The notes under the pieces were generated by a model. It saw nothing but the letters and a program-made list of their open reading frames with translations. It ran no database searches and had not been told where the DNA came from. A DNA stretch of 64,000 nucleotides from Candidatus Omnitrophota bacterium (lineage in GTDB: Bacteria; Omnitrophota; Gorgyraeia; Zapsychrales; Zapsychraceae). The position numbers and the translations under genes are program-made. The DNA lies in assembly GCA_028280285.1 (NCBI GenBank), contig JANQMA010000026.1:64822-128821 (forward strand), in the 5' to 3' direction. Position 1 is the stretch's first letter. The number at the start of each line of letters is the position of its first letter. This document shows, piece by piece, positions 1 through 64,000 of the stretch.

Positions 1-769
1 GAATATTGCCGAGATTAATGTTGGTGTTTATTGTTTTAAGGCGCAGGAGCTTTTTAAAGGCCTTAAATCGATTCAATTAAATACGAAGAAGAAAGAATTT
101 TATTTAACGGACATTATTGAACTCTTTACGGACAACGGACAGAAGGTTGCGGCTATTGAAACGGAAAATCCGGAGGAAGGTTTAGGCATTAATTCCCGTG
201 AGGATTTAGCGACGGCTGAGGCCGTTATTCGCAAACGTGTTTTACAAGATGTTATGGCGCAGGGCGTCACTGTGATTGATCCTAATTCAACCCATATTGG
301 GGCGAATGTTAAAATTGGACAGGATACCGTGATTAAACCTTTTACGGTGATTGAAGAGGATGTCAAGATTGGCAGTGGTTGTACGATTGGGCCGTTTGCG
401 CATCTGCGTCCTGGTGTGCGTATTGAGGATCATGTTGAGATCGGCAACTTTACAGAAGTATCACGGACAAAAATCGGGGCGAAAACACTGGTTAAGCATT
501 TCAGCTTTTTAGGCGATGCCACAGTCGGTAAAGGCGTTAATATTGGCGCTGGTGTTGTAACAGCCAATTATGATGGTGTCAGTAAAAATGCGACGAAAAT
601 AGAAGACAATGCTTTTATCGGTTCGGATGCGGTTTTAATTGCTCCGGTTAAAGTCGGAAAAAAGGCGACGGTTGGCGCCGGAAGCGTTGTAACGAAAAAA
701 GCTAACATTGCGGATAACACAACGGTCGTGGGCAGCCCGGCTAAAAAAGTAGAGAAAGGCAACGCATGA
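1..769 (+). CDS. glmU: GlmU, bifunctional UDP-GlcNAc pyrophosphorylase / GlcN-1-P acetyltransferase (5' partial, runs off window start)
   Basis: The frame of the 254..769 ORF stays open back to nt 2 and translates as an N-terminal nucleotidyltransferase-like sequence (EINVGVYCF...YLTD). The C-terminal part is a left-handed beta-helix with hexapeptide repeats. It is followed by prs, as in the glmU-prs-ctc-pth cluster. Confidence 0.85.
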   Translation, partial: NIAEINVGVYCFKAQELFKGLKSIQLNTKKKEFYLTDIIELFTDNGQKVAAIETENPEEGLGINSREDLATAEAVIRKRVLQDVMAQGVTVIDPNSTHIGANVKIGQDTVIKPFTVIEEDVKIGSGCTIGPFAHLRPGVRIEDHVEIGNFTEVSRTKIGAKTLVKHFSFLGDATVGKGVNIGAGVVTANYDGVSKNATKIEDNAFIGSDAVLIAPVKVGKKATVGAGSVVTKKANIADNTTVVGSPAKKVEKGNA

Positions 770-1713
770 ATGGTCTAGCGCTTATTGCCGGCAATGCCAA
801 TGGCGAATTAGCTCAAAAGATAAGTGACGAACTGGAAGTTCCATTGACGGACGTTTTGGTGTCGCGTTTTAGTGAAGGGGAAGTTAGGGTTGAGATTTTA
901 GAAAATATTCGTGGGAAAGATTTATTTATCATACAGCCCACATGTCCACCGACGAATGATAATTTGATGGAGTTGTTGATTATCATGGATGCGGCCAAGC
1001 GGGCTTCGGCCGATAGGATTACGGTGGTTATGCCGTATTATGGGTATGCACGTCAGGATCGTAAAGATCAGCCGCGTGTTCCGATTACAGCCAAACTTGT
1101 TGCCAATTTAATTGTCGCGGCAGGGGCTGACCGTGTTTTGACAATGGATTTGCATGCCAATCAGATTCAGGGGTTTTTCGATATTCCTGTGGATCACTTG
1201 TATGCCATTAATGAGTTGTGCAGTTATTTCAAATCAAAGGATTTGAAAGATCCGGTGGTTGTTTCCCCGGATGTGGGTGGTATTAAGATGGCCCGTGCGT
1301 ATGCCAAGCAGCTCAACGCAGGGTTGGCCATTGTTGATAAAAGGCGTTATTCACCGACGGATACGGAAGTGATGCATATCCTTGGTGAGGTGGAAGGCAA
1401 AACAGCTATTTTGGTTGATGATATCTGCGCAACCGCAGGATCATTGGTCGAGGCTATTGAGGCGTTAAAAAATGCAGGTGTCGGCGATGTGTATGCGACG
1501 GTGAGTCATGGTATACTTTCCGGACCTGCGATTGAGCGTATTCGTGGGTGCACTGATTTAAAAGAGCTGGTTATTACCGATAGTATTCCTCTCGCTGAGG
1601 ATAAGCAATCGGATAATATAAAGGTTGTTAGCATTTCATCGTTGATCGCAGAAGCGATTCACCGGATTCATGATGAAGAATCGATCAGTGTTTTATTTGA
1701 GGATAAGAAATAG
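766..1713 (+). CDS. prs: ribose-phosphate pyrophosphokinase
   Basis: 315 aa with the PRPP synthetase hallmarks (DLHANQIQGFF, VVVSPDVGG, ILVDDICATAGS). Its ATG overlaps the glmU stop. Confidence 0.9.
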   Translation: MNGLALIAGNANGELAQKISDELEVPLTDVLVSRFSEGEVRVEILENIRGKDLFIIQPTCPPTNDNLMELLIIMDAAKRASADRITVVMPYYGYARQDRKDQPRVPITAKLVANLIVAAGADRVLTMDLHANQIQGFFDIPVDHLYAINELCSYFKSKDLKDPVVVSPDVGGIKMARAYAKQLNAGLAIVDKRRYSPTDTEVMHILGEVEGKTAILVDDICATAGSLVEAIEALKNAGVGDVYATVSHGILSGPAIERIRGCTDLKELVITDSIPLAEDKQSDNIKVVSISSLIAEAIHRIHDEESISVLFEDKK

Positions 1714-1792
1714 ATTTGTTGTTAGTTGTCGGTTGATGGTTGTTGGTGATCCAAGCTCCAACAACAAACAACGAACAACCAACAACAATTAA
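1714..1792. repeat. imperfect palindrome, gttgtt-unit family (ttgttgttagttgtcggttgatggttgttgg ... ccaacaacaaacaacgaacaaccaacaacaa)
   Basis: It is an inverted repeat in the prs/rplY intergenic region and belongs to the same family as 15324-15397. Confidence 0.7.
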
Positions 1793-1821
1793 AATAACAA
1801 ACAAAAGAGACGGTAAATCAA

Positions 1822-2550
1822 ATGGAAGAAGTAAAGTTAGATGTACAGGTAAGAAAAATTGTCGGAACGCGTTCGGTTAAATCAACGCGTCGTGACGGGT
1901 TTGTGCCGGCTGTTGTTTATGGTGGGGGCAAACACGGACCGACATCGATTAAAGTTGACCGGCGTAATTATGAAAAAATAAAACGTGAGCATCACGGACA
2001 AAGTGTTGTTTTTCATCTTAATGTCCTTGAGGGCGATAAAAAATTACGCGATTACTCTGCGATCGTCAAAGAAGAGCAGTTTGAGCCGGTTTCCGAAGGT
2101 CTTTTGCATATCGATTTCAAACGTATTTCTTTAAAGGAAGAGATCGAGGTCAAAGTTCAGATCAAGCTTATGGGTGAGGCTGTCGGTGTTAAGCAAGATG
2201 GCGGATCACTTGATCAGGCGATATGGGATCTGGATGTTGTGTGTTTGCCGACTAATCTTCCGGAGGCGATTGAAGTGGATGTCTCTGAACTTCATATCGG
2301 GCACGGTATTCATGTTAAGGATTTGAAGCTTCCACAAGGGGTAACAACCAAACATGATCCAGACTCTATGATCGCATCTGTTGTTGCGCCTATGAAAGAG
2401 GCGGAAGAGGAACCAGCGGAATCTGATACTGATGCGGAACCGGAAGTCATTGGAGAAAAAGAGCGTCAAGAGAAGCGCGAGACTAAAGAGGCAGAACAAG
2501 CAGCTAAAGAACAAGACGCAGAGGCTTCTGAGTCAGAAGAAAAATCTTAA
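1822..2550 (+). CDS. rplY: 50S ribosomal protein L25 / general stress protein Ctc, with an acidic C-terminal tail
   Basis: The N-terminus carries an L25 family motif (VYGGGKHGPTSIKVD). Its position between prs and pth supports the call. The C-terminus is an E/K/A-rich extension. Confidence 0.8.
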   Translation: MEEVKLDVQVRKIVGTRSVKSTRRDGFVPAVVYGGGKHGPTSIKVDRRNYEKIKREHHGQSVVFHLNVLEGDKKLRDYSAIVKEEQFEPVSEGLLHIDFKRISLKEEIEVKVQIKLMGEAVGVKQDGGSLDQAIWDLDVVCLPTNLPEAIEVDVSELHIGHGIHVKDLKLPQGVTTKHDPDSMIASVVAPMKEAEEEPAESDTDAEPEVIGEKERQEKRETKEAEQAAKEQDAEASESEEKS

Positions 2551-2569
2551 ATAAGGCAAGGATATTGTT

Positions 2570-3148
2570 TTGTCTGATGTCCGGCTGATAGTTGGTTTAG
2601 GAAATCCGGGAGGTGATTATGAATACACACGTCATAATTTGGGTTTCCTGGTTATATGCCGGTTGTCTGAAAAAATCGGTTTTAAGTTAGGTTTAAGTTC
2701 TTTTACAAATGGTTTAACAGCGGAAGGTGAATACAAAGGCATGGCCTTGTGTTTGCTTATGCCTTTAACATTTATGAATAATTCAGGTAAAGCTGTTAAA
2801 CGGGTCATCGAAGCCAAAGAGATACAGCTGGGAAATATGATTGTTGTTAGTGATGATTTCAATCTGGACTTTTTGCAGTTGAGATTGCGCTCGAAAGGTA
2901 GTGATGGCGGTCACAATGGTTTAAATTCTGTTATAGCATCCTTAGGTAGTGAGAAGTTTTCCCGATTACGTATGGGAATAGGATTGCCAAAGGACGGCGT
3001 GCCGACGGTAGATTATGTGCTTCAGGAATTTACTAAGGCTGAAAGAGAAGACCTTGATGACTATGTCAATGAAGCTGTCGATTGCTGTCTGTTCTGGTTA
3101 GAAGAGGGAGCGGCGAGGGCTATGGAAAAGTTTAATCAAAAAAGGTAG
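2570..3148 (+). CDS. pth: peptidyl-tRNA hydrolase
   Basis: TTG start; the N-terminus LIVGLGNPG plus HNGLNS and GIG motifs mark it as Pth. Confidence 0.9.
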   Translation: MSDVRLIVGLGNPGGDYEYTRHNLGFLVICRLSEKIGFKLGLSSFTNGLTAEGEYKGMALCLLMPLTFMNNSGKAVKRVIEAKEIQLGNMIVVSDDFNLDFLQLRLRSKGSDGGHNGLNSVIASLGSEKFSRLRMGIGLPKDGVPTVDYVLQEFTKAEREDLDDYVNEAVDCCLFWLEEGAARAMEKFNQKR

Positions 3149-3156
3149 AACGAAAC

Positions 3157-3483
3157 ATGGAAAACGAAAAAATTAAAAAGTATGAACTTGTTGTTATTGT
3201 TGATGCGAATCAATCGTCTGATGCAAAAGAAGAGATTATCAAAGATGTTTCTGAAGAGGTAACGAAGTATGGCGCTAAAGTTATCAACAGTGACATATGG
3301 CTTGAAAAACAAAAGCTTTCCTTTGAAATCAAAAAATGCACAGAAGGAACATATTACGTAGTTAATTTTGAAAGTGACGGTTTGACGAATACAAAAATCA
3401 CACGCGCTTTGGAAATTAAAGAAAAAGTATTGCGTTTTATGATCGCGGTTGCTGAAGAAGCAAAAGTAGCAAAAGCAGCATAA
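3157..3483 (+). CDS. rpsF: 30S ribosomal protein S6
   Basis: 108 aa in the rpsF-ssb-rpsR arrangement, beginning YELVVIVDANQ, which is S6-like. Confidence 0.85.
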   Translation: MENEKIKKYELVVIVDANQSSDAKEEIIKDVSEEVTKYGAKVINSDIWLEKQKLSFEIKKCTEGTYYVVNFESDGLTNTKITRALEIKEKVLRFMIAVAEEAKVAKAA

Positions 3484-3530
3484 CAGTTAATTTAAAACAT
3501 CAATGAGAGTGATTGGTAAGGAGGAGTAAA

Positions 3531-3974
3531 ATGGCGAATTTAAATAAAGTATTTTTAATTGGGAATCTGACAAGAGATCCAGAGTTAAGATATACGCCAG
3601 GTGGAACAGCCGTAGCTAATTTAGGTCTTGCGGTGAATCGTAAATTCAAAGATAGTACGGGTGAATTAAAAGAGGAAGTATGTTTTTTAACCGTGACCGT
3701 TTGGGACAAACAGGCCGAAGCATGTTGCCAATATTTATCAAAGGGACGCCCTGTTTTTGTTGAAGGTGTTCTTCAGTCGCGTTTCTGGGAAACAAGTGAT
3801 GGACAAAAAAGAAGTGCGATCGATGTGCGCGCGGAAAGAGTTCAATTCCTCGGAGCGTATTCTAATGATAAAGGTAATGACACCAGTGAGGCAAATAAAA
3901 AAGCTGATGAGGCTTTAGCCGAAGTAACACCAGGTGAAGCAATTAAGCCTGAAGATATTGCGTGGGACGAATAA
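3531..3974 (+). CDS. ssb: single-stranded DNA-binding protein
   Basis: OB-fold SSB with motifs NKVFLIGNLTRDPELRYTPGG and FRAVVTVWDKQAE and an acidic C-terminal tail (DIAWDE). The start was moved to the ATG behind an AGGAGG RBS, inside the longer tracked ORF. Confidence 0.9.
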   Translation: MANLNKVFLIGNLTRDPELRYTPGGTAVANLGLAVNRKFKDSTGELKEEVCFLTVTVWDKQAEACCQYLSKGRPVFVEGVLQSRFWETSDGQKRSAIDVRAERVQFLGAYSNDKGNDTSEANKKADEALAEVTPGEAIKPEDIAWDE

Positions 3975-4059
3975 TATTGATTATCGAGAGATGTTATCCC
4001 ACCGTTTGCACAAGCGGTGGGATTATCCCACAACATCTCATAGCAAGGAGAGAAGCTAA

Positions 4060-4314
4060 GTGAAACGCACAACAAAACCAAAACCAAGAAGAAGAATTAA
4101 TAGGCTCAAAAATTCAGCTAAATACAAGTTAGCTCCAGACGCTGTTATTGAGTATAAGAACATTCCACTGTTGCAGAAATATATTACGGAAAGAGGAAAA
4201 ATCATTCCTCGCCGTATTACAGGGGTAACAGCGAAAGAACAGCGTCAATTAACGACAGCGATTAAGCAGGCAAGATTTCTTGCATTGCTTGAAACCGGAG
4301 GAGTTAATAAATAA
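4060..4314 (+). CDS. rpsR: 30S ribosomal protein S18
   Basis: GTG start behind an AAGGAG RBS. The S18 motifs are [19 protein letters not shown] and [14 protein letters not shown]. Confidence 0.9.
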
Positions 4315-4316
4315 TT

Positions 4317-4760
4317 ATGGAAGTTATTCTTATTAAAGATGTAGACAATTTGGGAAAGACAGGCGATGTGGTCAAAGTTAAAGATGGCTATGCCCGTAAT
4401 CGACTTCTTCCACAGAAACTGGCCTATGTGGCAACAGCTGGCAATTTGAAAAGAATTGAAAGGCTTGAAAAAAATCGTAAAGCACAATATGACGATGCCA
4501 AAAAACAGGCTCAAGAACTTGCCGAGAAAATTGCTAAGGCCTCACCGACGGTAAGTGTTGAGGTCAATGACTTGGAAAAATTATATGGTTCAGTAAGTGA
4601 AGTGGATATTGTTAAAGCGCTCGAAGTTGAAGGCTTTACAATTGATAAAAAACTAATCGTTATCGAAAAACCGATTGAAGAATTAGGTATTTTTGAAATT
4701 GATGTTAAACTTCATCCCGAAGTGACAGCCAAAGTGCGACTATGGGTAGCCAAGAAGTAA
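4317..4760 (+). CDS. rplI: 50S ribosomal protein L9
   Basis: MEVILIKDVDNLGKTGDVVKVKDGYARN is a typical L9 N-terminus. Confidence 0.9.
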   Translation: MEVILIKDVDNLGKTGDVVKVKDGYARNRLLPQKLAYVATAGNLKRIERLEKNRKAQYDDAKKQAQELAEKIAKASPTVSVEVNDLEKLYGSVSEVDIVKALEVEGFTIDKKLIVIEKPIEELGIFEIDVKLHPEVTAKVRLWVAKK

Positions 4761-6064
4761 AAGTACCTCCTCAAAATATCGATGCCGAAAAATCTGTTCT
4801 GGGAGCCATGTTGATTGACGATGAGGCTATCGGAACGGTTATCGAAATCGCTGATGAGTCGTGGTTTTACGATGACTCCCACCAAAAAATTTATCGTGCT
4901 ATTATTGATTTGTATAATGGCCGCAAGAATGTCGATCTTATAACTTTATCCGACAAACTTCGTGATGATAATGCCCTTGACAGCGTTGGGGGCGCATCCT
5001 ATTTATCCGAACTTATTGACGGTGTGCCGACTTCAGCCAACGTTGCGCATTATGCGCAGATTGTCAAAGAAAAGGGTATTCTTCGTCAGCTTATCCGCAA
5101 CTCCACCAAAATTATTAATGAAAGTTATGCGCCGAAGAACGCAATTGACGAAGTTGTTGATAATGCGGAGAAATTAATTTTTGAAATCGCGGATATGAAG
5201 CAGGCGCAGCAGTCGATTCATATTAAAGATGTGGTTAAAACCAGTATTGCGAAAATTGAGCATTTGTATCACCGTAAAGAGAGCATTACAGGCGTTCCGA
5301 CCGGCTTTGTGGATATCGATAAAATGACATCCGGTCTGCAGCCTTCAGATTTGATTATTGTCGCTGCACGGCCTTCAATGGGAAAGACGGCGCTGGCGAT
5401 TTCGATTGCCGAACATGTCGGGATTGATTATGAAGGTGGTGTGGGGATTTTTAGCCTTGAGATGTCAAAAGAGCAGTTGGTTCAGCGTATGCTTTGTTCA
5501 CAGGCGCGCGTGGATGCGCAAAAGGTACGGGGGGGATTCTTGCCTTCATCCGATTGGCCGAAGTTAACGAAAGCGGCCGGGCAATTGTCGGCTTCCAAAA
5601 TATATATTGATGACACGCCGGCTATCTCTGTGATGGAACTGCGTGCTAAAGCGCGCAGGCTTAAGGCCAATCATGATATCAATATGATTGTGCTTGATTA
5701 TATTCAGCTTATGCGAGGGCATAGTAAATCTGAAAGCCGACAACAGGAAATTTCTGAAATTTCACGAGCGCTTAAGGCGCTTGCGCGGGAATTGAATGTG
5801 CCGATTATTGCACTTAGCCAACTTTCACGTGCCGTTGAATCACGCCAGGACCACCGTCCACAATTATCGGATTTGCGTGAATCGGGGGCCATTGAGCAGG
5901 ACGCCGATGTGGTCCTTTTACTCATGCGTGAGGAATATTATAATCCCACCGAAGAAAACCGCAATAAAGCCGAGATTATTATCGCCAAGCAGCGTAACGG
6001 GCCTGTCGGCTCGGTGGAGCTGACCTTCATTAAAGAATTTGTCCGGTTTGAAAATCTTGCATAA
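4742..6064 (+). CDS. dnaB: replicative DNA helicase DnaB
   Basis: 440 aa with a DnaB N-terminal domain, Walker A (ARPSMGKTA), and the IALSQLSR and SDLRESGAIEQDADVV motifs. Confidence 0.9.
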   Translation: MGSQEVKVPPQNIDAEKSVLGAMLIDDEAIGTVIEIADESWFYDDSHQKIYRAIIDLYNGRKNVDLITLSDKLRDDNALDSVGGASYLSELIDGVPTSANVAHYAQIVKEKGILRQLIRNSTKIINESYAPKNAIDEVVDNAEKLIFEIADMKQAQQSIHIKDVVKTSIAKIEHLYHRKESITGVPTGFVDIDKMTSGLQPSDLIIVAARPSMGKTALAISIAEHVGIDYEGGVGIFSLEMSKEQLVQRMLCSQARVDAQKVRGGFLPSSDWPKLTKAAGQLSASKIYIDDTPAISVMELRAKARRLKANHDINMIVLDYIQLMRGHSKSESRQQEISEISRALKALARELNVPIIALSQLSRAVESRQDHRPQLSDLRESGAIEQDADVVLLLMREEYYNPTEENRNKAEIIIAKQRNGPVGSVELTFIKEFVRFENLA

Positions 6065-6068
6065 CTGA

Positions 6069-6097
6069 TTGACATCATTATTTTTCATCCGTATAAT
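6069..6097 (+). promoter_or_regulatory. sigma70-type promoter with perfect consensus (TTGACA, 17-nt spacer, TATAAT) upstream of bamA
   Basis: The sequence reads ttgaca tcattatttttcatccg tataat and lies about 50 nt upstream of the bamA ATG. Confidence 0.5.
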
Positions 6098-6146
6098 CAG
6101 ACCAACTGAAATGAAAGCCTATATAATCTAAATAGTTAGGATTTAT

Positions 6147-8459
6147 ATGAGAGTACTAGTACGTATTTTCTGCCTTTCGCTTTTTATAATTACATCTATT
6201 ACAGCTACAGGGTTTGCCCAAAATGCCGGCTCTTCATCAGACAAAAAAGTTGTTACGGCTATTGAAGTTGTGGGCAATAAGACCATCAGCATTGCAACGA
6301 TCCTCTCCAAAATCAAGACACGGGTTGGACAGAATTATCTGCAAACGGTTATCAGTGATGATTTGAAAAGGCTTTATAATACCGGTTATTTTGCCGATGT
6401 CCGTGTGGACCGTGAGGAGTTTGAAGGTGGTTTTAAAGTTGTTATCCTTGTCGATGAAAAGGCGATCATCGAAGAGATTACCTTCTCAAAGACCAAAAAA
6501 ATCCGTCCTAATGCCATCAAAAAGCAAATTAATTCCCAAGTTGGTAAGTTTTTAGACAACAAAGTTTTGAAAGATGATGTAAAAACAATCCGCGATATGT
6601 TCGATAAAAAAGGTATGTCGCTTGCCGAGGTCGAAGTAGAGACTTTTATCGACGATGTGACGAATAAGGTAAGTCTGCATTTTATTATTCGTGAAGGCTA
6701 TCAAGTCAAGATTGACAAAATTAATATCGGGGGCAATGCTTCTTTTAAGGACAGAAAACTTAAAAAACAACTTAAGTCAAAGACATCAAATATATTTAGA
6801 GGCGGGTATTTGAAGGAAGATCTATTAAAGGAAGATATGGAGCGGCTGACAGCGTTTTATGAGCAGAATGGGTATATTGATGCGCGTGTATCATACAATG
6901 TCGAACACCTTGTCAAAGGAAAGGTGTTGGTCAATATTAGTATAGAAGAGGGTAAGCGCTATAAAGTAGGTGATGTTTTTGTCGAAGGTAATGAAGTTGT
7001 CTCAGAGAAAGAAATCCGCCGTGCCATGCGGACGATTGAAGAAGGAAATATTTTTAGTCGTGAGAAATTGAAACTCGATGTGGCGAACATCCGCACACTT
7101 TATTTTGACCGCGGCTATATTTTTGCTGCGGTTAATGAAGCTTCATCTTTAGACGGTGAGACCGGGATGGTTGAGGTGAAGATTAATATTCAAGAAGGCG
7201 GACTGGCATACATTGAACGCGTTAAAGTGCAAGGTAACACACGCACAAGAGATATTGTTGTCCGCCGGGAATTACGTTTATATCCTGGAGACCGGTTTGA
7301 TGGTTCGAAATTAAGAAGAAGTAAAGAGCGTTTAAGCAACCTGGGTTATTTTGAAGATGTATCGTTTGATATTGAGGATACCGATACATTCGACCGTAAA
7401 AATCTTGTTGTTCAGGTCAAAGAAGCAAAGACGGGTTCGTTTAGTTTTGGCGGTGGATTTAGTACAGTAGACCGCGTTGTCGGGTTTATTGAAGTGGAGC
7501 AGCGCAACTTTGATATCACAAATTGGCCGACTTTTGTCGGGGGAGGTCAAAGACTTCAAGTACGCGCCGAAACAGGTTCAAGCAAAAACAATTTACTTCT
7601 CAGTTTTACCGAACCATGGGTCTTTGATCGGCCGATTTCTTTCGGATTTGATTTATATGCCCGTGACCGTGAGCGTGAAGATGATACCGGTTATGCGTAT
7701 GATGAAGAACGTGTTGGTGGGAAATTACGTTTGAGTAAACAGTTTGGCGAGTTTGATCGTGCAGGCATATCTTATAAATGGGAAGAGGTTGAAATTTCTA
7801 ATTTTGAACCAGGTGTGTCTGCCGCCCTGTTAGCGGAAGCCGGAACCAATGCGGTGAGTGTCTTCGGTATCAATTACACACACGATGAACGTGACAGTGT
7901 TTTTAATCCAAGAAAAGGTTGGGTTTTTAACTCTGGTTTTGATATTGCCGGTGGTATTCTTGGGGCAGATAAGGATTTTTATCGTGTGACGCTAGGGGGG
8001 AGTTACTATGTTCCTCTTGCGTATGATTCTGTCCTAGAGTTTAGGGCCCGTACCGGTATTGTCGATGCTTATGGGGACTCCAGCTCAGTACCTATTTTTG
8101 AACGGTTTTTCGCCGGTGGTGCCAGCAGCATCCGGGGTTATGAACAGCGTGGCGTCGGCCCGCAGGATGCCACCACCAAAGATCCTATTGGTGGGGAAAG
8201 CATGATTGTCTCCACAGTTGAGTACACTGTGCCGCTTCTTGATTTTCTTAAACTTGCGGTCTTTGTTGATAGTGGTGGTGTTTGGGAAAAGGTTGGCGAT
8301 TACGGCGACAGCGGATTTAAAACAGGCGCAGGTGTAGGCGCGCGTATTAAAACACCTATCGGCCCGATCAGTTTAGACTACGGTTATCCACTTAATGACG
8401 AGCCGGGCGAAGAAGACCAGTCCGGCAAATTCTACTTTAATGTAAGTCGAGGGTTCTAA
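6147..8459 (+). CDS. bamA: outer membrane protein assembly factor BamA (Omp85)
   Basis: 770 aa with a signal peptide, repeated POTRA-like units and a C-terminal beta-barrel ending in an aromatic residue (VSRGF). It is followed by skp and lpxD. Confidence 0.9.
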   Translation: MRVLVRIFCLSLFIITSITATGFAQNAGSSSDKKVVTAIEVVGNKTISIATILSKIKTRVGQNYLQTVISDDLKRLYNTGYFADVRVDREEFEGGFKVVILVDEKAIIEEITFSKTKKIRPNAIKKQINSQVGKFLDNKVLKDDVKTIRDMFDKKGMSLAEVEVETFIDDVTNKVSLHFIIREGYQVKIDKINIGGNASFKDRKLKKQLKSKTSNIFRGGYLKEDLLKEDMERLTAFYEQNGYIDARVSYNVEHLVKGKVLVNISIEEGKRYKVGDVFVEGNEVVSEKEIRRAMRTIEEGNIFSREKLKLDVANIRTLYFDRGYIFAAVNEASSLDGETGMVEVKINIQEGGLAYIERVKVQGNTRTRDIVVRRELRLYPGDRFDGSKLRRSKERLSNLGYFEDVSFDIEDTDTFDRKNLVVQVKEAKTGSFSFGGGFSTVDRVVGFIEVEQRNFDITNWPTFVGGGQRLQVRAETGSSKNNLLLSFTEPWVFDRPISFGFDLYARDREREDDTGYAYDEERVGGKLRLSKQFGEFDRAGISYKWEEVEISNFEPGVSAALLAEAGTNAVSVFGINYTHDERDSVFNPRKGWVFNSGFDIAGGILGADKDFYRVTLGGSYYVPLAYDSVLEFRARTGIVDAYGDSSSVPIFERFFAGGASSIRGYEQRGVGPQDATTKDPIGGESMIVSTVEYTVPLLDFLKLAVFVDSGGVWEKVGDYGDSGFKTGAGVGARIKTPIGPISLDYGYPLNDEPGEEDQSGKFYFNVSRGF

Positions 8460-8556
8460 TATCCCTCAAATTTTTAAATTGCCCCGCTTATTAATAAGTG
8501 ATATCATAGCGGATTAATTCACAATTGTAACAGGGTGATGATTAAAGGAGGAACAC

Positions 8557-9060
8557 ATGAAATTGAGTAAGTTTGTCTTAGTATTTATATTTATCCTATC
8601 TTTATTTGTTTCGACGCAGGCTAGTGCGGAAGAAAAAATAGGATATGTTGATTTAAGTATTTTATTTGACGAATACTATAAAACCAAAGAGTTTGACGCA
8701 ATGCTTGAACAAAAACATAATGGCTACGAAGCAGAAAAGCAAGCCAAGCTTGAGAAATTACAAGAAGCCCAAGGTAAGTTGGCGCTTCTCAAAGAGGATA
8801 AAAAAGCCGAGCTTGAGGGCCAAATCGAGCAAATGCGTGCCGAATTGGTTGAATATGATCAGCAGCAAAAAACAACGCTCACCAAAGAAAGAAACGAAAA
8901 AATTCGTGACATATTGCTTGAAATCGAGAAGGTTGTTAGCACCTATGCAGAAAAAGAAGAGTACTCTATTATCCTCAATGATAGGGTTTTAATTTACGGA
9001 CAGCAGACACATAATCTTACCGAAAAGATTTTGAATATTTTAAATGCTGGCCAGGAATAG
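8557..9060 (+). CDS. skp: periplasmic chaperone Skp/OmpH family
   Basis: 167 aa with a signal peptide and a coiled-coil K/E-rich body. It sits in the conserved position between bamA and lpxD. Confidence 0.7.
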   Translation: MKLSKFVLVFIFILSLFVSTQASAEEKIGYVDLSILFDEYYKTKEFDAMLEQKHNGYEAEKQAKLEKLQEAQGKLALLKEDKKAELEGQIEQMRAELVEYDQQQKTTLTKERNEKIRDILLEIEKVVSTYAEKEEYSIILNDRVLIYGQQTHNLTEKILNILNAGQE

Positions 9061-9073
9061 TAGGTTTTAGTTT

Positions 9074-10105
9074 ATGAAAATCACCCTGGCCGAAATTGCC
9101 AAGATAGTTGATGGTAAGGTTGTCGGTGATGAAAGTCTTACGGTTACGGGCCTCAGTGGTATCCAAGAAGCAGAAGAAGGCCAGTTAACTTTTATTGCCG
9201 ATAAAAAATTCACAACTTATCTTAAAGACACAAAAGCATCCGCCGTTATCGTTCCTCAAGGCTTTGCCCTAGACGATAAATCTGTTGTGCAAGTTGATAA
9301 TCCTTCTCTAGCATTTTCCAAAGTTATTTCTGCTTTATTTGAACCGTATACACCCTCATTTAAGGGGGTTGATCCAAAGGCATCTGTCGGTGCAGATGTT
9401 TCACTAGGTAAAGATGTTGTTATTGCTCCTTTTACGGTGATCGACGATGGATGTGTCATTGGTGATAATACGATTATTATGCCGGGAGGGTATGTTGGGC
9501 AAAATACACACATTGGCAGTAACTGTACAATTCATGCCAATGTTTCTGTGTATCATGATACGCGCATCGGCCATAATGTTATTATTCACAGCGGTACAGT
9601 GATTGGATCCGACGGTTTTGGTTATACACAGCAAGATGAGGCTCATCATAAAATACCGCAGATAGGTCATGTTGTTATAGAAGATGATGTTGAAATTGGG
9701 GCTAATGTGACGATTGACCGGGCCCGGTTTAATCAGACTATTATCCGGCGCGGCACTAAAATCGATAATCTTGTACAGATTGCTCATAACGTTGATATTG
9801 GCGAAGCGGCACTCATCATTTCGCAAGCCGGTGTTTCCGGCAGCGTTAATATTGGTAAAGGAGCAATCTTAGCTGGGCAGGCCGGCATTGCCGGTCATTT
9901 ATCCATCGGTGATGGTGCGATTGTCGCTGCGCAAGGTGGCGTGACAAAATCAGTCCCGTCAGGAGAAATGGTTTCCGGATATCCGGCCAAGCCGCACAAG
10001 GAGGCTCAGAAAGTCAACGCCGCACTGCAAAGATTGCCAGAGTATGTTAAAACAATCAGAGAATTAAAAAAGCGTGTGGACGAGTTAGAGAAGAAAGATA
10101 AATAA
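9074..10105 (+). CDS. lpxD: UDP-3-O-(3-hydroxyacyl)glucosamine N-acyltransferase
   Basis: 343 aa with hexapeptide repeats and an LpxD N-terminal domain, in the bamA-skp-lpxD context. Confidence 0.9.
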
Positions 10106-11439
10106 TGACGGTTAAACAACGGACAATTAAAAAAGAAACAACCATCTCAGGCATAGGTTTACATACGGGTAATGAAATCCATTTGACACTTAAACCGGCC
10201 GCCGAGGATTTTGGTATCACTTTTGTCAGGGTTGATCTAGAGGGCACACCGGCGATTAAAGTATGCCCGGAAAGTATTTCGGACCATTCGGAACTGCCCA
10301 GATGCACATCGATCGGTGTAGGCAATGCGCGTGTGCATACGGTTGAACATTTGATGAGCGCGCTTTATGGCCTTGGCATCAATAACTTAATTGTTGAAAT
10401 TGACGGCAACGAGCTTCCCGGTCTTGACGGTAGCAGTAAAGAGTATTTGGAAGTATTGGAAAAAGCAGGTATTGAAGAACAGTCGAAGGATGCAGAGTTT
10501 TTTACCGTACGTACACCGATCGGTGTGACCGATGGTGATTCGGCTATTTATATTTTTCCTGCCGACGAATTTAAAGTAACTTACGCGCTCAGCTATGACC
10601 ATCCTTATTTAAGATCGCAGTTTTTTTCCCTTGTTGTTAATGAACAAACTTACAAAGAAGATATCGCCCCTTGCCGGACATTTTGTTTGGAAAGCGAAGC
10701 TAATCAGTTAAAAGAGTTGGGATTGGGTAAAGGCGCGACACATCAAAATACGCTTGTGATCGGTGATGACGGGCCGATTGATAATACACTGCGTTTTGAT
10801 GATGAGTGCGTTCGTCACAAGATATTGGATTTCATTGGAGATCTTTATTTGCTGGGAATGCCGATCAAAGGGCATGTCTATGCGACTAAAAGCGGACATA
10901 AGGCGAATTTTGATCTGCTTAAGAAAATATACAAACAACATGTAAAGTCTAAGGAAAAAGGCATTATTGTCGGCTATGATTATGGCGATAAACCTGAGAT
11001 CGATATTGCCGGGATTATGAAGATTTTGCCGCATCGTTATCCGTTTTTATTGGTCGATCGCGTTGTTGAAATCGAGAAGGGTAAAAGCGCGGTTGGCATC
11101 AAAAATGTGACCATTAATGATGGGTTTTTCCAGGGGCATTTCCCCACCAAGCCGGTTATGCCGGGTGTTTTGATGATTGAGGCCATGGCCCAGACGGCCG
11201 GGGTTGTCATATTGACGAACGAACAGCACCATGGTAAGGTAGCATTTTTTATGGCCATTAATAATGTGAAATTCCGCAAAGTCGTTGCCCCGGGAGACCA
11301 GTTATTGATGGAAGTGAATATTGTCCGGGATAAGAGCAAAACAGCGCAAGTCCATGGGATAGCTAGAGTTGGCGACCAAATCGTGGTTGAAGCCGATATG
11401 ATGTTTTCTTTTACCGATGCCTCGTATCTTGATGAATAA
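10105..11439 (+). CDS. lpxC-fabZ: bifunctional LpxC (UDP-3-O-acyl-GlcNAc deacetylase) / FabZ (3-hydroxyacyl-ACP dehydratase) fusion
   Basis: The N-terminal ~290 aa are LpxC (HTVEHLMSAL, HKILDFIGDL). The C-terminal ~145 aa are FabZ (LPHRYPFLLVDRV, FFQGHFP, PGVLMIEAMAQ). It is one continuous ORF. Confidence 0.9.
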   Translation: MTVKQRTIKKETTISGIGLHTGNEIHLTLKPAAEDFGITFVRVDLEGTPAIKVCPESISDHSELPRCTSIGVGNARVHTVEHLMSALYGLGINNLIVEIDGNELPGLDGSSKEYLEVLEKAGIEEQSKDAEFFTVRTPIGVTDGDSAIYIFPADEFKVTYALSYDHPYLRSQFFSLVVNEQTYKEDIAPCRTFCLESEANQLKELGLGKGATHQNTLVIGDDGPIDNTLRFDDECVRHKILDFIGDLYLLGMPIKGHVYATKSGHKANFDLLKKIYKQHVKSKEKGIIVGYDYGDKPEIDIAGIMKILPHRYPFLLVDRVVEIEKGKSAVGIKNVTINDGFFQGHFPTKPVMPGVLMIEAMAQTAGVVILTNEQHHGKVAFFMAINNVKFRKVVAPGDQLLMEVNIVRDKSKTAQVHGIARVGDQIVVEADMMFSFTDASYLDE

Positions 11440-11525
11440 GCCTCTGTGAGCTACGCAAGCTCACACGGCCTAACAAAACTGACTTTTTGGTTTCAAAGGG
11501 CCTTGATCTAGGTTACAATAACCAT

Positions 11526-12311
11526 ATGGAAAACTTAAGGATACATAAAACAGCCATTATTCACCCAGGAGCTGAGCTGTCTTCAGGGGTCACGGTCGGG
11601 CCTTATTCGATTATTGAAGAAGGGGTTCGCCTAGGGGATAATGTTCGGGTGGGGAGTCATTGTGTGATTACAGGCCAGACAATCATTGGGCGTAATACAA
11701 AGATTTACACCGGTGCTGTTATCGGTAGTGCTCCACAGGATAAAAAATATGCCGCTGATGACAATGTCTTCTTAAATATTGGCGAAAATAATGTTATCCG
11801 CGAATATGTCACCATGAATCCCGGCACAGCCCAAGGCGGGGGGAAAACAACCATCGGTGATAATAATCTATTTATGGCCTATTCGCATATCGCCCATGAT
11901 TGCATTATCGGCAATCATTGTGTGATGGCCAACAGTGCGACTTTGGCCGGGCACGTTACCTTGGAGGATAATACCGTGATTGGCGGCTTAAGTGCAGTTC
12001 ATCAATTTGTGCGTTTGGGGCGTTTATCGATTGTAGGTGGGTGTACAAAAGTTATTCAGGATATACCGCCGTTTTCGATGTGTGTAGGGCATCCGGCCAA
12101 AGTCATTAAACCTAATACGATTGGTCTTAAACGGGCAGGTTTTAAAGATGACTTAATTAAAAGGCTTAATCTTGCATTTAAAATATTATTCCGTTCAGGT
12201 TTAAGTAAAACAAACGCGATCGAACGTGTTGTCAAAGAGATCGATCAATGCCCTGAACTTGAGCATTTGATTTTCTTCTGTAAAACGACTAAACGCGGTC
12301 TTTGCAGCTAA
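11526..12311 (+). CDS. lpxA: acyl-ACP--UDP-GlcNAc O-acyltransferase
   Basis: It has hexapeptide repeats and the LpxA C-terminal helical domain. The start was moved to the ATG whose product begins MENLRIHKTAIIHPGAEL. Confidence 0.9.
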   Translation: MENLRIHKTAIIHPGAELSSGVTVGPYSIIEEGVRLGDNVRVGSHCVITGQTIIGRNTKIYTGAVIGSAPQDKKYAADDNVFLNIGENNVIREYVTMNPGTAQGGGKTTIGDNNLFMAYSHIAHDCIIGNHCVMANSATLAGHVTLEDNTVIGGLSAVHQFVRLGRLSIVGGCTKVIQDIPPFSMCVGHPAKVIKPNTIGLKRAGFKDDLIKRLNLAFKILFRSGLSKTNAIERVVKEIDQCPELEHLIFFCKTTKRGLCS

Positions 12312-12334
12312 CCAAAACCTTTCCTTTTAACAAT

Positions 12335-13144
12335 ATGAGTCAGAAAATATTAGGACTTATTGCCGGCAGTGGAAAATTTCCTTTTGCGTTTGCAAAGAAA
12401 GCAAAAGAAAAAGGTTATCATGTTGTGACCGCCGGCATTAAAGGCGACACTTCTTTTTTCTTAAGATTTTTTACCGATCAAATATCGACATTTCCCGTCG
12501 GAGAATTGGATAAAATATTTTCTTATCTGCGTGATAGTGGTGTTAAAGAGGTTATTATGGCAGGTCAGGTGAACCCAAATAATTTGTTTGAAGAAGATTT
12601 ACATCTTGATCAGGAATTTACAAAATTATTTGCCGCCATTAAAGATCGTAAGGCTGATACCATCTTTGCCGCGCTTGGTGAAAAGTTAAAAGACTATGGG
12701 ATCAAATTGATTGATTCAACGTTTTTGATTCAAGACCATCTGGCGCCGGCATGTGTTTTAACACAACGTAAGCCCACGGAAAACGAAAATGCCGATATTG
12801 AGTTTGGCCGTGAAATCGCCAAAGCGATGGGGGGCCTTGATGTCGGACAGACAGTTGTTATCAAAGATAAGGCGATTGTGGCCATTGAAGCAATGGAAGG
12901 AACGGATAAAACCATTTTAAGGGGTGGCCATATTGCCCAGCGCGATGCGGTTGTTGTTAAGATGAGTAAGCCCAATCAGGATTTGCGTTTCGATGTGCCT
13001 GTGATTGGTCCGCGCACCATCCGTAATATGAGACGATCCAATGCCAGTTGTATCGCGGTCGAGGCCGGCAAGACCATCATTATTGACCGCGATAAGACAA
13101 TTGATCTGGCGGATAAAGCGGCTATTTCGATTGTGTCCCTTTAG
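12335..13144 (+). CDS. lpxI: UDP-2,3-diacylglucosamine hydrolase LpxI (DUF1009 family)
   Basis: The N-terminus ILGLIAGSGKFP and the overall size fit LpxI, and it sits immediately after lpxA. Confidence 0.65.
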   Translation: MSQKILGLIAGSGKFPFAFAKKAKEKGYHVVTAGIKGDTSFFLRFFTDQISTFPVGELDKIFSYLRDSGVKEVIMAGQVNPNNLFEEDLHLDQEFTKLFAAIKDRKADTIFAALGEKLKDYGIKLIDSTFLIQDHLAPACVLTQRKPTENENADIEFGREIAKAMGGLDVGQTVVIKDKAIVAIEAMEGTDKTILRGGHIAQRDAVVVKMSKPNQDLRFDVPVIGPRTIRNMRRSNASCIAVEAGKTIIIDRDKTIDLADKAAISIVSL

Positions 13145-13241
13145 TTTTCTTCTTCGAAAAAATAATTACAAGAATCTTCCGATAAGTCTATAACACTATG
13201 TTTTCCAATAATTTATGATTTTTTGTGTATTTTTATCTTCA

Positions 13242-13270
13242 TTGACACCTATTATCATTTAACTTATAAT
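13242..13270 (+). promoter_or_regulatory. sigma70-type promoter with perfect consensus (TTGACA, 17-nt spacer, TATAAT) upstream of lysS
   Basis: The sequence reads ttgaca cctattatcatttaact tataat. A leader of about 175 nt follows and contains a long palindrome. Confidence 0.5.
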
Positions 13271-13346
13271 CATTTGTCTATAGTAATAATAGTATTAAAG
13301 TATACGTTAAATATTAATTTAATAATTTTAAATAAAATAGCAGTAT

Positions 13347-13433
13347 TGATGCTAGATCCTGGATGCTAGATGCTTGTGTGGCTAGTACAACTAGCATCAA
13401 GCATCTAGATACTAGCATCCAGAATATAGAAAG
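13347..13433. repeat. palindrome of the gatgctag-unit family, in the lysS leader
   Basis: The inverted repeat is tgatgctagatcctggatgctagatgcttgtgtggctagtacaactagcatcaagcatctagatactagcatccagaat. Confidence 0.75.
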
Positions 13434-13446
13434 CAGGTTTCAGCTA

Positions 13447-14904
13447 ATGGAAGTGGATGAATTAAAACAGGTTAGATTAGATAAACTTAATAATCTAAAG
13501 GAGTTAGGCATTACTCCTTATGGTCATAGATTTGAACGCAGCCACGCGCTTGCGGATGTTTTAAATGATTTTAAGGAAGATCAAAGTGTTGTGGTGGCTG
13601 GACGCATCATGGCCAACCGTAAACATGGCAAGGTTATGTTTATGGACCTTCAAGACCAGACGGCGCGGATGCAGCTTTTTGTCAAGAAAGATAACTTAAC
13701 GGAAGAGACATTTGCTTTGCTTAAAGAGCTCGACATTGGTGATATTATCGGTGTTAGCGGAGAGACTTTTGTGACCAAGATGGGGGAAGAAAGTCTGCGG
13801 GTCAAAGATCTAACGGTTTTATCAAAGTCCCTTTTAACACTACCGGAAAAATTTCATGGGCTTAAGGATGTTGATACGCGTTACCGTCAACGCTATGTTG
13901 ACTTAATTATAAATAATGATGTGCGCGATGTTTTTATCAAGCGCAGTAAGATTACCTCACTGATCCGTAATTATCTTGACGGGCAAGGTTTTCTGGAAGT
14001 AGAAACGCCGATGCTGCAGACAATGGCAGGCGGCGCGCGCGGCAGACCTTTTAAGAGCAAACATAATGCTTACGGTTTGGATGTTTTCCTGCGTATAGCC
14101 CCGGAGCTTTATCTGAAGCGTCTTTTAGTCGGGGGGCTCGAACGTGTTTATGAGCTTAACCGTAATTTCCGTAATGAAGGTGTTTCCACGCGGCATAATC
14201 CGGAGTTTACTATGCTTGAAGTATATCAGGCCTACGGAAATATTGAGGATATGATGAACCTGACGGAGAACATGATCAGTTCTTTGGCTCATGAAATCAC
14301 GGGCTCCTATAAAGTGACATTTGCCGGTAAAGAAATTGATTTTACGACTCCCTGGGAGAGACGTTCCTTTGCACAAGTGGTTAAAGATAAATTTGACATT
14401 AATCCTGAAGATAATGCCGAAGCGATGCTTGCCAAAGTCAAAGCTGTGCGTGGCAATGTGAAGGTTGAGACGCTGACCAAAACAGCGATAATGAATATCG
14501 TCGAGGAGGCATTAGAAGAGGATGAGATTACCAATCCCGTCTTCTTCACCGATTATTTTACATTTCTTTGTCCGCTGGCCAAGACACGTCCGGATAATGC
14601 GCATATATCGGAACGTTTCGAGGTGTTTGTGGCCGGTATGGAAATCGGCAACGCGTATTCCGAGCTGAATGATCCGCAGGAACAGAAGGAAAGGTTGTTA
14701 GAGGATTTGGGAGAAGATTTAGAAACAGGAAATCGAACGATTGATGAGGATTTTGTCAATGCCCTGGAATACGGCATGCCGCCGGCCGGAGGACTGGGCA
14801 TTGGTATTGACCGACTCGTTATGCTGCTTACAAATTCACCGTCAATCCGGGATGTTATATTATTTCCGCTTATGAAACCAGTAGGGCATGACGAGGAGAG
14901 CTGA
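13447..14904 (+). CDS. lysS: lysyl-tRNA synthetase (class II)
   Basis: The N-terminal anticodon-binding OB domain and the class II motifs (FRNEGVSTRHNPEFTMLE, GGLGIGIDRLVM) are present. The start was moved downstream of the upstream palindrome. Confidence 0.9.
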   Translation: MEVDELKQVRLDKLNNLKELGITPYGHRFERSHALADVLNDFKEDQSVVVAGRIMANRKHGKVMFMDLQDQTARMQLFVKKDNLTEETFALLKELDIGDIIGVSGETFVTKMGEESLRVKDLTVLSKSLLTLPEKFHGLKDVDTRYRQRYVDLIINNDVRDVFIKRSKITSLIRNYLDGQGFLEVETPMLQTMAGGARGRPFKSKHNAYGLDVFLRIAPELYLKRLLVGGLERVYELNRNFRNEGVSTRHNPEFTMLEVYQAYGNIEDMMNLTENMISSLAHEITGSYKVTFAGKEIDFTTPWERRSFAQVVKDKFDINPEDNAEAMLAKVKAVRGNVKVETLTKTAIMNIVEEALEEDEITNPVFFTDYFTFLCPLAKTRPDNAHISERFEVFVAGMEIGNAYSELNDPQEQKERLLEDLGEDLETGNRTIDEDFVNALEYGMPPAGGLGIGIDRLVMLLTNSPSIRDVILFPLMKPVGHDEES

Positions 14905-15305
14905 TGGAACTTATTTCTTCAGAAAATATCACCCGTGATTTATTGCGGGCACACTTTGATCAGGCCTATTTTAATACCGGGCTTGATGATAAGGGAAGTT
15001 TATTTGTTAAAGATAAGTTTAAGATTTATATCGATGTCGGCAAGAAAAAACAAAACGTAACCTTTAGTGTCTATTTTAACTTTCAAGACGGCGCGGTTGA
15101 AGCCGACCGGAAAGTCCTGGTTGAGATTATTAATGCGAGTTTGATGCAGGTTAAGGCGGTGCTTTCGAAAAATATTTTGACGCTGGAATATGATCTTTGG
15201 ATTGAGGGGGGCGTTCAGCCTAAAAATATTATTTTGGCCTACCGCGGTTTTGTTTCACAAATCAGTGCCGCATTGGCCAAAGATGAAAAACGTGTTTTGA
15301 AGTGA
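14904..15305 (+). CDS. hypothetical protein (possibly YbjN-like)
   Basis: 133 aa ORF that overlaps the lysS stop and has no strong motif. Confidence 0.35.
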   Translation: MELISSENITRDLLRAHFDQAYFNTGLDDKGSLFVKDKFKIYIDVGKKKQNVTFSVYFNFQDGAVEADRKVLVEIINASLMQVKAVLSKNILTLEYDLWIEGGVQPKNIILAYRGFVSQISAALAKDEKRVLK

Positions 15306-15323
15306 GATTTGAAAAAGATTTAA

Positions 15324-15397
15324 TTGTTGTCTGTTGTTAGTTGTTTGTTGTTGGATTTTCAAACTAACAACCATCAACTAACACCCAACAACTGGAG
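15324..15397. repeat. imperfect palindrome, gttgtt-unit family (ttgttgtctgttgttagttgtttgttgttgg ... ctaacaaccatcaactaacacccaacaac)
   Basis: It lies between the hypothetical gene and lolE. The tracked lolE ORF start falls inside this element. Confidence 0.7.
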
Positions 15398-15401
15398 TTT
15401 T

Positions 15402-16595
15402 ATGAGTTTTGAAAACTGGGTCAGCCGTAAATACACCCGCGCTAAAAAAGAAAAGTTTTTAGCATTTCTCAATATTATTTCGATTGTCGGTGTGGCGATC
15501 GGTGTGGCTTCGCTCATTATTGTGATCTCTGTTATGACAGGTTTCGGCAATAATTTGCGGGAAAAAATTATCGGGACCATGCCCCACATCATGATCGATA
15601 AAGAAACGCGCATTAATGATTTTAATCAAATCATTGTTCAGCTGCGTGATATCAATGGCGTTGAAGGGGCCGCCCCGTATATTCAAGGCAATGTATTTTT
15701 AGAAACGACGCAGCAGGCGGTCGGTTTGGTGCTGCGCGGGATTGATCCACAACGTGAATCGGGCGTGACATACGTTCATCAATATCTTAAAAAAGGTTCA
15801 TTGACAGACTTAACGGACGAGACGGTTATTATTGGCGAGGAGTTGGCGCGCTATTTTAATCTAACAGTCGGAGATTTTGTTACGTTTATTGCCCCGGGCT
15901 CAGGACTTGCGGGAGAAGGGTGGCGCTATAAACTGAAGGTCGCCGGTATTTTCCGCACCGGGATGATTGACTATGACATGAATTTGGTTTTGACCGATTT
16001 GGCCCAGGCACAGACCATTTTTCAGTTTCCGGATAATATGTCATCCGGTATTGGGCTGCGTTTAAAAAATCCTGAGGCGGCGGATGCCATAAAGAAAGAT
16101 ATCTATGATGTGATTGGTTATAAATTTATTGTCAGAAGCTGGATTGATATTAACCGCAATCTATTTGACGCATTGTTTCTTGAGAAGTGGGGATTGTTTA
16201 TCATTTTGACGCTGATGATTTTAGTCGCGTCATTTAATATTATCAGCACGCTTGTTGTGACGGTTACCAGTAAAATAAATGAGATCGGCATTCTTAAAGC
16301 AATCGGTGCACCAGCGTCATCGATTAAGAAAATTTTTATTAATCAAGGGATGCATATCGGTTTATACGGCATATTTTGGGGCGTTTTAAGTGGCGTTGGA
16401 TTTTGTTATGTGCTCGGTAATTATGTGAAAGTACCAGAGGCTATTTATTCGATTGACCGTGTTCCAGTGGATGTTCAGTTCTATGACATGGCAGCCATCA
16501 TATTGGCGGCAGGGCTAATTACGTTTTTTTCAACTATTTATCCGGCATCAAAAGCGGCAGCTATGCAGCCTGTTGATGCCCTGCGGTATCAGTAA
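15402..16595 (+). CDS. lolE: lipoprotein-releasing system permease LolC/LolE family (FtsX-like)
   Basis: It has an N-terminal TM helix, a large periplasmic loop and a C-terminal FtsX 3-TM domain, and is followed by the LolD ATPase. The start was moved out of the upstream palindrome. Confidence 0.75.
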   Translation: MSFENWVSRKYTRAKKEKFLAFLNIISIVGVAIGVASLIIVISVMTGFGNNLREKIIGTMPHIMIDKETRINDFNQIIVQLRDINGVEGAAPYIQGNVFLETTQQAVGLVLRGIDPQRESGVTYVHQYLKKGSLTDLTDETVIIGEELARYFNLTVGDFVTFIAPGSGLAGEGWRYKLKVAGIFRTGMIDYDMNLVLTDLAQAQTIFQFPDNMSSGIGLRLKNPEAADAIKKDIYDVIGYKFIVRSWIDINRNLFDALFLEKWGLFIILTLMILVASFNIISTLVVTVTSKINEIGILKAIGAPASSIKKIFINQGMHIGLYGIFWGVLSGVGFCYVLGNYVKVPEAIYSIDRVPVDVQFYDMAAIILAAGLITFFSTIYPASKAAAMQPVDALRYQ

Positions 16596-16603
16596 GGGCG
16601 CAT

Positions 16604-17284
16604 ATGATACTCGAAGCCGTCAATATTCACAGGTCGTATGCATATGACGACAATGAAATAGAAGTTTTGAAAGGAATTGATTTTAAGGTTAAAGCCGGCG
16701 AGGTCGTGGCCATTATTGGTCCGTCTGGCGCGGGAAAATCAACGCTCTTAAATATTATCGGTGGATTGGATCAGCCTAATCAGGGAGAAGTATTTGTTAA
16801 TCAACAGAATGTTTACGGATTGACAGAGAAAAAAAGGGCTGAGCTGCGTAATCAAAGCATCGGTTTTGTCTTTCAGTTTTATTATTTGCTACCGGAGTTA
16901 ACGACGCTTGAAAATGTTGTTTTACCGGCACTCATCAAAGACAAAACAGATAAATTTGCTGAATACACCGAGCAGGCAAAAGAATTACTCGATTGGATGG
17001 GCCTTTCAGAGAGGCTTAAGTCCAAACCGAATCAACTCTCTGGAGGTGAGCAGCAGCGCGTGGCCATGGCGCGTGCTTTAGTGAATCAACCGCAGCTCAT
17101 TTTGTGTGATGAGCCGACAGGAAATTTAGATTCGGCCAGTGGTAAGGAACTCATTGATTTGTTATTTGCCTTTAATAAAAAAAATAAACAGACCTTTGTT
17201 ATTGTGACACATGATGAAAATATAGCGCAGTGTTCTCATCGTCGCGTACATATTAAAGATGGGTTGTTGGTTGACGATCAATAA
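16604..17284 (+). CDS. lolD: ABC transporter ATP-binding protein LolD
   Basis: It has Walker A (GPSGAGKST), the ABC signature LSGGEQQRVA, and Walker B (ILCDEPTGNLD). Confidence 0.85.
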   Translation: MILEAVNIHRSYAYDDNEIEVLKGIDFKVKAGEVVAIIGPSGAGKSTLLNIIGGLDQPNQGEVFVNQQNVYGLTEKKRAELRNQSIGFVFQFYYLLPELTTLENVVLPALIKDKTDKFAEYTEQAKELLDWMGLSERLKSKPNQLSGGEQQRVAMARALVNQPQLILCDEPTGNLDSASGKELIDLLFAFNKKNKQTFVIVTHDENIAQCSHRRVHIKDGLLVDDQ

Positions 17285-17295
17285 TTGAGAATTGA

Positions 17296-17478
17296 GAAAG
17301 AAAAAGTAAAAAAGAAAATTTAAAAGTTAAAATTTAAAATCGTATTTAGTAGTTAGTAATTGGTAATTAGAGATTGCAACCCCGAACCAATTACTAATTA
17401 CCAACGACTAAATACCAAACACAATTTAATTTTTTAATTTATTTCAATTTTTCATTTTCTTTTTTACTTTTAATTTTT
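17296..17478. repeat. long AT-rich inverted repeat (arms ~85 nt, phased A-tracts) with core gtatttagtagttagtaattggtaatt
   Basis: The left arm is gaaaaagtaaaaaagaaaatttaaaagttaaaatttaaaatcgtatttagtagttagtaattggtaattag. The loop is agattgcaaccccgaacc and the right arm is the reverse complement. It lies in the lolD/ilvE intergenic region. Confidence 0.75.
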
Positions 17479-17507
17479 TATTTTTACATTTTTATAGAGA
17501 GGACATC

Positions 17508-18371
17508 ATGAAAGTATATCTCAACGGACAATTAGTTGATAAAAAAGATGCGAATATTTCGATATTCGATCATGGTTTTTTATATGGGGATGGTGCGTTC
17601 GAAGGAATACGTTCTTACGGCAGTTTTGTGTTCAGATTAAAAGAACATATTGACCGGCTTTATGAAACGTGTCATTCGATGATGATTGACATTTCTCTGA
17701 CAAAAAAGCAAATGGAAAAAGCGATCCTTGATACTCTTAAGGCTAATAAATTAAAAGATGCCTATATTCGTGTTATCATAACGCGCGGTGTCGGCGATCT
17801 AGGTTTGGATCCGCGCAAGTGCAATGGCAACGCTAGTATTATCGTGATTGCCGATAAAATCACTCTGTATCCGAAGGAATTATATAAAAAAGGGATGGAG
17901 ATTATTACAGTACCGACATTGCAAAACGGACCTAATGCGCTCAACCCGCAACTTAAGTCGCTGAACTACCTGAATAATATTATGGCCAAAGTGGAGGCCA
18001 GTAATGCCGGATATAACGAAGCGATTATGATGGACGATCAAGGCTATGTTACCGAATGCACGGGGGACAATATTTTTCTGATTAAAAATGGTATTTTGTC
18101 GACCCCGGTTCAAGGGCATTTGAAAGGCATTACCCGGCAGGCTGTTTTGGATATTGCGAAAAAAACCAAAGTTGAGATTCGCGAAAGCTTTATCACGCGA
18201 CACGAAGTCTATATTGCTGATGAGTGTTTTTTAACCGGAACGGCAGCGGAAGTAATACCGATTGTTAAAGTCGATGGGCGGACTATTGGCTCCGGCAAAC
18301 CGGGTAAGCTCACATTGGACTTTATCGATAAGTTTCATGCGTTAACGAAAAAGGATGGGGTTAAGTATTAA
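17508..18371 (+). CDS. ilvE: class IV aminotransferase (branched-chain amino acid / D-amino acid aminotransferase)
   Basis: 287 aa with the fold-type IV PLP motifs (GDGAFEGIR and ECTGDNIFLIKNG). Confidence 0.75.
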   Translation: MKVYLNGQLVDKKDANISIFDHGFLYGDGAFEGIRSYGSFVFRLKEHIDRLYETCHSMMIDISLTKKQMEKAILDTLKANKLKDAYIRVIITRGVGDLGLDPRKCNGNASIIVIADKITLYPKELYKKGMEIITVPTLQNGPNALNPQLKSLNYLNNIMAKVEASNAGYNEAIMMDDQGYVTECTGDNIFLIKNGILSTPVQGHLKGITRQAVLDIAKKTKVEIRESFITRHEVYIADECFLTGTAAEVIPIVKVDGRTIGSGKPGKLTLDFIDKFHALTKKDGVKY

Positions 18372-18380
18372 ATGGATTTT

Positions 18381-18440
18381 GGCCTTGGGGGTTGGGACTT
18401 AGGACTTAGAATCCAAGTCCCAAGTCCTAACGCCTAAGTC
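18381..18440. repeat. imperfect palindrome (gggacttaggacttagaat ... caagtcctaacgcctaagtccc)
   Basis: It is an inverted repeat in the ilvE/mcsB intergenic region. Confidence 0.6.
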
Positions 18441-18455
18441 CCAGGTACTAAAATT

Positions 18456-19502
18456 ATGGATAATTTCATCGACAATACAGGGCAGTGGCTTAAGGGTGAG
18501 GGTGCTCATTCGGACATTGTTATGTCATCACGCATAAGGCTTGCGCGTAATCTTGCGCAGCATCCGTTTCCGAGCAAGGCCGGCAAAAAGGAATTAACCA
18601 AATCCCTGGATGTTGTCCACAAGGGCATGGAAGAAGCGCATCTGCTTAAGAACTTTTTATTTCTTAAGATCAATGAATTGGATAATGTCGATAAACAGTT
18701 TCTCATTGAGCGTCATTTGATGAGCCACGACCATGCAAGTAATACAGAAGGCAAGGCGCTTGTCGTGTCCAAAGATGAATCATTGGCGATTATGGTCAAT
18801 GAAGAAGATCATCTGCGTATTCAGGTGATGCATTCGGGCTTTGATTTAGAGACGGCCTGGAAAACCGCTGATTCGCTCGACGATGAGCTTTCGGGCAAAC
18901 TCGATTTTGCCTATGATATTAATTGGGGTTATTTAACCGCATGTCCCACGAATACCGGAACAGCTATGCGCGGCAGTGTGATGATGCATTTACCGGCGCT
19001 GGTTATGACCAAACAAATTAATAAAGTTATGGCCGCTGTATCTAAACTTAACTTCGCTTCACGCGGTTTTTACGGCGAAGGGACACAGGCGAGCGGAAAT
19101 TTTTATCAGATTTCTAATCAAGTGTCACTCGGCCATAGTGAAGGTGATGTGATCGCCAACATTAACGGTCTTATAAGTCAAATCATTGAACAGGAAGAGC
19201 AAGCCCGGCAAGCTTTGCTTGTGCAAAATCGTCCGATGTTAGAAGATAAAATCCATCGTTCGTACGGCATCCTTAAAAATGCTTATATTATTTCCAGCCA
19301 GGAAACAGTCGATCTATTGTCTATGCTGCGTTTGGGTGTGGATTTGGAAGTTGTTAAAGACATTGACCGCCCGTCGATCAATGAACTTTTGATTACCATT
19401 CAGCCGGCACATTTGCAAAAGATTGAAGGAAAAAAACTATCCGCATCAGATAGAGATATGAAAAGAGCAAGTCTTATACGTGAAAAGTTAGGAGGCAAGT
19501 AA
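18456..19502 (+). CDS. mcsB: protein arginine kinase McsB
   Basis: The guanidino kinase domain ([10 protein letters not shown]) is present and it sits directly upstream of clpC. Confidence 0.8.
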
Positions 19503-19503
19503 A

Positions 19504-21924
19504 ATGTTTAACCGATTTACCGAAAGAGCCAGAAAAGTTATCGTTTATGCGAAAGAAGAAGCCCGACGTTTTAATCACGACTATATTGGTACGGAACATT
19601 TATTATTAGGGCTTGTCCGTGAAGGCGAAGGTGTTGCTTCGGCCGTATTACAAAAGTTAGGTTTGGATTTAGAAACCATCCGTATTGAGGTGGAAAAACT
19701 CGTTCAGCCTGGACCGCAAACGCAAGTTTTGGGGGATATCCCATTTACGCCGCGTTCAAAAAAAGCGCTTGAGCTTTCCGCCGAAGAAGCACGTGCCTTG
19801 GGTCATAATTATATCGGCACCGAGCATCTTCTCTTGGGGCTTGTTAAAGAAGGCGAAGGTATGGCTTACCGGGTTCTGCTCAATCTTGGTCTTGACCTTG
19901 GTAAATTGCGCAATGAAGTGATGGAGCTTTTAGGCTCAGGTATTCCGGGATACACCGGAACCGAAGCCGCCAAAACAGGGGACAAAAGTCCCGCGATCGA
20001 TGCCTATGGGCGTAACTTAAATAAACTCGCCCGCGATGGCAAACTGGATCCGGTGATTGGGCGTAGTGAAGAAATTGACCGTATCCTTCAAATTTTGTGC
20101 CGCCGCTCTAAAAATAATCCTGTTCTTCTCGGAGAGGCCGGCGTTGGAAAAACAGCGATTGTTGAAGGGCTCGCCCAAAGAATTGAAAAAGGTGAAGTGC
20201 CGGAAATCTTAAGAGATAAAAAAATTATCATGCTTGATTTAGCGATGATGATTGCCGGAACAAAATACCGCGGGCAGTTTGAAGAACGGATTAAAGCGAT
20301 TATGGATGAGCTTAAACGTTCCGGAAAAATTATTCTTTTTATCGATGAGTTGCACACGCTTGTTGGCGCTGGGGCAGCGGAGGGCGCGATCGATGCGGCT
20401 AATATTTTAAAGCCGGCGCTCGCGCGTGGTGAGATCCAATGTATTGGGGCCACAACGCTTGATGAGTACCGTAAATATATCGAAAAAGACGCGGCGCTTG
20501 AAAGACGGTTTCAGACAATTACAGTTGATCAGCCGTCGGTTGATGAAGCCGTTCAAATTTTACACGGCCTACGTGATAAATACGAAGCGCATCACCGTGT
20601 TAAATTTTCCGATGAGTCGCTTGAGGCGGCCGTCCATTTATCGGAACGCTATATCTCAGGACGCGCCTTGCCGGATAAAGCGGTTGATATACTCGATGAA
20701 GCCGGCGCGCAGGCACGCCTTAAGGCCATGGTTGTGCCGCCTGATCTTAAAGAGCTAGAAGCGGAAATAGAATCGGCTAAACAGGAAAAAGAAGCATTTA
20801 TCAAATCGCAGGATTTTGAAAAGGCGGCGATGATGCGGGATAGAGAACGTGAGAATCGTCAAAAGCTTGATGATGTTAAAAACGAATGGGCGCAGGAGCG
20901 CGACAAAGTAACGCTTACCATCGGTTACGATGAAGTCGCCAAAGTTGTGTCCCAATGGACCAAGATTCCTCTTGTGCGCTTGGAGCAGGAAGAGAGTGAA
21001 CGCCTGCTTAAAATGGAGGAGTTTTTGAACAAACAAGTTATCGGTCAAGGTGATGCGATCGGGGCGATTGCCCGGGCGGTACGGCGTTCACGGGCAGGGA
21101 TTAAAGATCCTAAACGTCCGATTGGGTCATTTATATTTCTTGGCGCAACAGGTGTTGGTAAAACATTACTCGCCCAATCATTGGCCGAATTTATGTTTGG
21201 CAGTAAGGATTCGTTAATCCAGGTCGATATGTCGGAGTACATGGATAAATATAATGTTTCGCGTTTGATCGGAGCACCTCCGGGGTATGTCGGTTATGAA
21301 GAAGGTGGTCAGTTAACCGAGAAGGTTCGTCGCAAACCGTATTCGGTAATCCTGCTCGACGAAATCGAAAAGGCGCATCCGGATGTGTTTAATCTTCTTC
21401 TGCAAGTCTTTGAGGAAGGAAGATTAACAGATAGCTTGGGACGTAAAGTTGATTTTCGAAATACCGTTATTCTTATGACATCGAATATCGGAGTTGAACT
21501 TCTTAAAAGCCAAGGTTCGCTTGGGTTTGTTGAATCTAAAGAAAGCCTAAGTTATGAGGAGACAAAAGAAAAATTACTTGAAGCGGTTAAAAAGGCGTTT
21601 AAACCGGAATTTTTAAACCGGATTGACGATACCATTGTCTTCCGTTCACTTACGCGTGAAAACTTAGAAGATATTGTCAAAATCGAAGTGGATTATGTGG
21701 CTAAGCGTTTGGAAGATAAAGAAATTTCCATTGAGCTTGAAAAAGAAGCTTTCGCCCTTTTAACGGAAAAAGGATTTGATCCTGTTTATGGGGCGCGTCC
21801 TTTAAAAAGGACGATCCAGCGTTTGCTTGAGGATCCCCTGGCTGAGGAGATTATCTCTGGAGCATTCAAAAAAGGATCGGTTGTGAAAGTTAAACGTAAA
21901 AAAGATGAACTAGTATTTACTTAA
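19504..21924 (+). CDS. clpC: ATP-dependent Clp protease ATPase ClpC
   Basis: 806 aa with two N-terminal Clp repeats, two AAA+ modules (GEAGVGKT and GATGVGKT) and a UVR-like linker. Confidence 0.9.
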
Positions 21925-21926
21925 AG

Positions 21927-22874
21927 ATGCACAAAGTAATTTGGTTTTTATTGTTTGTTATCCTGACAGCGGCATCCAGCGATGCCGCTGTTGTCTATCC
22001 TTTCGAGGGTGAATTTGATTTCCGCACCAAGGAGTTTAATATCACCGTTTTGTCGAAAGAAGATGGCAAGGCTGTTATTACTAACCGTTTGATCGAGGAC
22101 AAAGGTTATGAACTTTCCGCCAAAATCGATCATTTCAACACGGAGAGTTCCGATTTATCGAGTGATTTTACAGCTGTGTTCACTAAAAGCGTTGATGTCG
22201 ACAATGCCATTGTCTATAACGGAACGCTCAATACGCAATATATGCTGGTCGATTTTAAACCAATCCGTGAATTGTCAGGCGATTTTTTTATTAAAGATAA
22301 AGTTTTGACGTTTAGTTCGCTTAAATTCGGTGGTGTCAATTGTACGGGTTCTTTTGATTTTGAAAGTCCCCATGCGGTTAACCTGGCCATTAACATCGAC
22401 CGTATCCCGATGGATAAGTTTTTAGATGTCTGGCAGCCGAGTAGAACATATGATGCCGATGGTCTTGTTTCAGGCATCATAAAAGTAACCGGCGATTTGG
22501 ACGCTCTTTATCTTAAAGGCAAGTTAGACGGAGCGGATGGGTATATAAAAACTTTTGACTTTGACGAGATCCATTTGGATATCGAAGGGGTTTATCCCCA
22601 TTTGCAGATCGCCCAATCAAAGGTTCTTAAGAAAGACGGTTTGAATTTTGAATTTGAAGGGCCGATTAATTTGCGTGACCGGAAAAATTTTAAGAAACAA
22701 ATCAAAGAATTAACTTTTAAGCCGGTTGTGCGTGGATCAGAATCTGAAAGAGAATGGACGATACGCCAGGTTAAAGATGATTCAACGGGGGCAACCTCGC
22801 TTAAATATTTGCTGCGCAAAGAAACCGACGATGTATCGGGCATGCTCGGCATAGAAAAATCACTGGAATTTTAA
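21927..22874 (+). CDS. hypothetical secreted protein
   Basis: 315 aa with a signal peptide and no recognisable motif. It is inserted between clpC and radA. Confidence 0.45.
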   Translation: MHKVIWFLLFVILTAASSDAAVVYPFEGEFDFRTKEFNITVLSKEDGKAVITNRLIEDKGYELSAKIDHFNTESSDLSSDFTAVFTKSVDVDNAIVYNGTLNTQYMLVDFKPIRELSGDFFIKDKVLTFSSLKFGGVNCTGSFDFESPHAVNLAINIDRIPMDKFLDVWQPSRTYDADGLVSGIIKVTGDLDALYLKGKLDGADGYIKTFDFDEIHLDIEGVYPHLQIAQSKVLKKDGLNFEFEGPINLRDRKNFKKQIKELTFKPVVRGSESEREWTIRQVKDDSTGATSLKYLLRKETDDVSGMLGIEKSLEF

Positions 22875-24239
22875 ATGGTTAAAACGAAAACACTTTTTGT
22901 TTGTCAGGAATGCGGGTTTGAAACGCCTCGCTGGGAAGGGAAATGTTCAAGTTGCGGGGCATGGAATGCGTTTGTGGAAGAGGCTATGGTTCCCAAAGCG
23001 GCCAAGCAAAGTGCGGTTTTGCTTAAAAGTGATCCTGTTCAGCTAAAAGATGTGACAGGTGAAGATGACCGTCGGTATTTAACCGATATATCGGAGCTTG
23101 ACCGGGTGCTTGGTGGAGGCCTTGTACCGGGATCAGTTACGTTGATCGGCGGTGATCCGGGGATCGGTAAGTCAACACTTTCGCTTCAAATCGGGTGCAC
23201 ATTAAGCGAGAAACAAAAAAAGGTTCTTTATATAAGCGGCGAAGAATCGGTTAAACAAACTGCCTTGCGTGCTAACCGGATCAGCCCGAAGGATAAACAG
23301 TCACTTTACATCGTTAATCAGGTTGATCTAAATGTTATTCAGGAGCATATCCGCAAAATGCAACCGGATGTAGTTGTCATCGATTCGATTCAGGTTATCT
23401 ATCATCCCGATATCACATCGGCTCCGGGCAGTGTCAGTCAGGTTAGAGAGTGCGCGTCTATTTTAACACATACGGCCAAATCAATGGGTATGTCGCTTTT
23501 TATTATTGGACATGTGACCAAAGAAGGTGTGATTGCCGGGCCACGCGTGCTTGAACATATAGTGGATACGGTTTTGTATTTTGAAGGCGAGCGGTATTCG
23601 AGCTTTCGGATTTTACGCGCGATTAAAAACAGATTTGGCTCAACGAATGAAATGGGCGTGTTTGAAATGACAGGTGAGGGTTTGCTTGAGGTAACCAACC
23701 CTTCTGAAATATTTCTTTCGGAAAGACCGAAGGACACATCAGGCTCTGTTGTGGTGCCGATTATAGAAGGAACGCGGCCGTTTCTGGTTGAAATTCAGGG
23801 ATTGGTGAGTCGTTCCAGTTTCAGCATGGTGCGCCACAAGGCGCAAGGCTTCGATGCCAACCGTCTTGCTCTTCTTGTCGCAGTGCTTGAAAAAAGGCTT
23901 AATCTTAATTTGCAGGATAAAGATGTTTTCTTAAATGTCGTCGGAGGGGTTAAAATTGTCGATCCGTCGGCCGATTTGGCTGTGGCGATGGCGATTGCCT
24001 CGGCGTTATTAGATAAATCCATCCCGCATGATATGGCCGTTGTCGGTGAGGTTGGATTGTCTTCTGAAATTCGCAGTGTGTCACAGCTTGTTTTACGTAT
24101 TAATGAAGCCGATAAGCTTGGATTTAAACGGTGTATCGTCCCGGCTAATAATCTGAAGAATAAAGCCGCCTTGAAAAATAAATCGATTAAACTTATTGCG
24201 GTTTCCAATCTAAAAGAAGCGTTAGAAAACTTAATTTAA
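22875..24239 (+). CDS. radA: DNA repair protein RadA/Sms
   Basis: It has an N-terminal C4 zinc finger (CQECGFETPRWEGKCSSCGAWNAF), a RecA-like Walker A (GGDPGIGKST), KNRFG, and a Lon-like C-terminal domain. Confidence 0.9.
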   Translation: MVKTKTLFVCQECGFETPRWEGKCSSCGAWNAFVEEAMVPKAAKQSAVLLKSDPVQLKDVTGEDDRRYLTDISELDRVLGGGLVPGSVTLIGGDPGIGKSTLSLQIGCTLSEKQKKVLYISGEESVKQTALRANRISPKDKQSLYIVNQVDLNVIQEHIRKMQPDVVVIDSIQVIYHPDITSAPGSVSQVRECASILTHTAKSMGMSLFIIGHVTKEGVIAGPRVLEHIVDTVLYFEGERYSSFRILRAIKNRFGSTNEMGVFEMTGEGLLEVTNPSEIFLSERPKDTSGSVVVPIIEGTRPFLVEIQGLVSRSSFSMVRHKAQGFDANRLALLVAVLEKRLNLNLQDKDVFLNVVGGVKIVDPSADLAVAMAIASALLDKSIPHDMAVVGEVGLSSEIRSVSQLVLRINEADKLGFKRCIVPANNLKNKAALKNKSIKLIAVSNLKEALENLI

Positions 24240-24260
24240 AACAGAAGAAGGGAGAAGGTA

Positions 24261-25238
24261 ATGACCTTATCTTTTATTCGGATTTTATTTATCTTAACCA
24301 GCGGGGTTGTCGGTTATTATGTCGGCACCATATTAAATGAGGAAATTTTAGGCGCGCAGGCAGGGTGTTTACTTGGCCTTGTGGTCATCTTTTTGGAGCA
24401 AAGATTGCAGCGTGTGTCGATGAGTGGACTATCGAGTGTCGTATTCGGTTTGATTCTCGGTATTTTTATGGCGAAACTTATTTCCGCCATTTTGCAACTA
24501 TTGCCTTTGGATGTCTTCACTCTGTCAGTTTCAGAAATTATTATAACATTGATATTTTCTTATATTGGAGCAACCATGGCGTTGCGCGGGAAAGACGAGT
24601 TTAATATTATTATTCCGTATGTGCGTTTTAAGCGGCAAGCCGTTAATGAGAATATAATACTTCTTGATACAAGTGTTTTGATTGACGGGCGTGTGCATGC
24701 GATCTATTTGACTCATTTTTTATCAGGACGATTGGTTGTGCCAAGTTCAGTTTTACAGGAACTGCAGACACTCGCTGATGATGAGAATCCTCTTAAACAC
24801 GAGAAAGGGCGCCGCGGACTCGACTTGGTCAGTCAAATGCTCCATGATAGCAAGATTGAAATCAAAGTCCATGATGATACGTATGATTCGGGCGATTGTG
24901 CGGACGATAAATTACTCATGCTGGCCAAGATGATGGACGGAAGTATTTGTACGACGGACTATAATTTAGGGCGTGTGGCGATCGCGCAGAATATTGAAGT
25001 ATTAAATATAAATGAGCTTGTCGAAGCGGTTAAGCCGTCATTACATAACGGCGATGAGTTTTCTTTGAAGTTATCTAAACCGGGCCGAGAAAAAGACCAG
25101 GCCGTCGGATATATGGAAGACGGCACGATGGTTGTTGTGAAAGATGCTAGAGATAAAATCGGCGAAGAGGTTTCTGTTGAGGTGACTTCTACTTTGCAGA
25201 CGCAAACAGGCCGTATGATCTTTGCCAAATTAATTTAG
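24261..25238 (+). CDS. yacL: membrane-anchored PIN + TRAM domain protein (YacL-like)
   Basis: It has N-terminal TM helices, a PIN domain (ILLDTSVLIDGR) and a C-terminal TRAM-like domain. It sits in the position YacL occupies after radA in Firmicutes. Confidence 0.75.
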   Translation: MTLSFIRILFILTSGVVGYYVGTILNEEILGAQAGCLLGLVVIFLEQRLQRVSMSGLSSVVFGLILGIFMAKLISAILQLLPLDVFTLSVSEIIITLIFSYIGATMALRGKDEFNIIIPYVRFKRQAVNENIILLDTSVLIDGRVHAIYLTHFLSGRLVVPSSVLQELQTLADDENPLKHEKGRRGLDLVSQMLHDSKIEIKVHDDTYDSGDCADDKLLMLAKMMDGSICTTDYNLGRVAIAQNIEVLNINELVEAVKPSLHNGDEFSLKLSKPGREKDQAVGYMEDGTMVVVKDARDKIGEEVSVEVTSTLQTQTGRMIFAKLI

Positions 25239-25243
25239 GATAA

Positions 25244-25921
25244 GTGATGAAGGTTCAAGCAATCATTCCGTGCGCCGGTATCGGGGCAAGGCTTAAAACA
25301 CAGCAGGCGAAATCTCTTATTGATTTGGGTGGACAGCCATTATTTATTCATACTATAAAAGCCTTTGTCACTGCAGAGTCTGTCGACAGCATCATTTTGG
25401 TTGTCCATAAAGATCAAAAACAAAGCATGGAAGATGCTTTAAGTGAGTATGGCTTTGGTCAAGATATCAAGGTTGTGCTCGGCGGCGCAACGCGCCGTGC
25501 GTCTGTTCATAATGGTCTAAAGGCTTGTGATGATGATACCAGTGTAATAGTTGTTCACGACGGGGCCAGGCCGTTGATTGCCTCCGGTCTTATTGATGAG
25601 GCGGTCAAGATGTGCGCAACCAAAAAAGCCGTTATTGTTGCTGTTCCGGTTAAATCGACGATCAAATCAGTGTCTGAAGGTCAGGTGACCGCAACACCTA
25701 AACGCTGCGATCTATGGGAAGTCCAAACGCCGCAGGTTTTTGATAAAGATTTATTACTTACCGCGCATAATTTGGATATCAATCAAGAAGCAACTGATGA
25801 TGCCATGTTGGTTGAGCAGTCTGGCCAGAGTGTGTATGTGATGGCAGGCAGTGACCGTAATATAAAAGTGACAACGCAAGAGGATTTAATCGTAGCAGAG
25901 GCGTTTTTAAAATCAGAATAA
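25244..25921 (+). CDS. ispD: 2-C-methyl-D-erythritol 4-phosphate cytidylyltransferase
   Basis: The N-terminus IIPCAGIGARL and the VVHDGARP motif mark it as IspD, and it is followed by ispF. Confidence 0.85.
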   Translation: MMKVQAIIPCAGIGARLKTQQAKSLIDLGGQPLFIHTIKAFVTAESVDSIILVVHKDQKQSMEDALSEYGFGQDIKVVLGGATRRASVHNGLKACDDDTSVIVVHDGARPLIASGLIDEAVKMCATKKAVIVAVPVKSTIKSVSEGQVTATPKRCDLWEVQTPQVFDKDLLLTAHNLDINQEATDDAMLVEQSGQSVYVMAGSDRNIKVTTQEDLIVAEAFLKSE

Positions 25922-25933
25922 AAAAGAATCAAA

Positions 25934-25998
25934 GCGTCGTTAGTTGTTGGTCATTAGTCATTAGTCATTGGAGGACGAATGACTAAAGACCAGACGCA
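25934..25998. repeat. imperfect palindrome (gcgtcgttagttgttggtcattagtcattagtcatt ... aatgactaaagaccagacgc)
   Basis: It lies in the ispD/ispF intergenic region and contains a gttagttgttgg unit and a tandem tcattag unit. Confidence 0.6.
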
Positions 25999-26028
25999 AC
26001 ATTGTTATTGACTAGTAGGAGTACAAGC

Positions 26029-26508
26029 ATGCGATTCAAAACAGGATTAGGATACGATATTCATAAATTTGTCAACGGGCGTAAATGTATTTTAGGCGGT
26101 GTTGAGCTTCCTTATGAAAAAGGGCTTGATGGTCATTCGGATGCGGATGTTGTGCTGCATGCCGTGTGTGATGCGATTCTAGGCGCGCTTGGCCGTGGAG
26201 ATATCGGTGAGCACTTTCCGAATACCGATCCTGCGTATAAGGATATTGCGTCGATTGAATTATTAAAAAAGGTAGGCGATCAGTTGGCCTCATCGGGATA
26301 TGTGTTAAGCAATGTCGATATTATGATTCAGGCCGAAGCGCCGAAACTTAATCCTCATAAGACGCAGATGCGCACAAACATTGCACAGACACTTGGGATC
26401 GATTTAGAGGATGTTAATATCAAAGCAACAACACAAGAAGGCTTGGGGGCTATAGGCCAGGCGCAAGGCATTGCCGCTTTTGCGGGAGTTTTGATTTATA
26501 AGAATTAG
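26029..26508 (+). CDS. ispF: 2-C-methyl-D-erythritol 2,4-cyclodiphosphate synthase
   Basis: The IspF motifs GLGYDIHKF, HSDADVVLHA and GDIGEHFPNTDP are present. Confidence 0.9.
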   Translation: MRFKTGLGYDIHKFVNGRKCILGGVELPYEKGLDGHSDADVVLHAVCDAILGALGRGDIGEHFPNTDPAYKDIASIELLKKVGDQLASSGYVLSNVDIMIQAEAPKLNPHKTQMRTNIAQTLGIDLEDVNIKATTQEGLGAIGQAQGIAAFAGVLIYKN

Positions 26509-26512
26509 ATGG

Positions 26513-26580
26513 GTCTGTTTATTGTTTAATGTTTAAAGTTTGGGTGATGTAATAAACAATAAACATTAAACTTTAAACGG
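26513..26580. repeat. palindrome of the gttta-unit family (tgtttattgtttaatgtttaaagttt ... aaacaataaacattaaactttaaacgg)
   Basis: It lies in the ispF/cysE intergenic region and belongs to the same family as 55371-55426. Confidence 0.7.
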
Positions 26581-26625
26581 ACTTGGAGTTATTTTATTAA
26601 TATATTTTTTAACAGGTAGGAAATC

Positions 26626-27333
26626 ATGGGATTCATAGGTTTTATTTTTACATTATTTTTAATCACGCTTGCCTTTAGTTTACTGGCGGCTGTCTTTTTT
26701 GCCGAGGAGATTAAATCAACACGGGAAAAAGATCCGGCGGCAGGCGGCTATTTGCAGATTATTCTGCTTTATCCGGGTTTGCATGCGCTCATGGCGCATC
26801 GGATCAATCATCGTTTATGGAAACTAAAATTCCAGTTTTTGGCGCGGCTCTTGTCACAAATAGTCCGTTTTATAACCGGCATTGAAATTCATCCCGGAGC
26901 GCAAATCGGTAAAGGGCTGTTTATCGATCATGGGATGGGTGTTGTGATTGGTGAGACGACTATTGTCGGTGATGATGTGACTCTTTTTCAAGGCGTGACA
27001 CTCGGCGGGACAGGTAAAGAATGCGGCAAAAGGCATCCGACCATCGGCAATAATGTGGTCATCGGAGCCGGGGCTAAAGTGCTTGGCAACATAACGGTTG
27101 GGGATAGTTCTTATATTGGAGCCAATGCGGTTATTTTAAAAGATATTCCTAACAATGCGACGGTGGTTGGTGTGCCGGGGCGTGTGGCCAAACATGAAGG
27201 CAAAAAGGTTGATTCATTGGATCATGTGCACATTGCCGATCCGGTTATGGTGCATATGCGTGATTTGATCAAACGCGTTAAACATTTGGAAAAACACGAA
27301 GAAAACCAAGGCGAAAATGGCGATGGCATTTAA
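26626..27333 (+). CDS. cysE: serine O-acetyltransferase
   Basis: It aligns along its length with the short-form CysE (DPAA...GLHA...[30 protein letters not shown], hexapeptide repeats). It carries an unusual hydrophobic N-terminal extension of about 20 aa. Confidence 0.85.
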
Positions 27334-27948
27334 GGGTAAATTTATTACGTTTGAAGGCTCCGAAGGTTCAGGCAAGAGCACGCAGATGGCATTGCTTAAA
27401 AAATATCTTCAGAAAAGAAAGTGTAAGGTTATTGTTTTGCGTGAGCCCGGTGGCGTTAAGATCAGCGAGACGGTAAGGCGTATTCTTTTGGATACAAAAA
27501 ATAAGGAGATGAATAAAATCTGTGAGACGCTGCTTTACATGGCGGCGCGTGCTCAGCTCGTCGAAGAAAAACTGATTCCGGCCCTTAAAGAAGGTAAGGT
27601 TATTCTTTGTGACCGTTTTTTGGATTCAACCGTTGTTTATCAAGGATACGGCTGCGGGATTGATATTAAGACGGTGCAGTCTATCGGTAAGTTTGCCACG
27701 CAGGCATTGAGCCGGATATGACACTGTTTTTTGATATTGATGTTAAAAAAGGCATGAAGCGTATTCAAAACCGTAAACTGGACCGCATTGAGCAGCGCAC
27801 GCTTAATTATCACAATAAGGTACGCCGTGGTTATTTGGATATGGCACGTAAATATCCCAGGCGGATTAAGGCGATCAAGGTTGATCGATCGATTGATGAG
27901 ATTCATGAGGTTGTTAAAAAATACGTAAATAAAATATTAAAATTGTAG
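27317..27948 (+). pseudogene. tmk: thymidylate kinase interrupted by a -1 frameshift near nt 27708-27715
   Basis: The 27317..27721 ORF carries the P-loop FITFEGSEGSGKST and DRF-DST-YQG. The 27718..27948 ORF in another frame begins with the expected continuation PDMTLFFDIDV...R-DRIE. One base is missing around gagccggat. Confidence 0.7.
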
Positions 27949-28007
27949 GGGCGGCTCGTGAGCCGCCCTAATATGTCGATAAATTAGGGTCGCTCGCGAG
28001 CGACCCG
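27948..28007. repeat. nested GC-rich hairpins (gggcggctc gtg gagccgccc, ctaat...attag, gggtcgctc gc gagcgaccc)
   Basis: Two perfect 9-bp GC stems are joined by a third inverted repeat, in the tmk/holB intergenic region. No U tract follows. Confidence 0.7.
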
Positions 28008-28028
28008 TACAATATTAATATAATTCTT

Positions 28029-29006
28029 ATGGCAACACAGGCTATTTCAATTCACGAAAATATTTTAAAAAGGTTCGCCGATTTAGAGGCAAAAGGCTGC
28101 CTGGCCCACGCCTATCTTTTCGTCGGGCCGCATGATGTGGGGAAAAGCGAAACGGCATTGGCGGTTGCCAAACTGCTTAACTGCGAAGATCAAGCAAGTG
28201 TTAGTCAAGGCACTTTTTGCGGGACATGTCCTAATTGTGTAAAAATAGAAGCCGGGACTCATCCGGATGTGCGTGTCATTCAAGCAGAACCGGGTGAAAA
28301 AATCAAAATCGAAGCTGTCCGGGATATATTGGGCCAAATTAAACTCAAGGCGTTTTTCGCACGGAAAAAAATATTTATTATTAAGAACGCGGATCTTTTT
28401 ACGCCGGAGGCGGCGAACGCGCTTTTAAAAACGCTTGAGGAACCGTCGGATAACAGCCTTTTGATTTTAACCAGCGCGGTGATGGAAAATATTTTACCGA
28501 CGGTCAAATCCCGTTGTCATTTGGTCAGGTTTCTGCCGTTTAGCAGCGATGAGTTAGAGGCGAAGCTCGTTCACGAGCAGGGCGAAAATAAACAGGATGC
28601 GCATTTCTTAGCTTATTACGCGCAAGGGTGTTTCAACAAAGCGCTCCGTTTGAAAGACAGCGGTGCGATCGCGGATAAAAACAATATGATCGATCAATTT
28701 ATTTTAAATCGCAACAGTGATGACTATATGAAAAAGATTTTGGCGGATAAAGAGAAAACGCGCGCGTTTTTAGAAGTCCTTTTAAGCTGGACGCGCGATG
28801 CGATTTTGCTTAAAAGCGGGGGTGCCGAGCAGATGATTATCCATTTGGATCGTAAAGCAGATTTAAACACTTTCGCTAAGAAATTTAGTTTCGCAGAATT
28901 AACACATTTGGAGGAAGACATCGTTCAAATGTTTAAGATGCTTGTGGAAAATTTTAACCTTAAAATTCCACTGGCGATTATAAAGGAGCGCATATGGGCA
29001 AATTAG
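28029..29006 (+). CDS. holB: DNA polymerase III subunit delta'
   Basis: It has an AAA+ clamp-loader fold (HAYLFVGPHDVGK), a zinc module (CGTCPNCVKIEAGTHPD) and SRC (TVKSRCHLVRF). Confidence 0.8.
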   Translation: MATQAISIHENILKRFADLEAKGCLAHAYLFVGPHDVGKSETALAVAKLLNCEDQASVSQGTFCGTCPNCVKIEAGTHPDVRVIQAEPGEKIKIEAVRDILGQIKLKAFFARKKIFIIKNADLFTPEAANALLKTLEEPSDNSLLILTSAVMENILPTVKSRCHLVRFLPFSSDELEAKLVHEQGENKQDAHFLAYYAQGCFNKALRLKDSGAIADKNNMIDQFILNRNSDDYMKKILADKEKTRAFLEVLLSWTRDAILLKSGGAEQMIIHLDRKADLNTFAKKFSFAELTHLEEDIVQMFKMLVENFNLKIPLAIIKERIWAN

Positions 29007-29785
29007 TGCAAGTCCAGCTGGGCGAATACAGACAAGCCCAGTTTTATGACTTAAATAATATAGAATGTAAACGCGGTGACTATGTTGTGCTTGAGGTCGA
29101 TCGTGGCAGTGAGTTTGGCCAGGTGATAACGGATGTTGAAAATACCTGCGCAGGTAAAACAGATCAGGCTAAGGGAAAAATTATAAGGAAATGCACCAAC
29201 GGAGATCTTAAGCAGATCGAAAATAATCGCGGTAAAGCGCGCGATGCTATCGGTATCTGCAGCCGTAAAATTACCGATCGCAAGCTCGATATGCAATTGG
29301 TCAAGGCCGAGTATGTCTTTGACAGCAGTAAAATCATTTTCTTTTTTACGGCCGACGGACGGGTGGATTTTAGAAATCTTGTGAAAGACTTGGCGCGTGT
29401 TTTTCGTGTGCGCATCGAGCTTAAACAAATCGGTGTGCGGGATAAAGCAAAGATTATAAGCGGTTACGGCGTGTGTGGGCGTGAGCTTTGCTGTTCTTCT
29501 TATATGCTTGATTTTCATCAACTGTCGATCAAGATGGCGAAAGAACAAGGCCTGCCGCTTAATCCTTCGCGGATTTCCGGTGTGTGCGGGCGGATTAAAT
29601 GCTGCATGGCCTATGAGTTTGATGTGTATAAGCAATACACCAAGCATCTTCCAAGGGTAGGTGAGACCGTTAGTACGCCGGAGGGTAAGGGCAAGGTGGT
29701 TGAGCTTAACGTGCTTAAAAAATACGCCAATGTCGATGTGGGCGAGGGGAAAGTCGTTCGCAAGGACTATGTGTTTAGCGTGTAA
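28994..29785 (+). CDS. ricT: PSP1 domain protein (YaaT/RicT-like)
   Basis: The PSP1 C-terminal domain with conserved Cys pairs (CGRELCCSSY, CGRIKCC) is present, and it follows holB as in Bacillus tmk-holB-yaaT. Confidence 0.75.
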   Translation: MGKLVQVQLGEYRQAQFYDLNNIECKRGDYVVLEVDRGSEFGQVITDVENTCAGKTDQAKGKIIRKCTNGDLKQIENNRGKARDAIGICSRKITDRKLDMQLVKAEYVFDSSKIIFFFTADGRVDFRNLVKDLARVFRVRIELKQIGVRDKAKIISGYGVCGRELCCSSYMLDFHQLSIKMAKEQGLPLNPSRISGVCGRIKCCMAYEFDVYKQYTKHLPRVGETVSTPEGKGKVVELNVLKKYANVDVGEGKVVRKDYVFSV

Positions 29786-29796
29786 TTACAAATTAA

Positions 29797-30092
29797 AAAG
29801 TAAAAAGTCAAAAATAAAATGAAAAAATGAAATAAATTTATAAAGTAAAATTAAAATTCGTATTTGGTAGTTAGTAATTGGTAATTGGTTTTCTAAAAAA
29901 TAATAATTTAAAAATGATATATTATTGTGCCAAGCAAAAAATATTAAAACTCTTGAAATCCATTTTCTATTATGAATCCGATTTATAAATTGTTCACCAA
30001 TTACCAAATACCAATTACTAAATACATTTTTTATTTTTTATTTTCTTTCAATTTTTTAATTTTCTCTTTTAATTTTTATTTCACATTTTTGA
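29797..30092. repeat. long AT-rich inverted repeat of the same family as 17296-17478, with a ~110-bp central insert
   Basis: The arm core cgtatttggtagttagtaattggtaattgg matches ccaattaccaaataccaattactaaatac on the other side. The arms carry phased A-tracts. It lies in the yaaT/metG intergenic region. Confidence 0.75.
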
Positions 30093-30103
30093 ATTAATAA
30101 CTT

Positions 30104-31606
30104 ATGAATAACACATTCTATCTAACAACCCCAATTTACTACGTCAATGACAAGCCGCATATCGGGCATGCCTATACGACGATTCTCGCTGACGTTCTGA
30201 CGCGTTACCATAAACTGCGCGGACAGGATGTCTTTTTTTTAACCGGTCTTGATGAGCACGGCCAAAAGGTCCAGCAGGCCGCCGCAAAACGCGGCATGGA
30301 ACCTCAAGATCACTGCGACGACTTGGCACCTAACTTCACACAGCTGTGGGATAAACTCGAAATCAAATACGACGATTTTATCCGTACGACCGAGGAGCGT
30401 CACAAAAAAGTTGTCCGTGAGGCCTTACAAAAAGTGCATGACGCAGGTGATATTTATGTTGATGAGTATGAAGGCTGGTATTCGGTCAGTGAAGAACGGT
30501 TTATTACGGAAACGGAAAAGGATTCCGGCGAATTTCGTGATGTTAAAAAGCTTAAAGAAAAAAATTATTTCTTTAAGATGAGTAAATATCAGGATCGTTT
30601 GATTAAACATATTGAAGATAACCCTGCGTTTATCCAACCTGAGCATCGCAAAAATGAAATCCTTGGATTTCTCCGTCAGCCCTTAAACGATTTATGTATT
30701 TCCCGCCCCAAGGAGCGTTTGAACTGGGGGATTGAATTACCCTTTGACAGTGATTATGTGACGTATGTCTGGTTTGACGCGCTGCTTAATTACACCTCGG
30801 CGCCGGGTTATTTGTCGGATGAGGATAAGTTTAGTAAATGGTGGCCGGCGAGTGTCCATTTAATCGGTAAGGATATTTTAACGACGCATTGTGTGTATTG
30901 GCCGACAATGCTATTTTCCCTCGGGGTTGAGTTGCCTAAAACTGTGTTTGCCCACGGCTGGTGGCTTATGGGGGAATCGAAGATGAGTAAGTCGTTAGGG
31001 AATGTTGTCAGCCCGCTTGATTTGATCGAGGAGTATGGGGTTGATCCGGTCCGTTATTATTTGATGCGTGAGATGGTCCTTGGACAAGATGCGAACTTCA
31101 CAATGGAGTCGTTTATTAAACGGTTTAACAGCGACCTGGCCAATGACTTTGGTAACTTGCTTAATCGTTTAAGCGGACTTATCGGTAAATATTTCGACGG
31201 TGTTGTCCCTGATCCGGGAGAACTGACTGAGGCCGAACAAGATCTTCAAGCGCGTGCCACAGGTCTTGATGAAAAGATTGTCGAACTCATTGATAATTTT
31301 CACGTTAATGAAGCGATTGAAGAAACATTGCAGGTTGTCCGTTTTATCAATAAATATATGGAAGCCCAGGCGCCGTGGAAGGTGGCAAAGGAAGATGTGA
31401 AGGCCGCCGGACGTATTCTCTACGCAGCAGCCGAGACCTTGCGTATCTGTGCGGTGCATTTGGCGCCGGTTATGCCGGATAAGTGTAGTCAGGTGTTACA
31501 CGTTATGGGGTGTGAGAATTTACATTCTGCATGGGGCGGCCTTCTGCCGGGAGTTAAATTAAAGGAACATGAAGCATTGTTTCCGAGGTTGGAGATAAAT
31601 GAGTAA
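30104..31606 (+). CDS. metG: methionyl-tRNA synthetase (short form, no C-terminal tRNA-binding domain)
   Basis: Both class I signatures are present: HIGH (PHIGHAYT) and KMSKS (KMSKSLGN). At 500 aa it ends after the anticodon-binding domain. Confidence 0.9.
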   Translation: MNNTFYLTTPIYYVNDKPHIGHAYTTILADVLTRYHKLRGQDVFFLTGLDEHGQKVQQAAAKRGMEPQDHCDDLAPNFTQLWDKLEIKYDDFIRTTEERHKKVVREALQKVHDAGDIYVDEYEGWYSVSEERFITETEKDSGEFRDVKKLKEKNYFFKMSKYQDRLIKHIEDNPAFIQPEHRKNEILGFLRQPLNDLCISRPKERLNWGIELPFDSDYVTYVWFDALLNYTSAPGYLSDEDKFSKWWPASVHLIGKDILTTHCVYWPTMLFSLGVELPKTVFAHGWWLMGESKMSKSLGNVVSPLDLIEEYGVDPVRYYLMREMVLGQDANFTMESFIKRFNSDLANDFGNLLNRLSGLIGKYFDGVVPDPGELTEAEQDLQARATGLDEKIVELIDNFHVNEAIEETLQVVRFINKYMEAQAPWKVAKEDVKAAGRILYAAAETLRICAVHLAPVMPDKCSQVLHVMGCENLHSAWGGLLPGVKLKEHEALFPRLEINE

Positions 31607-31697
31607 TTAGCGTTTAGCGTATAGCGTTTAGGGAGTGGTTAGTTATTAGTCACTAATCACTTTCTATTCGCTATCCGCTATGCGCTGTACGCTAAAA
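31607..31697. repeat. palindrome of the tagcg-unit family (tagcgtttagcgtatagcgtttaggga ... tcgctatccgctatgcgctgtacgctaaa)
   Basis: It lies in the metG/mtnA intergenic region. Confidence 0.75.
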
Positions 31698-31699
31698 TT

Positions 31700-32740
31700 A
31701 TGCCAATACAAACAATAAAATGGGTAAACGGTTCCGTTCGCCTCATTGATCAAACAAAACTGCCGAACCGCTTAACCTATTTGACATGCCGTGATGTTAA
31801 ATCACTGTGGCATGCGATCAAACGTTTAAGTGTGCGCGGTGCGCCGGCGATCGGTGCGGCGGCGGCCTTTGGCGTTCTTTTAGGTATTAAATCTTTCCGC
31901 GGCAGTACGCGCGCGGCATTTGATAAACATATTAAAAAGGTATCTGATTATATTGCAACCTCGCGTCCGACGGCAGTGAATCTCTTTAATGCGCTCGCAC
32001 AGATGGAGGCTGTTTTAAAAAATAATCCCAAGGCAGATCTGAAAAAGATCAAAGCGCTTTTGCATAAAGAGGCCATGACAATTTTTAAAGAAGATCAACG
32101 TGTGTGCCGCAAAATGGGAGAGTATGGTGCTAAGTTGATTAAAAAAGGCGTGAATGCATTGACTATTTGTAATGCCGGAGCGCTTGCGACCGTTGACTAT
32201 GGAACGGCCCTCGGTGTTTTTTATGCGGCGAAAAAGGCTAGAAAGAAATTTCATGTCTATGCGTGTGAGACGCGTCCGCTTCTGCAGGGCGCGCGCTTAA
32301 CCGCCTGGGAGCTGATGCAATCAAAGATCGATACAACGCTTATTTGTGACAGCATGGCGGCGACACTGATGAAGCAGGGCAAGGTCGATATTATTTTCAC
32401 TGGCGCCGACCGTGTGGCCTCTAATGGGGACGCCGCGAACAAAATCGGCACATATAATCTTGCCGTACTTGCCAAGCATCACGGCGTGCCGTTTTATATC
32501 GTTGCGCCTTATTCGACATTTGATTTAACAATTAAAAACGGCAAGCAAATTCCGATCGAAGAACGCGGCCGTGATGAGGTGATTAATTTTCGCTCGGTCC
32601 AGACGGCGCCTAAAAAAGTAAAAGTTTATAATCCGGCCTTTGATGTGACGGAAAACAGTTTGATTACGGGCATCATCACCGAATACGGCATTATCAAAAA
32701 TCCAACCCGCAAAAAAGTCAAAAAAGTTTTAGGGAAGTGA
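31700..32740 (+). CDS. mtnA: S-methyl-5-thioribose-1-phosphate isomerase (eIF-2B alpha/beta/delta family)
   Basis: 346 aa in the MtnA/eIF2B-like family (VRGAPAIG, TICNAGALAT, GADRVASNGD). Confidence 0.7.
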   Translation: MPIQTIKWVNGSVRLIDQTKLPNRLTYLTCRDVKSLWHAIKRLSVRGAPAIGAAAAFGVLLGIKSFRGSTRAAFDKHIKKVSDYIATSRPTAVNLFNALAQMEAVLKNNPKADLKKIKALLHKEAMTIFKEDQRVCRKMGEYGAKLIKKGVNALTICNAGALATVDYGTALGVFYAAKKARKKFHVYACETRPLLQGARLTAWELMQSKIDTTLICDSMAATLMKQGKVDIIFTGADRVASNGDAANKIGTYNLAVLAKHHGVPFYIVAPYSTFDLTIKNGKQIPIEERGRDEVINFRSVQTAPKKVKVYNPAFDVTENSLITGIITEYGIIKNPTRKKVKKVLGK

Positions 32741-33642
32741 AGACCTCATTATCAAAGCTAGGCGAATTCGGCCTGATTGATTTTATCAAAAAACGCATCG
32801 ATAAAAATGCGTCCGTGATCGAGGGTATCGGTGATGATACGGCGATTGTTTCTTACCCGGCGAATAAGAAATTGCTTCTGACAACCGATATGCTCATTGA
32901 AGATGTGCATTTTACCAAAGACATCCCGGCGCGTGTGATCGGCCATAAGGCACTAGCTTGCAGCATCAGTGATATTGCCGCGATGGGTGGTGTGCCGCGT
33001 CATGCGCTGGTATCGCTGGGTGTTTCAGGACGGACTAAAACGCAGTATGTTAAAGAGATTTACAGCGGCATCAACCGTCTGGCGCGCAAGCATAAAGTGG
33101 CGATTGTCGGGGGGGACACAGTCAAAAGCGATAAGCTTATTATTAATATTGCGCTCACCGGGGAGGCGGAGTTAAAACATGTGATTAAACGCAGCGGCGC
33201 GCGTGTGGGCGATCAGATATTTGTGACCGGTCGACTGGGTGGATCACTTGAGACAGGGCGGCATTTAACGTTTCAACCACGCCTTAAAGAATCAAAATAT
33301 TTGGTTAAGTATTTTAAACCGACGGCCATGATTGATATCTCCGACGGCCTGGCGCCGGACTTAAAGCATATCCTTGAAGCATCTGACGTCGGTGCGCATT
33401 TAATTGAAGAGAATATCCCGGTTCATGCGGATGTTTCGGTGGTGAATGCCATGTATGACGGTGAGGATTTTGAGCTGTTATTCACTTTACCCAAGGCGCA
33501 GGCTAAACAATTAATGAAAAGAAAATTGACAATGAAGTTTTACCCTATTGGCGAAATTGTTGATAAAAAAGATAAGTTTTGTGTCATTGACCGTGAGGGG
33601 CGTAAAAAAGATTTAACCCGCAAAGGCTTTCAGCATTTCTAA
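32737..33642 (+). CDS. thiL: thiamine-monophosphate kinase
   Basis: GTG start. It has the AIRS/PurM-like fold and the ThiL motifs GEFGLID, GDDTAIV and TTDMLIEDVHF. Confidence 0.75.
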   Translation: MKTSLSKLGEFGLIDFIKKRIDKNASVIEGIGDDTAIVSYPANKKLLLTTDMLIEDVHFTKDIPARVIGHKALACSISDIAAMGGVPRHALVSLGVSGRTKTQYVKEIYSGINRLARKHKVAIVGGDTVKSDKLIINIALTGEAELKHVIKRSGARVGDQIFVTGRLGGSLETGRHLTFQPRLKESKYLVKYFKPTAMIDISDGLAPDLKHILEASDVGAHLIEENIPVHADVSVVNAMYDGEDFELLFTLPKAQAKQLMKRKLTMKFYPIGEIVDKKDKFCVIDREGRKKDLTRKGFQHF

Positions 33643-34106
33643 TGATTACTGTTAAAACCGAAAACGAAAAAGAGACGAAAGCATTGGCTGCGAGGCTTGC
33701 CAAATTGCTTAAGCCCGGGGATATTGTCTTTCTTAACGGTGATCTGGGAACGGGGAAAACAACCTTTGTTAAGGGGGCGGCTAAGCATTTTAAAGTCGAT
33801 GAAACTAAAGTGGTGAGCCCGACTTATGTGCTGCTTAATATCTATGACGGGAAGTATGAGATCTATCACTTTGATCTTTATCGTCTAGATAACATGAATC
33901 AGATTAATACGATCGGTTATGAAGAGTTTTTTTATGGCGAGGGCATTTCTTTTGTCGAGTGGCCTGAAAGATTGGGTGATGCTGCGCCGAGTGAGTATTT
34001 GAAGGTGACGATCGCTCATCGTACGGAAGGTAAACGGACGATTAAGATAATGGCCCGTGGGACCCGTTATAAGAACCTATTAGAAAAAATCAAAGAATTA
34101 AAATAG
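33642..34106 (+). CDS. tsaE: tRNA threonylcarbamoyladenosine biosynthesis protein TsaE
   Basis: It has a P-loop (LNGDLGTGKTTF) and the YDGKYEIYHFDLYRL and YGEGISFVEWPE motifs. Confidence 0.85.
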   Translation: MITVKTENEKETKALAARLAKLLKPGDIVFLNGDLGTGKTTFVKGAAKHFKVDETKVVSPTYVLLNIYDGKYEIYHFDLYRLDNMNQINTIGYEEFFYGEGISFVEWPERLGDAAPSEYLKVTIAHRTEGKRTIKIMARGTRYKNLLEKIKELK

Positions 34107-34197
34107 CGCTTAGCGTATAGCGTTTAGCGAATAGGAAGTTTTCAGTGTTGACAACTGCAGGCTTTCTAAACGCTAACCGCTATACCCTATACGCTAA
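34107..34197. repeat. palindrome of the tagcg-unit family (gcttagcgtatagcgtttagcgaatagga ... ctaaacgctaaccgctataccctatacgctaaa)
   Basis: It lies in the tsaE/tsaB intergenic region. Confidence 0.75.
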
Positions 34198-34204
34198 ATT
34201 CATT

Positions 34205-34873
34205 ATGAATCTATTACTAATCGACACTTCGACTAAAAACTTAAGTATTACCGTTGCCAAGGATGATAAGGTGTTATCTTTTTCCAACGCGAAGATGACA
34301 AAGACGCTTAATACCGCGATTATTCCGGCGATCGATAAACAACTTAAGAAGAATAAGCTTAAGATGGATGATATTGATTGTATTGTGATCGGTCAAGGAC
34401 CGGGGGCGTTTACATCGCTGCGTGTCGGTATGGCAACAGTCAAGGGCTTGGCCTTTTCCCGCGGCTTGCCGCTTATCGGCGTGTCGAGCCTGGATGCTGT
34501 TGCGATGAATGTGAAGGGCGATGTTACAGGGTTATGTGTGGTGAGTGACGCCAAGCGCAAACTTGTGTATGCGGCGACCTACGATAAGATAGATGGGACG
34601 CTTATAAAGCAAATGGACTACACATTGTGTTCCATCGACGATTTGCTTAAAGCAGTGCCTGATGATGCGACATTTATCGGTGACGGGGTTCCCTTATATA
34701 GAGAAGCGATTGAGAAGAAGCACATGGTGATTGAGGACGAAGAGTTGTATAAGCCGCAGGCGAAGAATTTTCTGGGGCTCATTCAAGATCGGTTAAAGGC
34801 AAAGGAGTATGATGATATCGATACCCTTGAGCCGCTGTACTTGTATCCTGAGGATTGTCAGGTTAGGCAATAA
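34205..34873 (+). CDS. tsaB: tRNA threonylcarbamoyladenosine biosynthesis protein TsaB (YeaZ)
   Basis: It has a Kae1/YgjD-like inactive-protease fold (LLIDTST, GQGPGAFTSLRVG). The start was moved to the ATG after the upstream palindrome. Confidence 0.8.
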   Translation: MNLLLIDTSTKNLSITVAKDDKVLSFSNAKMTKTLNTAIIPAIDKQLKKNKLKMDDIDCIVIGQGPGAFTSLRVGMATVKGLAFSRGLPLIGVSSLDAVAMNVKGDVTGLCVVSDAKRKLVYAATYDKIDGTLIKQMDYTLCSIDDLLKAVPDDATFIGDGVPLYREAIEKKHMVIEDEELYKPQAKNFLGLIQDRLKAKEYDDIDTLEPLYLYPEDCQVRQ

Positions 34874-34884
34874 TGTAATAATTT

Positions 34885-34982
34885 AATTAAGCGTATAGGG
34901 TATAGCGTTTAGCGAATAGGTAGTAATTAGTGTTTTAGTCTGATAACTACCTAAACGCTATGCGCCGTACGCTAAACGCTAA
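34885..34982. repeat. palindrome of the tagcg-unit family (aagcgtatagggtatagcgtttagcgaataggtagt ... actacctaaacgctatgcgccgtacgctaaacgct)
   Basis: It lies in the tsaB/alr intergenic region. Confidence 0.75.
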
Positions 34983-34987
34983 ATATT

Positions 34988-36151
34988 ATGGTTAATAAAT
35001 CTTCACAACACACCTATATCGAAATTGATAAGAAGGCTATTCAATATAACTTGAAGCAGCTTAAAAAATTGATTATCAAAAATTATCAATTCTCTTTGCC
35101 AACCCGCCCAAAGCCGAAAAATCCTCCTGAGTTACTCACGATCATCAAAGCCAATGCGTATGGGCACGGGATGTGCGCGGTGGTCGATGTCTTAAGAAAA
35201 GAGGGGATCAATTTTTTTGGGGTCTCGGATATTGCCGAAGGAGTGGTTTTGCGCAAACACAAAATCAAAGATCCGATTTTGATCCTGGAAAGTGTTTTAC
35301 CGAATCAAGTCGATGATATTATCAAATATAATTTTACGCCGATGATCTGTGCGTATGATGTGGCCGTTAAGCTCAATAAGGCCGCCAAGGCGAAAAACAA
35401 ACGCGTTGATATTCACATTAAAGTTGATACCGGGATGGGACGTCTCGGGGTATGGCACAATGACGCGATCGATTTTATTGCGCGGGTAAATAAGCTGGGA
35501 AATCTGCGCATCATGGGGCTTATGACGCATTTCCCGGCGGCGGACACCGATAAGGTATTCACCCAAAAGCAGCTTGATATTTTATATGAGATAGTAACCA
35601 CTTTAGATCAAAGCGGGCTGATTATTCCCTATATTCACGCGGCCAACAGCATGGGGCTGGCCGGGTATAAAACTCATATTTTGAATTTGGCGCGTCCCGG
35701 CATTATGCTTTACGGGCTTTATCCGCATCCGAGTCTTAAGACAAAGGTGAATCTCAAACCGGTGATGGGGGTTAAATCAAAAGTGATCTTTTTTAAAAGT
35801 ATTGAGCAGGGCCAGAGCATAAGCTATGGCCGGACATTTTTTACCAAAAAACCGATGTGTATTGCCACCATTCCGATTGGGTATAATGACGGGTATTTTC
35901 GCAGTCTGTCCAATAAGGCCGAGGTGCTGATTGAAGGCAAACGCTGCCCGGTTTTGGGCGTAGTGACCATGGATCAGATTATTGTGGATGCGACGCATAT
36001 CGATAAATTGCGCTTGGGAACACCGGTCACTATAATAGGGAAGCAAGGCCCTGAAGAAATCACGGCCGATGAACTTGCGCTTGCCGCCGGGACGATTAAT
36101 TATGAGGTGGTGTGTTCACTTGGAAATAGACTTGAGCATGTTTATAAATGA
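34988..36151 (+). CDS. alr: alanine racemase
   Basis: The PLP-binding region (IIKANAYGHG) and the C-terminal beta domain are present. There is a short insert near the N-terminus. Confidence 0.85.
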   Translation: MVNKSSQHTYIEIDKKAIQYNLKQLKKLIIKNYQFSLPTRPKPKNPPELLTIIKANAYGHGMCAVVDVLRKEGINFFGVSDIAEGVVLRKHKIKDPILILESVLPNQVDDIIKYNFTPMICAYDVAVKLNKAAKAKNKRVDIHIKVDTGMGRLGVWHNDAIDFIARVNKLGNLRIMGLMTHFPAADTDKVFTQKQLDILYEIVTTLDQSGLIIPYIHAANSMGLAGYKTHILNLARPGIMLYGLYPHPSLKTKVNLKPVMGVKSKVIFFKSIEQGQSISYGRTFFTKKPMCIATIPIGYNDGYFRSLSNKAEVLIEGKRCPVLGVVTMDQIIVDATHIDKLRLGTPVTIIGKQGPEEITADELALAAGTINYEVVCSLGNRLEHVYK

Positions 36152-36157
36152 AATTGG

Positions 36158-36240
36158 TGATCTGTGATCTGTGTTCTGTGATCTGGAAAATAATATCATA
36201 GATTTATTCGGACCACAGACCACTGAACACGGACCACAAT
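36158..36240. repeat. imperfect palindrome (gtgatctgtgatctgtgttctgtgatctgg ... ccacagaccactgaacacggaccacaat)
   Basis: It lies in the alr/chrA intergenic region. Pairing is better with G-U wobble, so it may be an RNA-level structure. Confidence 0.6.
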
Positions 36241-36252
36241 AGGAGCTTTTTA

Positions 36253-37326
36253 ATGAGCAAGTTACTCGAACTCTCAGTCATTTTTCTTAAACTTGGGACA
36301 GTTGCCTTCGGTGGTCCGGTGGCGCATATCGCGATGATGGAAGAGGAGTTTGTCGAAAAACGCAAGTGGCTCACCCGTGATCATTTCCTGGATCTGATTG
36401 GCGCAACCAATTTGATCCCGGGGCCAAACTCGACGGAGATGGCCATGCATTTGGGCTTTGTGCGTGCACGGTTTGCCGGGCTTGTTGTCGCCGGCGTTTC
36501 TTTTATCCTGCCGGCGGTGTGTTTAACAGGGGCGCTTGCGTATCTTTATATTCACTACGGCTATTTGCCGAAGTTTGAAGCGGTCTTTTTAGGGATTCGT
36601 GCGGCGATCCTTGCGCTTATTTTAAGCGCGATCCTCAAACTTGGCAAAAAGGCGGTTAAGAATCGCACACTCGGTGTGATCGGTATTATCGCGCTTGCGC
36701 TTGTATTATACGGAGTGAATGAAGTCGCGGCACTCTTTATTGCCGGGCTACTGGGGACGGTGTGGACCTATTCGAGCGATACGTTTTTTAAACGCGGCTC
36801 GCCTAAGGTGGCACTTGTGCCGCTCTTTTTAGTGTTCCTTAAAATCGGCGCGATTCTTTTTGGCAGCGGGTATGTCTTGATTGCGTATCTACAAGGGGAG
36901 TTGGTCGAGGGCTTGCATTGGTTGAATGAGGCAGCTCTTCTTGATGCTGTGGCGATCGGTCAGATGACACCGGGGCCGGTGCTCTCCACCTCAACGTTTA
37001 TCGGGTATTATTTAAGCGGAGTGGAAGGGGCGATTGTGGCAACGGTAGGGATGTTTCTGCCGGCCTTTTTCTTTGTGGCTGTCACATCACCCTTTATCAG
37101 CAAAATCCGCCGTGTCCCAATCCTTGGGTGTTTTCTTGATTCGGTTAATGTTGCCGCTGTTGGCCTCATGAGCGCGGTCTTGATCCATCTTGTTCAAACC
37201 TCCATCGTCGACGCCAAATCTGCCACCATCTGCGTCCTGGCGGTTGTGTATGTGTATTTTGTGAAGAAAGTTAATGTGTTTTTGTTGGTAGGGGTGAGTG
37301 CTGTGGCAGGGTTTGTATTGTTTTAA
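36253..37326 (+). CDS. chrA: chromate transporter ChrA family (two fused CHR domains)
   Basis: 357 aa, polytopic, with the ChrA motifs (GGPVAHIAMM and LPGPNST) repeated in both halves. Its 3' end is duplicated downstream of a palindromic insertion. Confidence 0.8.
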   Translation: MSKLLELSVIFLKLGTVAFGGPVAHIAMMEEEFVEKRKWLTRDHFLDLIGATNLIPGPNSTEMAMHLGFVRARFAGLVVAGVSFILPAVCLTGALAYLYIHYGYLPKFEAVFLGIRAAILALILSAILKLGKKAVKNRTLGVIGIIALALVLYGVNEVAALFIAGLLGTVWTYSSDTFFKRGSPKVALVPLFLVFLKIGAILFGSGYVLIAYLQGELVEGLHWLNEAALLDAVAIGQMTPGPVLSTSTFIGYYLSGVEGAIVATVGMFLPAFFFVAVTSPFISKIRRVPILGCFLDSVNVAAVGLMSAVLIHLVQTSIVDAKSATICVLAVVYVYFVKKVNVFLLVGVSAVAGFVLF

Positions 37327-37410
37327 ATTTAGCGTCTAGCGGATAGCGGTTAGCGTTTAGGAAGTAATCAGTAACTAGTCGCTATACGCTGTACGCTAAA
37401 CGCTAGTAAG
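37327..37410. mobile_element. tagcg-family palindrome inserted at the chrA 3' end, flanked by a ~57-bp duplication of the gene end (MITE-like)
   Basis: The element (tagcgtctagcggatagcggttagcgtttagga ... gctatacgctgtacgctaaacgcta) separates two copies of gt(t/g)aatgtgtttttgttggtaggggtgagtgct...ttttaa, at 37270-37326 and 37411-37467. Confidence 0.6.
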
Positions 37411-37523
37411 GTGAATGTGTTTTTGTTGGTAGGGGTGAGTGCTTTAGCGGGATTTTTATTATTTTAATTTGGAGAAAAGTATGTTTAGAAGAATCCCGGG
37501 GACACGTACGTAATTAATGAAAG

Positions 37524-37572
37524 GCCTATTCAACTGACGCAGTTGAATGGGTAACGCAGTTGAATGGGTAGG
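37524..37572. repeat. hairpin of the cctattcaactg family, with the right arm tandemly duplicated
   Basis: The sequence is cctattcaactgacgcagttgaatgggtaacgcagttgaatgggtagg. Confidence 0.65.
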
Positions 37573-37586
37573 CATCTAAGAGTAGA

Positions 37587-37620
37587 ATAAAAAAGGGCCA
37601 GGATTGCTCCTGGCCCGACT
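37587..37620 (-). terminator. terminator-like hairpin oriented for the minus strand (A tract on + strand = U tract on - strand)
   Basis: On the plus strand it reads ataaaaaa gggccagg attgctc ctggccc. No annotated minus-strand gene lies upstream of it. Confidence 0.35.
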
Positions 37621-37708
37621 CGTAACTCAAACTTTCTTTTCGCAAGTTACTTTAAATATAAAGGATAATGCAGGATTTTTCAATAACAATCACTAACCGA
37701 GGTTAATC

Positions 37709-38764
37709 ATGAAACATAAATTAACAGCAAAGTATTTTTCGCAGGAGGATTTGCTTAAGTCCGGTTGCCTGGATTTAAAGATGGCGATTAAGGCGGCGGA
37801 AGAGGCCCTGCTTGAGCACAGTGACGGGGAGGTGCTTTTTCCGGATAAAATTGTTCAGATATTTAATCATGACACGCAGGAAAGAATCAATTGTCTGCCG
37901 GCCACATTCTTTAAAGAGAAAATTTGCGGCATGAAATGGGTGTCTGTCTTTCCGCCTAATCCGGCGCGCCATGGCCTGCAAAACCTTTCGGCGGTTATGA
38001 TTTTATCGGAAATTGAAAAAGGGTTTCCGCTGTGTTTTATGGAGGGGACATTATGTTCTAATGTCCGTGTCGGCGCGATGGGGGCGCTGGCGGCCAAACA
38101 TTTGGCCAAAAAGGATCCTAAATCGATCGGCTTTATCGGCAGCGGCGAGCAGGCTAAGATGCATTTGATTGCCATGAAAACAATTTTTTCAACGATTGAG
38201 GAGTGCCGGGTCGCGGCTAAGGAAGATGTGGAAGAAGAGGCATTCATCTATGAAATGAAGGCGATTTTTCCTGATATCACATTTCAAGCCGCGCAAACAG
38301 AATTAGAGCGATCGGTCGATGGGGCGGACATTGTTGTCACCGCCACCAGTGTGCAGGCGCCGCTCCTTAAAGCCGATTGGGTTAAGCCGGGCGCCTTTTA
38401 CAGCCATATCGGCGGATGGGAAGATGAGTATGCCGTTGCCAAACAATCCGATAAAATTGTCTGTGACGACTGGGAAACCGTTAAGCACCGCACACAAACA
38501 TTGAGCCGTATGTATAAGGACGGTGAGCTCAAAGATGATGATATCTATTGTAATTTGATCGATATTGTGCGCGGTGAGAAAAAAGGGCGCGAGTCGGAGG
38601 ATGAGAGGGTTTATTTTAATGCGGTAGGGCTCGCGTATGTGGATGTGGCGATCGCAATCGCAATGTACAACCGTGCTTTAGAGTCCGGGGTTGGACAAGA
38701 TCTAACCATTCAGGACTGCATGATTTTTCAACACGAAGAAATCAAAGACTGGATTCGTTTGTGA
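37709..38764 (+). CDS. ornithine cyclodeaminase / mu-crystallin family protein
   Basis: 351 aa with a Rossmann motif (IGFIGSGEQA) and the OCD/mu-crystallin architecture. Confidence 0.75.
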   Translation: MKHKLTAKYFSQEDLLKSGCLDLKMAIKAAEEALLEHSDGEVLFPDKIVQIFNHDTQERINCLPATFFKEKICGMKWVSVFPPNPARHGLQNLSAVMILSEIEKGFPLCFMEGTLCSNVRVGAMGALAAKHLAKKDPKSIGFIGSGEQAKMHLIAMKTIFSTIEECRVAAKEDVEEEAFIYEMKAIFPDITFQAAQTELERSVDGADIVVTATSVQAPLLKADWVKPGAFYSHIGGWEDEYAVAKQSDKIVCDDWETVKHRTQTLSRMYKDGELKDDDIYCNLIDIVRGEKKGRESEDERVYFNAVGLAYVDVAIAIAMYNRALESGVGQDLTIQDCMIFQHEEIKDWIRL

Positions 38765-38771
38765 ACACAAA

Positions 38772-38798
38772 GCCTATTCAACTGCGGCAGTTGAATAG
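38772..38798. repeat. perfect hairpin of the cctattcaactg family, immediately after the OCD stop
   Basis: The hairpin is cctattcaactg cg gcagttgaatagg. Confidence 0.7.
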
Positions 38799-38824
38799 GT
38801 AGTATTTATATTGAGGAGAAAATT

Positions 38825-39352
38825 ATGCCATCAACAAAGTTGGTCGCAGGGGCGGCGTTTCCTGAGATAAAAGTAAAAAGTTTAGAAGGTGAGGACATGG
38901 AGTTCGGCAAACCAAGGGGCGATGCGGATTGGCGGATGGCCATTGTGTATCGCGGACGGCATTGTCCTTTATGCACAAAGTTCCTTAATAAGCTTGACGG
39001 GTATATCAAGCGGCTTTTGGATGTGGGCATTGCGTTGGATATTGTCTCCGGTGATAGCAAAGAGCAGCTTGAGGAGCATTTGACGCGTCTTGAGGTGAGC
39101 TTCCCTATATACTATGGATTAACCGTTGAGCAAATGAAAATATTGGGTCTTTATATTTCTCATCCACGATCGGAAAAGGAAACAGATCATCCCTTTGCCG
39201 AACCGGGTATGTTTATTCTCAATGAGAAGGGCACATTGCAAGCCGTTGATATTTCTAACAATCCTTGGGCCCGTCCTGATCTGGAGGTTATGGTCTCAGG
39301 GCTGGAATGGATCCGTAGTAATAATTACCCTATTCGTGGGACGTATGAGTAA
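38825..39352 (+). CDS. thioredoxin-fold protein (peroxiredoxin/redoxin-like, CPLC motif)
   Basis: 175 aa carrying RGRHCPLCTKF in a thioredoxin-like context. Confidence 0.45.
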   Translation: MPSTKLVAGAAFPEIKVKSLEGEDMEFGKPRGDADWRMAIVYRGRHCPLCTKFLNKLDGYIKRLLDVGIALDIVSGDSKEQLEEHLTRLEVSFPIYYGLTVEQMKILGLYISHPRSEKETDHPFAEPGMFILNEKGTLQAVDISNNPWARPDLEVMVSGLEWIRSNNYPIRGTYE

Positions 39353-39385
39353 AAATTTCGGGGACATAATACATAATTATTAACT
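39353..39385 (+). repeat. 30-nt 3'-flank repeat aaaatttcgRggacataatacataaNtatt (copy 1)
   Basis: It immediately follows the thioredoxin-fold gene stop. The second copy is at 40751-40785, after the lipoprotein stop. Confidence 0.6.
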
Positions 39386-39557
39386 AAGCCTGCTCCGTTC
39401 AATACTGCGTTCTACAAAATTTAAATGTTTGCATGTTTAAATTTTGCAGTACTCGTGTTGAACTCCGCAGGTAAATTCGTTGTAACAACTTACGTTGCTC
39501 CCGCTGCATTATTACGAATGCTGGCAGCGGGATCTGCCGTAAGGTGAACACTCATTT
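39386..39557 (+). repeat. ~100-nt repeat (copy 1) plus a variable hairpin, ending in cattt immediately before the gmhB ATG
   Basis: aagcctgctccgttcaatactgcgttctacaaaatttaaatgtttgcatgtttaaattttgcagtactcgtgttgaactccgcaggtaaattcgttgtaa is near-identical to 42795-42894. It is followed by the hairpin cccgctgc...gcagcggg. Confidence 0.7.
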
Positions 39558-40103
39558 ATGAAGCGAGCAATTTTTCTAGACAGAGACGGAACAATCAACG
39601 AGGATGTGGGGTATTTTTGCACACGGGATAAGTGGGAATATATTCCAGGATCGATTGAAGCACTTAAAATTCTTCAGAAAGATTATGTTCTTTTTATCGT
39701 GACCAATCAATCGGGTGTGGCCCGGGGATTTTTTACAGAAGAAGAGCTTATTAAGTTTAATGGTGAAGTTGAACAGATGCTACGCAAAGAAGGCATCATT
39801 ATTCAAAAAACATATTATTGCCCGCATATGGGGGACGAAGAGCATTGCAATTGCCATAAACCGTCGCGCTTTTTTTTAGACCAAGCCAAGAAAGAGTTTA
39901 ATATCGATCTTGAAAACTCTTTTGTCATTGGCGATCATCCGCATGATGTGGAGTTTGGCCAGCAAGTCGGCGCGACGTCGATCTATGTGTTAACAGGGCA
40001 TGGTGAGAAACACAAAGACGAGCTCACCGACATTGATCCACCGGACTTCATCGCCAAAAATTTGTACGAAGCAACAATGTGGATAAATAATCAAAGGAGT
40101 TAA
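39558..40103 (+). CDS. gmhB: D-glycero-D-manno-heptose 1,7-bisphosphate phosphatase-like HAD-IIIA hydrolase
   Basis: It has the HAD motif I (FLDRDGTIN), a Zn-binding insert (CPHMGDEEHCNCHKP) and GDHPHD. Confidence 0.7.
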   Translation: MKRAIFLDRDGTINEDVGYFCTRDKWEYIPGSIEALKILQKDYVLFIVTNQSGVARGFFTEEELIKFNGEVEQMLRKEGIIIQKTYYCPHMGDEEHCNCHKPSRFFLDQAKKEFNIDLENSFVIGDHPHDVEFGQQVGATSIYVLTGHGEKHKDELTDIDPPDFIAKNLYEATMWINNQRS

Positions 40104-40105
40104 TT

Positions 40106-40750
40106 ATGTTATCGTTTTCTAAAACAAATAGTTTTTTTGCAAGCACATTATTTATCTTGCTAATTCTTTTAACCGCTTGTGGCACGCAGGCATCCAGCGA
40201 TGTCAATTTATCGGCATCCGCTCTTCAAAAAGGAGTGGGGCTTGTTAAGTGGGGCGCTGATCCAGAAAAGTTGGATAAACTACAAGCGATTCAAAAAGAT
40301 GTTGTATTGAACTTCGGCGGTGTTAATCCGTTTGATGCCTTTGAGCAACAATCCGACATTAAGGTATATCAACATCCTGATGCGCCGATTCAATTAGGTA
40401 AACAAGTTATTGAAGAAGTAAAGTATTACGCACGGGACGGTAAAGGGATTGTGGCCGCACGCATTATTTTGGCGGATAAACCTCACAAGGCGGATCCGTT
40501 TCTTTTAAAGGGGCTGGATAAGGAGACGATCGCAAATTTAGTTTTAAGGGGGTATCCTTTTTATGAACTGATTAATAAATCTGCGACACTGCTTAATGAA
40601 AATTTTAACTCACCGACAGGTTATCCTTGGTTTCTATGGGGTGTTGGCGGCACTAAAGAGAAGCCGAACGTAACCATCATGGCTGGTAATTGGCGCGGTT
40701 CGGAAAGTTTGGATAATAAATATGTGCTTCATATTTACAAGGTAGAATAA
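40106..40750 (+). CDS. hypothetical lipoprotein
   Basis: It has a signal peptide with a lipobox (LLTAC) and no other recognisable motif. Confidence 0.45.
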   Translation: MLSFSKTNSFFASTLFILLILLTACGTQASSDVNLSASALQKGVGLVKWGADPEKLDKLQAIQKDVVLNFGGVNPFDAFEQQSDIKVYQHPDAPIQLGKQVIEEVKYYARDGKGIVAARIILADKPHKADPFLLKGLDKETIANLVLRGYPFYELINKSATLLNENFNSPTGYPWFLWGVGGTKEKPNVTIMAGNWRGSESLDNKYVLHIYKVE

Positions 40751-40785
40751 AATTTCGAGGACATAATACATAACTATTTTGAAAT
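40751..40785 (+). repeat. 30-nt 3'-flank repeat aaaatttcgRggacataatacataaNtatt (copy 2)
   Basis: It immediately follows the lipoprotein stop and lies upstream of the SDR gene. Confidence 0.6.
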
Positions 40786-40811
40786 AGAAAATTTAATTGG
40801 AGGAGAGAACA

Positions 40812-41624
40812 ATGGCACAAACAATTTTTATTACAGGTTCATCAACCGGGATTGGCCGCGCAACAGCGAAACTGTTTCACCAAAATGGCTGGAATGTGGT
40901 GGCCACCATGCGCAGCCCTGAAAAAGAAGAAGAACTTAAGGCGCTGGATAATGTGCTGGTCACACAATTAGATGTGTTGGATCAAGCTTCCATTGACGCT
41001 GCGGTTAAAGTAGCCGTTGATCAATTCGGCCAAATTGATGTATTGCTTAACAATGCCGGTTACGGCATCATGGGTCCGATGGAAACACTGGATGATGCGC
41101 TCATCCGTCGGCAATTTGACGTGAATTATTTTGGCGTCATCGATTGCATGAAGGCTGTTTTGCCGCATATGCGTCAAAGAAAAAAGGGAATGATCATTAA
41201 TGTTTCTTCGATCGGCGGACTTGTGGCGTACCCTTATTTGACGATTTATAATTCAACCAAGTTTGCGCTTGAGTGTTTGACCGAAGGGGCGCAATACGAA
41301 TTAAATCCACTTGGGATTAAACTGAAATTGATTGAACCGGGTGCGATTAAAACGCAGTTTGGCGGTTCGATGCAGCTTAGTGAGACAGGCGCCATTGAAG
41401 ATTACAAACCAGGTTTTGGGACCATGGTCAGTAAACTGGAAGGCATGCTGGATAATGCCTCATCGCCTGAACTTGTTGCCGATGTGATTTGGCAGGCGGC
41501 CACCGATGGCACCGATCAGGTGCGTTATCTGGCCGGTCAAGATGCGGTAGATAACTGGGCTACGCGCAGACAAATGGAAGATGCGGCATTTAAAAATATG
41601 TTTGTCGAGCAGTTGGGGCTTTGA
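40812..41624 (+). CDS. short-chain dehydrogenase/reductase (SDR)
   Basis: It has TGSSTGIGRA, NNAG and the S...YNSTK catalytic tetrad. The start was moved to the ATG behind a GGAGGA RBS. Confidence 0.8.
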   Translation: MAQTIFITGSSTGIGRATAKLFHQNGWNVVATMRSPEKEEELKALDNVLVTQLDVLDQASIDAAVKVAVDQFGQIDVLLNNAGYGIMGPMETLDDALIRRQFDVNYFGVIDCMKAVLPHMRQRKKGMIINVSSIGGLVAYPYLTIYNSTKFALECLTEGAQYELNPLGIKLKLIEPGAIKTQFGGSMQLSETGAIEDYKPGFGTMVSKLEGMLDNASSPELVADVIWQAATDGTDQVRYLAGQDAVDNWATRRQMEDAAFKNMFVEQLGL

Positions 41625-41630
41625 TACATA

Positions 41631-42224
41631 GTGTCAGATCCAAGAAAAATAGTGAAAGCAACACCAAATGATTGTGAAGCATTGGCGAAAGCGATGAGCC
41701 GTGCATTTATCAATGAGCCGTATTGCCGGTGGCTTTTTCCGTCGGATAAAGACTGGATTAATCGATCTGAACAATTTTTTACGTATGATCTTAAACATGG
41801 TCTGCGTTATGGGAATCTTTCTAAAACCGAAGATAATGGTGCGGCGATGCAATGGGCGTTTGTAGGTCAAAACGAAGAGAAAAATAACTGGAGCGATTTT
41901 GAATATTTGTGGCATACCTTTTTGCAGTTTGGTCTAAGGACGCGTGATATATATCGCGTCTTTGATTTGTTTAAAAAACATATGCCTGACGCACCGTTTG
42001 TTTACATAGAATTTCTCGGCGTTGATCCTGACAAACAGGGTCGGGGCTATGGTAAGGCGATGATCGAGTACGCGATCGCAGAATCAACAAAAAACAATTG
42101 TCCGGTTTATCTGGAAACATGCGACGAAAAAACGGTTCGGTTTTATGAAAAGCTTGGTTTTTCTGTCAGTAATCAATTTGATTTTGCGCCGGGGGCAAAA
42201 GCCTTTTGTATGATTCGCAGATAA
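41631..42224 (+). CDS. GNAT family N-acetyltransferase
   Basis: GTG start. It has an acetyl-CoA-binding motif (QGRGYGKAMIEYA) and a GNAT fold. Confidence 0.65.
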   Translation: MSDPRKIVKATPNDCEALAKAMSRAFINEPYCRWLFPSDKDWINRSEQFFTYDLKHGLRYGNLSKTEDNGAAMQWAFVGQNEEKNNWSDFEYLWHTFLQFGLRTRDIYRVFDLFKKHMPDAPFVYIEFLGVDPDKQGRGYGKAMIEYAIAESTKNNCPVYLETCDEKTVRFYEKLGFSVSNQFDFAPGAKAFCMIRR

Positions 42225-42314
42225 CGTTGTGCGTTCATTTAATTTTTCTTGGAAAAAAGTCCGCGCATGATATACTCCTAGTAAAGAAGATTTTGTCCAT
42301 TAAAGGGAACAGTT

Positions 42315-42515
42315 ATGATTAAAATACGTGATATAGAAAAAGCGGTGTCAAGTCTACCCAAAAAAGATTTTATGAAATTTCGTGCATGGTTTCATAAATT
42401 CGATGCGCTTAAATGGGATGAGCAGTTGAAAAAAGACGTCCACAGCGGTAAGCTGGACAAGCTTGCTGAAAGTGCGCTCAAAGATTTCAAAGATGGTAAA
42501 TGCAAAGAATTATGA
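42315..42515 (+). CDS. putative addiction-module antitoxin (small partner of RelE/ParE toxin)
   Basis: 66 aa with a WDEQL...GKLDKLAESALKDFKDGK-type C-terminus. It overlaps the downstream toxin gene by 16 nt. Confidence 0.55.
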   Translation: MIKIRDIEKAVSSLPKKDFMKFRAWFHKFDALKWDEQLKKDVHSGKLDKLAESALKDFKDGKCKEL

Positions 42516-42766
42516 AGCATTTAACCAGTCCTTCTTTTTGGAAATGTTACGAACGCCTGCCTTCATCTATTCGGAAAATAGCTGACAAAAATTTTACTTT
42601 ACTTAAGAAGAACGCAAAACACCCTTCACTTTATTTTAAGAAGATCGGCAAGTATCGTTCAGTTAGAATTGGCACCCGTCATCGAGCACTTGCGGTTGAG
42701 AATGATAAGGATTTACTCTGGTTCTGGATTGGCTCGCATGCGGATTACGATAAGCTCGTTAAATAA
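42500..42766 (+). CDS. RelE/ParE family toxin
   Basis: 88 aa. The KYRSVRIGTRHRALAVENDKDLLWFWIGSHADYDKL motif matches the RelE/ParE fold signature (R...R..Y-less ParE type). Confidence 0.7.
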   Translation: MQRIMKHLTSPSFWKCYERLPSSIRKIADKNFTLLKKNAKHPSLYFKKIGKYRSVRIGTRHRALAVENDKDLLWFWIGSHADYDKLVK

Positions 42767-42794
42767 TAGAGGGCGGCACCCCGTTTAATTAAAA

Positions 42795-42939
42795 AGCCTG
42801 CTCCGTTCAATACTGCGTTCTACAAAATTTAAATGTTTGCACGTTTAAATTTTGTAGTACTCGTGTTGAACTCCGCAGGTAAATTCATTGTAAGACTTAT
42901 GTTCAGCGCTGTGCGCTTCCATAAGTCTAACATTCATTT
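42795..42939 (+). repeat. ~100-nt repeat (copy 2) plus a variable hairpin, ending in cattt immediately before the methyltransferase ATG
   Basis: The ~100-nt core matches 39386-39485 with about 3 mismatches. It is followed by the hairpin agacttatg...cataagtct. Confidence 0.7.
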
Positions 42940-43572
42940 ATGAAATCTACTTCAGAAAAATTTTGGAATAAGACGGCCCGCAAGTACGCCAAGGATCCGA
43001 TTAAGGATATGGCGGGCTATGAAAAGACACTCGCAGATACGAAAAAATATCTAGGCGCGGATAAGTGTGTACTTGAATTCGGCTGCGGGACCGGGATGAC
43101 GGCCCTTAAACTTGCGACGTACACAAAGGAATATACAGCGACGGACATCTCCACGGAGATGATTACCATTGCCAACGAAAGAAAGGCTGCCGAAAAGGCA
43201 GATAATCTGCATTTTGTTAAAGGCACATTAGATGATGCCTCGCTTAAAAAAGGCGCCTATGATGTAATTTTAGGGTATAATATTATTCACTTACTTGATG
43301 ATACAAACGCAGCGCTCAAACGCATCCATGCGCTGCTTAAGCCGGGGGGAGTTTTTATTTCCAAAACACCCTGCCTGCGCGAGAAAAGTTGGTTCTGGCC
43401 GATCGCCGCGCCAATTGTCGCCGCCGTCCTCGGCGTTGGTACGATCAAAAGTTTTACAGTCGCTCAATTAGAAGAAATTATAATATCCCAAGGTTTTCAT
43501 ATCATCGACCGTCACCTCTACTCATCCACAATGTCTAGACCTTTTTGGGTTGCGAAGAAATCCTCTATTTGA
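42940..43572 (+). CDS. class I SAM-dependent methyltransferase
   Basis: It has motif I (VLEFGCGTGMTA) and the post-I acidic residue (TATDIS). Confidence 0.75.
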   Translation: MKSTSEKFWNKTARKYAKDPIKDMAGYEKTLADTKKYLGADKCVLEFGCGTGMTALKLATYTKEYTATDISTEMITIANERKAAEKADNLHFVKGTLDDASLKKGAYDVILGYNIIHLLDDTNAALKRIHALLKPGGVFISKTPCLREKSWFWPIAAPIVAAVLGVGTIKSFTVAQLEEIIISQGFHIIDRHLYSSTMSRPFWVAKKSSI

Positions 43573-43573
43573 G

Positions 43574-43600
43574 CCTATTCAACTGCCGCACTTGAATTGG
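43574..43600. repeat. hairpin of the cctattcaactg family, immediately after the methyltransferase stop
   Basis: The hairpin is cctattcaactgccgcacttgaattgg, with 2 mismatches. Confidence 0.65.
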
Positions 43601-43626
43601 CATCTTTATTCTGCTAGGATAGGTCC

Positions 43627-44919
43627 ATGCAATTTTACACGGATCTGCATTTGCATTCCCATTATTCCCGCGCGACGAGTAAGAACTTAAATCTGGAACA
43701 TCTTAATCTCTGGGGACAGCTCAAAGGCATTAACATTGTCGGCACCGGAGATTTTACTCATCCGGCCTGGTTTAAAGAGCTTCAGGAAAAGCTCGAGCCT
43801 GCCGAAGAGGGATTATTCAAACTTAAAAAAGAGTATCAAGAAATCGCCAAAAAAGAACTCCCCGCAGCGTGCAAGGGTGAGCTACGCTTTATGCTCACCG
43901 TTGAGATTTCTAATATTTATAAACGGCTTGATCGTGTGCGCAAGGTCCATAATGTGGTCTTTGCGCCGAGCTTTGAGGCGGCTGGAAAAATTAGAGACAG
44001 GTTGGATAAGATCGGCAATCTCAATGCCGATGGACGGCCGATTCTGGGACTCGACTCCCGCGATCTTTTGGAAATCGTACTTGAATCCGATCCGCTGAGC
44101 TATCTTGTGCCGGCGCATATCTGGACGCCGTGGTTCTCGGCCATGGGATCCAAAAGCGGATTTGATCGGATGACTGATTGCTTTGGGGATTTAAGCGATC
44201 ATATCTTTGCGGTTGAGACAGGGCTCTCATCCGATCCGACCATGAATTGGCGCTTAAGCCAACTGGATCCGTATGTGTTGGTCTCCAATGGGGACGCGCA
44301 TTCACCGCAAAAGCTTGCACGCGAGGCAACGATTTTTGACACCGAGATGTCCTATCCGGCGATTTATGATGCGCTGCGTAATCCGCAAACTAATAAAGGA
44401 CTCATTGGCACGGTCGAATTTTTTCCGGAAGAAGGCAAGTATCACTATGACGGCTGTCGTAATTGTCAGATGCGTATGCATCCAAAGGAAACGGTCGAGC
44501 ATAGCGGTGTTTGCCCGTCATGTGGTAAGCCGGTGACTGTCGGTGTTATGGCGCGTGTGGAAGAACTCGCCGATCATCCGGAAGGGCGCAAGGCGCCGAA
44601 CTGGCGGCCGTTTTTTAGTTTGATTCCATTGCCGGAGATTATCGGGGATTGTGTCGGCGTTGGTCCGAACAGTAAGACCGTGCAAAATCAATTCAGGACA
44701 TTATTATCGACGCTCGGTAATGAAATGTTTATTCTGCGTGATTGCCCACTTGATCACATTCAAAAAGCCGGTGGAGCACGTTTGGCGCAAGCGATTGAAC
44801 GGATGCGAAAAGGAGACGTTAACATTGCCGCTGGTTATGACGGGGAATACGGAAAGATTAAAATATTTTCTGCTGACGATGTTGTGCCTGAAGAAACAGA
44901 TCAGTTGACTTTATTTTGA
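43627..44919 (+). CDS. PHP-family metal-dependent phosphoesterase with C-terminal Zn ribbon (COG1379-like)
   Basis: It has N-terminal H-x-H (DLHLHSHYSRATS), further PHP His/Asp motifs (NGDAHSPQ) and a C4 Zn ribbon (CRNCQ...CPSCGKP). Confidence 0.7.
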   Translation: MQFYTDLHLHSHYSRATSKNLNLEHLNLWGQLKGINIVGTGDFTHPAWFKELQEKLEPAEEGLFKLKKEYQEIAKKELPAACKGELRFMLTVEISNIYKRLDRVRKVHNVVFAPSFEAAGKIRDRLDKIGNLNADGRPILGLDSRDLLEIVLESDPLSYLVPAHIWTPWFSAMGSKSGFDRMTDCFGDLSDHIFAVETGLSSDPTMNWRLSQLDPYVLVSNGDAHSPQKLAREATIFDTEMSYPAIYDALRNPQTNKGLIGTVEFFPEEGKYHYDGCRNCQMRMHPKETVEHSGVCPSCGKPVTVGVMARVEELADHPEGRKAPNWRPFFSLIPLPEIIGDCVGVGPNSKTVQNQFRTLLSTLGNEMFILRDCPLDHIQKAGGARLAQAIERMRKGDVNIAAGYDGEYGKIKIFSADDVVPEETDQLTLF

Positions 44920-44925
44920 AAATAA

Positions 44926-44960
44926 AAAAGGCCAGGAATAATAATTCCCGGCCTTTTTCT
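44926..44960 (+). terminator. rho-independent terminator after the PHP gene
   Basis: A ggccaggaa..ttcccggcc hairpin followed by TTTTT, 7 nt after the stop codon. Confidence 0.6.
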
Positions 44961-45009
44961 ATAGCTTAATGGCTCCCTGACTAAGATCTAATTTAAATAT
45001 ATAATAAGA

Positions 45010-46533
45010 ATGAACTCTGAGCAACAAAAATCTGTTCTTCACCGCGGCAGTCACTTACTCATCGTCGCCGGGCCCGGGACGGGCAAGACACACACCTTAA
45101 CTCACCGGATTGCCGCATTAGTTAAAGAGATTGCTGACAATAAACAAATCATTGCCATCACTTTCACTAATAAAGCGGCCGATGAAATGCGTACGCGCCT
45201 TGCTAAACTCATCAACGAAGATTTAAGTGAATGCATTGTCTGCGGAACCTTTCATCAGTTTTGCCTGCGGTTATTAAAAGAATATCAAGTGCACACATCA
45301 TTGCCCGACAATTTTCGTGTGGCATCCCCCGAAGAAATCCAAACATGCATTAAACAATCCTGGCCCGAGTTAACGAATAAAGAGAGAAAGGACCGGTTAA
45401 ACGCAATTTCCAATTGGAAATCATCGGTATTCACAGCAGAAGAACCTGAGACCGTCACCGAGTACAATCAATTATTAGCCAAAGAAGGTTTTCTTGATTT
45501 TGATGATGTGCTTTTACAGGCCTATTATCTTTTGCGGAATAATAAAGATGTTTTAGACAAAGTCCAATCCCAATATCCTACCATTTTTGTCGACGAGTAT
45601 CAGGATATTAATGGCATACAACATGCTTTGCTGAAAACTTTAGTTGGACCTAATAGTCATATAACAGCGATAGGGGATCCTAATCAAGCGATCTATGGCT
45701 TTCGCGGATCTGATGTGCGTTTTTTTCATAGTTTCGCCGAAGACTTTGCCGGGGCAACAGTTTTTTATTTATCTGATAATTACCGCTCATCACAAAATTT
45801 ATTGACTGCTTCAGGTCAAATGATTGCGCAAACCGCAAGTGCGCATGTTCCGGCCTTAACCGCACAACTTTATCAAGAAGGGCGTTTAACGATTTATCAG
45901 GCGCCAACAGATAAGGCCGAAGCCGAGTATGTTGTTCATCAAACCGAGAAGATGGTTGGCGGCACATCGATGTTTTCGCATGATTCAGGCCGCGTGCATA
46001 ATTTCGCTGAGTGCGAAATGAGTTTTGGGGATGTGGCCGTGCTTTACCGGCTTAACAGCCAGCGCCATGCGCTTATCAAAGCCTTTGACCGGATGGGTAT
46101 TCCCTATCAGGTATGCGCGAAGGCGAATATCGAAGAGGACGGCCTATCCGATGATGTCTGCCCGGAAAGGACAGAAGATGTTGATCTTGATCATGAGCGT
46201 GTGAGCCTCATGACTTTACATGCGTCCAAAGGACTTGAGTTTCCGGTTGTGTTTATTGTGGGCTGTGAAGAAAATTTGCTGCCGCTTGATATAGCCGGAC
46301 TGACATCGAGCAAAGAAGAAGAAAGGCGTTTGCTTTATGTCGGTATGACACGCGCTAAATCCCTGCTGTATCTTTGCCACAGCCAGAAGCGCATGCTCTT
46401 TGGTCAATCTCACCAGTCGAAACCATCAGAATTTCTGCAGGACATCGAGGAAGAACTTAAAAGTTACGATGTCGCTAAGCAAAAACCCAAACGCCCCGCC
46501 AAAAAAGAAGATTTCCAGATGACATTGTTTTAA
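45010..46533 (+). CDS. minimal UvrD/PcrA-like SF1 helicase (507 aa, reduced 2B domain)
   Basis: The SF1 helicase motifs are present: I (AGPGTGKT), Ia (TFTNKAADEM), II (DEYQD), III (GDPNQAIYGFRG), IV (YRSS), V (LHASKGLEFPVVFIV) and VI (YVGMTRAK). It is about 200 aa shorter than canonical UvrD. Confidence 0.85.
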   Translation: MNSEQQKSVLHRGSHLLIVAGPGTGKTHTLTHRIAALVKEIADNKQIIAITFTNKAADEMRTRLAKLINEDLSECIVCGTFHQFCLRLLKEYQVHTSLPDNFRVASPEEIQTCIKQSWPELTNKERKDRLNAISNWKSSVFTAEEPETVTEYNQLLAKEGFLDFDDVLLQAYYLLRNNKDVLDKVQSQYPTIFVDEYQDINGIQHALLKTLVGPNSHITAIGDPNQAIYGFRGSDVRFFHSFAEDFAGATVFYLSDNYRSSQNLLTASGQMIAQTASAHVPALTAQLYQEGRLTIYQAPTDKAEAEYVVHQTEKMVGGTSMFSHDSGRVHNFAECEMSFGDVAVLYRLNSQRHALIKAFDRMGIPYQVCAKANIEEDGLSDDVCPERTEDVDLDHERVSLMTLHASKGLEFPVVFIVGCEENLLPLDIAGLTSSKEEERRLLYVGMTRAKSLLYLCHSQKRMLFGQSHQSKPSEFLQDIEEELKSYDVAKQKPKRPAKKEDFQMTLF

Positions 46534-46760
46534 TGGAATGCCCACTTCGGCTGGGTATATTTCATTTTAGCAAGCAGCCTCGTGGGATAACTTCGCTGTA
46601 ACAGTTTACGTTCGTCGCGGTAATAATAATTTACAAAATCTGCTTTCGTAAATCACATTTTTTGCTTCGCAAAATAATGTGATTGTCTCCAGCAGTAAAT
46701 TCGCAGACGTTTCACTATAGTTTAGCTTCGCTGGCGCTTGCTAAACTATCTGCTCATTTA
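46534..46760 (+). repeat. degenerate relative of the 39386/42795 element (gtaaattcgcagacg...hairpin...ctgctcattt)
   Basis: It shares the gtaaattc...gtaacagtttacgtt...cattt layout and contains the hairpin tagtttagc...gctaaacta. It lies between the helicase and lptG. Confidence 0.45.
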
Positions 46761-47873
46761 TCAATTAGCAAAGTCAAACTCTATGACCAGAAGTCCTATC
46801 CCCGTAAAGATAATCGGGGCGGTCCAGGCAGAAAGCGTGGGGGGCAGCACCCCGCCTTTGCCGAGGGCAAGCGCAACGGCATTGGCGACATAATAGAGAA
46901 AACCGATGGCCATGGCAATACCAAGCGAAGTAAAGGTGGTGCCTTTGCGGTTTTTCATCATCAAAGCAAACGGCAGGCCTAACAGCACAATGACAAAATT
47001 ACCGAACGGATAAGCAATCTTTTGGTGATAATCAACACGCAGTTTGTTAAGCGCTTTGTTAGCCCCGCTGTCGGCGAAGCGTTCAATATATTGTCCCAAC
47101 TCACGGATGTTCATCGCGCGCACATTAAGACGCTGTTTAACAAAATCACGCGGGGTCTCTTTAATATCCATGAGCTTTTCATTATATACCTTAATTTTAA
47201 GAGGACTTCTTACCCCCTTTTCGCCGTACGTTGTAATCTGCGCGCGGTAAAACTTCCAGGCGATGCCGGTCCAGCGGCCTTCGAGCGCGATGATCTTTTG
47301 CACTAAATTTTGATTGTTATCGTATTCGAGAATAGTGATACCGGAGAGTTTATTTTCTTTGGCCGCGAATGTGTCGATGTAATACAACCTGTTTCTCAGT
47401 CCGTAAAAGGTGAGGTTTTTGATAATCTTTTCTTTTTTGTATTTGCGGTCGACTTCAAGGATCATGTATTGATTTTCGATTTCTTTTTGTTCGGCGGTGG
47501 CATAAGGAACAAATTTTTCATTCACCCAGAAAATAACGACGGACAGAAAAAGCGCGAAAATTAGTGCCGGCCTTACGATTTTCCAAAAGTTCATACCGCT
47601 TGCGCGCATAACAGTGATTTCATTGTGATTGCTTAAAGCGCTGTACGTTAAAAGTACAGAGATAAGACAGGCAATTGATGATGTCTGCGAGACAATATCA
47701 GGCATGGCGTAAAGATAATACTGGATGATAATCTCCAGAGGAATTTTACGGTCGATGAATTCATCCAAATGGCCCGTCGAATCAAAGAGAATAAAGAGCC
47801 CCGTAAAAATGACAAGCGTTGCGATAAACGTGGTCAAGATGGATGTTGATATGTAGCGGTCTAAGAGGCGCAT
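46761..47873 (-). CDS. lptG: LPS export permease LptG (YjgP/YjgQ family)
   Basis: It has 6 TM segments and a periplasmic beta-jellyroll insert. It is the second of two tandem, overlapping YjgP/YjgQ genes. Confidence 0.7.
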   Translation of the reverse strand: MRLLDRYISTSILTTFIATLVIFTGLFILFDSTGHLDEFIDRKIPLEIIIQYYLYAMPDIVSQTSSIACLISVLLTYSALSNHNEITVMRASGMNFWKIVRPALIFALFLSVVIFWVNEKFVPYATAEQKEIENQYMILEVDRKYKKEKIIKNLTFYGLRNRLYYIDTFAAKENKLSGITILEYDNNQNLVQKIIALEGRWTGIAWKFYRAQITTYGEKGVRSPLKIKVYNEKLMDIKETPRDFVKQRLNVRAMNIRELGQYIERFADSGANKALNKLRVDYHQKIAYPFGNFVIVLLGLPFALMMKNRKGTTFTSLGIAMAIGFLYYVANAVALALGKGGVLPPTLSAWTAPIIFTGIGLLVIEFDFAN

Positions 47874-48946
47874 TTGATATTAAGTATGGTTGCGGCCGTT
47901 AAGCCGATAACATTCGGTGCCCACATAATATAGTAGGCGCTCATGATTCCTTCGCGGGCCAGGGCTTCGGCTCCTATGGTCAAAAGATAATACGTCGAGC
48001 CGCAAATAAAGGCCACGACGACATTGGCAGACTTCTCCCGTTTATTAGTAATAACGGCAATCGGAAAACCAAGCAGGATAAAAACAATGGGTGATAAGGA
48101 AATGGTTATTTTACGCATGTATTCTGTTTCATAGCGGTGTGTATCTACCAGAAGTACTTTAAGCTTTTCGATTTCTTTTTCTAATTCTTTAAGCGTCATG
48201 CTCTTTGGTTTTTTCTGCAGTTTTTTCTTATCCTTATTTAAATCAAGCGTCATGAAATAGTTTTTGAAATTCAGTTTATAGAAGCTGCTGCCGTCATTCA
48301 TGTTGGGCTCATCGGAAGTTCCGTCCATGAGTTTGAGTTTGATTTGATCGGTACCGGGGATATGGGTAAACTCACCTTTTTTGGCAATGATGGTGCGTGT
48401 CGGTCCGTTTTCTTTCGGCTGGTATATGGTGATATTTTCCATCTTGCTGCCGTCGATCTTATGGATAAAGACAACTTGTCCTTGAAAGGCGTGGATGAAT
48501 ACGCCGGCTTCAAGCATGGCGGTTGGGTTTTGAACGCCGATATTTTTAAGCAGTTTATGGCGCGCGTGATGAGCGTAGGGAATCAGTTTATCGTTTAAGA
48601 TCAGCGCAAAAAGACTCATAATAATACTGAGTGTTACAAGCGGAATGAGAAGTTTAAGAATATGAAAACCACTGGCCCGAAGCGCCAGGATTTCATTGTC
48701 GGTGGACATCCGGCTGAAGGCAACAATAACGGCAAAAAGCGTTGCGATCGGAAGTGTATAGCCGAGTAAAAGGGGTATGGAAAGGACAAAAGCCTGGCTA
48801 ACAACGGAGACCGGCACACCTTTGTTGATCACAAGGTTCGCCAGATTAATCAGATTTCCCAGAAGAAAGACAGAAGTCAGGACCGTAAGCGCAATAATAA
48901 AGGGAAGAAAGCATTCTTTAAGAATGTAGTTACGGATAATGCGCAT
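47861..48946 (-). CDS. lptF: LPS export permease LptF (YjgP/YjgQ family)
   Basis: It shares the architecture of the downstream paralog and is the first gene of the pair. Confidence 0.7.
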   Translation of the reverse strand: MRIIRNYILKECFLPFIIALTVLTSVFLLGNLINLANLVINKGVPVSVVSQAFVLSIPLLLGYTLPIATLFAVIVAFSRMSTDNEILALRASGFHILKLLIPLVTLSIIMSLFALILNDKLIPYAHHARHKLLKNIGVQNPTAMLEAGVFIHAFQGQVVFIHKIDGSKMENITIYQPKENGPTRTIIAKKGEFTHIPGTDQIKLKLMDGTSDEPNMNDGSSFYKLNFKNYFMTLDLNKDKKKLQKKPKSMTLKELEKEIEKLKVLLVDTHRYETEYMRKITISLSPIVFILLGFPIAVITNKREKSANVVVAFICGSTYYLLTIGAEALAREGIMSAYYIMWAPNVIGLTAATILNIKCAS

Positions 48947-48952
48947 AAAAAA

Positions 48953-49681
48953 TTAGGTTGCGATCGCCAGGCAAAATACGCCGACTTGCTTGGCCCCGTT
49001 AAGTTTAAGTGTTTTAGCTGCCTCAGACGCTGTTGCTCCGGTTGTGAGTAAATCATCAATCAACAGAATGGATTTGCCGCAAACGCCATCGGGGTGCCTT
49101 ATTTTAAAAGCCCCCTGTATGTTTGTAAAGCGTTCTTTTTTATCTAATTGCGCATGATTCTGGGTGTTTTTCTTCTTGATGAGGTTATTTTTACTAATAT
49201 TAATATTATATTTCTTTTTTATTTCCAGAGCCAGCAGCTCTGCCTGATTATAGCCACGCTCACGGTGCTTGCTTGGAAAAAGCGGGATGGGCATAAGCAG
49301 ATCAAATTGGTCAATATCCAGTTTATAGTGTGTGAGAAATTCCTGCATGCAGTAGCCAAAGAGCTTGCGCAGTCCCGTTTTTTGACGGTATTTAAAGCCG
49401 TGGATCAGTTCGCGCAGCCGTCCGTGAAAATGGCACGCGCACCAGGCAAAGTCAAAGTCCGGGTTTTGTTTTTGGCAGATACAGTTTTGGTTGTGCGTCC
49501 CGCGGCGATGTATGTGGCGCATGCACTTGGCGCAAAACGGCGGATGATTGAAGCGAATAAATTGTTGAAAGGCCGGGCAGCAATCTTTATGGGGATGAGG
49601 CTCTGCGCTATATTTCGCGCAAACAGGGCAGATCGGGGGGTAGACCAAATCGCATAGTCCATGCCATAAGGCCGTGATCAT
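48953..49681 (-). CDS. comF: ComF family phosphoribosyltransferase-domain protein
   Basis: It has an N-terminal Cys-rich Zn finger (CPVC...C...C) and a C-terminal PRTase motif (LLIDDLLTTGAT). Confidence 0.7.
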   Translation of the reverse strand: MITALWHGLCDLVYPPICPVCAKYSAEPHPHKDCCPAFQQFIRFNHPPFCAKCMRHIHRRGTHNQNCICQKQNPDFDFAWCACHFHGRLRELIHGFKYRQKTGLRKLFGYCMQEFLTHYKLDIDQFDLLMPIPLFPSKHRERGYNQAELLALEIKKKYNINISKNNLIKKKNTQNHAQLDKKERFTNIQGAFKIRHPDGVCGKSILLIDDLLTTGATASEAAKTLKLNGAKQVGVFCLAIAT

Positions 49682-49786
49682 AAAAAGACTTTAACACAGT
49701 CTTGGGCCACCGTCAAATTTGAGGATGTTGGAATTTGCATCGCAGGCTTTTCGATGTATAATATGGGCAGTATTTAAATAGACAGC

Positions 49787-49853
49787 GATGCTCGTTGCTA
49801 GATGCTGGTTGCTAGGCTCCACGAGCGACTAGCATCGAGGATCTAGCATCCAA
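49787..49853. repeat. palindrome of the gatgctag-unit family (gatgctcgttgctagatgctggttgctagg ... cgagcgactagcatcgaggatctagcatcc)
   Basis: It lies in the divergent region between comF on the minus strand and the small secreted ORF. Confidence 0.65.
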
Positions 49854-49874
49854 AATCTAAGAATTGGTCATAAT

Positions 49875-50186
49875 ATGAAAAGACTACTGCTTTTAGCTTG
49901 TTTTATCTTTGTTTCTGCCGCTCCTGCAGCCTCCTTTTTGTATGAAATCAAGATGTCTTCCACGGAGGAAATTAAGGCCATGAATGACAAGGCCTTGACC
50001 GATGCCTATATTGAGGCCAAGATTGAAGAAAAGGCCAGCCGTGAATTTGTGGAGGCCGCCGGGTTTAATTCCGCTAAAGATTATGGTAACCGGAAAAAAC
50101 TTTTGCGTTACATATTTGATTTGCGGCGCGAAATCGGCACGCGGGCATCGATTAATATCGATGATATTGATAAGTATTTGGAGTAA
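49875..50186 (+). CDS. hypothetical small secreted protein
   Basis: 103 aa with a signal peptide and no other motif. It is followed by a 25-bp-stem hairpin. Confidence 0.4.
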   Translation: MKRLLLLACFIFVSAAPAASFLYEIKMSSTEEIKAMNDKALTDAYIEAKIEEKASREFVEAAGFNSAKDYGNRKKLLRYIFDLRREIGTRASINIDDIDKYLE

Positions 50187-50187
50187 T

Positions 50188-50244
50188 AATTAAGGGGACA
50201 CAATACTTAATTAAAAAATAATTAAGTATTGTGTCCCCTTAATT
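50188..50244 (+). terminator. perfect 25-bp-stem hairpin after the small secreted ORF
   Basis: The hairpin is aattaaggggacacaatacttaatt aaaaaat aattaagtattgtgtccccttaatt, with no clear U tract. Confidence 0.45.
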
Positions 50245-50267
50245 ACGAAAAATAGAAAGAAGGACGC

Positions 50268-50822
50268 ATGAGTATTGAAGAACAAAAAAAAAGGCTTCTG
50301 GAAATTATCAAAACAACAGCCTATTTTCGTGAAAAAATTGTATTATCATCGGGGAAAGAGAGTGACTATTACGTTGACGCGCGTTTGGTGACGCTGACAC
50401 CCGAGGGTGTGTCGCTTACCGCCAGTTTGATGCTTGACCTTGTCAAAGATGATGCTATTGATGCGATCGGTGGTCCGACGCTCGGTGCCGATCCGATGAT
50501 CGGCGCACTTGGTGTCATTAGCCTTCAGAACGGACGACCGTTGAATAATTTTATTATCCGCAAAGAACCGAAGGGGCATGGCCGCGGACGCATGGTCGAA
50601 GGGCCTGCAATAAAAGAAGGAAGCAAGGTGGTGATTGTCGACGATGTCGCTACCACCGGCAAGGCCTTTTTGCATTCTCTGGATGTGATGAAAGAGATGA
50701 ATGTTGAGGTTGTTAAATGTGTGGCGATTGTTGATCGCGAAGAAGGCGCGGCTGAGGCTATAGCCGCTAAAGGCAGTCAATTAGTTTCAATATTTAAAGC
50801 AACAGATATTCATGTGAAGTAG
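50268..50822 (+). CDS. pyrE: orotate phosphoribosyltransferase
   Basis: It has the PRTase PRPP-binding motif (VVIVDDVATTGKA) and the PyrE N-terminal hood. Confidence 0.85.
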   Translation: MSIEEQKKRLLEIIKTTAYFREKIVLSSGKESDYYVDARLVTLTPEGVSLTASLMLDLVKDDAIDAIGGPTLGADPMIGALGVISLQNGRPLNNFIIRKEPKGHGRGRMVEGPAIKEGSKVVIVDDVATTGKAFLHSLDVMKEMNVEVVKCVAIVDREEGAAEAIAAKGSQLVSIFKATDIHVK

Positions 50823-50837
50823 CGAATAAACAAACAG

Positions 50838-50898
50838 TTGCTCGTTGCTAGATGCTAGTCGCTCGTGGATGCTAGCAACCAGCAACAAGCAACCAGCA
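50838..50898. repeat. palindrome of the gatgctag-unit family (gttgctcgttgctagatgctagtcgc ... gatgctagcaaccagcaacaagcaaccagcaac)
   Basis: It lies in the pyrE/maf intergenic region. Confidence 0.65.
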
Positions 50899-50903
50899 AC
50901 TAA

Positions 50904-52235
50904 ATGAAAAAGATAATCCTCGCCTCCAACTCGGCCCAACGCAAAAATCTGCTTAAGATGACGGGTCTTGCTTTTACGGTCAAACCATCTAATGTTGAAG
51001 AAGACAAAGTTATTACCTCCACATGTGCCGCGCTTGTGAAAAAGAATGCGTTTCTTAAAGCCCGGGATATCGCCTCGCGGCTTAAAGACGGTATTGTGAT
51101 TGGTTCTGACACAGTTGTTTATTTAGGGAAGAAAAAAATTATTCTCAAACCAAAAACGCTTAAACAAGCTAAAAGTGATCTGAAAAAGTTAATGGTGCGC
51201 CCTCAATGGGTGTATTCGGGGGTGGCCGTCATCAATGCCAAAACAGGACGCACACTCATCGATTATGAAAAGACAAAAGTGTTTATGAATAAGTTGAGTG
51301 ATAAAGAAATTAAAGCCTATCACAGAAAAGTTAATCCGCTGGATAAGGCCGGTGGGTTTGATATCGAGGGGCTTGGGAGTTTATTTATTCATCGTGTGGA
51401 AGGATGTTACACGAATGTCATTGGCATGCCGATGGCGAAATTAAAAAAGATGCTCGCCAAGTTTGGCGTCAGTATTTTAAGTGTGTTATTGGTGGTAACG
51501 GCCGGTGGATGCACGTCTGAGTTTAATCTGGCAACTAATCAGCAGGAATATCATATGTATAGCACGGCTAGAGAAGTTAAGATGGGGGCCAAGGTGGCCG
51601 CAAAGATTAATGAGAAGTTGGATCTTTATCATGGCGTTGAAGAGGATGAACGTGTGCGTGAGATCCTTGACCGTATCGTCGCGGTGTGTGACCGTCGGGA
51701 TATCCTTTATCATATCAAGATCATTGATGAAGATGTGGTCAATGCCTTTGCGCTTCCCGGAGGTTTTATTTATGTGTTTAAAGGCTTGATTGATGAGGCA
51801 GACACGGATGATGAGTTAGCCAGTGTTATTGCCCATGAAGTTGCTCATATAACAGCCCGGCATAATGTTAAGCGCCTGCAGGCCTCTTACGGGGCGATGT
51901 TGACTCAAATTGCTGCAACGAGTGTTGAACATCAAGGCTCAGCCGGTGCGGTGAGCTTTGCGATTGCGTCGATGATGAGCACTTATTCACAGGAAGCCGA
52001 GCATGAGGCCGATAGGTTATCGGTCAAATATCTGAAGGCAGCCGGCTATAATCCCAATGCCGCAGCTGATTTTCTGGAAAAGTTGAAAAAGAAAAACGAA
52101 GAGGCGGGTCCTCGCCGCTTTAGTTACTTTAAAACACATCCTAATACGGCGCGTCGTATCGGCGTTGTCCGTCAAGAAATTACCGGGCAACTTAATTTCC
52201 GCGATTATCTTAATATAACCGAAAATGAATATTAG
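50904..52235 (+). CDS. maf: Maf nucleotide pyrophosphatase fused in-frame to a lipoprotein-type M48 metallopeptidase
   Basis: The first ~185 aa are Maf (ILASNSAQRKNLL...GSDTVV...VIGMP). At residue 183 a signal peptide with a lipobox (MLAKFGVSILSVLLVVTAGGC) begins, followed by an M48 domain with HEXXH (HEVAHITARH) and a downstream E. Confidence 0.7.
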   Translation: MKKIILASNSAQRKNLLKMTGLAFTVKPSNVEEDKVITSTCAALVKKNAFLKARDIASRLKDGIVIGSDTVVYLGKKKIILKPKTLKQAKSDLKKLMVRPQWVYSGVAVINAKTGRTLIDYEKTKVFMNKLSDKEIKAYHRKVNPLDKAGGFDIEGLGSLFIHRVEGCYTNVIGMPMAKLKKMLAKFGVSILSVLLVVTAGGCTSEFNLATNQQEYHMYSTAREVKMGAKVAAKINEKLDLYHGVEEDERVREILDRIVAVCDRRDILYHIKIIDEDVVNAFALPGGFIYVFKGLIDEADTDDELASVIAHEVAHITARHNVKRLQASYGAMLTQIAATSVEHQGSAGAVSFAIASMMSTYSQEAEHEADRLSVKYLKAAGYNPNAAADFLEKLKKKNEEAGPRRFSYFKTHPNTARRIGVVRQEITGQLNFRDYLNITENEY

Positions 52236-52662
52236 AATCCTATTTTGTTTGGTGTGTGTCTTTTTGTCTTTTGGATGTTCGGCCCAGGCGCGTGACCAAG
52301 TGTGTATGAAAACGTATTGTTTTGATGTTGAGGTGATGCGCACAGCCGAGGAGCAAAGCCGCGGTATGCAGAATCGTGCACAAATAACCGAGAATGAAGG
52401 CATGTTGTTTGTGTTTAATTATGATGGCAGACATTCTTTTTGGATGAAGAATACACTAATCGCGCTTGATATGATCTGGATCGACCGCAATAATAAAGTT
52501 GTGACGATTGTCAAACAAGCCGGACCTTGCCTATCAGAGCGTTGTCCTGTTTTTAAACCTGAAAAAAAAGCGCGGTATGTTTTAGAAATTGGTGGCGGCT
52601 TAAGCGACAAGCTTGGCATTACTGTTGGCGATGATGTCGTTATGCGAATTATTGACAAATAA
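52225..52662 (+). CDS. DUF192 family secreted protein
   Basis: It has a signal peptide and conserved MLFVF...W and DMIWID motifs typical of DUF192. Confidence 0.6.
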   Translation: MNIRILFCLVCVFLSFGCSAQARDQVCMKTYCFDVEVMRTAEEQSRGMQNRAQITENEGMLFVFNYDGRHSFWMKNTLIALDMIWIDRNNKVVTIVKQAGPCLSERCPVFKPEKKARYVLEIGGGLSDKLGITVGDDVVMRIIDK

Positions 52663-52708
52663 CCGCAACAAGCACCGGGTGCCTGGGCACCCGGTGCTTG
52701 TTGCGGTT
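52661..52708 (+). terminator. perfect 23-bp-stem hairpin (terminator-like, no U tract) after the DUF192 gene
   Basis: The hairpin is aaccgcaacaagcaccgggtgcc tgg gcacccggtgcttgttgcggtt. Confidence 0.45.
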
Positions 52709-52787
52709 AAATAGAAAAATGATTGATAAGAGGACACTTTTTTATTACATTAACTTTGGGCATAACAATAAAACGAGGGTGACGTAA

Positions 52788-53219
52788 ATGAAACCGGTTA
52801 ATATACTTTTGGCAGAAGACAGCCCTACTGATGTGAAGATCATTGAATGGGTGCTGGAGAAAGAACTTCCGGAAAGACATTTATTTAAGGTAGGTGATGG
52901 CCAACAGGCCCTCGATTTTATTTTTCATACAGGTGATTATGAGGGTAAGGAAGATAAGGCGCCAACACCGGATTTGATTCTGCTTGATATAACAATGCCG
53001 AAAGTGGATGGTATTGAAGTGCTTAGAAAGGTTAAAGCCGACCAACGGTTTTGTGATATCCATGTGGTTATCTTAACTCATTCTCAGGATGAAGAAGATT
53101 TAAACAAGAGCTTTGAGCATGGCGCTGTTAGCTTTGTCCGCAAGACAGAAACCTACGAAGAGCTTCATAGTGTTCTTGAATTATTCCGTTCGTATTGGAC
53201 GGATAAACATGGTGATTAA
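52788..53219 (+). CDS. stand-alone response regulator receiver domain protein
   Basis: It has a CheY-like fold with the acidic pocket (LLAED), the phospho-acceptor D in LLDITMP, and a conserved K. Confidence 0.8.
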   Translation: MKPVNILLAEDSPTDVKIIEWVLEKELPERHLFKVGDGQQALDFIFHTGDYEGKEDKAPTPDLILLDITMPKVDGIEVLRKVKADQRFCDIHVVILTHSQDEEDLNKSFEHGAVSFVRKTETYEELHSVLELFRSYWTDKHGD

Positions 53220-53221
53220 AA

Positions 53222-53292
53222 TAAAAAAGCCGTAGGCCATAAGCTGTAAGCCATATGATATGGCTTACAGCTTATGGCCTACTGCTTTTTTG
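53222..53292. terminator. bidirectional rho-independent terminator between convergent genes
   Basis: An ~29-bp-stem palindrome (agccgtaggccataagctgtaagccatat g atatggcttacagcttatggcctactgct) is flanked by an A tract and a T tract. Confidence 0.65.
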
Positions 53293-53312
53293 TCCTGATT
53301 TCTAATCTCTAC

Positions 53313-53525
53313 TTAGTCGCAGCAAAGTACGTCATGTGGACGGATCGTTTTACGGCCGTTCGCTTCGCAACGTAATTGCGCTTGTTCAACCAGCCAGTAA
53401 ACATATTTGTTGATTGCATCAAGTGTATCGCCAGAAACGTTAAATGTTTTTTTGCCGCTTCCTTTAAGGGCTTCTTTTGTCTTTGATCCAACGATTAACA
53501 TATCCATTTTTTTCCCTTTTGCCAT
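53313..53525 (-). CDS. histone-fold singlet protein (bacterial histone-like, DUF1931-type)
   Basis: 70 aa (MAKGKKMDMLIVGSKTKEALKG...DTLDAINKYVYWLVEQAQLRCEANGRKTIRPHDVLCCD). A GRKTI(R)xxD(V/I) motif follows a long helix, as in archaeal HMf-type and bacterial singlet histones. A strong AAGGAG RBS lies 6 nt upstream, and the gene sits 10 nt after the lpd stop. Confidence 0.55.
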   Translation of the reverse strand: MAKGKKMDMLIVGSKTKEALKGSGKKTFNVSGDTLDAINKYVYWLVEQAQLRCEANGRKTIRPHDVLCCD

Positions 53526-53535
53526 TTTGTTCTCC

Positions 53536-55347
<1,812 letters not shown>

Positions 55348-55370
55348 GAGTTAGTCCTTTTACTGCGTAT

Positions 55371-55426
55371 ATTGTTTAATGTTTAGAGTTTAATGTTTTA
55401 AACAATAAACATTAAATTTTAAACAA
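55371..55426. repeat. palindrome of the gttta-unit family (attgtttaatgtttagagtttaatgtttt aaacaataaacattaaattttaaac)
   Basis: It lies between the E2 and E3 cistrons, inside the pyruvate dehydrogenase operon. Confidence 0.7.
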
Positions 55427-55444
55427 ATTTTTCTATTTCTATTG

Positions 55445-56740
55445 CTACGTTACTTCGATTTTTTGCTCAAGCGCTGTACAAATAAACCGCAAGAACCGTG
55501 CTGCATCAGCACCATCAATAATGCGGTGATCATACGATAAACACAAAGGAAGTTTAAGCCGCGGTTCAAACTTGTCCCCATTCCATGTTGGCTCAAAGCC
55601 GCCGCGTGAAACACCGAGGATAGAAACTTCCGGCCAATTCACAATCGGTGTAAAAGCGTGTCCGCCGATGCCACCGAGATTAGTGACGGTAATGCTTCCG
55701 CCTTGTAAATCATTGGGTAAAACTTTGCGGTCGCGTGCTTTTTGCGCAACGCCCGTTAAATCATCGGTGATCGCCACGATGCCTTTTTGATCGACATCAC
55801 GCAGAACAGGAACAAGGAGACCGTTCGGTGTATCGACCGCCACACCGATATTGACATATTGTTTGAATATAATTTCATTGCTATCCGTATCAATACTGCA
55901 ATTAAACTGTGGAAATTCTTTTAGTGCATCGGCTAACACTTTAATCAAAAACGACGTCACGGTTATTTTGCGCTCAGGTGTTGAGACTTCTTTACGATAT
56001 TTATCTAAATCGGTAACATCCGCCTTATCAAATTGGGTGACGTGAGGGATGGTTTCCCAGCAATGTGCCATGTGATCTTTGGTCACTTGGCGGATCTTGG
56101 ACATCTTTTCACGTTTAACCGCGCCGAATTTGGTGAAATCAGGAAGCGGCTTAGTTTGCTTAACGGCACCACCACCGGATAAGACGATTTGTTTAGTAAA
56201 GGCTTTAACATCGTCTTTAGAAATGCGTCCGCCCGGACCGGTGCCGGGGACTTGCGAAAGATTAATGCCGAGCTCGCGGGCCAGACGTCTTACTGCCGGT
56301 GAAGCGGCGACATCGCCTTGGGCCGGGATAGCGTGATTGGGAAGAGGTGTGCGTGCGCTAACTGTTGCCGTTTGTGCTGCGGCCGCGGCCGGTTGCGGTG
56401 CGCTCGTCGGTGCCGGCGCTGGCGCCGCAGGAGCCGGTGCAGGAGCTTTTTTTGCTTCCGGTTTTTTTTCTTCAGCCGGTGCCGGTGCAGATGCAGCACC
56501 ACTTCCGCTCTCCTCAATGCGCATAACAACCGCCCCGATGTCAACCTCATCACCTTCATTAACCAAAATTGCGCGGACAACACCATCGCACGGGGCCGGG
56601 ACAGGAAGGGAGGCCTTATCTGTCTCTACTTCCAGGAGGTCTTGGTTTGCGGTGATCGTGTCACCGACTTTGACCAAAACGCCAATCACTGTTCCTGATG
56701 TTATGCCTTCGCCAACTTCTGGCAATGTGAAATCTAACAT
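55445..56740 (-). CDS. aceF: dihydrolipoamide acetyltransferase (E2), single lipoyl domain
   Basis: It has a lipoyl domain, an Ala/Pro-rich linker, a peripheral subunit-binding domain (SPAVRRLARELGINL) and a catalytic domain with DHRIIDGA. Confidence 0.9.
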   Translation of the reverse strand: MLDFTLPEVGEGITSGTVIGVLVKVGDTITANQDLLEVETDKASLPVPAPCDGVVRAILVNEGDEVDIGAVVMRIEESGSGAASAPAPAEEKKPEAKKAPAPAPAAPAPAPTSAPQPAAAAAQTATVSARTPLPNHAIPAQGDVAASPAVRRLARELGINLSQVPGTGPGGRISKDDVKAFTKQIVLSGGGAVKQTKPLPDFTKFGAVKREKMSKIRQVTKDHMAHCWETIPHVTQFDKADVTDLDKYRKEVSTPERKITVTSFLIKVLADALKEFPQFNCSIDTDSNEIIFKQYVNIGVAVDTPNGLLVPVLRDVDQKGIVAITDDLTGVAQKARDRKVLPNDLQGGSITVTNLGGIGGHAFTPIVNWPEVSILGVSRGGFEPTWNGDKFEPRLKLPLCLSYDHRIIDGADAARFLRFICTALEQKIEVT

Positions 56741-56762
56741 GATTTAAAGATCCTATTCTTTA

Positions 56763-56880
56763 AAATAGTGATAAAGTGATACAGTGATAGTAGTGGTAGT
56801 TAAAACTTTAATTTTTAAACATAAAGAGGCTTGAGTTTTACTATGAATATTGTTTTATCACTCAAGCACTTTATCACTTT
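56763..56880. repeat. long imperfect palindrome, gtgat-unit family (aaaatagtgataaagtgatacagtgatagtagtg ... cactcaagcactttatcactttagcactttta)
   Basis: It lies between the aceE and E2 cistrons, inside the pyruvate dehydrogenase operon. Confidence 0.65.
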
Positions 56881-56899
56881 AGCACTTTTAACGATTAAT

Positions 56900-59590
56900 T
56901 TAGCTAATCAACGGGTTTTTCTTATCAGGGTTAATGCCTAAGTCTTTTGCCGATTTTTCAAGAGTGTCTTTATCAATCTTTCCGTCTTTATAAAGCGAAC
57001 CGAGGGTCGCAAAAACAATATGCTTCGCATCGACCTCAAAAAAGTCGCGCAGCGCACGGCGTGTTTCACTGCGTCCGAATCCGTCGGTGCCGAGGACAGC
57101 TGTTGTGCCCGGAATCCATTTGGCAATACCTTCAGGGAGAATTTTCATATAGTCCGACGCAAAAGTAAATACGCCTGATTCGGATTCAAGAATTTGTTGC
57201 ACATAAGGTTTTTTAGGTTCATCCGGGGCGTTAAGCAAATTCGTGCGTTCCACATGAAGTGCATCCTTACGTAGTTCAGTGTAGCTGGTGACACTCCATA
57301 CATCGGTGGACACATTGTATTTTTCTTCGAGTATTGTTTGGGCCTCCAGCACGCTGTTTGTAATCGAACCGCTGCCAAAAAGGTGTGCTTTAAGTTCTGC
57401 TTGCTTTGCGGAGGCTTTGAATTTATACATGCCTTTGAGAATGCCTTCATCAATATGCTCGCCCTGCGGTTTGGCCGGCATTTTATAATTTTCATTACCT
57501 ACGCTGACGTAGTAAAAAATATTTTCTTGTTCCTCGCCATACATGCGACGGATACCGTCACGAATAATAACCGGAATTTCATACGCAAAGGACGGATCAT
57601 AGGCCACCATATTCGGGACAGAGGAAAGAAGCACGTGGCTGTGGCCGTCTTGATGCTGGAGACCTTCGCCGTTAAGCGTTGTGCGTCCGGCTGTTCCGCC
57701 GATGAGAAATCCGCGGCAGCGCGAATCAGCGGCAGCCCAAATCAAATCCCCCACACGCTGCGGACCAAACATAGAGTAATAAATATAAAAAGGAATCGTA
57801 TTAATGCCGTAATTGGAATAAGCGGTTCCCGAAGCGATGAAGGAGGCCATGGAGCCTGCTTCGTTAATGCCTTCTTCCAAGATTTGTCCGTCGATTGATT
57901 CTTTGTAATAGAGAAGGCTGTCGGAATCCACCGGTTCATACAACTGACCGACACTTGAGTAAATGCCGCATTGGCGGAACAGGGATTCCATGCCGAAGGT
58001 GCGCGCCTCATCAGGAATGATCGGCACAATCAACTTTCCAATATCTTTATCTTTTAATAACTTTGATAAAATACGCACATACACCATAGTGGTGGAGACT
58101 TCGCGATCGCCGGAACCTTCATCGAACTCGGCGAGTGATTCGGCCGACGGTGTCGGCAGTGGATCATTGGTCTCAGCGCGTTGCGGGACATAGCCGCCGA
58201 GCGCCTTGCGGCGTTCGTGTAAATACTGCATTTCTTCGGAATCTTCCGGTGGCAAATAAAACGGCATCTTTTCGACATCTTCGTCAGAAAGAGGGATGTT
58301 GAACCGCGAACGGAACTGTTTCATTTCTTCTTCGTTGAGTTTCTTCTGATTGTGGGCGACGTTTTTACCCTCGCCACTTTCGCCAAGGCCGTAGCCTTTA
58401 ATCGTTTTACAAAGAATAACACTCGGCCCGTGCTTATAATCAAAAGCCGCTTTATACGCGGCATAAACCTTGGCCGGATCATGGCCACCGCGTTGAAGTT
58501 TTTCGATATCGTGATCAGACATGTTTTCGACTAATTTAGCAACATCTTGATCCTTGCCGAAGAATTCTTTACGGGCATAGCCGCCGTCTTCGACCGAAAA
58601 TTTTTGGTATTGTCCGTCAACGGTCTCACCCATGATGCGGGCCAGTTTGCCGGTTGTATCGTTTTTCAAAAGAGGGTCCCAGTTGCTGCCCCAAACAACT
58701 TTAATGGTATTCCACTGGGCGCCGCGGAAGAGGGCTTCCAGTTCCTGGATAATCTTGCCGTTGCCGCGCACAGGTCCGTCCAAACGCTGCAAGTTACAGT
58801 TAATGACAAAAATCAAATTGTCGAGCTTTTCGCGCGAGGCCATATTGATTGCCCCAAGGGTTTCCGGCTCATCCGTTTCCCCATCGCCAATAAAACACCA
58901 AATCGTTGCATCATCTTTTGGTTTAAGTCCGCGGTTTTCAAGATATTTCATATAACGCGCGTGATACAGCGCATTGATGGGGCCGAGCCCCATAGATACT
59001 GTTGGAAATTGCCAGAAGTTCGGCATAAGCCATGGATGCGGATAAGACGAGAGGCCTTGCTCTTCCTGAAGCTCCCGTCGGAAATTACTTAAATTCTGAT
59101 CATTGAGGCGTCCTTCAATATAAGCCCGCGAATACATTCCCGGTGACGCATGCCCCTGAAAGTAAACAAAGTCGCCGCTAAAATCTTTTGTGCGTGCACG
59201 GAAAAAATGATTAAATCCGACTTCATACAGAGTGGCTGATGAGGCGTACGTCGAAATGTGTCCGCCAATGCCGTTTTCGGCTTCATTGCCTTTGACAACC
59301 ATAGCCATCGCATTCCAACGGACAATACTTTTAATACGCCGCTCGATCTCACGGTTGCCCGGATAATGGGGCTGATTATCGGTACCGATCGTATTGACAT
59401 AAGGCGTGTTAACGGAAAAGGGGAGGGTTACGCCGGCTTCCTGAGCACGGATTTGCAGTCTTTGTAAGATTTCTTTGGCTTGTTCGTGGGATCCGTTTTT
59501 AAGGACATATTCCAGTGAGTCAAGCCACTCGCGGATTTCGATTTCCTTGACTTCTGTGTTATGGGAGTTGGCGGCGCCTTCAGAACTCAT
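56900..59590 (-). CDS. aceE: pyruvate dehydrogenase E1 component, homodimeric AceE type
   Basis: 896 aa single-chain E1 with a ThDP-binding region (GDGETDEPE) and the typical AceE N- and C-terminal domains. Confidence 0.9.
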   Translation of the reverse strand: MSSEGAANSHNTEVKEIEIREWLDSLEYVLKNGSHEQAKEILQRLQIRAQEAGVTLPFSVNTPYVNTIGTDNQPHYPGNREIERRIKSIVRWNAMAMVVKGNEAENGIGGHISTYASSATLYEVGFNHFFRARTKDFSGDFVYFQGHASPGMYSRAYIEGRLNDQNLSNFRRELQEEQGLSSYPHPWLMPNFWQFPTVSMGLGPINALYHARYMKYLENRGLKPKDDATIWCFIGDGETDEPETLGAINMASREKLDNLIFVINCNLQRLDGPVRGNGKIIQELEALFRGAQWNTIKVVWGSNWDPLLKNDTTGKLARIMGETVDGQYQKFSVEDGGYARKEFFGKDQDVAKLVENMSDHDIEKLQRGGHDPAKVYAAYKAAFDYKHGPSVILCKTIKGYGLGESGEGKNVAHNQKKLNEEEMKQFRSRFNIPLSDEDVEKMPFYLPPEDSEEMQYLHERRKALGGYVPQRAETNDPLPTPSAESLAEFDEGSGDREVSTTMVYVRILSKLLKDKDIGKLIVPIIPDEARTFGMESLFRQCGIYSSVGQLYEPVDSDSLLYYKESIDGQILEEGINEAGSMASFIASGTAYSNYGINTIPFYIYYSMFGPQRVGDLIWAAADSRCRGFLIGGTAGRTTLNGEGLQHQDGHSHVLLSSVPNMVAYDPSFAYEIPVIIRDGIRRMYGEEQENIFYYVSVGNENYKMPAKPQGEHIDEGILKGMYKFKASAKQAELKAHLFGSGSITNSVLEAQTILEEKYNVSTDVWSVTSYTELRKDALHVERTNLLNAPDEPKKPYVQQILESESGVFTFASDYMKILPEGIAKWIPGTTAVLGTDGFGRSETRRALRDFFEVDAKHIVFATLGSLYKDGKIDKDTLEKSAKDLGINPDKKNPLIS

Positions 59591-59948
59591 ATTTTGCTCT
59601 TTCTGTTCTATATAAAGGTTAGAATATGTTGAAAAAAGTTGTAAAAGGTTGAAAGAGGGGTTAGGTTACCCAATGTTGCTTAGTGCTAATTAGAGTAACT
59701 TTTTGGAACATCATGCAACGTCAAATCTTTTTTCAACGTTTTCCAACCTATTTAAACCTTTTTGAACCTTAATATATTAATATAGTTATTATGTTTGTGC
59801 TTGTAAGCGAAGCTATTGTAGTATGCAAGGGAGTAATGTGCAAGCATATTTTGCTGTCTAATAGGCAATATAAGGTGATTATTCTGTTGTATGTGCTATC
59901 CATGATTGCTACAATTCTCCTAAGCGCGGAAACTTATTAAAGGACAAT

Positions 59949-61577
59949 ATGGCTCAAATGAAACGGTTTTTAGCGGAAATTGAAGAAAAAAAGGGAATTT
60001 TGTACGTATTTTTGACCGTTGCGACGTTTTCCGTGTACAGTTTTTCCTTACCTAACGGCTTTATTTGGGACGATTATATGGTCCTGGTGGACAATACATT
60101 TGTTCATGACCTTGTGCGTTTACCCGAAGTATTCACCAAAGACTACATCACCTCACCGAAAAATCTTCCTTTTATCGATACAGGGGAATACGGTTCCGGA
60201 GAAGGCAGCTACCGGCCGGTGACCACCTTGATCCATTTTTTGGAATACCGGCTCTGGGGGCTGACACCGTTTTTCTATCATTTGGTCAATGTGGTCTTGC
60301 ATTGCATTATGGTTTGTTTGGTGTTTTGTGTGCTTGAGCTTTTATTTAAAAATCTTTTTATTTCCCTTGTGACGGCCTTGCTGTTTGCGGTTAACCCGGC
60401 CCATAGTGAGGCTGTTTTGACCATATCGTTTCGGGAGGATTTACTGTGCGGCATGTTTTTTATGGCCGCGTTTATTTGTTTTATTAAAGTGTCTGATCAA
60501 AAAAAGCCGCTCTTTTTGATTTTTTCTATTTTGTTTTACTTACTTGCCCTTTTTTCCAAAGAAATGGCGATTACATTTCCGGTTGTATGTATTTACTATG
60601 AGTATTTTTACAAACGAAACAGGTTTGCTACGGCTGATGCGCTCAGACTTTTTGGCGGCCTTGTTCTTGCTTCGGGTTTTTATTTATGGGTGCGTTTTGT
60701 TATGTTTGCCCCGGCGGCCAGTTTTAAAGCGCTGCATCCATCGGACTCGTTTGGTATCAATGTACTTACAATGATCAAGGTAGTGGGTATGTATTTCGGA
60801 TGGCTTTTAACCGGGCTTAATGTTCATCTCACCAAACCTGATCCTTATCTGATCGAGGTATTTTCTAACTTTTCTTCTATTATTGTTTTTGTTGCTATTG
60901 TTCTGACTTGGATATTGTCTTTATTTTTGTCGTTGCCAAAGCGCCCTTTTTTTCAGTTCTCGCTTGTCTGGTTTTTTGTCACAATTCTTCCGGTTTTGGG
61001 CATCATTCCGATTCACAATATTGTGGCCGGACGGTACCTTTATATTCCTTCTATAGGTTTTTTGCTGATGATTACAGGGTTACTGTGGCTTATTAGAAAT
61101 AAACAATTGCAGGTTGTTGGGGTTGTTTTATATGTTGTATTTTTAAGTGTTTTAACCATCGCGCGCGCGTTTATCCTGTATGATGAGTTAACGGCCCGGA
61201 AGGAGTTTGTGCAGTATTATCCGCAGGATCCGCTCAGTTATCGCTCTTTGAGCGCGGCGTATACGCGCCTGGGGCTCGACGATCATGCGACCGGTGTGCT
61301 GGCGCGGGCGGTCGAATATTTTTCTGACGACTTTAATTTACATATGGATTTGGCCCGGGCTTACCGCAAGGAAGGCGAATACCAAAAAGCATTGGATGTT
61401 CTGGGTAAAGTCTTAGGGGAAGATCCTGGCAACTATTATTTGTTAAACGAGAAATGTATTAATTTGGCTCTATTAAAGAAAAAAGAAGAGGCAGCAGCTT
61501 GTTTTGAAAAGATTTTCATGCTTTTTCCCGATGACAAAGTCGCCAAGGAGAATTTTAGGCGCTTTAAACAATATTAA
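59949..61577 (+). CDS. TMTC-like membrane protein (DUF1736 N-terminal polytopic domain + C-terminal TPR repeats), putative protein O-glycosyltransferase
   Basis: It has about 10 TM helices with a conserved DD in the first loop (FIWDDYMV), then TPR repeats (YRKEGEYQKALDVLGK). Confidence 0.55.
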   Translation: MAQMKRFLAEIEEKKGILYVFLTVATFSVYSFSLPNGFIWDDYMVLVDNTFVHDLVRLPEVFTKDYITSPKNLPFIDTGEYGSGEGSYRPVTTLIHFLEYRLWGLTPFFYHLVNVVLHCIMVCLVFCVLELLFKNLFISLVTALLFAVNPAHSEAVLTISFREDLLCGMFFMAAFICFIKVSDQKKPLFLIFSILFYLLALFSKEMAITFPVVCIYYEYFYKRNRFATADALRLFGGLVLASGFYLWVRFVMFAPAASFKALHPSDSFGINVLTMIKVVGMYFGWLLTGLNVHLTKPDPYLIEVFSNFSSIIVFVAIVLTWILSLFLSLPKRPFFQFSLVWFFVTILPVLGIIPIHNIVAGRYLYIPSIGFLLMITGLLWLIRNKQLQVVGVVLYVVFLSVLTIARAFILYDELTARKEFVQYYPQDPLSYRSLSAAYTRLGLDDHATGVLARAVEYFSDDFNLHMDLARAYRKEGEYQKALDVLGKVLGEDPGNYYLLNEKCINLALLKKKEEAAACFEKIFMLFPDDKVAKENFRRFKQY

Positions 61578-61598
61578 ACTATGATATAATGCCCGACT

Positions 61599-62054
61599 AT
61601 GGGAGAGACAATTGCGACAAACAAAAAGGCCTTCCGCGATTTTGCGATTACCGAGAAGTGGGAGTGCGGGCTTGAGCTCATGGGGGCGGAAGTTAAGTCG
61701 GTGCGCAGCGGGCGTGTGAATTTTAAGGATACATTTGCGCGCATTGATGGGGGACAGGTATTTCTTCATAATCTTCATATTGAGAATTACGCGCAAGCGA
61801 GTTATATGAATGAAGCGGAAGATCGTGTTAGAAGGCTTTTGTTACATAAAAGGGAAATAAAGAAGATTGATCAAAAGGCCAGAGAAAAGGGGCTTACTCT
61901 TGTGCCGACCAAGGTCTACTTTAACAAACGTGGTTATGTGAAAGTCGAGATTGGTTTAGGCAAGGGTAAAAAGATGATTGATAAAAGAGAGACGATTAAG
62001 AAGCGTGATGTTAGTCGTGATATTGGACGGATGGTCAAACATAAGAATAGATAG
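61599..62054 (+). CDS. smpB: SsrA-binding protein SmpB
   Basis: The SmpB motifs (IATNKKAFRDFAI and GAEVKSVRSGRVNFKD), a KRE..K C-terminal tail, and the size fit. Confidence 0.9.
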   Translation: MGETIATNKKAFRDFAITEKWECGLELMGAEVKSVRSGRVNFKDTFARIDGGQVFLHNLHIENYAQASYMNEAEDRVRRLLLHKREIKKIDQKAREKGLTLVPTKVYFNKRGYVKVEIGLGKGKKMIDKRETIKKRDVSRDIGRMVKHKNR

Positions 62055-62068
62055 AAAATATTATTTTT

Positions 62069-63625
62069 ATGAACAAATCGACTCTAATTCCTTTATTTTT
62101 AATTTTATTTGTTTCACTTTTTTTAAGGATCTACGGGCTTAATCAGCAAGGACTCACCTTCATCGACGAGGGAACCTTTATTTATCGCGCCAAGACATTT
62201 CAACTTTTGGCCGAGCATTCCCATAATCCCATCCAACAGCCTGCCAATTACGCGGATAAAAAAATACTCTGGCTCCTTTCGGTTATGGCCGTATTGAGCC
62301 TAACGGATGGCTCGACGATTGCTGTTCAGCTTTTTTCCGTGTTGCTGGGCTTGCTTAGTATACTGTTTACCTTCGTTGTGGCCCAAAAGATTTATGGCTC
62401 AAGGGAAATAGGGTTATTAAGCGCAGCTGTTCTCGGTGTGTCTAATTTGCATATTTTCTACAGTCGTCTGGCCATGCCCGAGATGTTGAATTCGTTTTGG
62501 GTATTATTGATGGTTTTATTTTATTTGAATGCCATGGCGAAAGAAAAATCTGGCCGGTGGGCTTTTGCCTCAGGTGTCATGATGAGCTTTTCCTTTTTAA
62601 CAAATGTCTTTCGGGCCGGACTTATGCCCATTGCACTTCTCTTTATGAATTTTGGAATCGGATTACCTAAGACTTTTAAAACCAACAAAGATAAAACGCG
62701 GTGGGGGTTATATCTTTTAACGGCTGTTTTGTCGACGGTCGTTTTGGTTTTCGGTTTATGGCAGGTCTTAAAAATACAAGGCATTTGGTTATCCCCTTAT
62801 GCCGATGCTGTCAAATCATATATTGGCCAGCATTCTTCGGTGGTTTTCAGTTGGCCATCATTTTTGTATGCGTTAAGTTATATATTTTTTACCGAAGGTA
62901 AACATTATGCCGTCGTATTTTTTTGGGGATTATTTTTTATAAGAGGACGTTACTCAACATTGCTTCCGCTTCTGATTATCGGGCCTTATGTCTTAGCCTG
63001 GGCCTTTGTGGATGAGAAGGCGATCCGTGCATTGACGCCTGTATTGCCTTTCATCGCTATGTATGCAGCAGTAACCATTTATAACATCTATGGGCTTTTT
63101 AAGCCGCGATCACGGTTGCTCTTGATGGCGGCGATTGGGCTTTTGATCGTCGGGCAATTGGTGGGTTTGAGGAAAATTTATACCTTCCGCTCTGATCTTC
63201 TCCCGGCAATCGAATATATAAAACAGAAAAATGCAGGCGCGCGTGTTCTAACCACCAATCAACCGATTGCCCTGGCGCACGATTTTGATTTTCATCGTTA
63301 TGCCCAGCTTACCCAGCAGACCGAAGAGGAGGTGCGGATATTAAACCGGCAAGGGTTTAACTATTTGATAACAGATTTTGTTAAGTATGCGGTCAGTTCG
63401 GTTAATGGTTCCGATGGTATTCATATGAATCCATTTGTTATGAAGGTGGAGAAGAACTGCATCCCGCTTAAAACATTCCCGCATTTCAATGAAGGCCTGC
63501 AACGCTGGATGCTGATGGAGGTTAATCAGTATGCCGGTGATGTCATTTGGCTTGATCACCATATCACTAACCAAACCGGCCAACTTAGAGTCTACGATCT
63601 CGATCGGTGTTTGGAGAAGATATAA
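62069..63625 (+). CDS. GT-C fold membrane glycosyltransferase (PMT/ArnT, GT39/GT83-like)
   Basis: 518 aa with multiple TM helices, an acidic motif in the first periplasmic loop (FIDEGTF) and a soluble C-terminal domain. Confidence 0.55.
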   Translation: MNKSTLIPLFLILFVSLFLRIYGLNQQGLTFIDEGTFIYRAKTFQLLAEHSHNPIQQPANYADKKILWLLSVMAVLSLTDGSTIAVQLFSVLLGLLSILFTFVVAQKIYGSREIGLLSAAVLGVSNLHIFYSRLAMPEMLNSFWVLLMVLFYLNAMAKEKSGRWAFASGVMMSFSFLTNVFRAGLMPIALLFMNFGIGLPKTFKTNKDKTRWGLYLLTAVLSTVVLVFGLWQVLKIQGIWLSPYADAVKSYIGQHSSVVFSWPSFLYALSYIFFTEGKHYAVVFFWGLFFIRGRYSTLLPLLIIGPYVLAWAFVDEKAIRALTPVLPFIAMYAAVTIYNIYGLFKPRSRLLLMAAIGLLIVGQLVGLRKIYTFRSDLLPAIEYIKQKNAGARVLTTNQPIALAHDFDFHRYAQLTQQTEEEVRILNRQGFNYLITDFVKYAVSSVNGSDGIHMNPFVMKVEKNCIPLKTFPHFNEGLQRWMLMEVNQYAGDVIWLDHHITNQTGQLRVYDLDRCLEKI

Positions 63626-63690
63626 ATAGTGCCAGGTACTAATTATTAAAGTTATTTGTTTTTCAAGGGCCTGTGTGGTATTTTAAACAT

Positions 63691-63990
63691 ATGATTAGAA
63701 AATCAGACATATTTGCAACAATCGAAAAGAACTCTGAAGAAATCAAGCTTTTAGGAGTCAAGCGTCTGGCTGTTTTTGGCTCATTTTCCCGCTACACACA
63801 AACCAAAAAAAGTGATATTGATATTTTGGTTGAATTTAAACGTGGAAAAAAGACTTTTGATAATTTTATGGATTTAAAGCATCTTCTTCAAAAAAAGTTA
63901 AAGCGCAGAGTTGATCTTGTCACTAAATCTGCGTTAAAACCACAGTTAAGATCTGCTATTGAAAAAGACCTTTCCTATGCGGGACTCTAA
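63691..63990 (+). CDS. MNT-type nucleotidyltransferase (antitoxin of a HepT/MNT pair)
   Basis: It has the minimal nucleotidyltransferase motif (LAVFGSFSR...SDIDILVEF). Its stop overlaps an ATG (taATGtctatcta) that starts a + strand ORF running off the window, presumably HepT. Confidence 0.65.
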   Translation: MIRKSDIFATIEKNSEEIKLLGVKRLAVFGSFSRYTQTKKSDIDILVEFKRGKKTFDNFMDLKHLLQKKLKRRVDLVTKSALKPQLRSAIEKDLSYAGL

Positions 63991-64000
63991 TGTCTATCTA

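Follow-up and report, generated by a model that had tools for sequence, protein, structure and literature searches.

In a 64-kb stretch of DNA from an uncultured Omnitrophota bacterium (in the following, the window), most gaps between the tightly packed genes are filled with long hairpin-forming repeats, in which two tandem arrays of heptanucleotides face each other in convergent orientation. On a common plan, a G-rich array of 3–6 units of 7 nt is followed by a spacer and then by an array of reverse-complement units; the spacer measures 3–30 nt, or 60–106 nt in two elements, and the unit combines a conserved core of ~5 nt with 1–2 free positions. Whether as RNA or as single-stranded DNA, each strand forms an extended stem in which helices of ~5 bp are interrupted every 7 nt. 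On balance, we lean towards the view that the elements are labile palindromic repeats, which are propagated by copying and slippage and transcribed as intercistronic stem-loops.

Our analysis covered the window and a further 3 kb from the same organism. An ungapped scan of the window for inverted repeats with loops of up to 60 nt returned 17 hits at a score of ≥14, all of them intergenic, compared to none in each of eight local-composition shuffles; at a score of ≥11, there were 27 hits versus 1–4 in the shuffles. The 12 elements tested by RNA folding reached −13.9 to −48.1 kcal/mol (z-scores −2.9 to −9.0), and each native sequence folded better than all 200 of its dinucleotide shuffles. The long imperfect inverted repeats reported in an initial annotation of the window are confirmed at every position that it listed, as is the unusual density that it noted: the window holds 2.3 elements per 10 kb, ~23 times the density of 0.1 per 10 kb in loci of other genomes that together span 1.2 Mb.

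The sub-units, previously given as 5–8 nt, are in fact 7 nt long in 16 of 18 elements, where the period peaks at 7 or 14, in agreement with TRF; the exceptions are the elements at 56763 (period 8) and 59609 (period 10). Arm autocorrelation averages 0.61 at lag 7 versus 0.22–0.31 at other non-multiple lags. The G-rich array forms the 5′ arm in all 18 window elements, and this G-first orientation outnumbers the opposite one by ~10:1 in two other data sets; 16 of the 18 period-7 arrays in the window belong to G-first pairs, and those with at least three units all form an arm of such a pair. At least eight unrelated cores occur within the 64 kb (TAGCG, GTTGTT, GMTGCT, GTTTA, GGACTT, GTGATC, GTAATT and GTCATT). 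Within the heptamer, mismatches between arms fall mainly on one or two constant phases, with sorted per-phase match rates of 0.35, 0.59, 0.78, 0.87, 0.96, 0.97 and 1.0 and a variance between phases of twice the null. Arms exchanged between members of a family pair at least as well as the two arms of one element (−0.90 versus −0.79 kcal/mol per nt), so exact pairing is not the thing maintained. Nor are G-U wobbles on the sense strand enriched among the mismatches (27, versus 20 A-C and 74 transversion mismatches), and nothing points to selection at the RNA level. The coordinates are compiled in Table 1.

Table 1. Paired-array elements and other palindromes of the window.
Feature	Coordinates	Unit or class	Position and further features
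H01	1716–1788	GTTGTTN	prs/L25(ctc) gap; starts 2 nt past stop codon; −30.9 kcal/mol, z −5.3
H02	13348–13425	GATGCTN	5′ leader; promoter-like TTGACA-17-TATAAT upstream; next in-frame ATG at 13447
H03	15326–15392	GTTGTTN family, shared with H01
H04	17280–17493	AT-rich family	~200 nt; inner arms GTAATTG-type heptamers, outer arms A-rich then T-rich
H05	18377–18452	GGACTTA	5 nt past a stop codon, 3 nt ahead of next ATG; no SD; −38.8 kcal/mol
H06	25940–25995	GTCATTA	short hairpin; ispD/ispF gap
H07	26513–26582	GTTTAAN	ispF/hexapeptide-transferase gap; z −7.5
H08	29797–30095	AT-rich family, copy 2	PSP1/metG gap; arms 29797–29892 and 29994–30095; 106-nt insert inside loop
H09	31607–31695	TAGCG family	fills metG/mtnA gap, 0 nt past stop, 4 nt ahead of ATG; −48.1 kcal/mol, z −9.0
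H10	34107–34200	TAGCG family	tsaE/tsaB gap; first heptamer includes tsaE stop codon TAG
H11	34886–34984	TAGCG family	tsaB/alr gap
H12	36158–36240	GTGATCT	alr/chrA gap; AGGAG then ATG downstream
H13	37328–37405	TAGCG family	begins 1 nt past chrA stop
H14	49787–49857	G(A/T)TGCTN family	divergent gap; ATG at 49875 is 17 nt downstream
H15	50836–50901	GTTGCTN family	ends 2 nt ahead of Maf/M48 gene ATG
H16	55372–55426	GTTTAAN family	between PDH E2 and E3 (minus-strand genes)
H17	56763–56888	8-nt units (GTGATAAA)	60-nt loop; between PDH E1 and E2
H18	59609–59776	~10-nt units (GTTGAAAAAA)	long inverted repeat; upstream of PDH E1, divergent gap
Terminator-like heptameric hairpin	53223–53291	GCCGTAG GCCATAA GCTGTAA GCCATAT	missed by initial annotation; arms 97% complementary; A6/T6 flanks
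REP-like doublet	27934–28021	GTAG + GC hairpin	14-nt spacer, then inverted second GC hairpin
Short hairpin	37525–37568	CCTATTCAACTG	3′ arm has 17-nt tandem duplication
Hairpin, perfect 12-bp	38773–38799	CCTATTCAACTG	8 nt past stop codon
Hairpin	43574–43600	CCTATTCAACTG	1 nt past stop codon
GGGGACA palindrome, perfect 27-bp	50187–50245	built from GGGGACACAATACTTAATTA motif	not in initial annotation
Perfect palindrome	52660	separate class	not in initial annotation

BLAST cross-hits and alignments support the grouping of the elements into families as true homology beyond a shared style. Among the TAGCG copies, four of which lie within 6 kb, same-side arms of different elements are 81–86% identical, compared to 71–76% for the two arms of one element, and the central non-repeat part is conserved in all four. 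Likewise, H04 and H08 align as homologs across ~200 nt, and the right arms of H07 and H16 agree at 24 of 25 positions. The initial annotation had placed several elements between co-directional cistrons presumed to share an operon; our data support such a location, within conserved operon-like clusters. The annotation had also correctly identified tsaE/tsaB and the minus-strand genes for PDH E1/E2/E3. As expected of mobile or fast-evolving repeats, elements present here are mostly missing from the corresponding junctions in relatives: of 16 Omnitrophota loci with a syntenic radA...alr cluster, 12 have no period-7 arrays. Locus L002 has TAATTATG at metG/mtnA and an ATGA overlap at tsaE/tsaB, versus which the window carries inserts of 93 and 98 nt, respectively. 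At three junctions that are occupied in the window, locus L007 also carries G-first heptamer hairpins, but these are unrelated to those of the window. The same kind of element is seen in other Omnitrophota and in Planctomycetota, and TAGCGNN arrays are present in at least 120 loci from metagenomes, of which one belongs to a gammaproteobacterium of the Steroidobacteraceae; among 80 analyzed, 29 are convergent pairs and ~37 are unpaired.

We propose that slippage by 7 nt lengthens and shortens the arrays, and that entire elements are copied to new, mostly nearby sites close to stop codons, which would give rise to the families; the source of the window would belong to an Omnitrophota lineage in which such elements bloomed. 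They may persist by occupying the short interval from one stop codon to the next start codon, where genes would otherwise abut. Judging from this geometry, the flanking genes must presumably be co-transcribed, and the elements would be carried in the transcript as intercistronic RNA stem-loops rather than terminators. The base of the stem, joining the upstream stop to the downstream start, could keep translation coupled, and with the G-rich arm made first, an unpaired C-rich stretch would never be exposed to Rho. Any positive role would be secondary and putative; candidates include shielding of 3′ ends and processing of the operon RNA by RNases. Neutral persistence alone explains neither the near-absence of unpaired arrays in the window nor the occupation of the same three junctions in the window and L007; the latter could reflect selection for a hairpin at these sites.

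Presence or absence at orthologous sites, families of related copies and a suitable size of 60–300 nt would also fit classical MITEs, non-autonomous transposons that a transposase from another part of the genome would mobilize in trans, with the heptamer arrays happening to serve as their terminal inverted repeats. By eye, TAA or TAG often flanks the TAGCG copies on both sides, as in a TWA-type duplication, but these triplets coincide with the heptamer ends (TAGCG/CGCTA) and are therefore indistinguishable from the repeat itself; moreover, the two flanks of H10 differ (TAG versus TAA). The TAGCG-family alignments reveal neither a clear target-site duplication nor sharp conserved termini, and a comparison of 30 window proteins with family libraries identified no transposase or RAYT. 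The eight or more motifs would demand several transposases, or one that ignores sequence, and a G-first rule across phyla is not a MITE property. We thus regard the MITE-like nature suggested earlier as unlikely.

Terminators or attenuators that lack a U tract or depend on a factor, setting expression within gene clusters, would account for the very stable stems beginning 0–20 nt past stop codons, for the A/T tracts of the 53223 hairpin and for the terminator-like GC hairpins enclosed by some high-GC examples of the design; the arrays of Xanthomonas, too, lie nearer the upstream ORF (PMC4692102). Yet five stems end 2–4 nt ahead of start codons of essential genes (a pheS-region gene, mtnA, tsaB, alr and maf) without an SD, which leaves no space for a promoter, H02, H14 and H18 sit in 5′ leaders or divergent gaps, and the same genes have overlapping or abutting codons in relatives. 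Most elements have no T run within 10 nt, and none of H06–H13 was flagged as terminator-like in a scan of 25–45 kb. We consider such a function quite improbable. Intrinsic termination was rejected for the heptamer elements, given the mostly missing U tracts and the start codons 2–4 nt downstream of five stems. The earlier statement that no element has a U tract holds for most of them, but fails for the AT-rich copies at 17280 and 29797, with outer arms that run from A-rich to T-rich, and for the hairpin at 53223–53291. The latter lies past the 3′ end of a plus-strand response-regulator gene (52788–53219), which, as read by eye, converges on a small ORF that ends near 53300 on the minus strand. 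The hairpin looks like a bidirectional terminator.

There is little probability, too, that the elements are binding arrays for proteins on double-stranded DNA, single-stranded DNA or RNA, with a 5-nt core every 7 nt in two opposed blocks, comparable to iterons or the UAG-N4 repeats of HutP. The conserved core with its free positions and the equally good pairing of swapped arms would suit such arrays. However, the many unrelated cores within 64 kb, and yet others in relatives, would call for many proteins, no candidate binder was identified, and orthologous junctions do not retain the sites. Even less credible are arrays that arose as mutational debris by independent slippage in situ, with neither copying between sites nor selection: the over-representation of heptamer simple-sequence repeats in many bacteria (as cited in PMC4679880 and PMC4692102), the quick turnover among relatives and the unpaired metagenome arrays are in line with it, but slippage alone does not yield a window in which 16 of 18 arrays are paired, all G-first, and same-family copies are clustered and have non-repeat centers and arm-specific variants in common. 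The heptamer elements were also considered as attC sites, which was rejected.

Among known repeats, the STRR heptamers of cyanobacteria are comparable in their 7-nt unit. The closest known kind, however, is the convergent pairs of GGGAATC heptamer arrays in Xanthomonas campestris and X. axonopodis (Rehm et al., 2015; PMC4692102), and the design is therefore not new. These genomes each contain 70–75 cases of two nearby arrays on opposite strands, in a convergent orientation that matches the G-first arrangement of the window; the arrays typically have ~4 tandem 7-nt units, are mostly intergenic between co-directional ORFs, near the end of the upstream one, differ in length and sequence between close species and have no known function (PMC4692102). 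Unlike the window, with its at least eight motifs mostly lacking a GGG run, Xanthomonas shows a single predominant G-tract motif in each genome, which has been investigated for G-quadruplex formation; many of its arrays are unpaired, whereas almost none are here, and 83% of its sites are common to two species, whereas those of the window are mostly not shared with relatives. The window thus exemplifies, at unusual density and with many motifs, a kind of repeat that is known from Xanthomonas but has received little study.

Among the long simple-sequence repeats of bacteria, heptamers are the most frequent, and slippage has been named as the cause of this excess (Mrazek et al., 2007, via PMC4679880 and PMC4692102). 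As portrayed there, they resemble the window elements in unit length, intergenic location, lineage-specific excess and proposed slippage, but are direct arrays, with hairpin pairing and G-first order outside their definition. The TAACTGA repeats of Beggiatoaceae and cyanobacteria (MacGregor, 2015; PMC4679880) are likewise intergenic heptamers that abut SD-less start codons, carry stop codons in all three forward frames and are scattered across phyla. Unlike the window elements, they consist of one motif repeated in direct orientation (one inverted case among 170 sets; PMC4679880) with no predicted secondary structure. The REP/BIME/REPIN elements of proteobacteria, to which the initial annotation had likened the window elements, are likewise intergenic, palindromic, intra-operon, many-copy and, as we propose for the window elements, transcribed as mRNA stem-loops. 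The analogy fails on sequence: REPs are compact 20–40-nt palindromes with a conserved GTAG-type head and a link to RAYT transposases, features that the heptamer elements lack. Bacterial MITEs (Correia/NEMIS, RUP, ERIC) share the small size, non-coding nature, inverted ends, strain-dependent presence and location between genes that are, in the window presumably, co-transcribed, but their arms are not tandem arrays, and they are marked by defined ends, by target-site duplications and by a parental IS element, none of which was found for the window elements.

Finally, four unrelated small palindrome classes accompany the heptamer elements. Two of them, the cctattcaactg hairpins and the element at 27948, had been listed together with the heptamer elements but are other classes without heptamer arms; two had not been listed. 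Single copies of the GGGGACACAATACTTAATTA motif lie at 39360 and 40757, and the REP-like element at 27934–28021 is also found in L007.

The long intergenic inverted repeats of the window, which we number H01–H18 by position, consist of tandem heptamer arrays in convergent pairs. They are grouped in families, evolutionarily labile, situated at gene boundaries and strongly self-complementary. The initial annotation had proposed such repeats, and they are real: an ungapped inverted-repeat scan at a score of at least 14 returned 17 in the window, all of them intergenic, versus none in each of eight shuffles that kept local composition, and at a score of at least 11 it returned 27 versus 1–4. A repeat search found 89 inverted pairs no more than 250 nt apart, the longest of which coincide with the repeats first reported. 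When the gaps of at least 30 nt were printed out, most contained little besides inverted repeats, and in this streamlined Omnitrophota genome much of the non-coding DNA consists of such elements. Folded as RNA, the 12 elements tested reached −13.9 to −48.1 kcal/mol (z −2.9 to −9.0), a stability equalled by none of the 200 shuffles per element, so that the expected pairing of the arms was borne out.

The window has a G+C content of 43% with a strongly positive GC skew, and its plus strand carries almost all genes up to 46.5 kb. It encodes the housekeeping genes glmU, prs, L25, pth, metG, mtnA, thiL, tsaE, tsaB, alr and chrA, with PDH E1/E2/E3 on the minus strand. The nearest named relatives of its MtnA are nearly all from Candidatus Omnitrophota/Omnitrophica, and the closest among GTDB species representatives stands at 70%. 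Our coverage of this organism's DNA comprises the window and 3 kb more. An independent Logan assembly of the same organism (L001, 6.9 kb), the sole second copy, is 100% identical to the window across three elements, without any difference in unit number; these are therefore not artefacts of a single assembler. L001 is a short-read contig and ends inside palindromes, namely a REP-like doublet (window 27982) and H11 (34919), so that such repeats fragment the assemblies of this lineage in at least one contig; a further locus, L088, is noted alongside it. Rfam gave no match at gathering score in the whole window and only sub-threshold chance matches in 37.3–47 kb, and the window contains no tRNAs.

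The arms had been described as arrays of 5–8-nt sub-units, but both autocorrelation and TRF show that the units are heptamers in 16 of the 18 elements. Averaged over the arms, autocorrelation reaches 0.61 at lag 7 and 0.54 at lag 14, compared with 0.22–0.31 at other lags; in these 16 elements it peaks at 7 or 14, with lag-7 values of 0.55–0.76. Independently, TRF reports matched pairs of period-7 arrays, with 3.6–5 copies per array. Both exceptions, with units of 8 and about 10 nt, are listed in the table. When stacked, the units display a conserved core with one or two free positions (NTAGCGN, GTTGTTN, G(A/T)TGCTN, GTTTAWN, GGACTTR, GTGNTCN, GTANTTR), and at least eight motifs occur within 64 kb. 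Mismatches between arms concentrate at the free phases, where the mean per-phase match, sorted, runs 0.35, 0.59, 0.78, 0.87, 0.96, 0.97 and 1.0 and the between-phase variance is twice that of the permutation null. The stem is thus a ladder of approximately 5-bp helices, broken every 7 nt.

The grouping of the elements into families, likewise part of the initial annotation, reflects true copies, as judged by BLAST cross-matches, full-length alignment and shared centres. The four TAGCG elements align end to end, including their non-repeat centre AATAGGWAGTWATYAGT. The left arms of different TAGCG copies are 81–84% identical and the right arms of H09 and H10 86%, whereas the two arms of one element share only 71–76%; hence, an already imperfect palindrome was copied as a unit. 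In a BLAST search of L001 against the window, further family members appear at E-values of 1e-11 to 1e-14. H04 and H08, of the AT-rich family, have about 200 nt in common, the loop of H08 holding a 106-nt insert, and the right arms of H07 and H16, of the GTTTA family, agree at 24 of 25 positions despite a separation of 29 kb. Copies of one family also cluster, with four TAGCG elements inside 6 kb and two GMTGCT elements inside 1 kb. Co-adaptation of individual arms can be rejected: fold energy per arm nucleotide is −0.79 kcal/mol for an element's own arms, −0.90 for arms swapped within a family and −0.32 for arms of different families, so that pairing is a property of the family motif and not of co-evolved partners. 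Selection on the sense-strand RNA leaves no signal either, with 27 G-T versus 20 A-C mismatches and 74 transversions forming the majority.

The elements are fitted tightly between genes. In 12 of the 13 cases with an upstream gene, the stem starts 0–20 nt after the stop codon, and at the end of tsaE the first heptamer coincides with the stop codon TAG itself. On the other side, the stems of H05, H09, H10, H11 and H15 end 2–4 nt 5' of an ATG without a Shine-Dalgarno sequence, while others, for example H04, H06, H07 and H12, leave a spacer of roughly 12–45 nt with an SD-like sequence; H02, H14 and H18 lie in 5' leaders or divergent gaps. Such spacing leaves no place for a promoter ahead of the following start codon, and a scan for promoter- or terminator-like sites in 25–45 kb did not rise above shuffles and flagged none of H06–H13, from which we infer that the elements are transcribed within polycistronic RNAs. 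Gene starts were taken from ORFs and family alignments. The low complexity of the arms leaves alignments prone to slip. The G-rich arms are rich in TTG, GTG and ATG, so gene callers over-extend genes into them; three mechanical ORF starts inside hairpins are probably wrong (see table). For annotation, such elements both mislead gene callers and break short-read assemblies.

The gene order radA-PIN/TRAM-ispD-ispF-hexapeptide-tmk-holB-PSP1-metG-mtnA-thiL-tsaE-tsaB-alr is syntenic across 16 Omnitrophota loci, of which 12 are free of period-7 arrays and four (L009, L017, L018, L019) have them at varying junctions. The window has inserts of 93 nt between metG and mtnA and 98 nt between tsaE and tsaB, both missing in its relatives L002, L003 and L004. 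In L002 and L003 (MtnA 92% identical in amino acids, 77% in nucleotides), TAATTATG stands between metG and mtnA, and tsaE and tsaB overlap by ATGA. In L004 (MtnA 79%), most shared junctions measure 1–25 nt and the metG–mtnA gap is a 412-nt non-heptamer sequence, and L007 (MtnA 78%) has G-rich-first, heptamer-like hairpins of unrelated sequence between tsaE and tsaB, tsaB and alr, and alr and chrA. Since shared junctions are empty or differently filled in relatives, the elements come, go or are exchanged at a far higher rate than that at which the genes evolve, and none is needed at any junction.

Elements of this design are not confined to the window, but they are far denser there, with 2.3 per 10 kb versus 0.1 per 10 kb over 1.2 Mb of other loci. 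They recur in Planctomycetota (L030, L047, L058, L085) and on high-GC metagenome contigs, where the arrays in some cases flank a terminator-like GC hairpin. Near-perfect TAGCGGA or TAGCGAA arrays around a central spacer are found on three loci (see table), one of which, L162, belongs to a Steroidobacteraceae gammaproteobacterium, judged by RimO. A literature search on heptamer repeats in Omnitrophota or Planctomycetes yielded nothing relevant. As a separate observation, intergenic palindromes have also proliferated in a Planctomycetia MAG of 39% GC (L032), where 14.6 kb hold nine long inverted repeats.

The arms follow a strict polarity: the G-rich array forms the 5' arm and its reverse complement the 3' arm (G-first). 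This arrangement reads the same on both strands, but nothing dictates it, as the opposite order (C-first) is equally possible. In all 18 elements, the left arm has more G than C and the right arm more C than G; of 18 period-7 arrays, 16 are classed as belonging to G-first pairs. Across the window and the other fetched loci, 25 period-7 hairpins are G-first and one is C-first (p = 8e-7), whereas other long inverted repeats in the same sequences divide 34 to 25, which is not significant. Metagenome TAGCGNN arrays picked irrespective of pairing gave 29 G-first and three C-first pairs, with about 37 arrays unpaired. Gene orientation does not account for this, as unpaired TAGCG arrays are unbiased with respect to the strand of the upstream gene (16 versus 15). 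Within the window, stop codons are enriched in the G-rich arms (0.094 per nt versus 0.061 predicted from composition) and start codons are nearly missing from the C-rich arms (0.6 versus 8.8 per 100 nt). However, stop codons in all frames are not the general cause, since arrays of the high-GC motifs GGGAATC, GGTTGCG and AAGGTGC obey the rule without them. The G-first rule holds independently of motif and is seen in at least three phyla.

Among described repeats, the closest are the GGGAATC pairs of Xanthomonas, of which each genome has 70–75, convergent and with one array per strand (Rehm et al., PMC4692102). These resemble the window elements in how long the units are, how the arrays are paired and oriented, where they lie and how much they vary: their arms are built of at least two, typically about four, tandem 7-nt units, the G-rich array comes first, and the pairs lie intergenically, mostly between co-directional ORFs and near the end of the upstream one. 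By contrast, each Xanthomonas unit has a tract of at least three Gs, enabling a four-unit G-quadruplex, whereas the window has some GGG in H05 only. Its units (TAGCGNN, GTTGTTN, GMTGCTN, GTTTAAN, GTGATCT, GTAATTG, GTCATTA) mostly do without G tracts, and the G-quadruplex reading therefore does not transfer. Moreover, Xanthomonas has a single dominant motif per genome, unlike the window with its many, and the nearly obligatory pairing and poorly conserved sites set the window apart. An analogy to REP/BIME elements, suggested initially, fails for the heptamer elements, whose array arms span 25–50 nt and have no common head; the compact 20–40-nt palindrome with a GTAG-like 5' head that typifies REP, BIME and REPIN sequences is absent from them, GTAG with a GC hairpin occurring only in the doublet at 27934, and the 30 window proteins scanned include no RAYT (Y1 transposase). 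Integron attC sites (RYYYAAC 5', GTTRRRY 3', with a mobile cassette gene) have the opposite polarity to these elements, in which the G/T-rich arm comes first and the C/A-rich arm last, and the neighbours here are housekeeping genes in conserved order; on both grounds an attC identity can be rejected.

On balance, we lean slightly towards reading the elements as labile heptamer pairs that arise by slippage and nearby copying and are carried as stem-loops in operon mRNAs. Arrays would change in steps of 7 nt by slippage, to which simple-sequence repeats of heptamers are generally ascribed (cited in PMC4679880 and PMC4692102); whole elements would be copied to nearby sites by some route; and operon mRNAs would carry them as stem-loops. 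An element may persist because a stem that links stop to start preserves the coupling of genes whose codons presumably abutted or overlapped ancestrally. If the stems do ride in operon mRNAs, they offer a system for studying stop/start coupling across a 90-nt hairpin. That the stems also bring a benefit, be it 3'-end protection, processing or Rho shielding, is speculation.

Transposase-driven MITEs would share the presence/absence at orthologous sites in relatives, but we consider them unlikely. As to target-site duplications, TAA/TAG stands on both sides of three TAGCG copies, which is ambiguous because the heptamer unit has the same ends; in H10 the two sides differ, TAG facing TAA. No transposase domain or parent IS was detected among the window proteins scanned. 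It is distinctly improbable that the elements are U-less terminators or attenuators. The initial statement that U tracts are lacking applies to most stems, where the nearest 10 nt are free of T runs, but not to the separate hairpin at 53223 or the T-rich tails of H04 and H08. None of H06–H13 was called terminator-like, and termination at the end of a transcription unit is at odds with elements inside a phylum-wide syntenic cluster and with five stems that stop just short of a start codon. Arrays that bind a protein could have conserved cores such as those of the stacked units, but with so many motifs and no junction that needs an element, we likewise give this little credence. Pure slippage debris, finally, could explain heptamer arrays but is the least probable, as imperfect palindromes were copied whole.

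Beyond the slippage-and-copying reading, it is conceivable, though doubtful, that G-first heptamer pairs are the product of one conserved, motif-blind and hitherto undescribed process across Omnitrophota, Planctomycetota and Gammaproteobacteria. A candidate would be fold-back or template-switch synthesis acting only on a nascent G-rich repeat strand; alternatively, repeats might be added at both 3' ends of a break that is then joined. If so, this genome, with its 23-fold density, would be a natural burst of the process, which could then address both the dominance of heptamers among bacterial long repeats and the constant convergence of the pairs. The bacterial excess of 7-nt repeats was pointed out as early as 2007, and no cause is known to have been put to the test; in Xanthomonas, the 'always convergent' pairs have been treated as a curiosity. 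Any mechanism is constrained by a motif-independent pairing rule, arms that are not co-adapted and mismatches at fixed phase.

Positions of selected elements, other palindromes and associated features in the window and in other loci
Sequence	Position	Feature	Details
Window	13363	Mechanical ORF start	True start probably 13447
Window	15324	Mechanical ORF start	True start probably about 15403
Window	27317-27930	Thymidylate kinase gene	Apparently split; ORF end 27721, relatives align to about 27920 in another frame
Window	27934-28021	REP-like doublet	GTAG, GC hairpin GGGCGGCTCGTGAGCCGCCC, TA; 14-nt spacer ATATGTCGATAAAT; inverted second GC hairpin ending GTAC
Window	31607	H09	TAGCG family
Window	34107	H10	TAGCG family
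Window	34145	Mechanical ORF start	True start probably 34205
Window	34886	H11	TAGCG family
Window	37328	H13	TAGCG family
Window	37525-37568	CCTATTCAACTG hairpin	3' arm tandemly duplicated (17 nt x 2) at 37537
Window	38773-38799	CCTATTCAACTG hairpin	
Window	39360-39379	GGGGACAYAATACWTAAYTA	
Window	39386-39480	95-nt repeat	AAGCCTGCTCCGTTCAATACTGCG...GCAGGTAAATTC
Window	40757-40776	GGGGACAYAATACWTAAYTA	
Window	42316-42770	Two small ORFs	About 65 aa, antitoxin-like; about 85 aa, RelE/ParE-like; in 715-nt gap
Window	42803-42897	95-nt repeat	Near-identical to 39386-39480
Window	43574-43600	CCTATTCAACTG hairpin	
Window	46534-46760	95-nt repeat	Weaker
Window	50187-50245	GGGGACAYAATACWTAAYTA, twice	Perfect 27-bp palindrome
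Window	52660	Perfect palindrome	
Window	53223-53291	Terminator-like heptameric hairpin	GCCGTAG GCCATAA GCTGTAA GCCATAT; A6/T6 flanks; arms 97% complementary (TRF)
Window	56763	Element	8-nt units
Window	59609	Element	About 10-nt units
L007	15536-15585	REP-like doublet, after chrA	Same head, spacer and second-hairpin start as window 27934-28021
L032	5319-13445	Long inverted repeats	Include four ~90-nt AGGGACGTTTCC...GGGGACA palindromes and hairpins of 8-nt AAAAGTTY units
L093	2889-2990	(TAGCGGA)4 / (TCCGCTA)4 or TAGCGAA arrays	Spacer contains a terminator-like GC hairpin with A/T runs
L117	696-800	Arrays as in L093	
L162	54-160	Arrays as in L093	

Of the palindromes first reported, the heptamer families stand, while two items belong to other classes. 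One comprises the CCTATTCAACTG hairpins, with 12-bp stems and 3-nt loops, which at two of three sites lie 1–8 nt past a stop codon and in no case have a clear U tract. The other is the REP-like doublet, which also occurs in L007 and thus represents a family common to lineages, unlike the heptamer hairpins. Two further classes, the GGGGACA motif, with a palindrome at 50187, and the perfect palindrome at 52660, were absent from the initial list; GGGGACAYAATACWTAAYTA directly follows three stop codons, with four matches versus 0.01 expected. Just upstream of the doublet, the apparent split of the thymidylate kinase gene results from either a frameshift or misassembly close to a T6 run at 27726. 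The structured repeat of about 95 nt has no Rfam match; its two near-identical copies are each followed by a differing hairpin and then by the TCATTT-ATG of a HAD hydrolase or methyltransferase gene. The repeat may represent a leader common to these genes, a regulatory RNA or one more mobile palindrome. Just upstream of one of its copies, the two small ORFs look like a type II toxin-antitoxin pair.

Follow-up and report, generated by a model that had tools for sequence, protein, structure and literature searches.

A duplicated chrA 3' end around a heptamer-armed hairpin at the border of a variable island in an Omnitrophota genome

Background

Gene fragments at the borders of genomic islands are a known kind of genome scar. 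Integration that is homologous on one side and illegitimate on the other is an established process (PMC3240628). In scars from such events or from imprecise island exchange, a short, in-register, dead piece of the flanking gene heads a non-syntenic block, that gene remains intact and a mobility enzyme is unnecessary. The att repeats of elements that target gene 3' ends are tens of nucleotides (nt) long and include the 3' end of the gene with its stop codon, and the upstream copy preserves the gene; they bracket the whole inserted element, which encodes an integrase. Duplications also arise by slippage and template switching at hairpins and quasipalindromes; they have an end point at the hairpin base, simple slippage yields the order A-P-A-P, and the products are normally unstable.

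Bacterial MITEs and palindromic repeats (Correia, RPE, ERIC and REP/REPIN, reviewed in PMC3184786 and PMC3733652) are small, multi-copy, intergenic hairpins near gene ends, and their lineage-specific families turn over. MITEs are recognised by dispersed full-length homologous copies with terminal inverted repeats, by a target-site duplication of about 2-10 bp flanking each copy and by a cognate transposase elsewhere in the genome; REP/REPIN elements are GC-rich stem-loops of 20-40 bp, one end of which is tagged GTAG or CGTC (PMC3733652). In Beggiatoaceae and cyanobacteria, TAACTGA heptamers form intergenic direct repeats, with only one inverted case reported in the study concerned (PMC4679880). 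Intrinsic terminators consist of a GC-rich stem with a loop of 3-8 nt followed by a T-run. Diversity-generating retroelements, which act on ligand-binding targets, pair a variable repeat at a gene 3' end with a template repeat downstream and have as their hallmark mismatches confined to the adenines of the template repeat, with a reverse transcriptase nearby.

Here we describe a site at the end of chrA in a stretch of 64,000 nt (hereafter the window) from a Candidatus Omnitrophota bacterium (GCA_028280285.1, JANQMA010000026.1:64822-128821). The original prediction, made from the sequence alone, took this site to be a palindromic element inserted at the 3' end of the gene, with a flanking duplication as a direct footprint of mobility.

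Results

The repeat at the end of chrA

The chrA gene (36253-37326, + strand) is an intact open reading frame (ORF) encoding a chromate transporter of 357 amino acids (aa) (Pfam PF02417, Chromate_transp, E 1.2e-81). Its product shares 79% aa identity with ChrA of L082, the closest relative found, and 62% with that of L089; besides the window's own, no ChrA more than 79% identical was present in a collection of 5.8 billion proteins. As predicted, the last ~57 nt of chrA reappear about 84 nt downstream, and the alignment proposed for the two segments extends the match slightly, to an ungapped direct repeat of 63 nt (37267-37329 and 37408-37470) with 54 of 63 positions identical (86%). The core had been described as 33 nt at about 85% identity; it is in fact 30 nt, 37273-37302 and 37414-37443 on the + strand, and 100% identical (BLAST within the window, E 4.5e-12). 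When the chrA 3' end was aligned locally with the spacer beyond it, the score was 81; 500 shuffled controls averaged 16.9 and did not exceed 27. The two copies are 141 nt apart from start to start (3 x 47) and thus share a reading frame, and they bracket a palindrome of the TAGCG family, as had been noted. This pair is the sole standout direct repeat of at least 20 nt within 400 nt across the 64-kb window, and BLAST within the window found no third copy of the chrA end. A separately assembled Logan contig (L001, from SRR20820735) is 100% identical over 37200-37720, which makes a simple assembly artefact unlikely, with the caveat that its reads are possibly the same as those behind the metagenome-assembled genome.

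Copy 1 (37267-37329, + strand) is the live 3' end of chrA, comprising the last 19 codons, the stop codon and 3 nt; DNA similarity to the chrA of L082 extends through it up to 37327. Copy 2 (37408-37470, + strand) likewise consists of 19 codons, a stop codon and 3 nt; it is in frame with chrA, yet preceded by several stop codons. Their translations, KVNVFLLVGVSAVAGFVLF for copy 1 and KVNVFLLVGVSALAGFLLF for copy 2, support the claim that either copy would encode a valid ChrA C-terminus. Read-through into an alternative C-terminus is nevertheless impossible because of an in-frame TAG at 37330, with more stop codons inside the hairpin. Copy 2 is not the start of a downstream gene either, as no ORF of at least 20 aa covers it; a putative mini-ORF of 18 codons with a GTG start is possible within it. 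Searches for Rfam families (gathering thresholds), tRNA and tmRNA returned nothing in the window. Copy 2 is a small, untranslated, pseudogene-like relic of the chrA 3' end without demonstrated function, and the role of chrA is unaffected.

The hairpin and the TAGCGNN family

The element between the copies (37328-37405, 78 nt) was delimited from inverted repeats, predicted fold and family alignment, and begins 1 nt past the chrA stop codon. It is an imperfect palindrome whose 26-nt arms (37328-37353 and 37375-37400, 81% complementary) can be extended to 37405, and its predicted RNA fold has an energy of -36.8 kcal/mol (z = -4.3). The arms are built of four to five tandem heptamers, TAGCGNN and its complement, which form period-7 arrays at 37328-37360 and 37380-37405. 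At the apex, 14 nt are unpaired in the predicted fold, and the repeat finder leaves 21 nt between the arms. Unlike an intrinsic terminator, the hairpin has no T-run directly 3' of it, and the terminator scan makes no call on it.

Three further copies lie in the window, at the junctions of metG with an IF-2B-family gene (31607-31696), of tsaE with tsaB (34103-34199, where the TAG stop codon of tsaE forms the first unit) and of tsaB with alr (34886-34984). All four can be aligned from end to end, at a mean column identity of 75%, and they fall within 6 kb (31.6-37.4 kb). The TAGCG motif occurs 21 times in the window, against 0.05 expected, and is confined to these four places. Each copy fills a same-strand stop-to-start gap, beginning from 3 nt before to 12 nt after the stop codon, and the copies other than that of chrA abut the next start codon. 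The family folds strongly (z from -6.6 to -8.1), and no pair with compensatory covariation was found among the four copies, so that their alignment lends no support to selection on an RNA fold. Where the other three copies end on the right in AAAT, the chrA hairpin reads GTAA, which places the joint at the end of the element or just within it. Past copy 2 (TAATTTGGAG), the TAA is followed by ATTT and then by flanking sequence, which resembles an unfilled site. A perfect 17-nt tandem duplication is present 70 nt further downstream (37537-37570), covering the loop and right arm of another hairpin.

Like MITEs and other palindromic repeats, these elements are small, intergenic hairpins near gene ends, with dispersed full-length homologous copies that have terminal inverted repeats (four, within 6 kb). 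In contrast to MITEs, they show no short target-site duplication at the other three window copies, whose AT-rich flanks allow no confident one, and neither these copies nor some 45 metagenomic TAGCG hairpins have flank similarity above background. They were rejected as REP/REPIN elements, being ~80-100 nt long, with TTTAGCG...CGCTAAA ends and no GTAG or CGTC tag. With the TAACTGA arrays they share tandem 7-nt units that contain stop codons and lie between genes near start or stop codons; those arrays are direct, whereas here two inverted arrays pair into one long hairpin interrupted by periodic mismatches, and the heptamers are of many kinds.

Heptamer-armed hairpins in the window, in relatives and in metagenomes

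The TAGCG family is one among many in the window. Under a period-7 criterion applied to spacers of at least 45 nt, heptamer-armed hairpins occur in 17 of the 25 spacers outside the island described below, and the units of the other families include GTTGTTG, GATGCTA, TGTTTAA and GTGATCT. MetRS homologues assign the lineage to Candidatus Omnitrophota. The closest relative, L082 (MetRS 84% identical), retains the gene order from metG through tsaE, tsaB and alr to chrA, and its core-gene junctions bear hairpins of other heptamer families. Core-junction hairpins are absent from the sister genomes L089 (MetRS 80%) and L092 (MetRS 76%), where the corresponding gene junctions are overlaps or spacers of 1-16 nt; the spacers of L089 span 1-21 nt, the exception being one of 412 nt that has no heptamer hairpin. 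This distribution indicates that the hairpins are gained and turned over. GTAG-tagged double hairpins were also seen, at 27934-28021 in the window and just past chrA in L082.

A scan of public metagenomes for four TAGCGNN units recovered at least 120 contigs with G+C contents of 31-73%, and many of the arrays form such hairpins. No description of heptamer-armed hairpins in Omnitrophota was found in the literature. That the palindromes of this genome are, or were, mobile rather than ordinary terminators had been predicted from the duplication. The idea that they are gained or copied elements gains support, though from elsewhere: homology among the four TAGCG copies spans their whole length, the terminator scan is silent, and relatives lack the hairpins or carry different ones.

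The variable island downstream of chrA

A variable island of 9.4 kb (37328-46756) extends from the chrA stop codon to the lptG stop codon, with the hairpin and copy 2 as its left edge. DNA similarity to L082 stops at 37327, at the chrA stop, and resumes at 46757, at the lptG stop; the block that is non-syntenic with this relative opens with the hairpin and copy 2. The island genes encode OCD, AhpC-like, HAD, SDR and GNAT proteins, a methyltransferase, an unknown 430-aa protein and a GajB-like helicase (Pfam, PADLOC). No transposase or integrase domain was detected in the ten proteins encoded at 37.7-48.9 kb, that is, the eight of the island plus LptG and LptF. In base composition the island does not stand out from the DNA around it, and no scar was found on its lptG side. 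Heptamer hairpins occur in none of its seven spacers, against the 17 of 25 elsewhere (Fisher P = 0.002).

The interval between alr and lptG differs in every relative. In L092 there is no chrA and alr converges directly on lptG; L089 has the order alr, DUF2237, chrA, MatE; and L082 has alr, chrA, a TPR gene through purD, then lptG. As the content varies among all relatives, this junction has been broken repeatedly, and the interval after chrA is a hot spot of gene turnover. The single chrA end of L082 is followed by its double hairpin and different genes, and that of L089 is single too. Neither relative has a TAGCG hairpin at this place or a duplication after chrA, so the case that would have separated the duplication from the element, both copies without a palindrome, was not encountered there. 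A donor-like arrangement, with chrA followed by this spacer and the OCD gene, was not found; the closest OCD homologues, at 79-89% identity, were examined in five distinct neighbourhoods, all different and with no similarity upstream.

Divergence between the two copies

The nine differences between the copies are unevenly placed: the 30-nt core has none, the 6 nt before it have two and the 27 nt after it have seven (permutation P = 0.016 for an identical run of 30 nt, given nine differences in 63 nt). Eight are in coding positions, six of them at codon position 3, two at position 1 (both Val/Leu) and none at position 2; there is no indel, and the TAA is kept in both copies. This codon-position bias has P = 0.02 under random placement of changes and P ~0.1, by an estimate made by hand, if copy 1 is taken as constrained and copy 2 as neutral. 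Both variable residues are Leu in copy 2, as in L089 and most ChrA homologues. Over the last 24 coding nt, copy 1, copy 2 and L082 differ from one another at 7 of 24 positions in each pair, and polarisation by L082 is uninformative, five sites favouring copy 2 and four copy 1. Three changes in the tail of copy 2 are polarised as derived, all of them G to A or T. Three changes of copy 2 create TTAGCGG, a unit of the TAGCG family, which could be an incipient hairpin seed. Coding-like and clustered, the differences look like divergence between two functional genes. A diversity-generating retroelement was considered and rejected: only three of the nine differences fall on A, with either copy as template, no reverse-transcriptase domain was found in the eight island proteins or the two Lpt permeases downstream, and ChrA is a membrane transporter, unlike the ligand-binding targets of those elements.

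The duplication compared with other hairpins

The original prediction held that a gene-end duplication is what a MITE-like or hairpin-mediated insertion leaves behind. When the 100 nt upstream and downstream of each of 25 hairpins in the window were compared, the chrA site scored 81 and the other 24 scored at most 22, with a null mean of 15. Among 49 TAGCG-array hairpins with complete flanks, from the window and about 45 of them metagenomic, chrA again scored 81 and all others at most 21. Such a duplication is thus present at none of the 24 other window hairpins and none of the 48 other TAGCG hairpins; the flanking duplication at chrA looks like a one-off and not a routine footprint of hairpin insertion. 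What survives of the original interpretation is a real duplication that brackets a hairpin and the view that the hairpins are gained elements; its reading as a general footprint of insertion does not. That reading is further called into doubt by the position of copy 2 on the island side of the synteny break and by the coding-like, clustered differences, which decay of a fresh target-site duplication would not predict.

Discussion

With somewhat less than even confidence, we favour reading the chrA-end duplication as a scar that recombination left where a replaceable island begins on the left, rather than as a footprint of transposition. In this lineage, core-gene stop-to-start junctions mostly bear a heptamer-periodic hairpin, and chrA has one directly past its stop codon. 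The island would have arrived as DNA from a relative in which it likewise adjoined chrA, so its incoming left end would still have borne the last ~60 nt of that relative's chrA; we infer that copy 2 derives from this second allele. The right side would have integrated by homology on the lptG side, and the left end would have been attached by an illegitimate joint, no more than 2-4 nt from the outer end of the resident hairpin, through homology-facilitated illegitimate recombination or another one-sided event of that sort. The product would be the resident chrA end (copy 1), the resident hairpin, the imported chrA-end fragment (copy 2) and the imported island. Homology-facilitated illegitimate recombination would join foreign DNA by homology on one side and at a microhomology on the other, next to retained resident sequence; at this site non-syntenic DNA starts at the joint, and the joint lies at the hairpin end.

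The scar reading is favoured because similarity to L082 ends and resumes exactly at the two stop codons, because the junction is variable in every relative and the island has a repeat content of its own, because the copies differ in a coding-like manner, with the consensus Leu residues in copy 2 and tails as diverged from each other as from L082, and because the right end of the hairpin is altered and no other hairpin has similar flanks. The argument from the synteny break is weak alone, since anything just past chrA would fall at the break. Against the scar stand the donor arrangement, which was not recovered, the symmetric polarisation by L082 and the composition of the island, which is not distinct. 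The perfect 30-nt core is unexpected for alleles that are 29% different in the adjacent tail, so the model needs a mosaic donor or later gene conversion. Moreover, the codon-position bias weakens to the hand-estimated value if only copy 2 is unconstrained, and the argument from the truncated hairpin end hangs on 2-4 nt in four copies. Compared with such scars at island borders, the locus has the same dead in-register piece at the head of a non-syntenic block, the same intact flanking gene and the same independence of a mobility enzyme; it differs in the lack of a recovered donor, in the perfect core and in the hairpin exactly at the joint. The repeats resemble att duplications in length, in including the gene end with its stop codon and in the upstream copy that preserves the gene. 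An integrase-made duplication was rejected, as the repeats bracket only the 78-nt hairpin and not the island, there is no third copy in the window and no integrase domain was found in the island proteins.

Nearly as likely as this scar, though again short of probable, is a duplication of 141 nt made in situ by replication template switching at the hairpin, which is the closest mechanistic version of the hairpin-mediated insertion originally proposed. After replicating the chrA end and the hairpin, the nascent strand would have stalled or come off at the hairpin and primed anew some 141 nt upstream or, equivalently, the hairpin would have been copied from a neighbouring copy and the strand would have returned out of register; copy 2 would then have decayed while gene conversion held the centre of the repeat identical. 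Such an event accounts for a duplication that brackets the hairpin exactly, and an identical 30-nt centre with diverged edges is what conversion tracts that seldom reach the ends of short repeats would leave. The three derived G to A or T changes fit AT-biased decay, the clustering of four TAGCG copies within 6 kb fits short-range copying, and neither hairpin nor duplication is present in L082 or L089. The perfect 17-nt tandem duplication nearby indicates that slippage at hairpins does occur locally, and like duplications of this type the chrA repeat ends at a hairpin base; its order is A-P-A, in contrast to that of simple slippage. Against template switching, a fresh 63-nt repeat with copies 141 nt apart around a hairpin would be expected to be lost fast, yet these copies are old, 14% diverged. 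Nor does a neutral copy predict coding-like substitutions, the lack of indels and the kept stop codon, and the change of Val to Leu (GTG to TTA) needs two hits that land on the family consensus residue. No comparable footprint occurs at the 24 other window hairpins or at the ~45 metagenomic ones. A broader version, in which the chrA site is the preserved footprint of a transposase-free spread of heptamer hairpins by template switching, seems rather improbable; each switch would copy a neighbouring hairpin into a stop-codon junction and return out of register, duplicating tens of nucleotides.

Slightly less probable still is a pair of unrelated steps, in which the last ~63 nt of chrA were first duplicated in tandem, a change that is neutral because the first stop codon is retained, and a TAGCG hairpin later landed past that stop; in a variant, the chrA end plus hairpin were duplicated in tandem and the second hairpin was excised between its AAATTT ends. 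As all TAGCG copies begin near stop codons, the landing would need no link to the duplication, and the sequence past copy 2 resembles an unfilled site. This account requires two independent events at one spot and shares with the in-situ model the problems of persistence and coding-like divergence, and neither L082 nor L089 has a hairpin-free tandem duplication of the gene end. A true target-site duplication, left by a MITE-like insertion between staggered cuts ~60 nt apart, as a literal reading of the original prediction would have it, is very unlikely. The element is flanked exactly and belongs to a multi-copy family. However, target-site duplications of known transposases span roughly 2-15 bp, so the 63 nt seen here exceed them several-fold, and the original prediction had rightly called the duplication unusually long. 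In addition, the other three window copies and the ~45 metagenomic hairpins lack flanking duplications, the adjacent island proteins have no transposase or integrase domain, and the element is damaged at its right end. Hardly to be credited is an assembly artefact, in which the assembly strung together two strain variants of the chrA end, one after the other, through the repeated hairpin. It would suit a metagenome-assembled genome and copy differences that resemble synonymous variation between strains; against it, the Logan contig, built separately, has the identical sequence at all three junctions, and the junction between the hairpin right end and the start of copy 2 (CGCTAGTAAGGTGAATG) would be absent from either hypothetical strain and must therefore occur in the reads.

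Conclusions

The chrA duplication adds a new case to a known class of genome scars, and it warns against taking a single long flanking repeat for a signature of transposition. Its value is as a dated marker of cutting and rejoining at the chrA-lptG junction, next to a hairpin repeat. The main interest of the locus lies in the heptamer hairpins themselves, whose units contain stop codons and which fill most of the stop-to-start gaps between core genes. Neither the sister genomes L089 and L092 nor the island has them, and in metagenomes similar hairpins with TAGCG arrays are widespread. If the improbable transposase-free spread were true, it would represent a widespread and unrecognised copy-choice propagation of repeats, across the range of contigs recovered here.

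Heptamer-armed hairpins between core genes

Most of the stop-to-start gaps of core genes in the window contain a long hairpin, whose arms are built of three to five tandem heptamers. Such hairpins lie in the core-gene gaps at 1716-1788, 13348-13425, 15326-15392, 17324-17440, 18377-18452, 25947-25993, 26513-26582, 29855-30025, 36157-36240, 49787-49857, 50836-50900, 53223-53291 and 55372-55426, and several heptamer units are used (GTTGTTG, GATGCTA, TGTTTAA, GTAATTA, GGACTTA, GTCATTA, GTGATCT and AGTTGCT). Some of the families have two copies each within the window, separated by 14-36 kb. At the same junctions, the sister genome (locus L082) also has heptamer hairpins, with units different from those of the window, and none were found at these junctions in the related metagenome loci L089 and L092.

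The window spacers outside the variable island hold 17 heptamer hairpins, and in eight of these the left arm has stop codons in each of the three plus-strand frames, compared with an expectation of 6.7% from base composition. The eight include every copy (four of four) of the TAGCG family, the hairpins with arms of tandem TAGCGNN heptamers. Because a stop-containing unit of 7 nt moves the frame by one per repeat, three repeats are enough to close all three frames. Hairpins with TAGCGNN arrays also occur outside the lineage of the window: a scan of metagenome contigs (loci L094-L213) matched at least 120 contigs, with a G+C content of 31-73% among the matches listed, and clear inverted arrays are found, for example, in L097, L121, L127, L138 and L175. 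The heptamer core of this family is also created within copy 2, the untranslated relic of the chrA 3' end, by three of the differences between the two copies, as GTGGCAG in copy 1 (the live gene end, 37302-37311) corresponds to TTAGCGG in copy 2 (37443-37452). This may be chance or a templated change.

Other repeat families

A GC-rich double hairpin is common to the window (27934-28021) and L082 (7078-7150, directly 3' of the chrA stop codon). It consists of GTAGGGGCG...CGCCCTA, followed by ATGTCGATAAATTA and then GGGTCGC...GCGACCC, and looks like a GTAG-tagged REP doublet (PMC3733652). The motif GTAACANNTTACGTT is likewise common to both, near 39480 and 46590 in the window and near 12640 in L082. 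A palindrome of about 50 nt, GCGTTCTACAAAATTTAAATGT..., has two copies (39417-39466 and 42814-42863), both within the island, and the GGGGACA...TAATTA family is represented by half-copies in the island (37494-37518 and 39357-39385) and by a perfect palindrome at 50187-50245.

Genes of the variable island

The island includes a UvrD-type helicase of 507 aa and a preceding protein of 430 aa (43627-46533). The helicase matches GajB (Gabija) models with an E-value of 6e-88, and the 430-aa protein has no match in Pfam or PADLOC; the two may form a defence pair, with the 430-aa protein as an unrecognised partner. The minus strand carries a promoter-like site (TTGAAA-17-TATATT, 37683-37655), downstream of which lies a strong hairpin of the terminator type with a T6 run (37616-37595). 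This element (37588-37683) contains no minus-strand gene and has no Rfam match, and it could be a small RNA of about 60 nt or a remnant. Both flanks of the OCD gene carry the same short hairpin, CCTATTCAACTG-N3-CAGTTGAATRGGTA (37525-37570 and 38768-38800), and within the upstream one a 17-nt stretch, ACGCAGTTGAATGGGTA, is repeated in tandem without mismatch, so that it stands there twice. The OCD gene has a different neighbourhood in all five distinct contexts examined, which suggests that it is a single-gene mobile cassette.

Follow-up and report, generated by a model that had tools for sequence, protein, structure and literature searches.

A two-hairpin repeat next to start codons in a variable island of a Candidatus Omnitrophota bacterium

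The island between alr and lptG

The DNA analyzed here (the window) is a 64,000-nt stretch from an uncultured Candidatus Omnitrophota bacterium (contig JANQMA010000026.1, positions 64,822 to 128,821, forward strand). Between alr and lptG it carries chrA, genes for an ornithine cyclodeaminase (OCD)-family and an AhpC-family protein, a 3.4-kb block of six ORFs, and genes for a methyltransferase, a TIGR00375-family protein and a UvrD-like helicase. In a relative (L015/L016), alr and lptG are directly convergent with nothing of this segment between them, and positions 36152-46760 are therefore a variable island. A previous reading made from the sequence only had judged this region to be accessory, which the synteny bears out, and the island exceeds the interval considered at that time. 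The island genes are co-oriented and include a toxin-antitoxin pair and genes for GNAT, SDR and methyltransferase proteins. The six ORFs of the 3.4-kb block encode a GmhB-like HAD-IIIA protein that scores below the equivalog cut-off, a lipoprotein (214 aa, with an LLTAC lipobox), an SDR, a GNAT, a 66-aa product and a ParE-like toxin, so that annotation upholds the gene content previously read from the sequence (gmhB, lipoprotein, SDR, GNAT and a RelE/ParE toxin-antitoxin). No transposase and no integrase or other recombinase was found within the 64-kb window.

The block lies between two copies (a and b) of a repeat that is made up of two hairpins, H1 and H2. These and the related features of the island are as follows.

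36152..46760, + strand: variable island between alr and lptG, 10.6 kb, defined by synteny and absent from L015/L016
37521..37570, + strand: D7-1, short palindrome GCCTATTCAACTGACGCAGTTGAATGGGT, partly duplicated in tandem, behind a D10-like motif GGGGACACGTACGTAATTA (repeat search)
38769..38801, + strand: D7-2, terminator-like short palindrome 7 nt past the stop codon of the OCD-family gene (repeat search; reported by the terminator scan)
39353..39385, + strand: D10 module AAATTTCGGGGACATAATACATAATTATT, located after the AhpC-family stop codon and before H1 of copy a (repeat search)
39388..39472, + strand: H1 of copy a, an 85-nt imperfect palindrome, CCTGC..GTTCAAT..CAAAATTTAAA loop TTTAAATTTTG..GTTGAAC..GCAGG (fold, pair table, inverted repeat)
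39473..39560, + strand: H2 of copy a, running from linker TAAATTCGTTGTAA through a variable hairpin and tail AACACTCATTT into the GmhB-like gene's ATG (MFE -27 kcal/mol, z -2.6)
39558..42766, + strand: 3.4-kb block between copies a and b (ORF listing and protein annotation)
42796..42880, + strand: H1 of copy b, an 85-nt imperfect palindrome (fold, alignment, pair table)
42881..42942, + strand: H2 of copy b, with the same linker and tail as copy a around an inner hairpin that is shorter and differs, and with the methyltransferase ATG (MFE -21.6 kcal/mol, z -6.5; inverted repeat)
43570..43602, + strand: D7-3, short palindrome beginning at the methyltransferase stop codon (repeat search)
about 46575..46665, + strand: c1, decayed 3' half, CTCGTGGGATAACTTCGCTGTAACAGTTTACGTT ... 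CGTAAATCACATTTT (alignment; profile search E 0.08 at 46586-46620; no longer folds, z +0.26)
about 46690..46761, + strand: c2, second decayed 3' half, CTCCAGCAGTAAATTCG, hairpin, CTGCTCATTTAT (alignment; fold z -2.8)

The good copies, the decayed half-copies and the D7 palindromes are every one inside the island, which hints at a link with its construction. If the reading favored below is right, the value of the repeat lies mainly in marking off modules of this 10.6-kb accessory region. Contigs of an independent Logan assembly from this sample end inside both repeats, so the gene order AhpC-repeat-block-repeat-methyltransferase relies on the way the repeat was resolved in the deposited assembly.

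Anatomy and extent of the repeat

Over 111 nt, positions 39386-39496 match 42794-42903 at 94.6% identity (blastn, E 4.7e-45); the first 100 columns of the alignment contain 3 mismatches, and two stretches, of 48 and 31 nt, are identical. Repeat-finding within the window agrees, and the ~100-nt repeat that had been noticed at 39386 and 42795, with about 3 mismatches, is thereby confirmed. The two full repeat-bearing spacers are near-identical, with 150-175 bases each, and consist of two abutting hairpins that extend up to the start codon. A 26-nt indel separates the copies in the variable part of the unit, past which weaker homology resumes and reaches the ATGAA of both the GmhB-like gene and the methyltransferase gene (AACAYTCATTT-ATG). 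The folds and this alignment agree with the previous description of a different hairpin after each copy followed by cattt directly before the ATG. The homology has its left border at 39377/42785 and its right border at the ATG, and the sequences upstream of the two copies are unrelated to each other. H1 begins 35 (a) and 29 nt (b) past the upstream stop codons, whereas the repeated unit is contiguous with the downstream start codon, a position that suits a 5' leader no less than an element at a 3' gene end.

Against shuffled sequences, the whole spacers give folding z values of -4.25 (a) and -8.38 (b). In both copies H2 closes on the AUUUAU of ...CAUUUAUG by a helix of six A/U and G.U pairs (GUAAAU/AUUUAU) that takes in the A and U of the AUG. 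The a/b alignment contains 51 pairs, 98% of them paired, and the substitutions preserve the structure. Up to alignment column 100, copy b differs from copy a by a G.U to G-C change, an A.C to A-U change and one linker change, while in the helices as a whole the substitutions other than double changes are one G.U to G-C and two mismatches that become pairs, none of which breaks a pair. The covariation analysis for which the sequence-only reading had called revealed double compensatory changes at three pairs (columns 94-166, 102-160 and 108-154), the shuffle control for which is weak with two sequences (57/500). Such changes could also be generated without selection by templated mutation within quasi-palindromes. 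In addition, the folding energies of the repeat are about equal on both strands, so hairpins formed at the DNA level or a DNA-bound site are possible as well.

A degenerate third copy had been placed at 46534. Homology to the 3' half of the repeat does occur there, but in the form of two decayed halves in tandem, c1 and c2, the former with the marginal E value given above. They lie between the convergent UvrD-like gene and lptG with no + strand gene behind them, and c2 abuts the minus-strand lptG stop codon, which is the right edge of the island. Copies a, b, c1 and c2 are all within 7.4 kb, the 64-kb window contains no further copies, and searches of public genome, metagenome, viral, plasmid and phage collections gave chance-level matches only.

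The base of H1 and the short palindromes (37524, 38772 and 43573) have AGCCT..TTCAA..CTGC in common, a gapped pattern that was defined after seeing the sequences and for which 0.005 occurrences are expected per window. To judge from the sequence, H1 looks like an enlarged form of the 29-33-nt palindrome AAGCCTATTCAACTGCGGCAGTTGAATAGGTA that is present three more times nearby. D10 also occurs at 40750-40778 and at 50187-50245, where it is a perfect palindrome. The succession of D10 and H1 at 39360-39472 has a parallel at 37498-37553, where the D10-like motif precedes a palindrome.

Hairpins are abundant throughout the window. Folding z values below -3 were obtained for 23 of the 31 spacers of at least 50 nt and for none of 31 coding controls. 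Many of the hairpins begin within about 13 nt of a stop codon, some end 2-5 nt before an ATG that lacks a Shine-Dalgarno (SD) sequence, and they part housekeeping genes too. Other hairpin families are multi-copy and dispersed, and a separate element at 27945-28010 looks like a GTAG-headed REP doublet. The repeat thus points to a genome with hairpin-filled spacers, the hairpins being absent from close relatives at the same gene junctions, and this genome-wide pattern, more than the single repeat, may merit attention.

Expression signals and the nature of the repeat

It had been suggested that the repeat might supply the promoter and/or the translation initiation region of the downstream genes. 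The second part holds in a trivial sense, in that the homology reaches the ATG and the A and U of the AUG are paired in H2. The first is not supported: neither copy contains a sigma-70-type site (at least 9/12 matches), and the best candidate found by eye, TTGAAC-18-TGTAAC/TGTAAG, has a -10 element without A2 and T6, while the same window contains perfect TTGACA-17-TATAAT promoters (12/12) at 6069 and 13242. On this evidence the repeat does not look like a promoter. H1, the tail of which is UAAAUUCGUUG, was not reported by the scan for intrinsic terminators. No SD sequence precedes the ATG of the GmhB-like gene or that of the methyltransferase gene, as had been observed before. SD-less starts directly after hairpins are common in this genome, so this arrangement is not special to the repeat. 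Copies a and b would form a clean natural pair for the translation of an SD-less start codon at the foot of a hairpin.

The reading that we favor, to which we give about an even chance of being right, is that the repeat is a composite non-coding intercistronic stem-loop element of the REP/ERIC/BIME kind that was duplicated within the island. The element would be transcribed within a polycistronic mRNA. H1 may serve there as a 3' barrier, partial terminator or processing site, a role that it would share with the other gene-end hairpins of this genome, and H2 would give the next gene its structured, SD-less initiation region. Duplication or recombination of the spacer while the island was being rearranged is the most probable origin of the two copies. 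The sequence-only reading had suggested that the direct repeats could mediate excision or recombination, and RecA-dependent loss of the 3.4-kb block through these 111-nt repeats is physically possible. Weighing against the favored reading are the number of good copies, which is two in the window with chance-level hits in the public collections, the similar folding energies of both strands, the contiguity of the unit with the start codon and the placement of all family members inside the island. If this reading is true, the repeat is ordinary, one more stem-loop family, seen as a recent duplication in a variable island.

A somewhat unlikely alternative is that the unit is a dedicated cis-regulatory mRNA leader in which H2, with or without H1, masks the start codon and co-regulates the GmhB-like operon and the methyltransferase in response to temperature, a protein or an sRNA. 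The AUG lies at the foot of H2 in both copies, homology reaches the ATG of two genes that both lack an SD sequence, and the linker and tail motifs TAAATTC and TCATTTA would be conserved because they pair with each other, with one G-C to A-U covariation between them and two more covariations in the outer stem of H2. However, c1 and c2 have no gene to regulate, the 97% identity of H1 between the copies looks more like the outcome of a recent duplication than of long conservation, the closing helix has only six weak pairs, structured starts of this type are common in the genome, and no Rfam family matches the repeat at gathering thresholds (chance-level hits only at E up to 5). The nearest methyltransferase homologs, from L009 and L005, also do without the element: one that is 75% identical is preceded by AGGAGA and a different hairpin, and the other (64%) by a 58-nt spacer that does not match the repeat. 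That the conserved unit instead encodes a leader peptide, translated from an ATG in the H1 loop and coupled to the downstream gene, is hardly credible. The + strand reading frame is uninterrupted in each copy, over 40 codons in a and 36 in b, and that of copy b ends in a TGA overlapping the methyltransferase ATG as ATGA. Open frames this long are not rare by chance, however; none of the three a/b differences in the common part is synonymous, and the frames diverge after the 26-nt indel into unrelated C-terminal parts. The start codon lies in a hairpin loop without an SD sequence and the stop codon of copy a falls 13 nt before the ATG, and a search with the minus-strand ORF of the same DNA found no related protein.

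The remaining explanations concern mobility and recombination. A MITE-like non-autonomous element, comparable to Correia or ERIC, with H1 as its terminal inverted repeats and inserted independently or as a composite flanking the 3.4-kb block, is unlikely. The arms of a long imperfect palindrome can serve as inverted repeats, the copies are 95% identical, and other hairpin families are dispersed in the window; short-read contigs also break at the repeat, but two identical copies suffice to break an assembly at k=31. Target-site duplications are absent at the homology borders of both copies, the homology runs about 90 nt beyond H1 to the ATG, and the lack of a transposase in the window, the confinement of all known copies to 7.4 kb and the lack of real matches in the sequence collections argue further against it. 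No related autonomous element turned up in the window or in the public collections. We regard as very unlikely an attC-like site in a CALIN-like array, where the palindromes would be cassette boundaries in the island and the site-specific recombinase would be encoded elsewhere. The three D7 palindromes, a, b, c1 and c2 are all in the island, with c2 at its right edge; the genes are co-oriented, as in cassettes, the copies are spaced 3.4 kb apart, GTTCAAT ... GTTGAAC of H1 and ATTCAAC ... GTTGAAT of D7 resemble RYYYAAC/GTTRRRY boxes, and H1 can be read as R''-5 nt-GTTCTAC ... G(C/T)AGTAC-4 nt-R'. A GTTRRRY box is, however, expected by chance in about half of such hairpin sets, and D7, with 7 nt between its boxes, is too short. 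H1 lacks the unpaired central spacer and the two or three extrahelical bases of attC sites, copies a and b remain homologous for about 95 nt past the putative crossover box, the a-b 'cassette' would contain six genes, no integrase or recombinase is encoded in the window, and hairpins separate housekeeping genes as well. More doubtful still is the proposal that the whole palindrome family (D7, H1 plus H2 and the edge relics) provides the junctions or recombination sites at which an undescribed cassette-shuffling system builds the alr-lptG island in this Omnitrophota lineage, the sites being attC-like in function but of different architecture and the recombinase being encoded elsewhere, and that the spacer hairpins of this genome are actively propagated.

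Comparison with known systems

REPs are palindromes in transcribed intergenic spacers that are thought to affect mRNA 3' stability, termination and translation (PMC3479197, PMC12306157). Like the REP/BIME elements of Enterobacteria and Pseudomonas, the repeat consists of imperfect palindromes that lie in intergenic spacers, often just past a stop codon, that fold as stem-loops, and that form mosaics with short motifs, in this case D10, palindrome and linker. It differs from them in that H1 is 85 nt long rather than 20-40 nt (the related short palindrome has 29-33 nt), neither H1 nor D7 has a GTAG head, no RAYT (Y1) transposase gene occurs in the window, and the unit also includes a second hairpin, in which the following gene has its start codon. 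REPs are also numerous and chromosome-wide, whereas two long and three short forms occur here, at 37.5-43.6 kb within the 64 kb read.

ERIC/IRU and Correia (NEMIS) elements have an influence on how mRNAs are processed, on their stability and, in some cases, on downstream gene expression. The repeat resembles these and other stem-loop families in being an imperfect palindrome of ~100-150 nt that forms long hairpins, theirs being co-transcribed with the flanking genes, and stem-loop sequence families in general have been described by Cozzuto et al. (2008; PMC2267715). In contrast to ERIC and Correia elements, with their tens to hundreds of dispersed copies, such dispersal is not seen for the repeat in the 64-kb window, nor are the TA target duplications and defined inverted-repeat ends of Correia elements, and neither Rfam nor the public collections revealed sequence similarity to any known repeat family. 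The likeness to MITEs lies in the H1 arms, which are inverted repeats.

As in integrons and CALINs, hairpin sites lie between co-oriented accessory genes, including toxin-antitoxin and GNAT genes, in a variable locus and with copies less than 4 kb apart. The R' box GTTGAAC fits GTTRRRY, a match that chance would give in about half of such sets, and the R'' box GTTCAAT misses the last base of RYYYAAC. The length of H1 (67 nt from box to box) is within the 57-141 nt of attC sites, but one T alone is bulged in H1 and its spacers are mostly paired, the similarity extends beyond the site, no integrase is present in the window, and several genes stand where a cassette usually has one promoterless ORF. 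With 5' leaders that mask start codons, such as RNA thermometers, the repeat shares a weak A/U-rich helix that closes on the start codon and compensatory changes in the stems; unlike them it involves no SD sequence, is absent upstream of the nearest methyltransferase homologs, has no Rfam match and exists as relics without a gene. The repeat looks like neither a promoter nor a new mobile system but like a local representative of a well-known class, the intergenic stem-loop repeats.

Anatomy of the repeat copies

The direct repeat of about 100 nt described by the sequence-only reading is real, and its two good copies, a and b, share 94.6% identity across a 111-nt alignment (E 4.7e-45), with three mismatches in the first 100 alignment columns. 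In folding, each copy forms a pair of abutting hairpins, H1 and H2, and it is H2 that accounts for the differing hairpin noted for each copy, as its interior is not alike in a and b.

39386-39496: copy a
42794-42903: copy b
39388-39472 (a) and 42796-42880 (b): H1, an 85-nt imperfect palindrome (folding)
From linker TAAATTC to tail TCATTTA: H2, second hairpin, abutting H1 (folding)
~46575-46665: c1, decayed copy, 3' half only (alignment)
~46690-46761: c2, decayed copy, 3' half only (alignment)

Past the variable segment the homology between a and b returns (AACAYTCATTT) and reaches the ATGAA with which the GmhB-like gene (39558) and the methyltransferase gene (42940) begin. Both ATGs are true starts, because the HAD motif DRDGT lies at residue 9 and a methyltransferase homologue of 75% identity has the same start, and both indeed lack a Shine-Dalgarno (SD) sequence. 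In both copies the closing helix of H2 (GUAAAU/AUUUAU) takes in two bases of the start codon, its A and its U. The third copy reported near 46534 is not a whole copy (profile E-value 0.08) but consists of two tandem decayed 3' halves, c1 and c2, both in the gap where the UvrD-like gene and lptG converge and therefore without a gene behind them. Exact-protein look-ups for further sequence of this genome gave short Logan contigs from a single sample, all within the window except for a short overhang of L008. These contigs (k=31) end inside both a and b, and hence the deposited order hinges on the way the assembly handled the repeat.

In the covariation analysis proposed for the hairpins, the 51 pairs of the a/b alignment are 98% paired with no pair broken; with two sequences the shuffle control is weak (57/500). 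Double-sided changes occur in three pairs: G-C is replaced by A-U where the linker pairs with the tail, and the other two pairs belong to the outer stem of H2. One G.U is converted to G-C and two mismatches to pairs. By our own estimate, nine substitutions placed randomly among 102 stem positions would fall on both sides of a pair ~0.36 times, compared with three observed, and from this count the structure seems to be maintained, through either selection or templated correction within quasi-palindromes. As the folding energy is equal on the sense and antisense strands, hairpins at the RNA level and at the DNA level are not separable.

It had also been suggested that the repeat supplies a promoter. 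The two perfect TTGACA-17-TATAAT promoters (6069-6097 and 13242-13270) are upstream of bamA and lysS; nothing like them is present in a or b and the upstream flanks of the copies are unrelated, so a promoter role is unsupported. An ECF or sigma-54 promoter was rejected because the spacing was wrong or the motif was in one copy only. Between 13.2 and 46.5 kb the genes are all on one strand and promoter-like sites are few. Within the spacer that precedes the OCD-family gene, the minus strand of 37588-37683 has a promoter-like site (TTGAAA-17-TATATT, 37683) together with an intrinsic terminator that is strong (GGGCCAGGAGCAATCCTGGCCC + TTTTTT, 37612-37588), and is a candidate for a small RNA of ~60 nt; its Rfam matches, all sub-threshold, were to terminator-bearing sRNA families.

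The variable island and its palindromes

In two loci from relatives, L015 and L016, alr and lptG are direct convergent neighbours, and next to lptG come lptF, a 242-aa gene, a 102-aa gene, a phosphoribosyltransferase gene, maf-M48 and DUF192, exactly the order flanking the window segment. In two others, L011 and L012, chrA lies behind alr and is followed by differing genes. Window 36152-46760, a larger interval than the one that the sequence-only reading took for accessory, is therefore a 10.6-kb variable island. Its genes gave no signal of foreign origin by base composition or codon usage. Recombination between the 111-nt repeats a and b might occur. The AhpC-family neighbour was of no help for synteny, its best relatives being 63-68% identical and the few named ones coming from other phyla. 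At 43627-46533 the partner of a 430-aa TIGR00375/MJ0043_C-family protein is the UvrD-like helicase, which matches PADLOC GajB models (E 6e-88), with GajA absent; the sequence separating the two genes has a promoter-like site (44977) and a canonical bidirectional terminator, and together they are a possible module of DNA repair or defence within the island.

A palindrome of 29-33 nt, GCCTATTCAAC-TGNNGCA-GTTGAATAGGT, matches the base of H1 (AAGCCT..TTCAA..CTGCG / GCAG..TTGAA..AGGTA). It occurs in the window at 37524, 38772 and 43573 only, in the latter two cases 7 nt past the stop codon of the OCD-family gene and 0 nt past that of the methyltransferase gene. A second module, GGGGACAYRATACWTAAYTA, precedes H1 in copy a, and a related version, at 37498, precedes the short palindrome. 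This likeness and the shared module argue that the repeat belongs, as its long member, to a local palindrome family of modular build, all members of which are inside the island, with c2 adjoining its right edge.

Searches elsewhere gave no copy of the repeat in the loci of relatives, no match to plasmids and phages (blastn), and none in viral contigs for H1 or the short palindrome. When GTDB genomes and JGI metagenomes were scanned for the exact pattern at the 3' end of H1, each had one chance match, inside unrelated sequence, and Rfam gave nothing meaningful at gathering or permissive thresholds. A search of 1.8 billion representatives with the 50-aa ORF on the minus strand of copy a, meant to reveal further copies, had a single, unrelated match.

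Hairpin-filled spacers

More unusual than the repeat itself are the hairpin-filled spacers of this lineage. A folding z below -3 was obtained for 23 of the 31 spacers of at least 50 nt and for none of 31 coding controls. The hairpin arms are often tandem ~7-nt units (e.g., TAGCGTT/AACGCTA, GTGATCT, TTGGTAA), and several hairpin families recur in the window. Many hairpins start within ~13 nt of the upstream stop codon, and some end 2-5 nt ahead of an SD-less ATG.

Examples of long-hairpin spacers (window positions)
1714-1790
17285-17490
18372-18450
25934-25997
26511-26586
29786-30070
31607-31695
34886-34984
36157-36237
50187-50245
50836-50901
52663-52706
53221-53292

The window is a piece of chromosome from an uncultured Candidatus Omnitrophota bacterium. 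Among its genes are the housekeeping ones bamA, lysS, metG, a clpB-type gene and those of pyruvate dehydrogenase, and the named top matches of its MetRS are all Omnitrophota (70-80% identity); a cyanobacterial STRR/HIP1 context was rejected given this taxon. At the same gene junctions the hairpins of the relative L011 (MetRS 84% identical) are unrelated in sequence, and in L012 (80%) and L015 (76%) the genes overlap or are tightly packed. This has the look of spacers invaded by hairpins in a lineage-specific way. The closing 63 nt of chrA (KVNVFLLVGVSAVAGFVLF*) occur twice, at 86% identity (37267-37329 and 37408-37470), the duplicate sitting beyond an 80-nt tandem-unit hairpin that seems to have been inserted along with this long duplication.

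A GTAG-headed doublet of inverted, G+C-rich palindromes, GTAGGGGCGG..CCGCCCTA-ATATGTCGATAAAT-TAGGGTCGC..GCGACCCGTAC, is found at 27945-28010 and in L011 at 17108-17173, and resembles a REP doublet (REPIN). Because an exact 21-mer of it is shared with the relative at a non-homologous locus, a truly mobile REP family is suggested in this lineage; the 21-mer had no match in viral contigs. In the thymidylate kinase gene (27317-27960) a frameshift near 27715 ends frame 1 at 27721, and the C-terminal half, which is colinear with the intact protein of L011, is read in a different frame. The gene was either misassembled or has become a pseudogene. A nucleotidyltransferase/HepT-like toxin-antitoxin pair (63673-64000, and 2087-2705 of the same-sample Logan contig L008) directly follows a PMT-family glycosyltransferase gene at the window's right end.

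Readings of the repeat

A dedicated translational leader would tie the repeat to the starts behind a and b, and we consider this unlikely; upstream of the methyltransferase homologues there is AGGAGA with a different hairpin (75% identity) or a 58-nt spacer (64%). A leader peptide is very improbable. On the + strand small ORFs do run from the H1 loop (39425-39547, 40 codons; 42833-42943, 36 codons), the TGA of the second overlapping the methyltransferase ATG (ATGA), and they were judged not to code for protein, since copies a and b differ at non-synonymous positions and their frames part.

The window contains no recombinase or transposase, nor does the island carry a tRNA gene, and a MITE is a doubtful reading at best. 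Separately, an IS200/IS605-type miniature element was rejected, since H2 is unlike in every copy and so cannot be a conserved transposase-binding hairpin. Slightly more doubtful again is an attC-like cassette site, which would fit the confinement of the family to the island, the cassette-like genes and the GTTGAAC box, but there is no integrase within the window, homology continues beyond the box, a "cassette" would hold six genes, and the pattern of extrahelical bases is absent.

The best-supported reading, to which we give about an even chance, is that of a composite intercistronic stem-loop repeat, duplicated within the variable island, in which H1 would act as the other gene-end hairpins of this genome do and H2 would provide an initiation region that is structured and lacks an SD. 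Such an element would be of the REP/BIME or ERIC kind.
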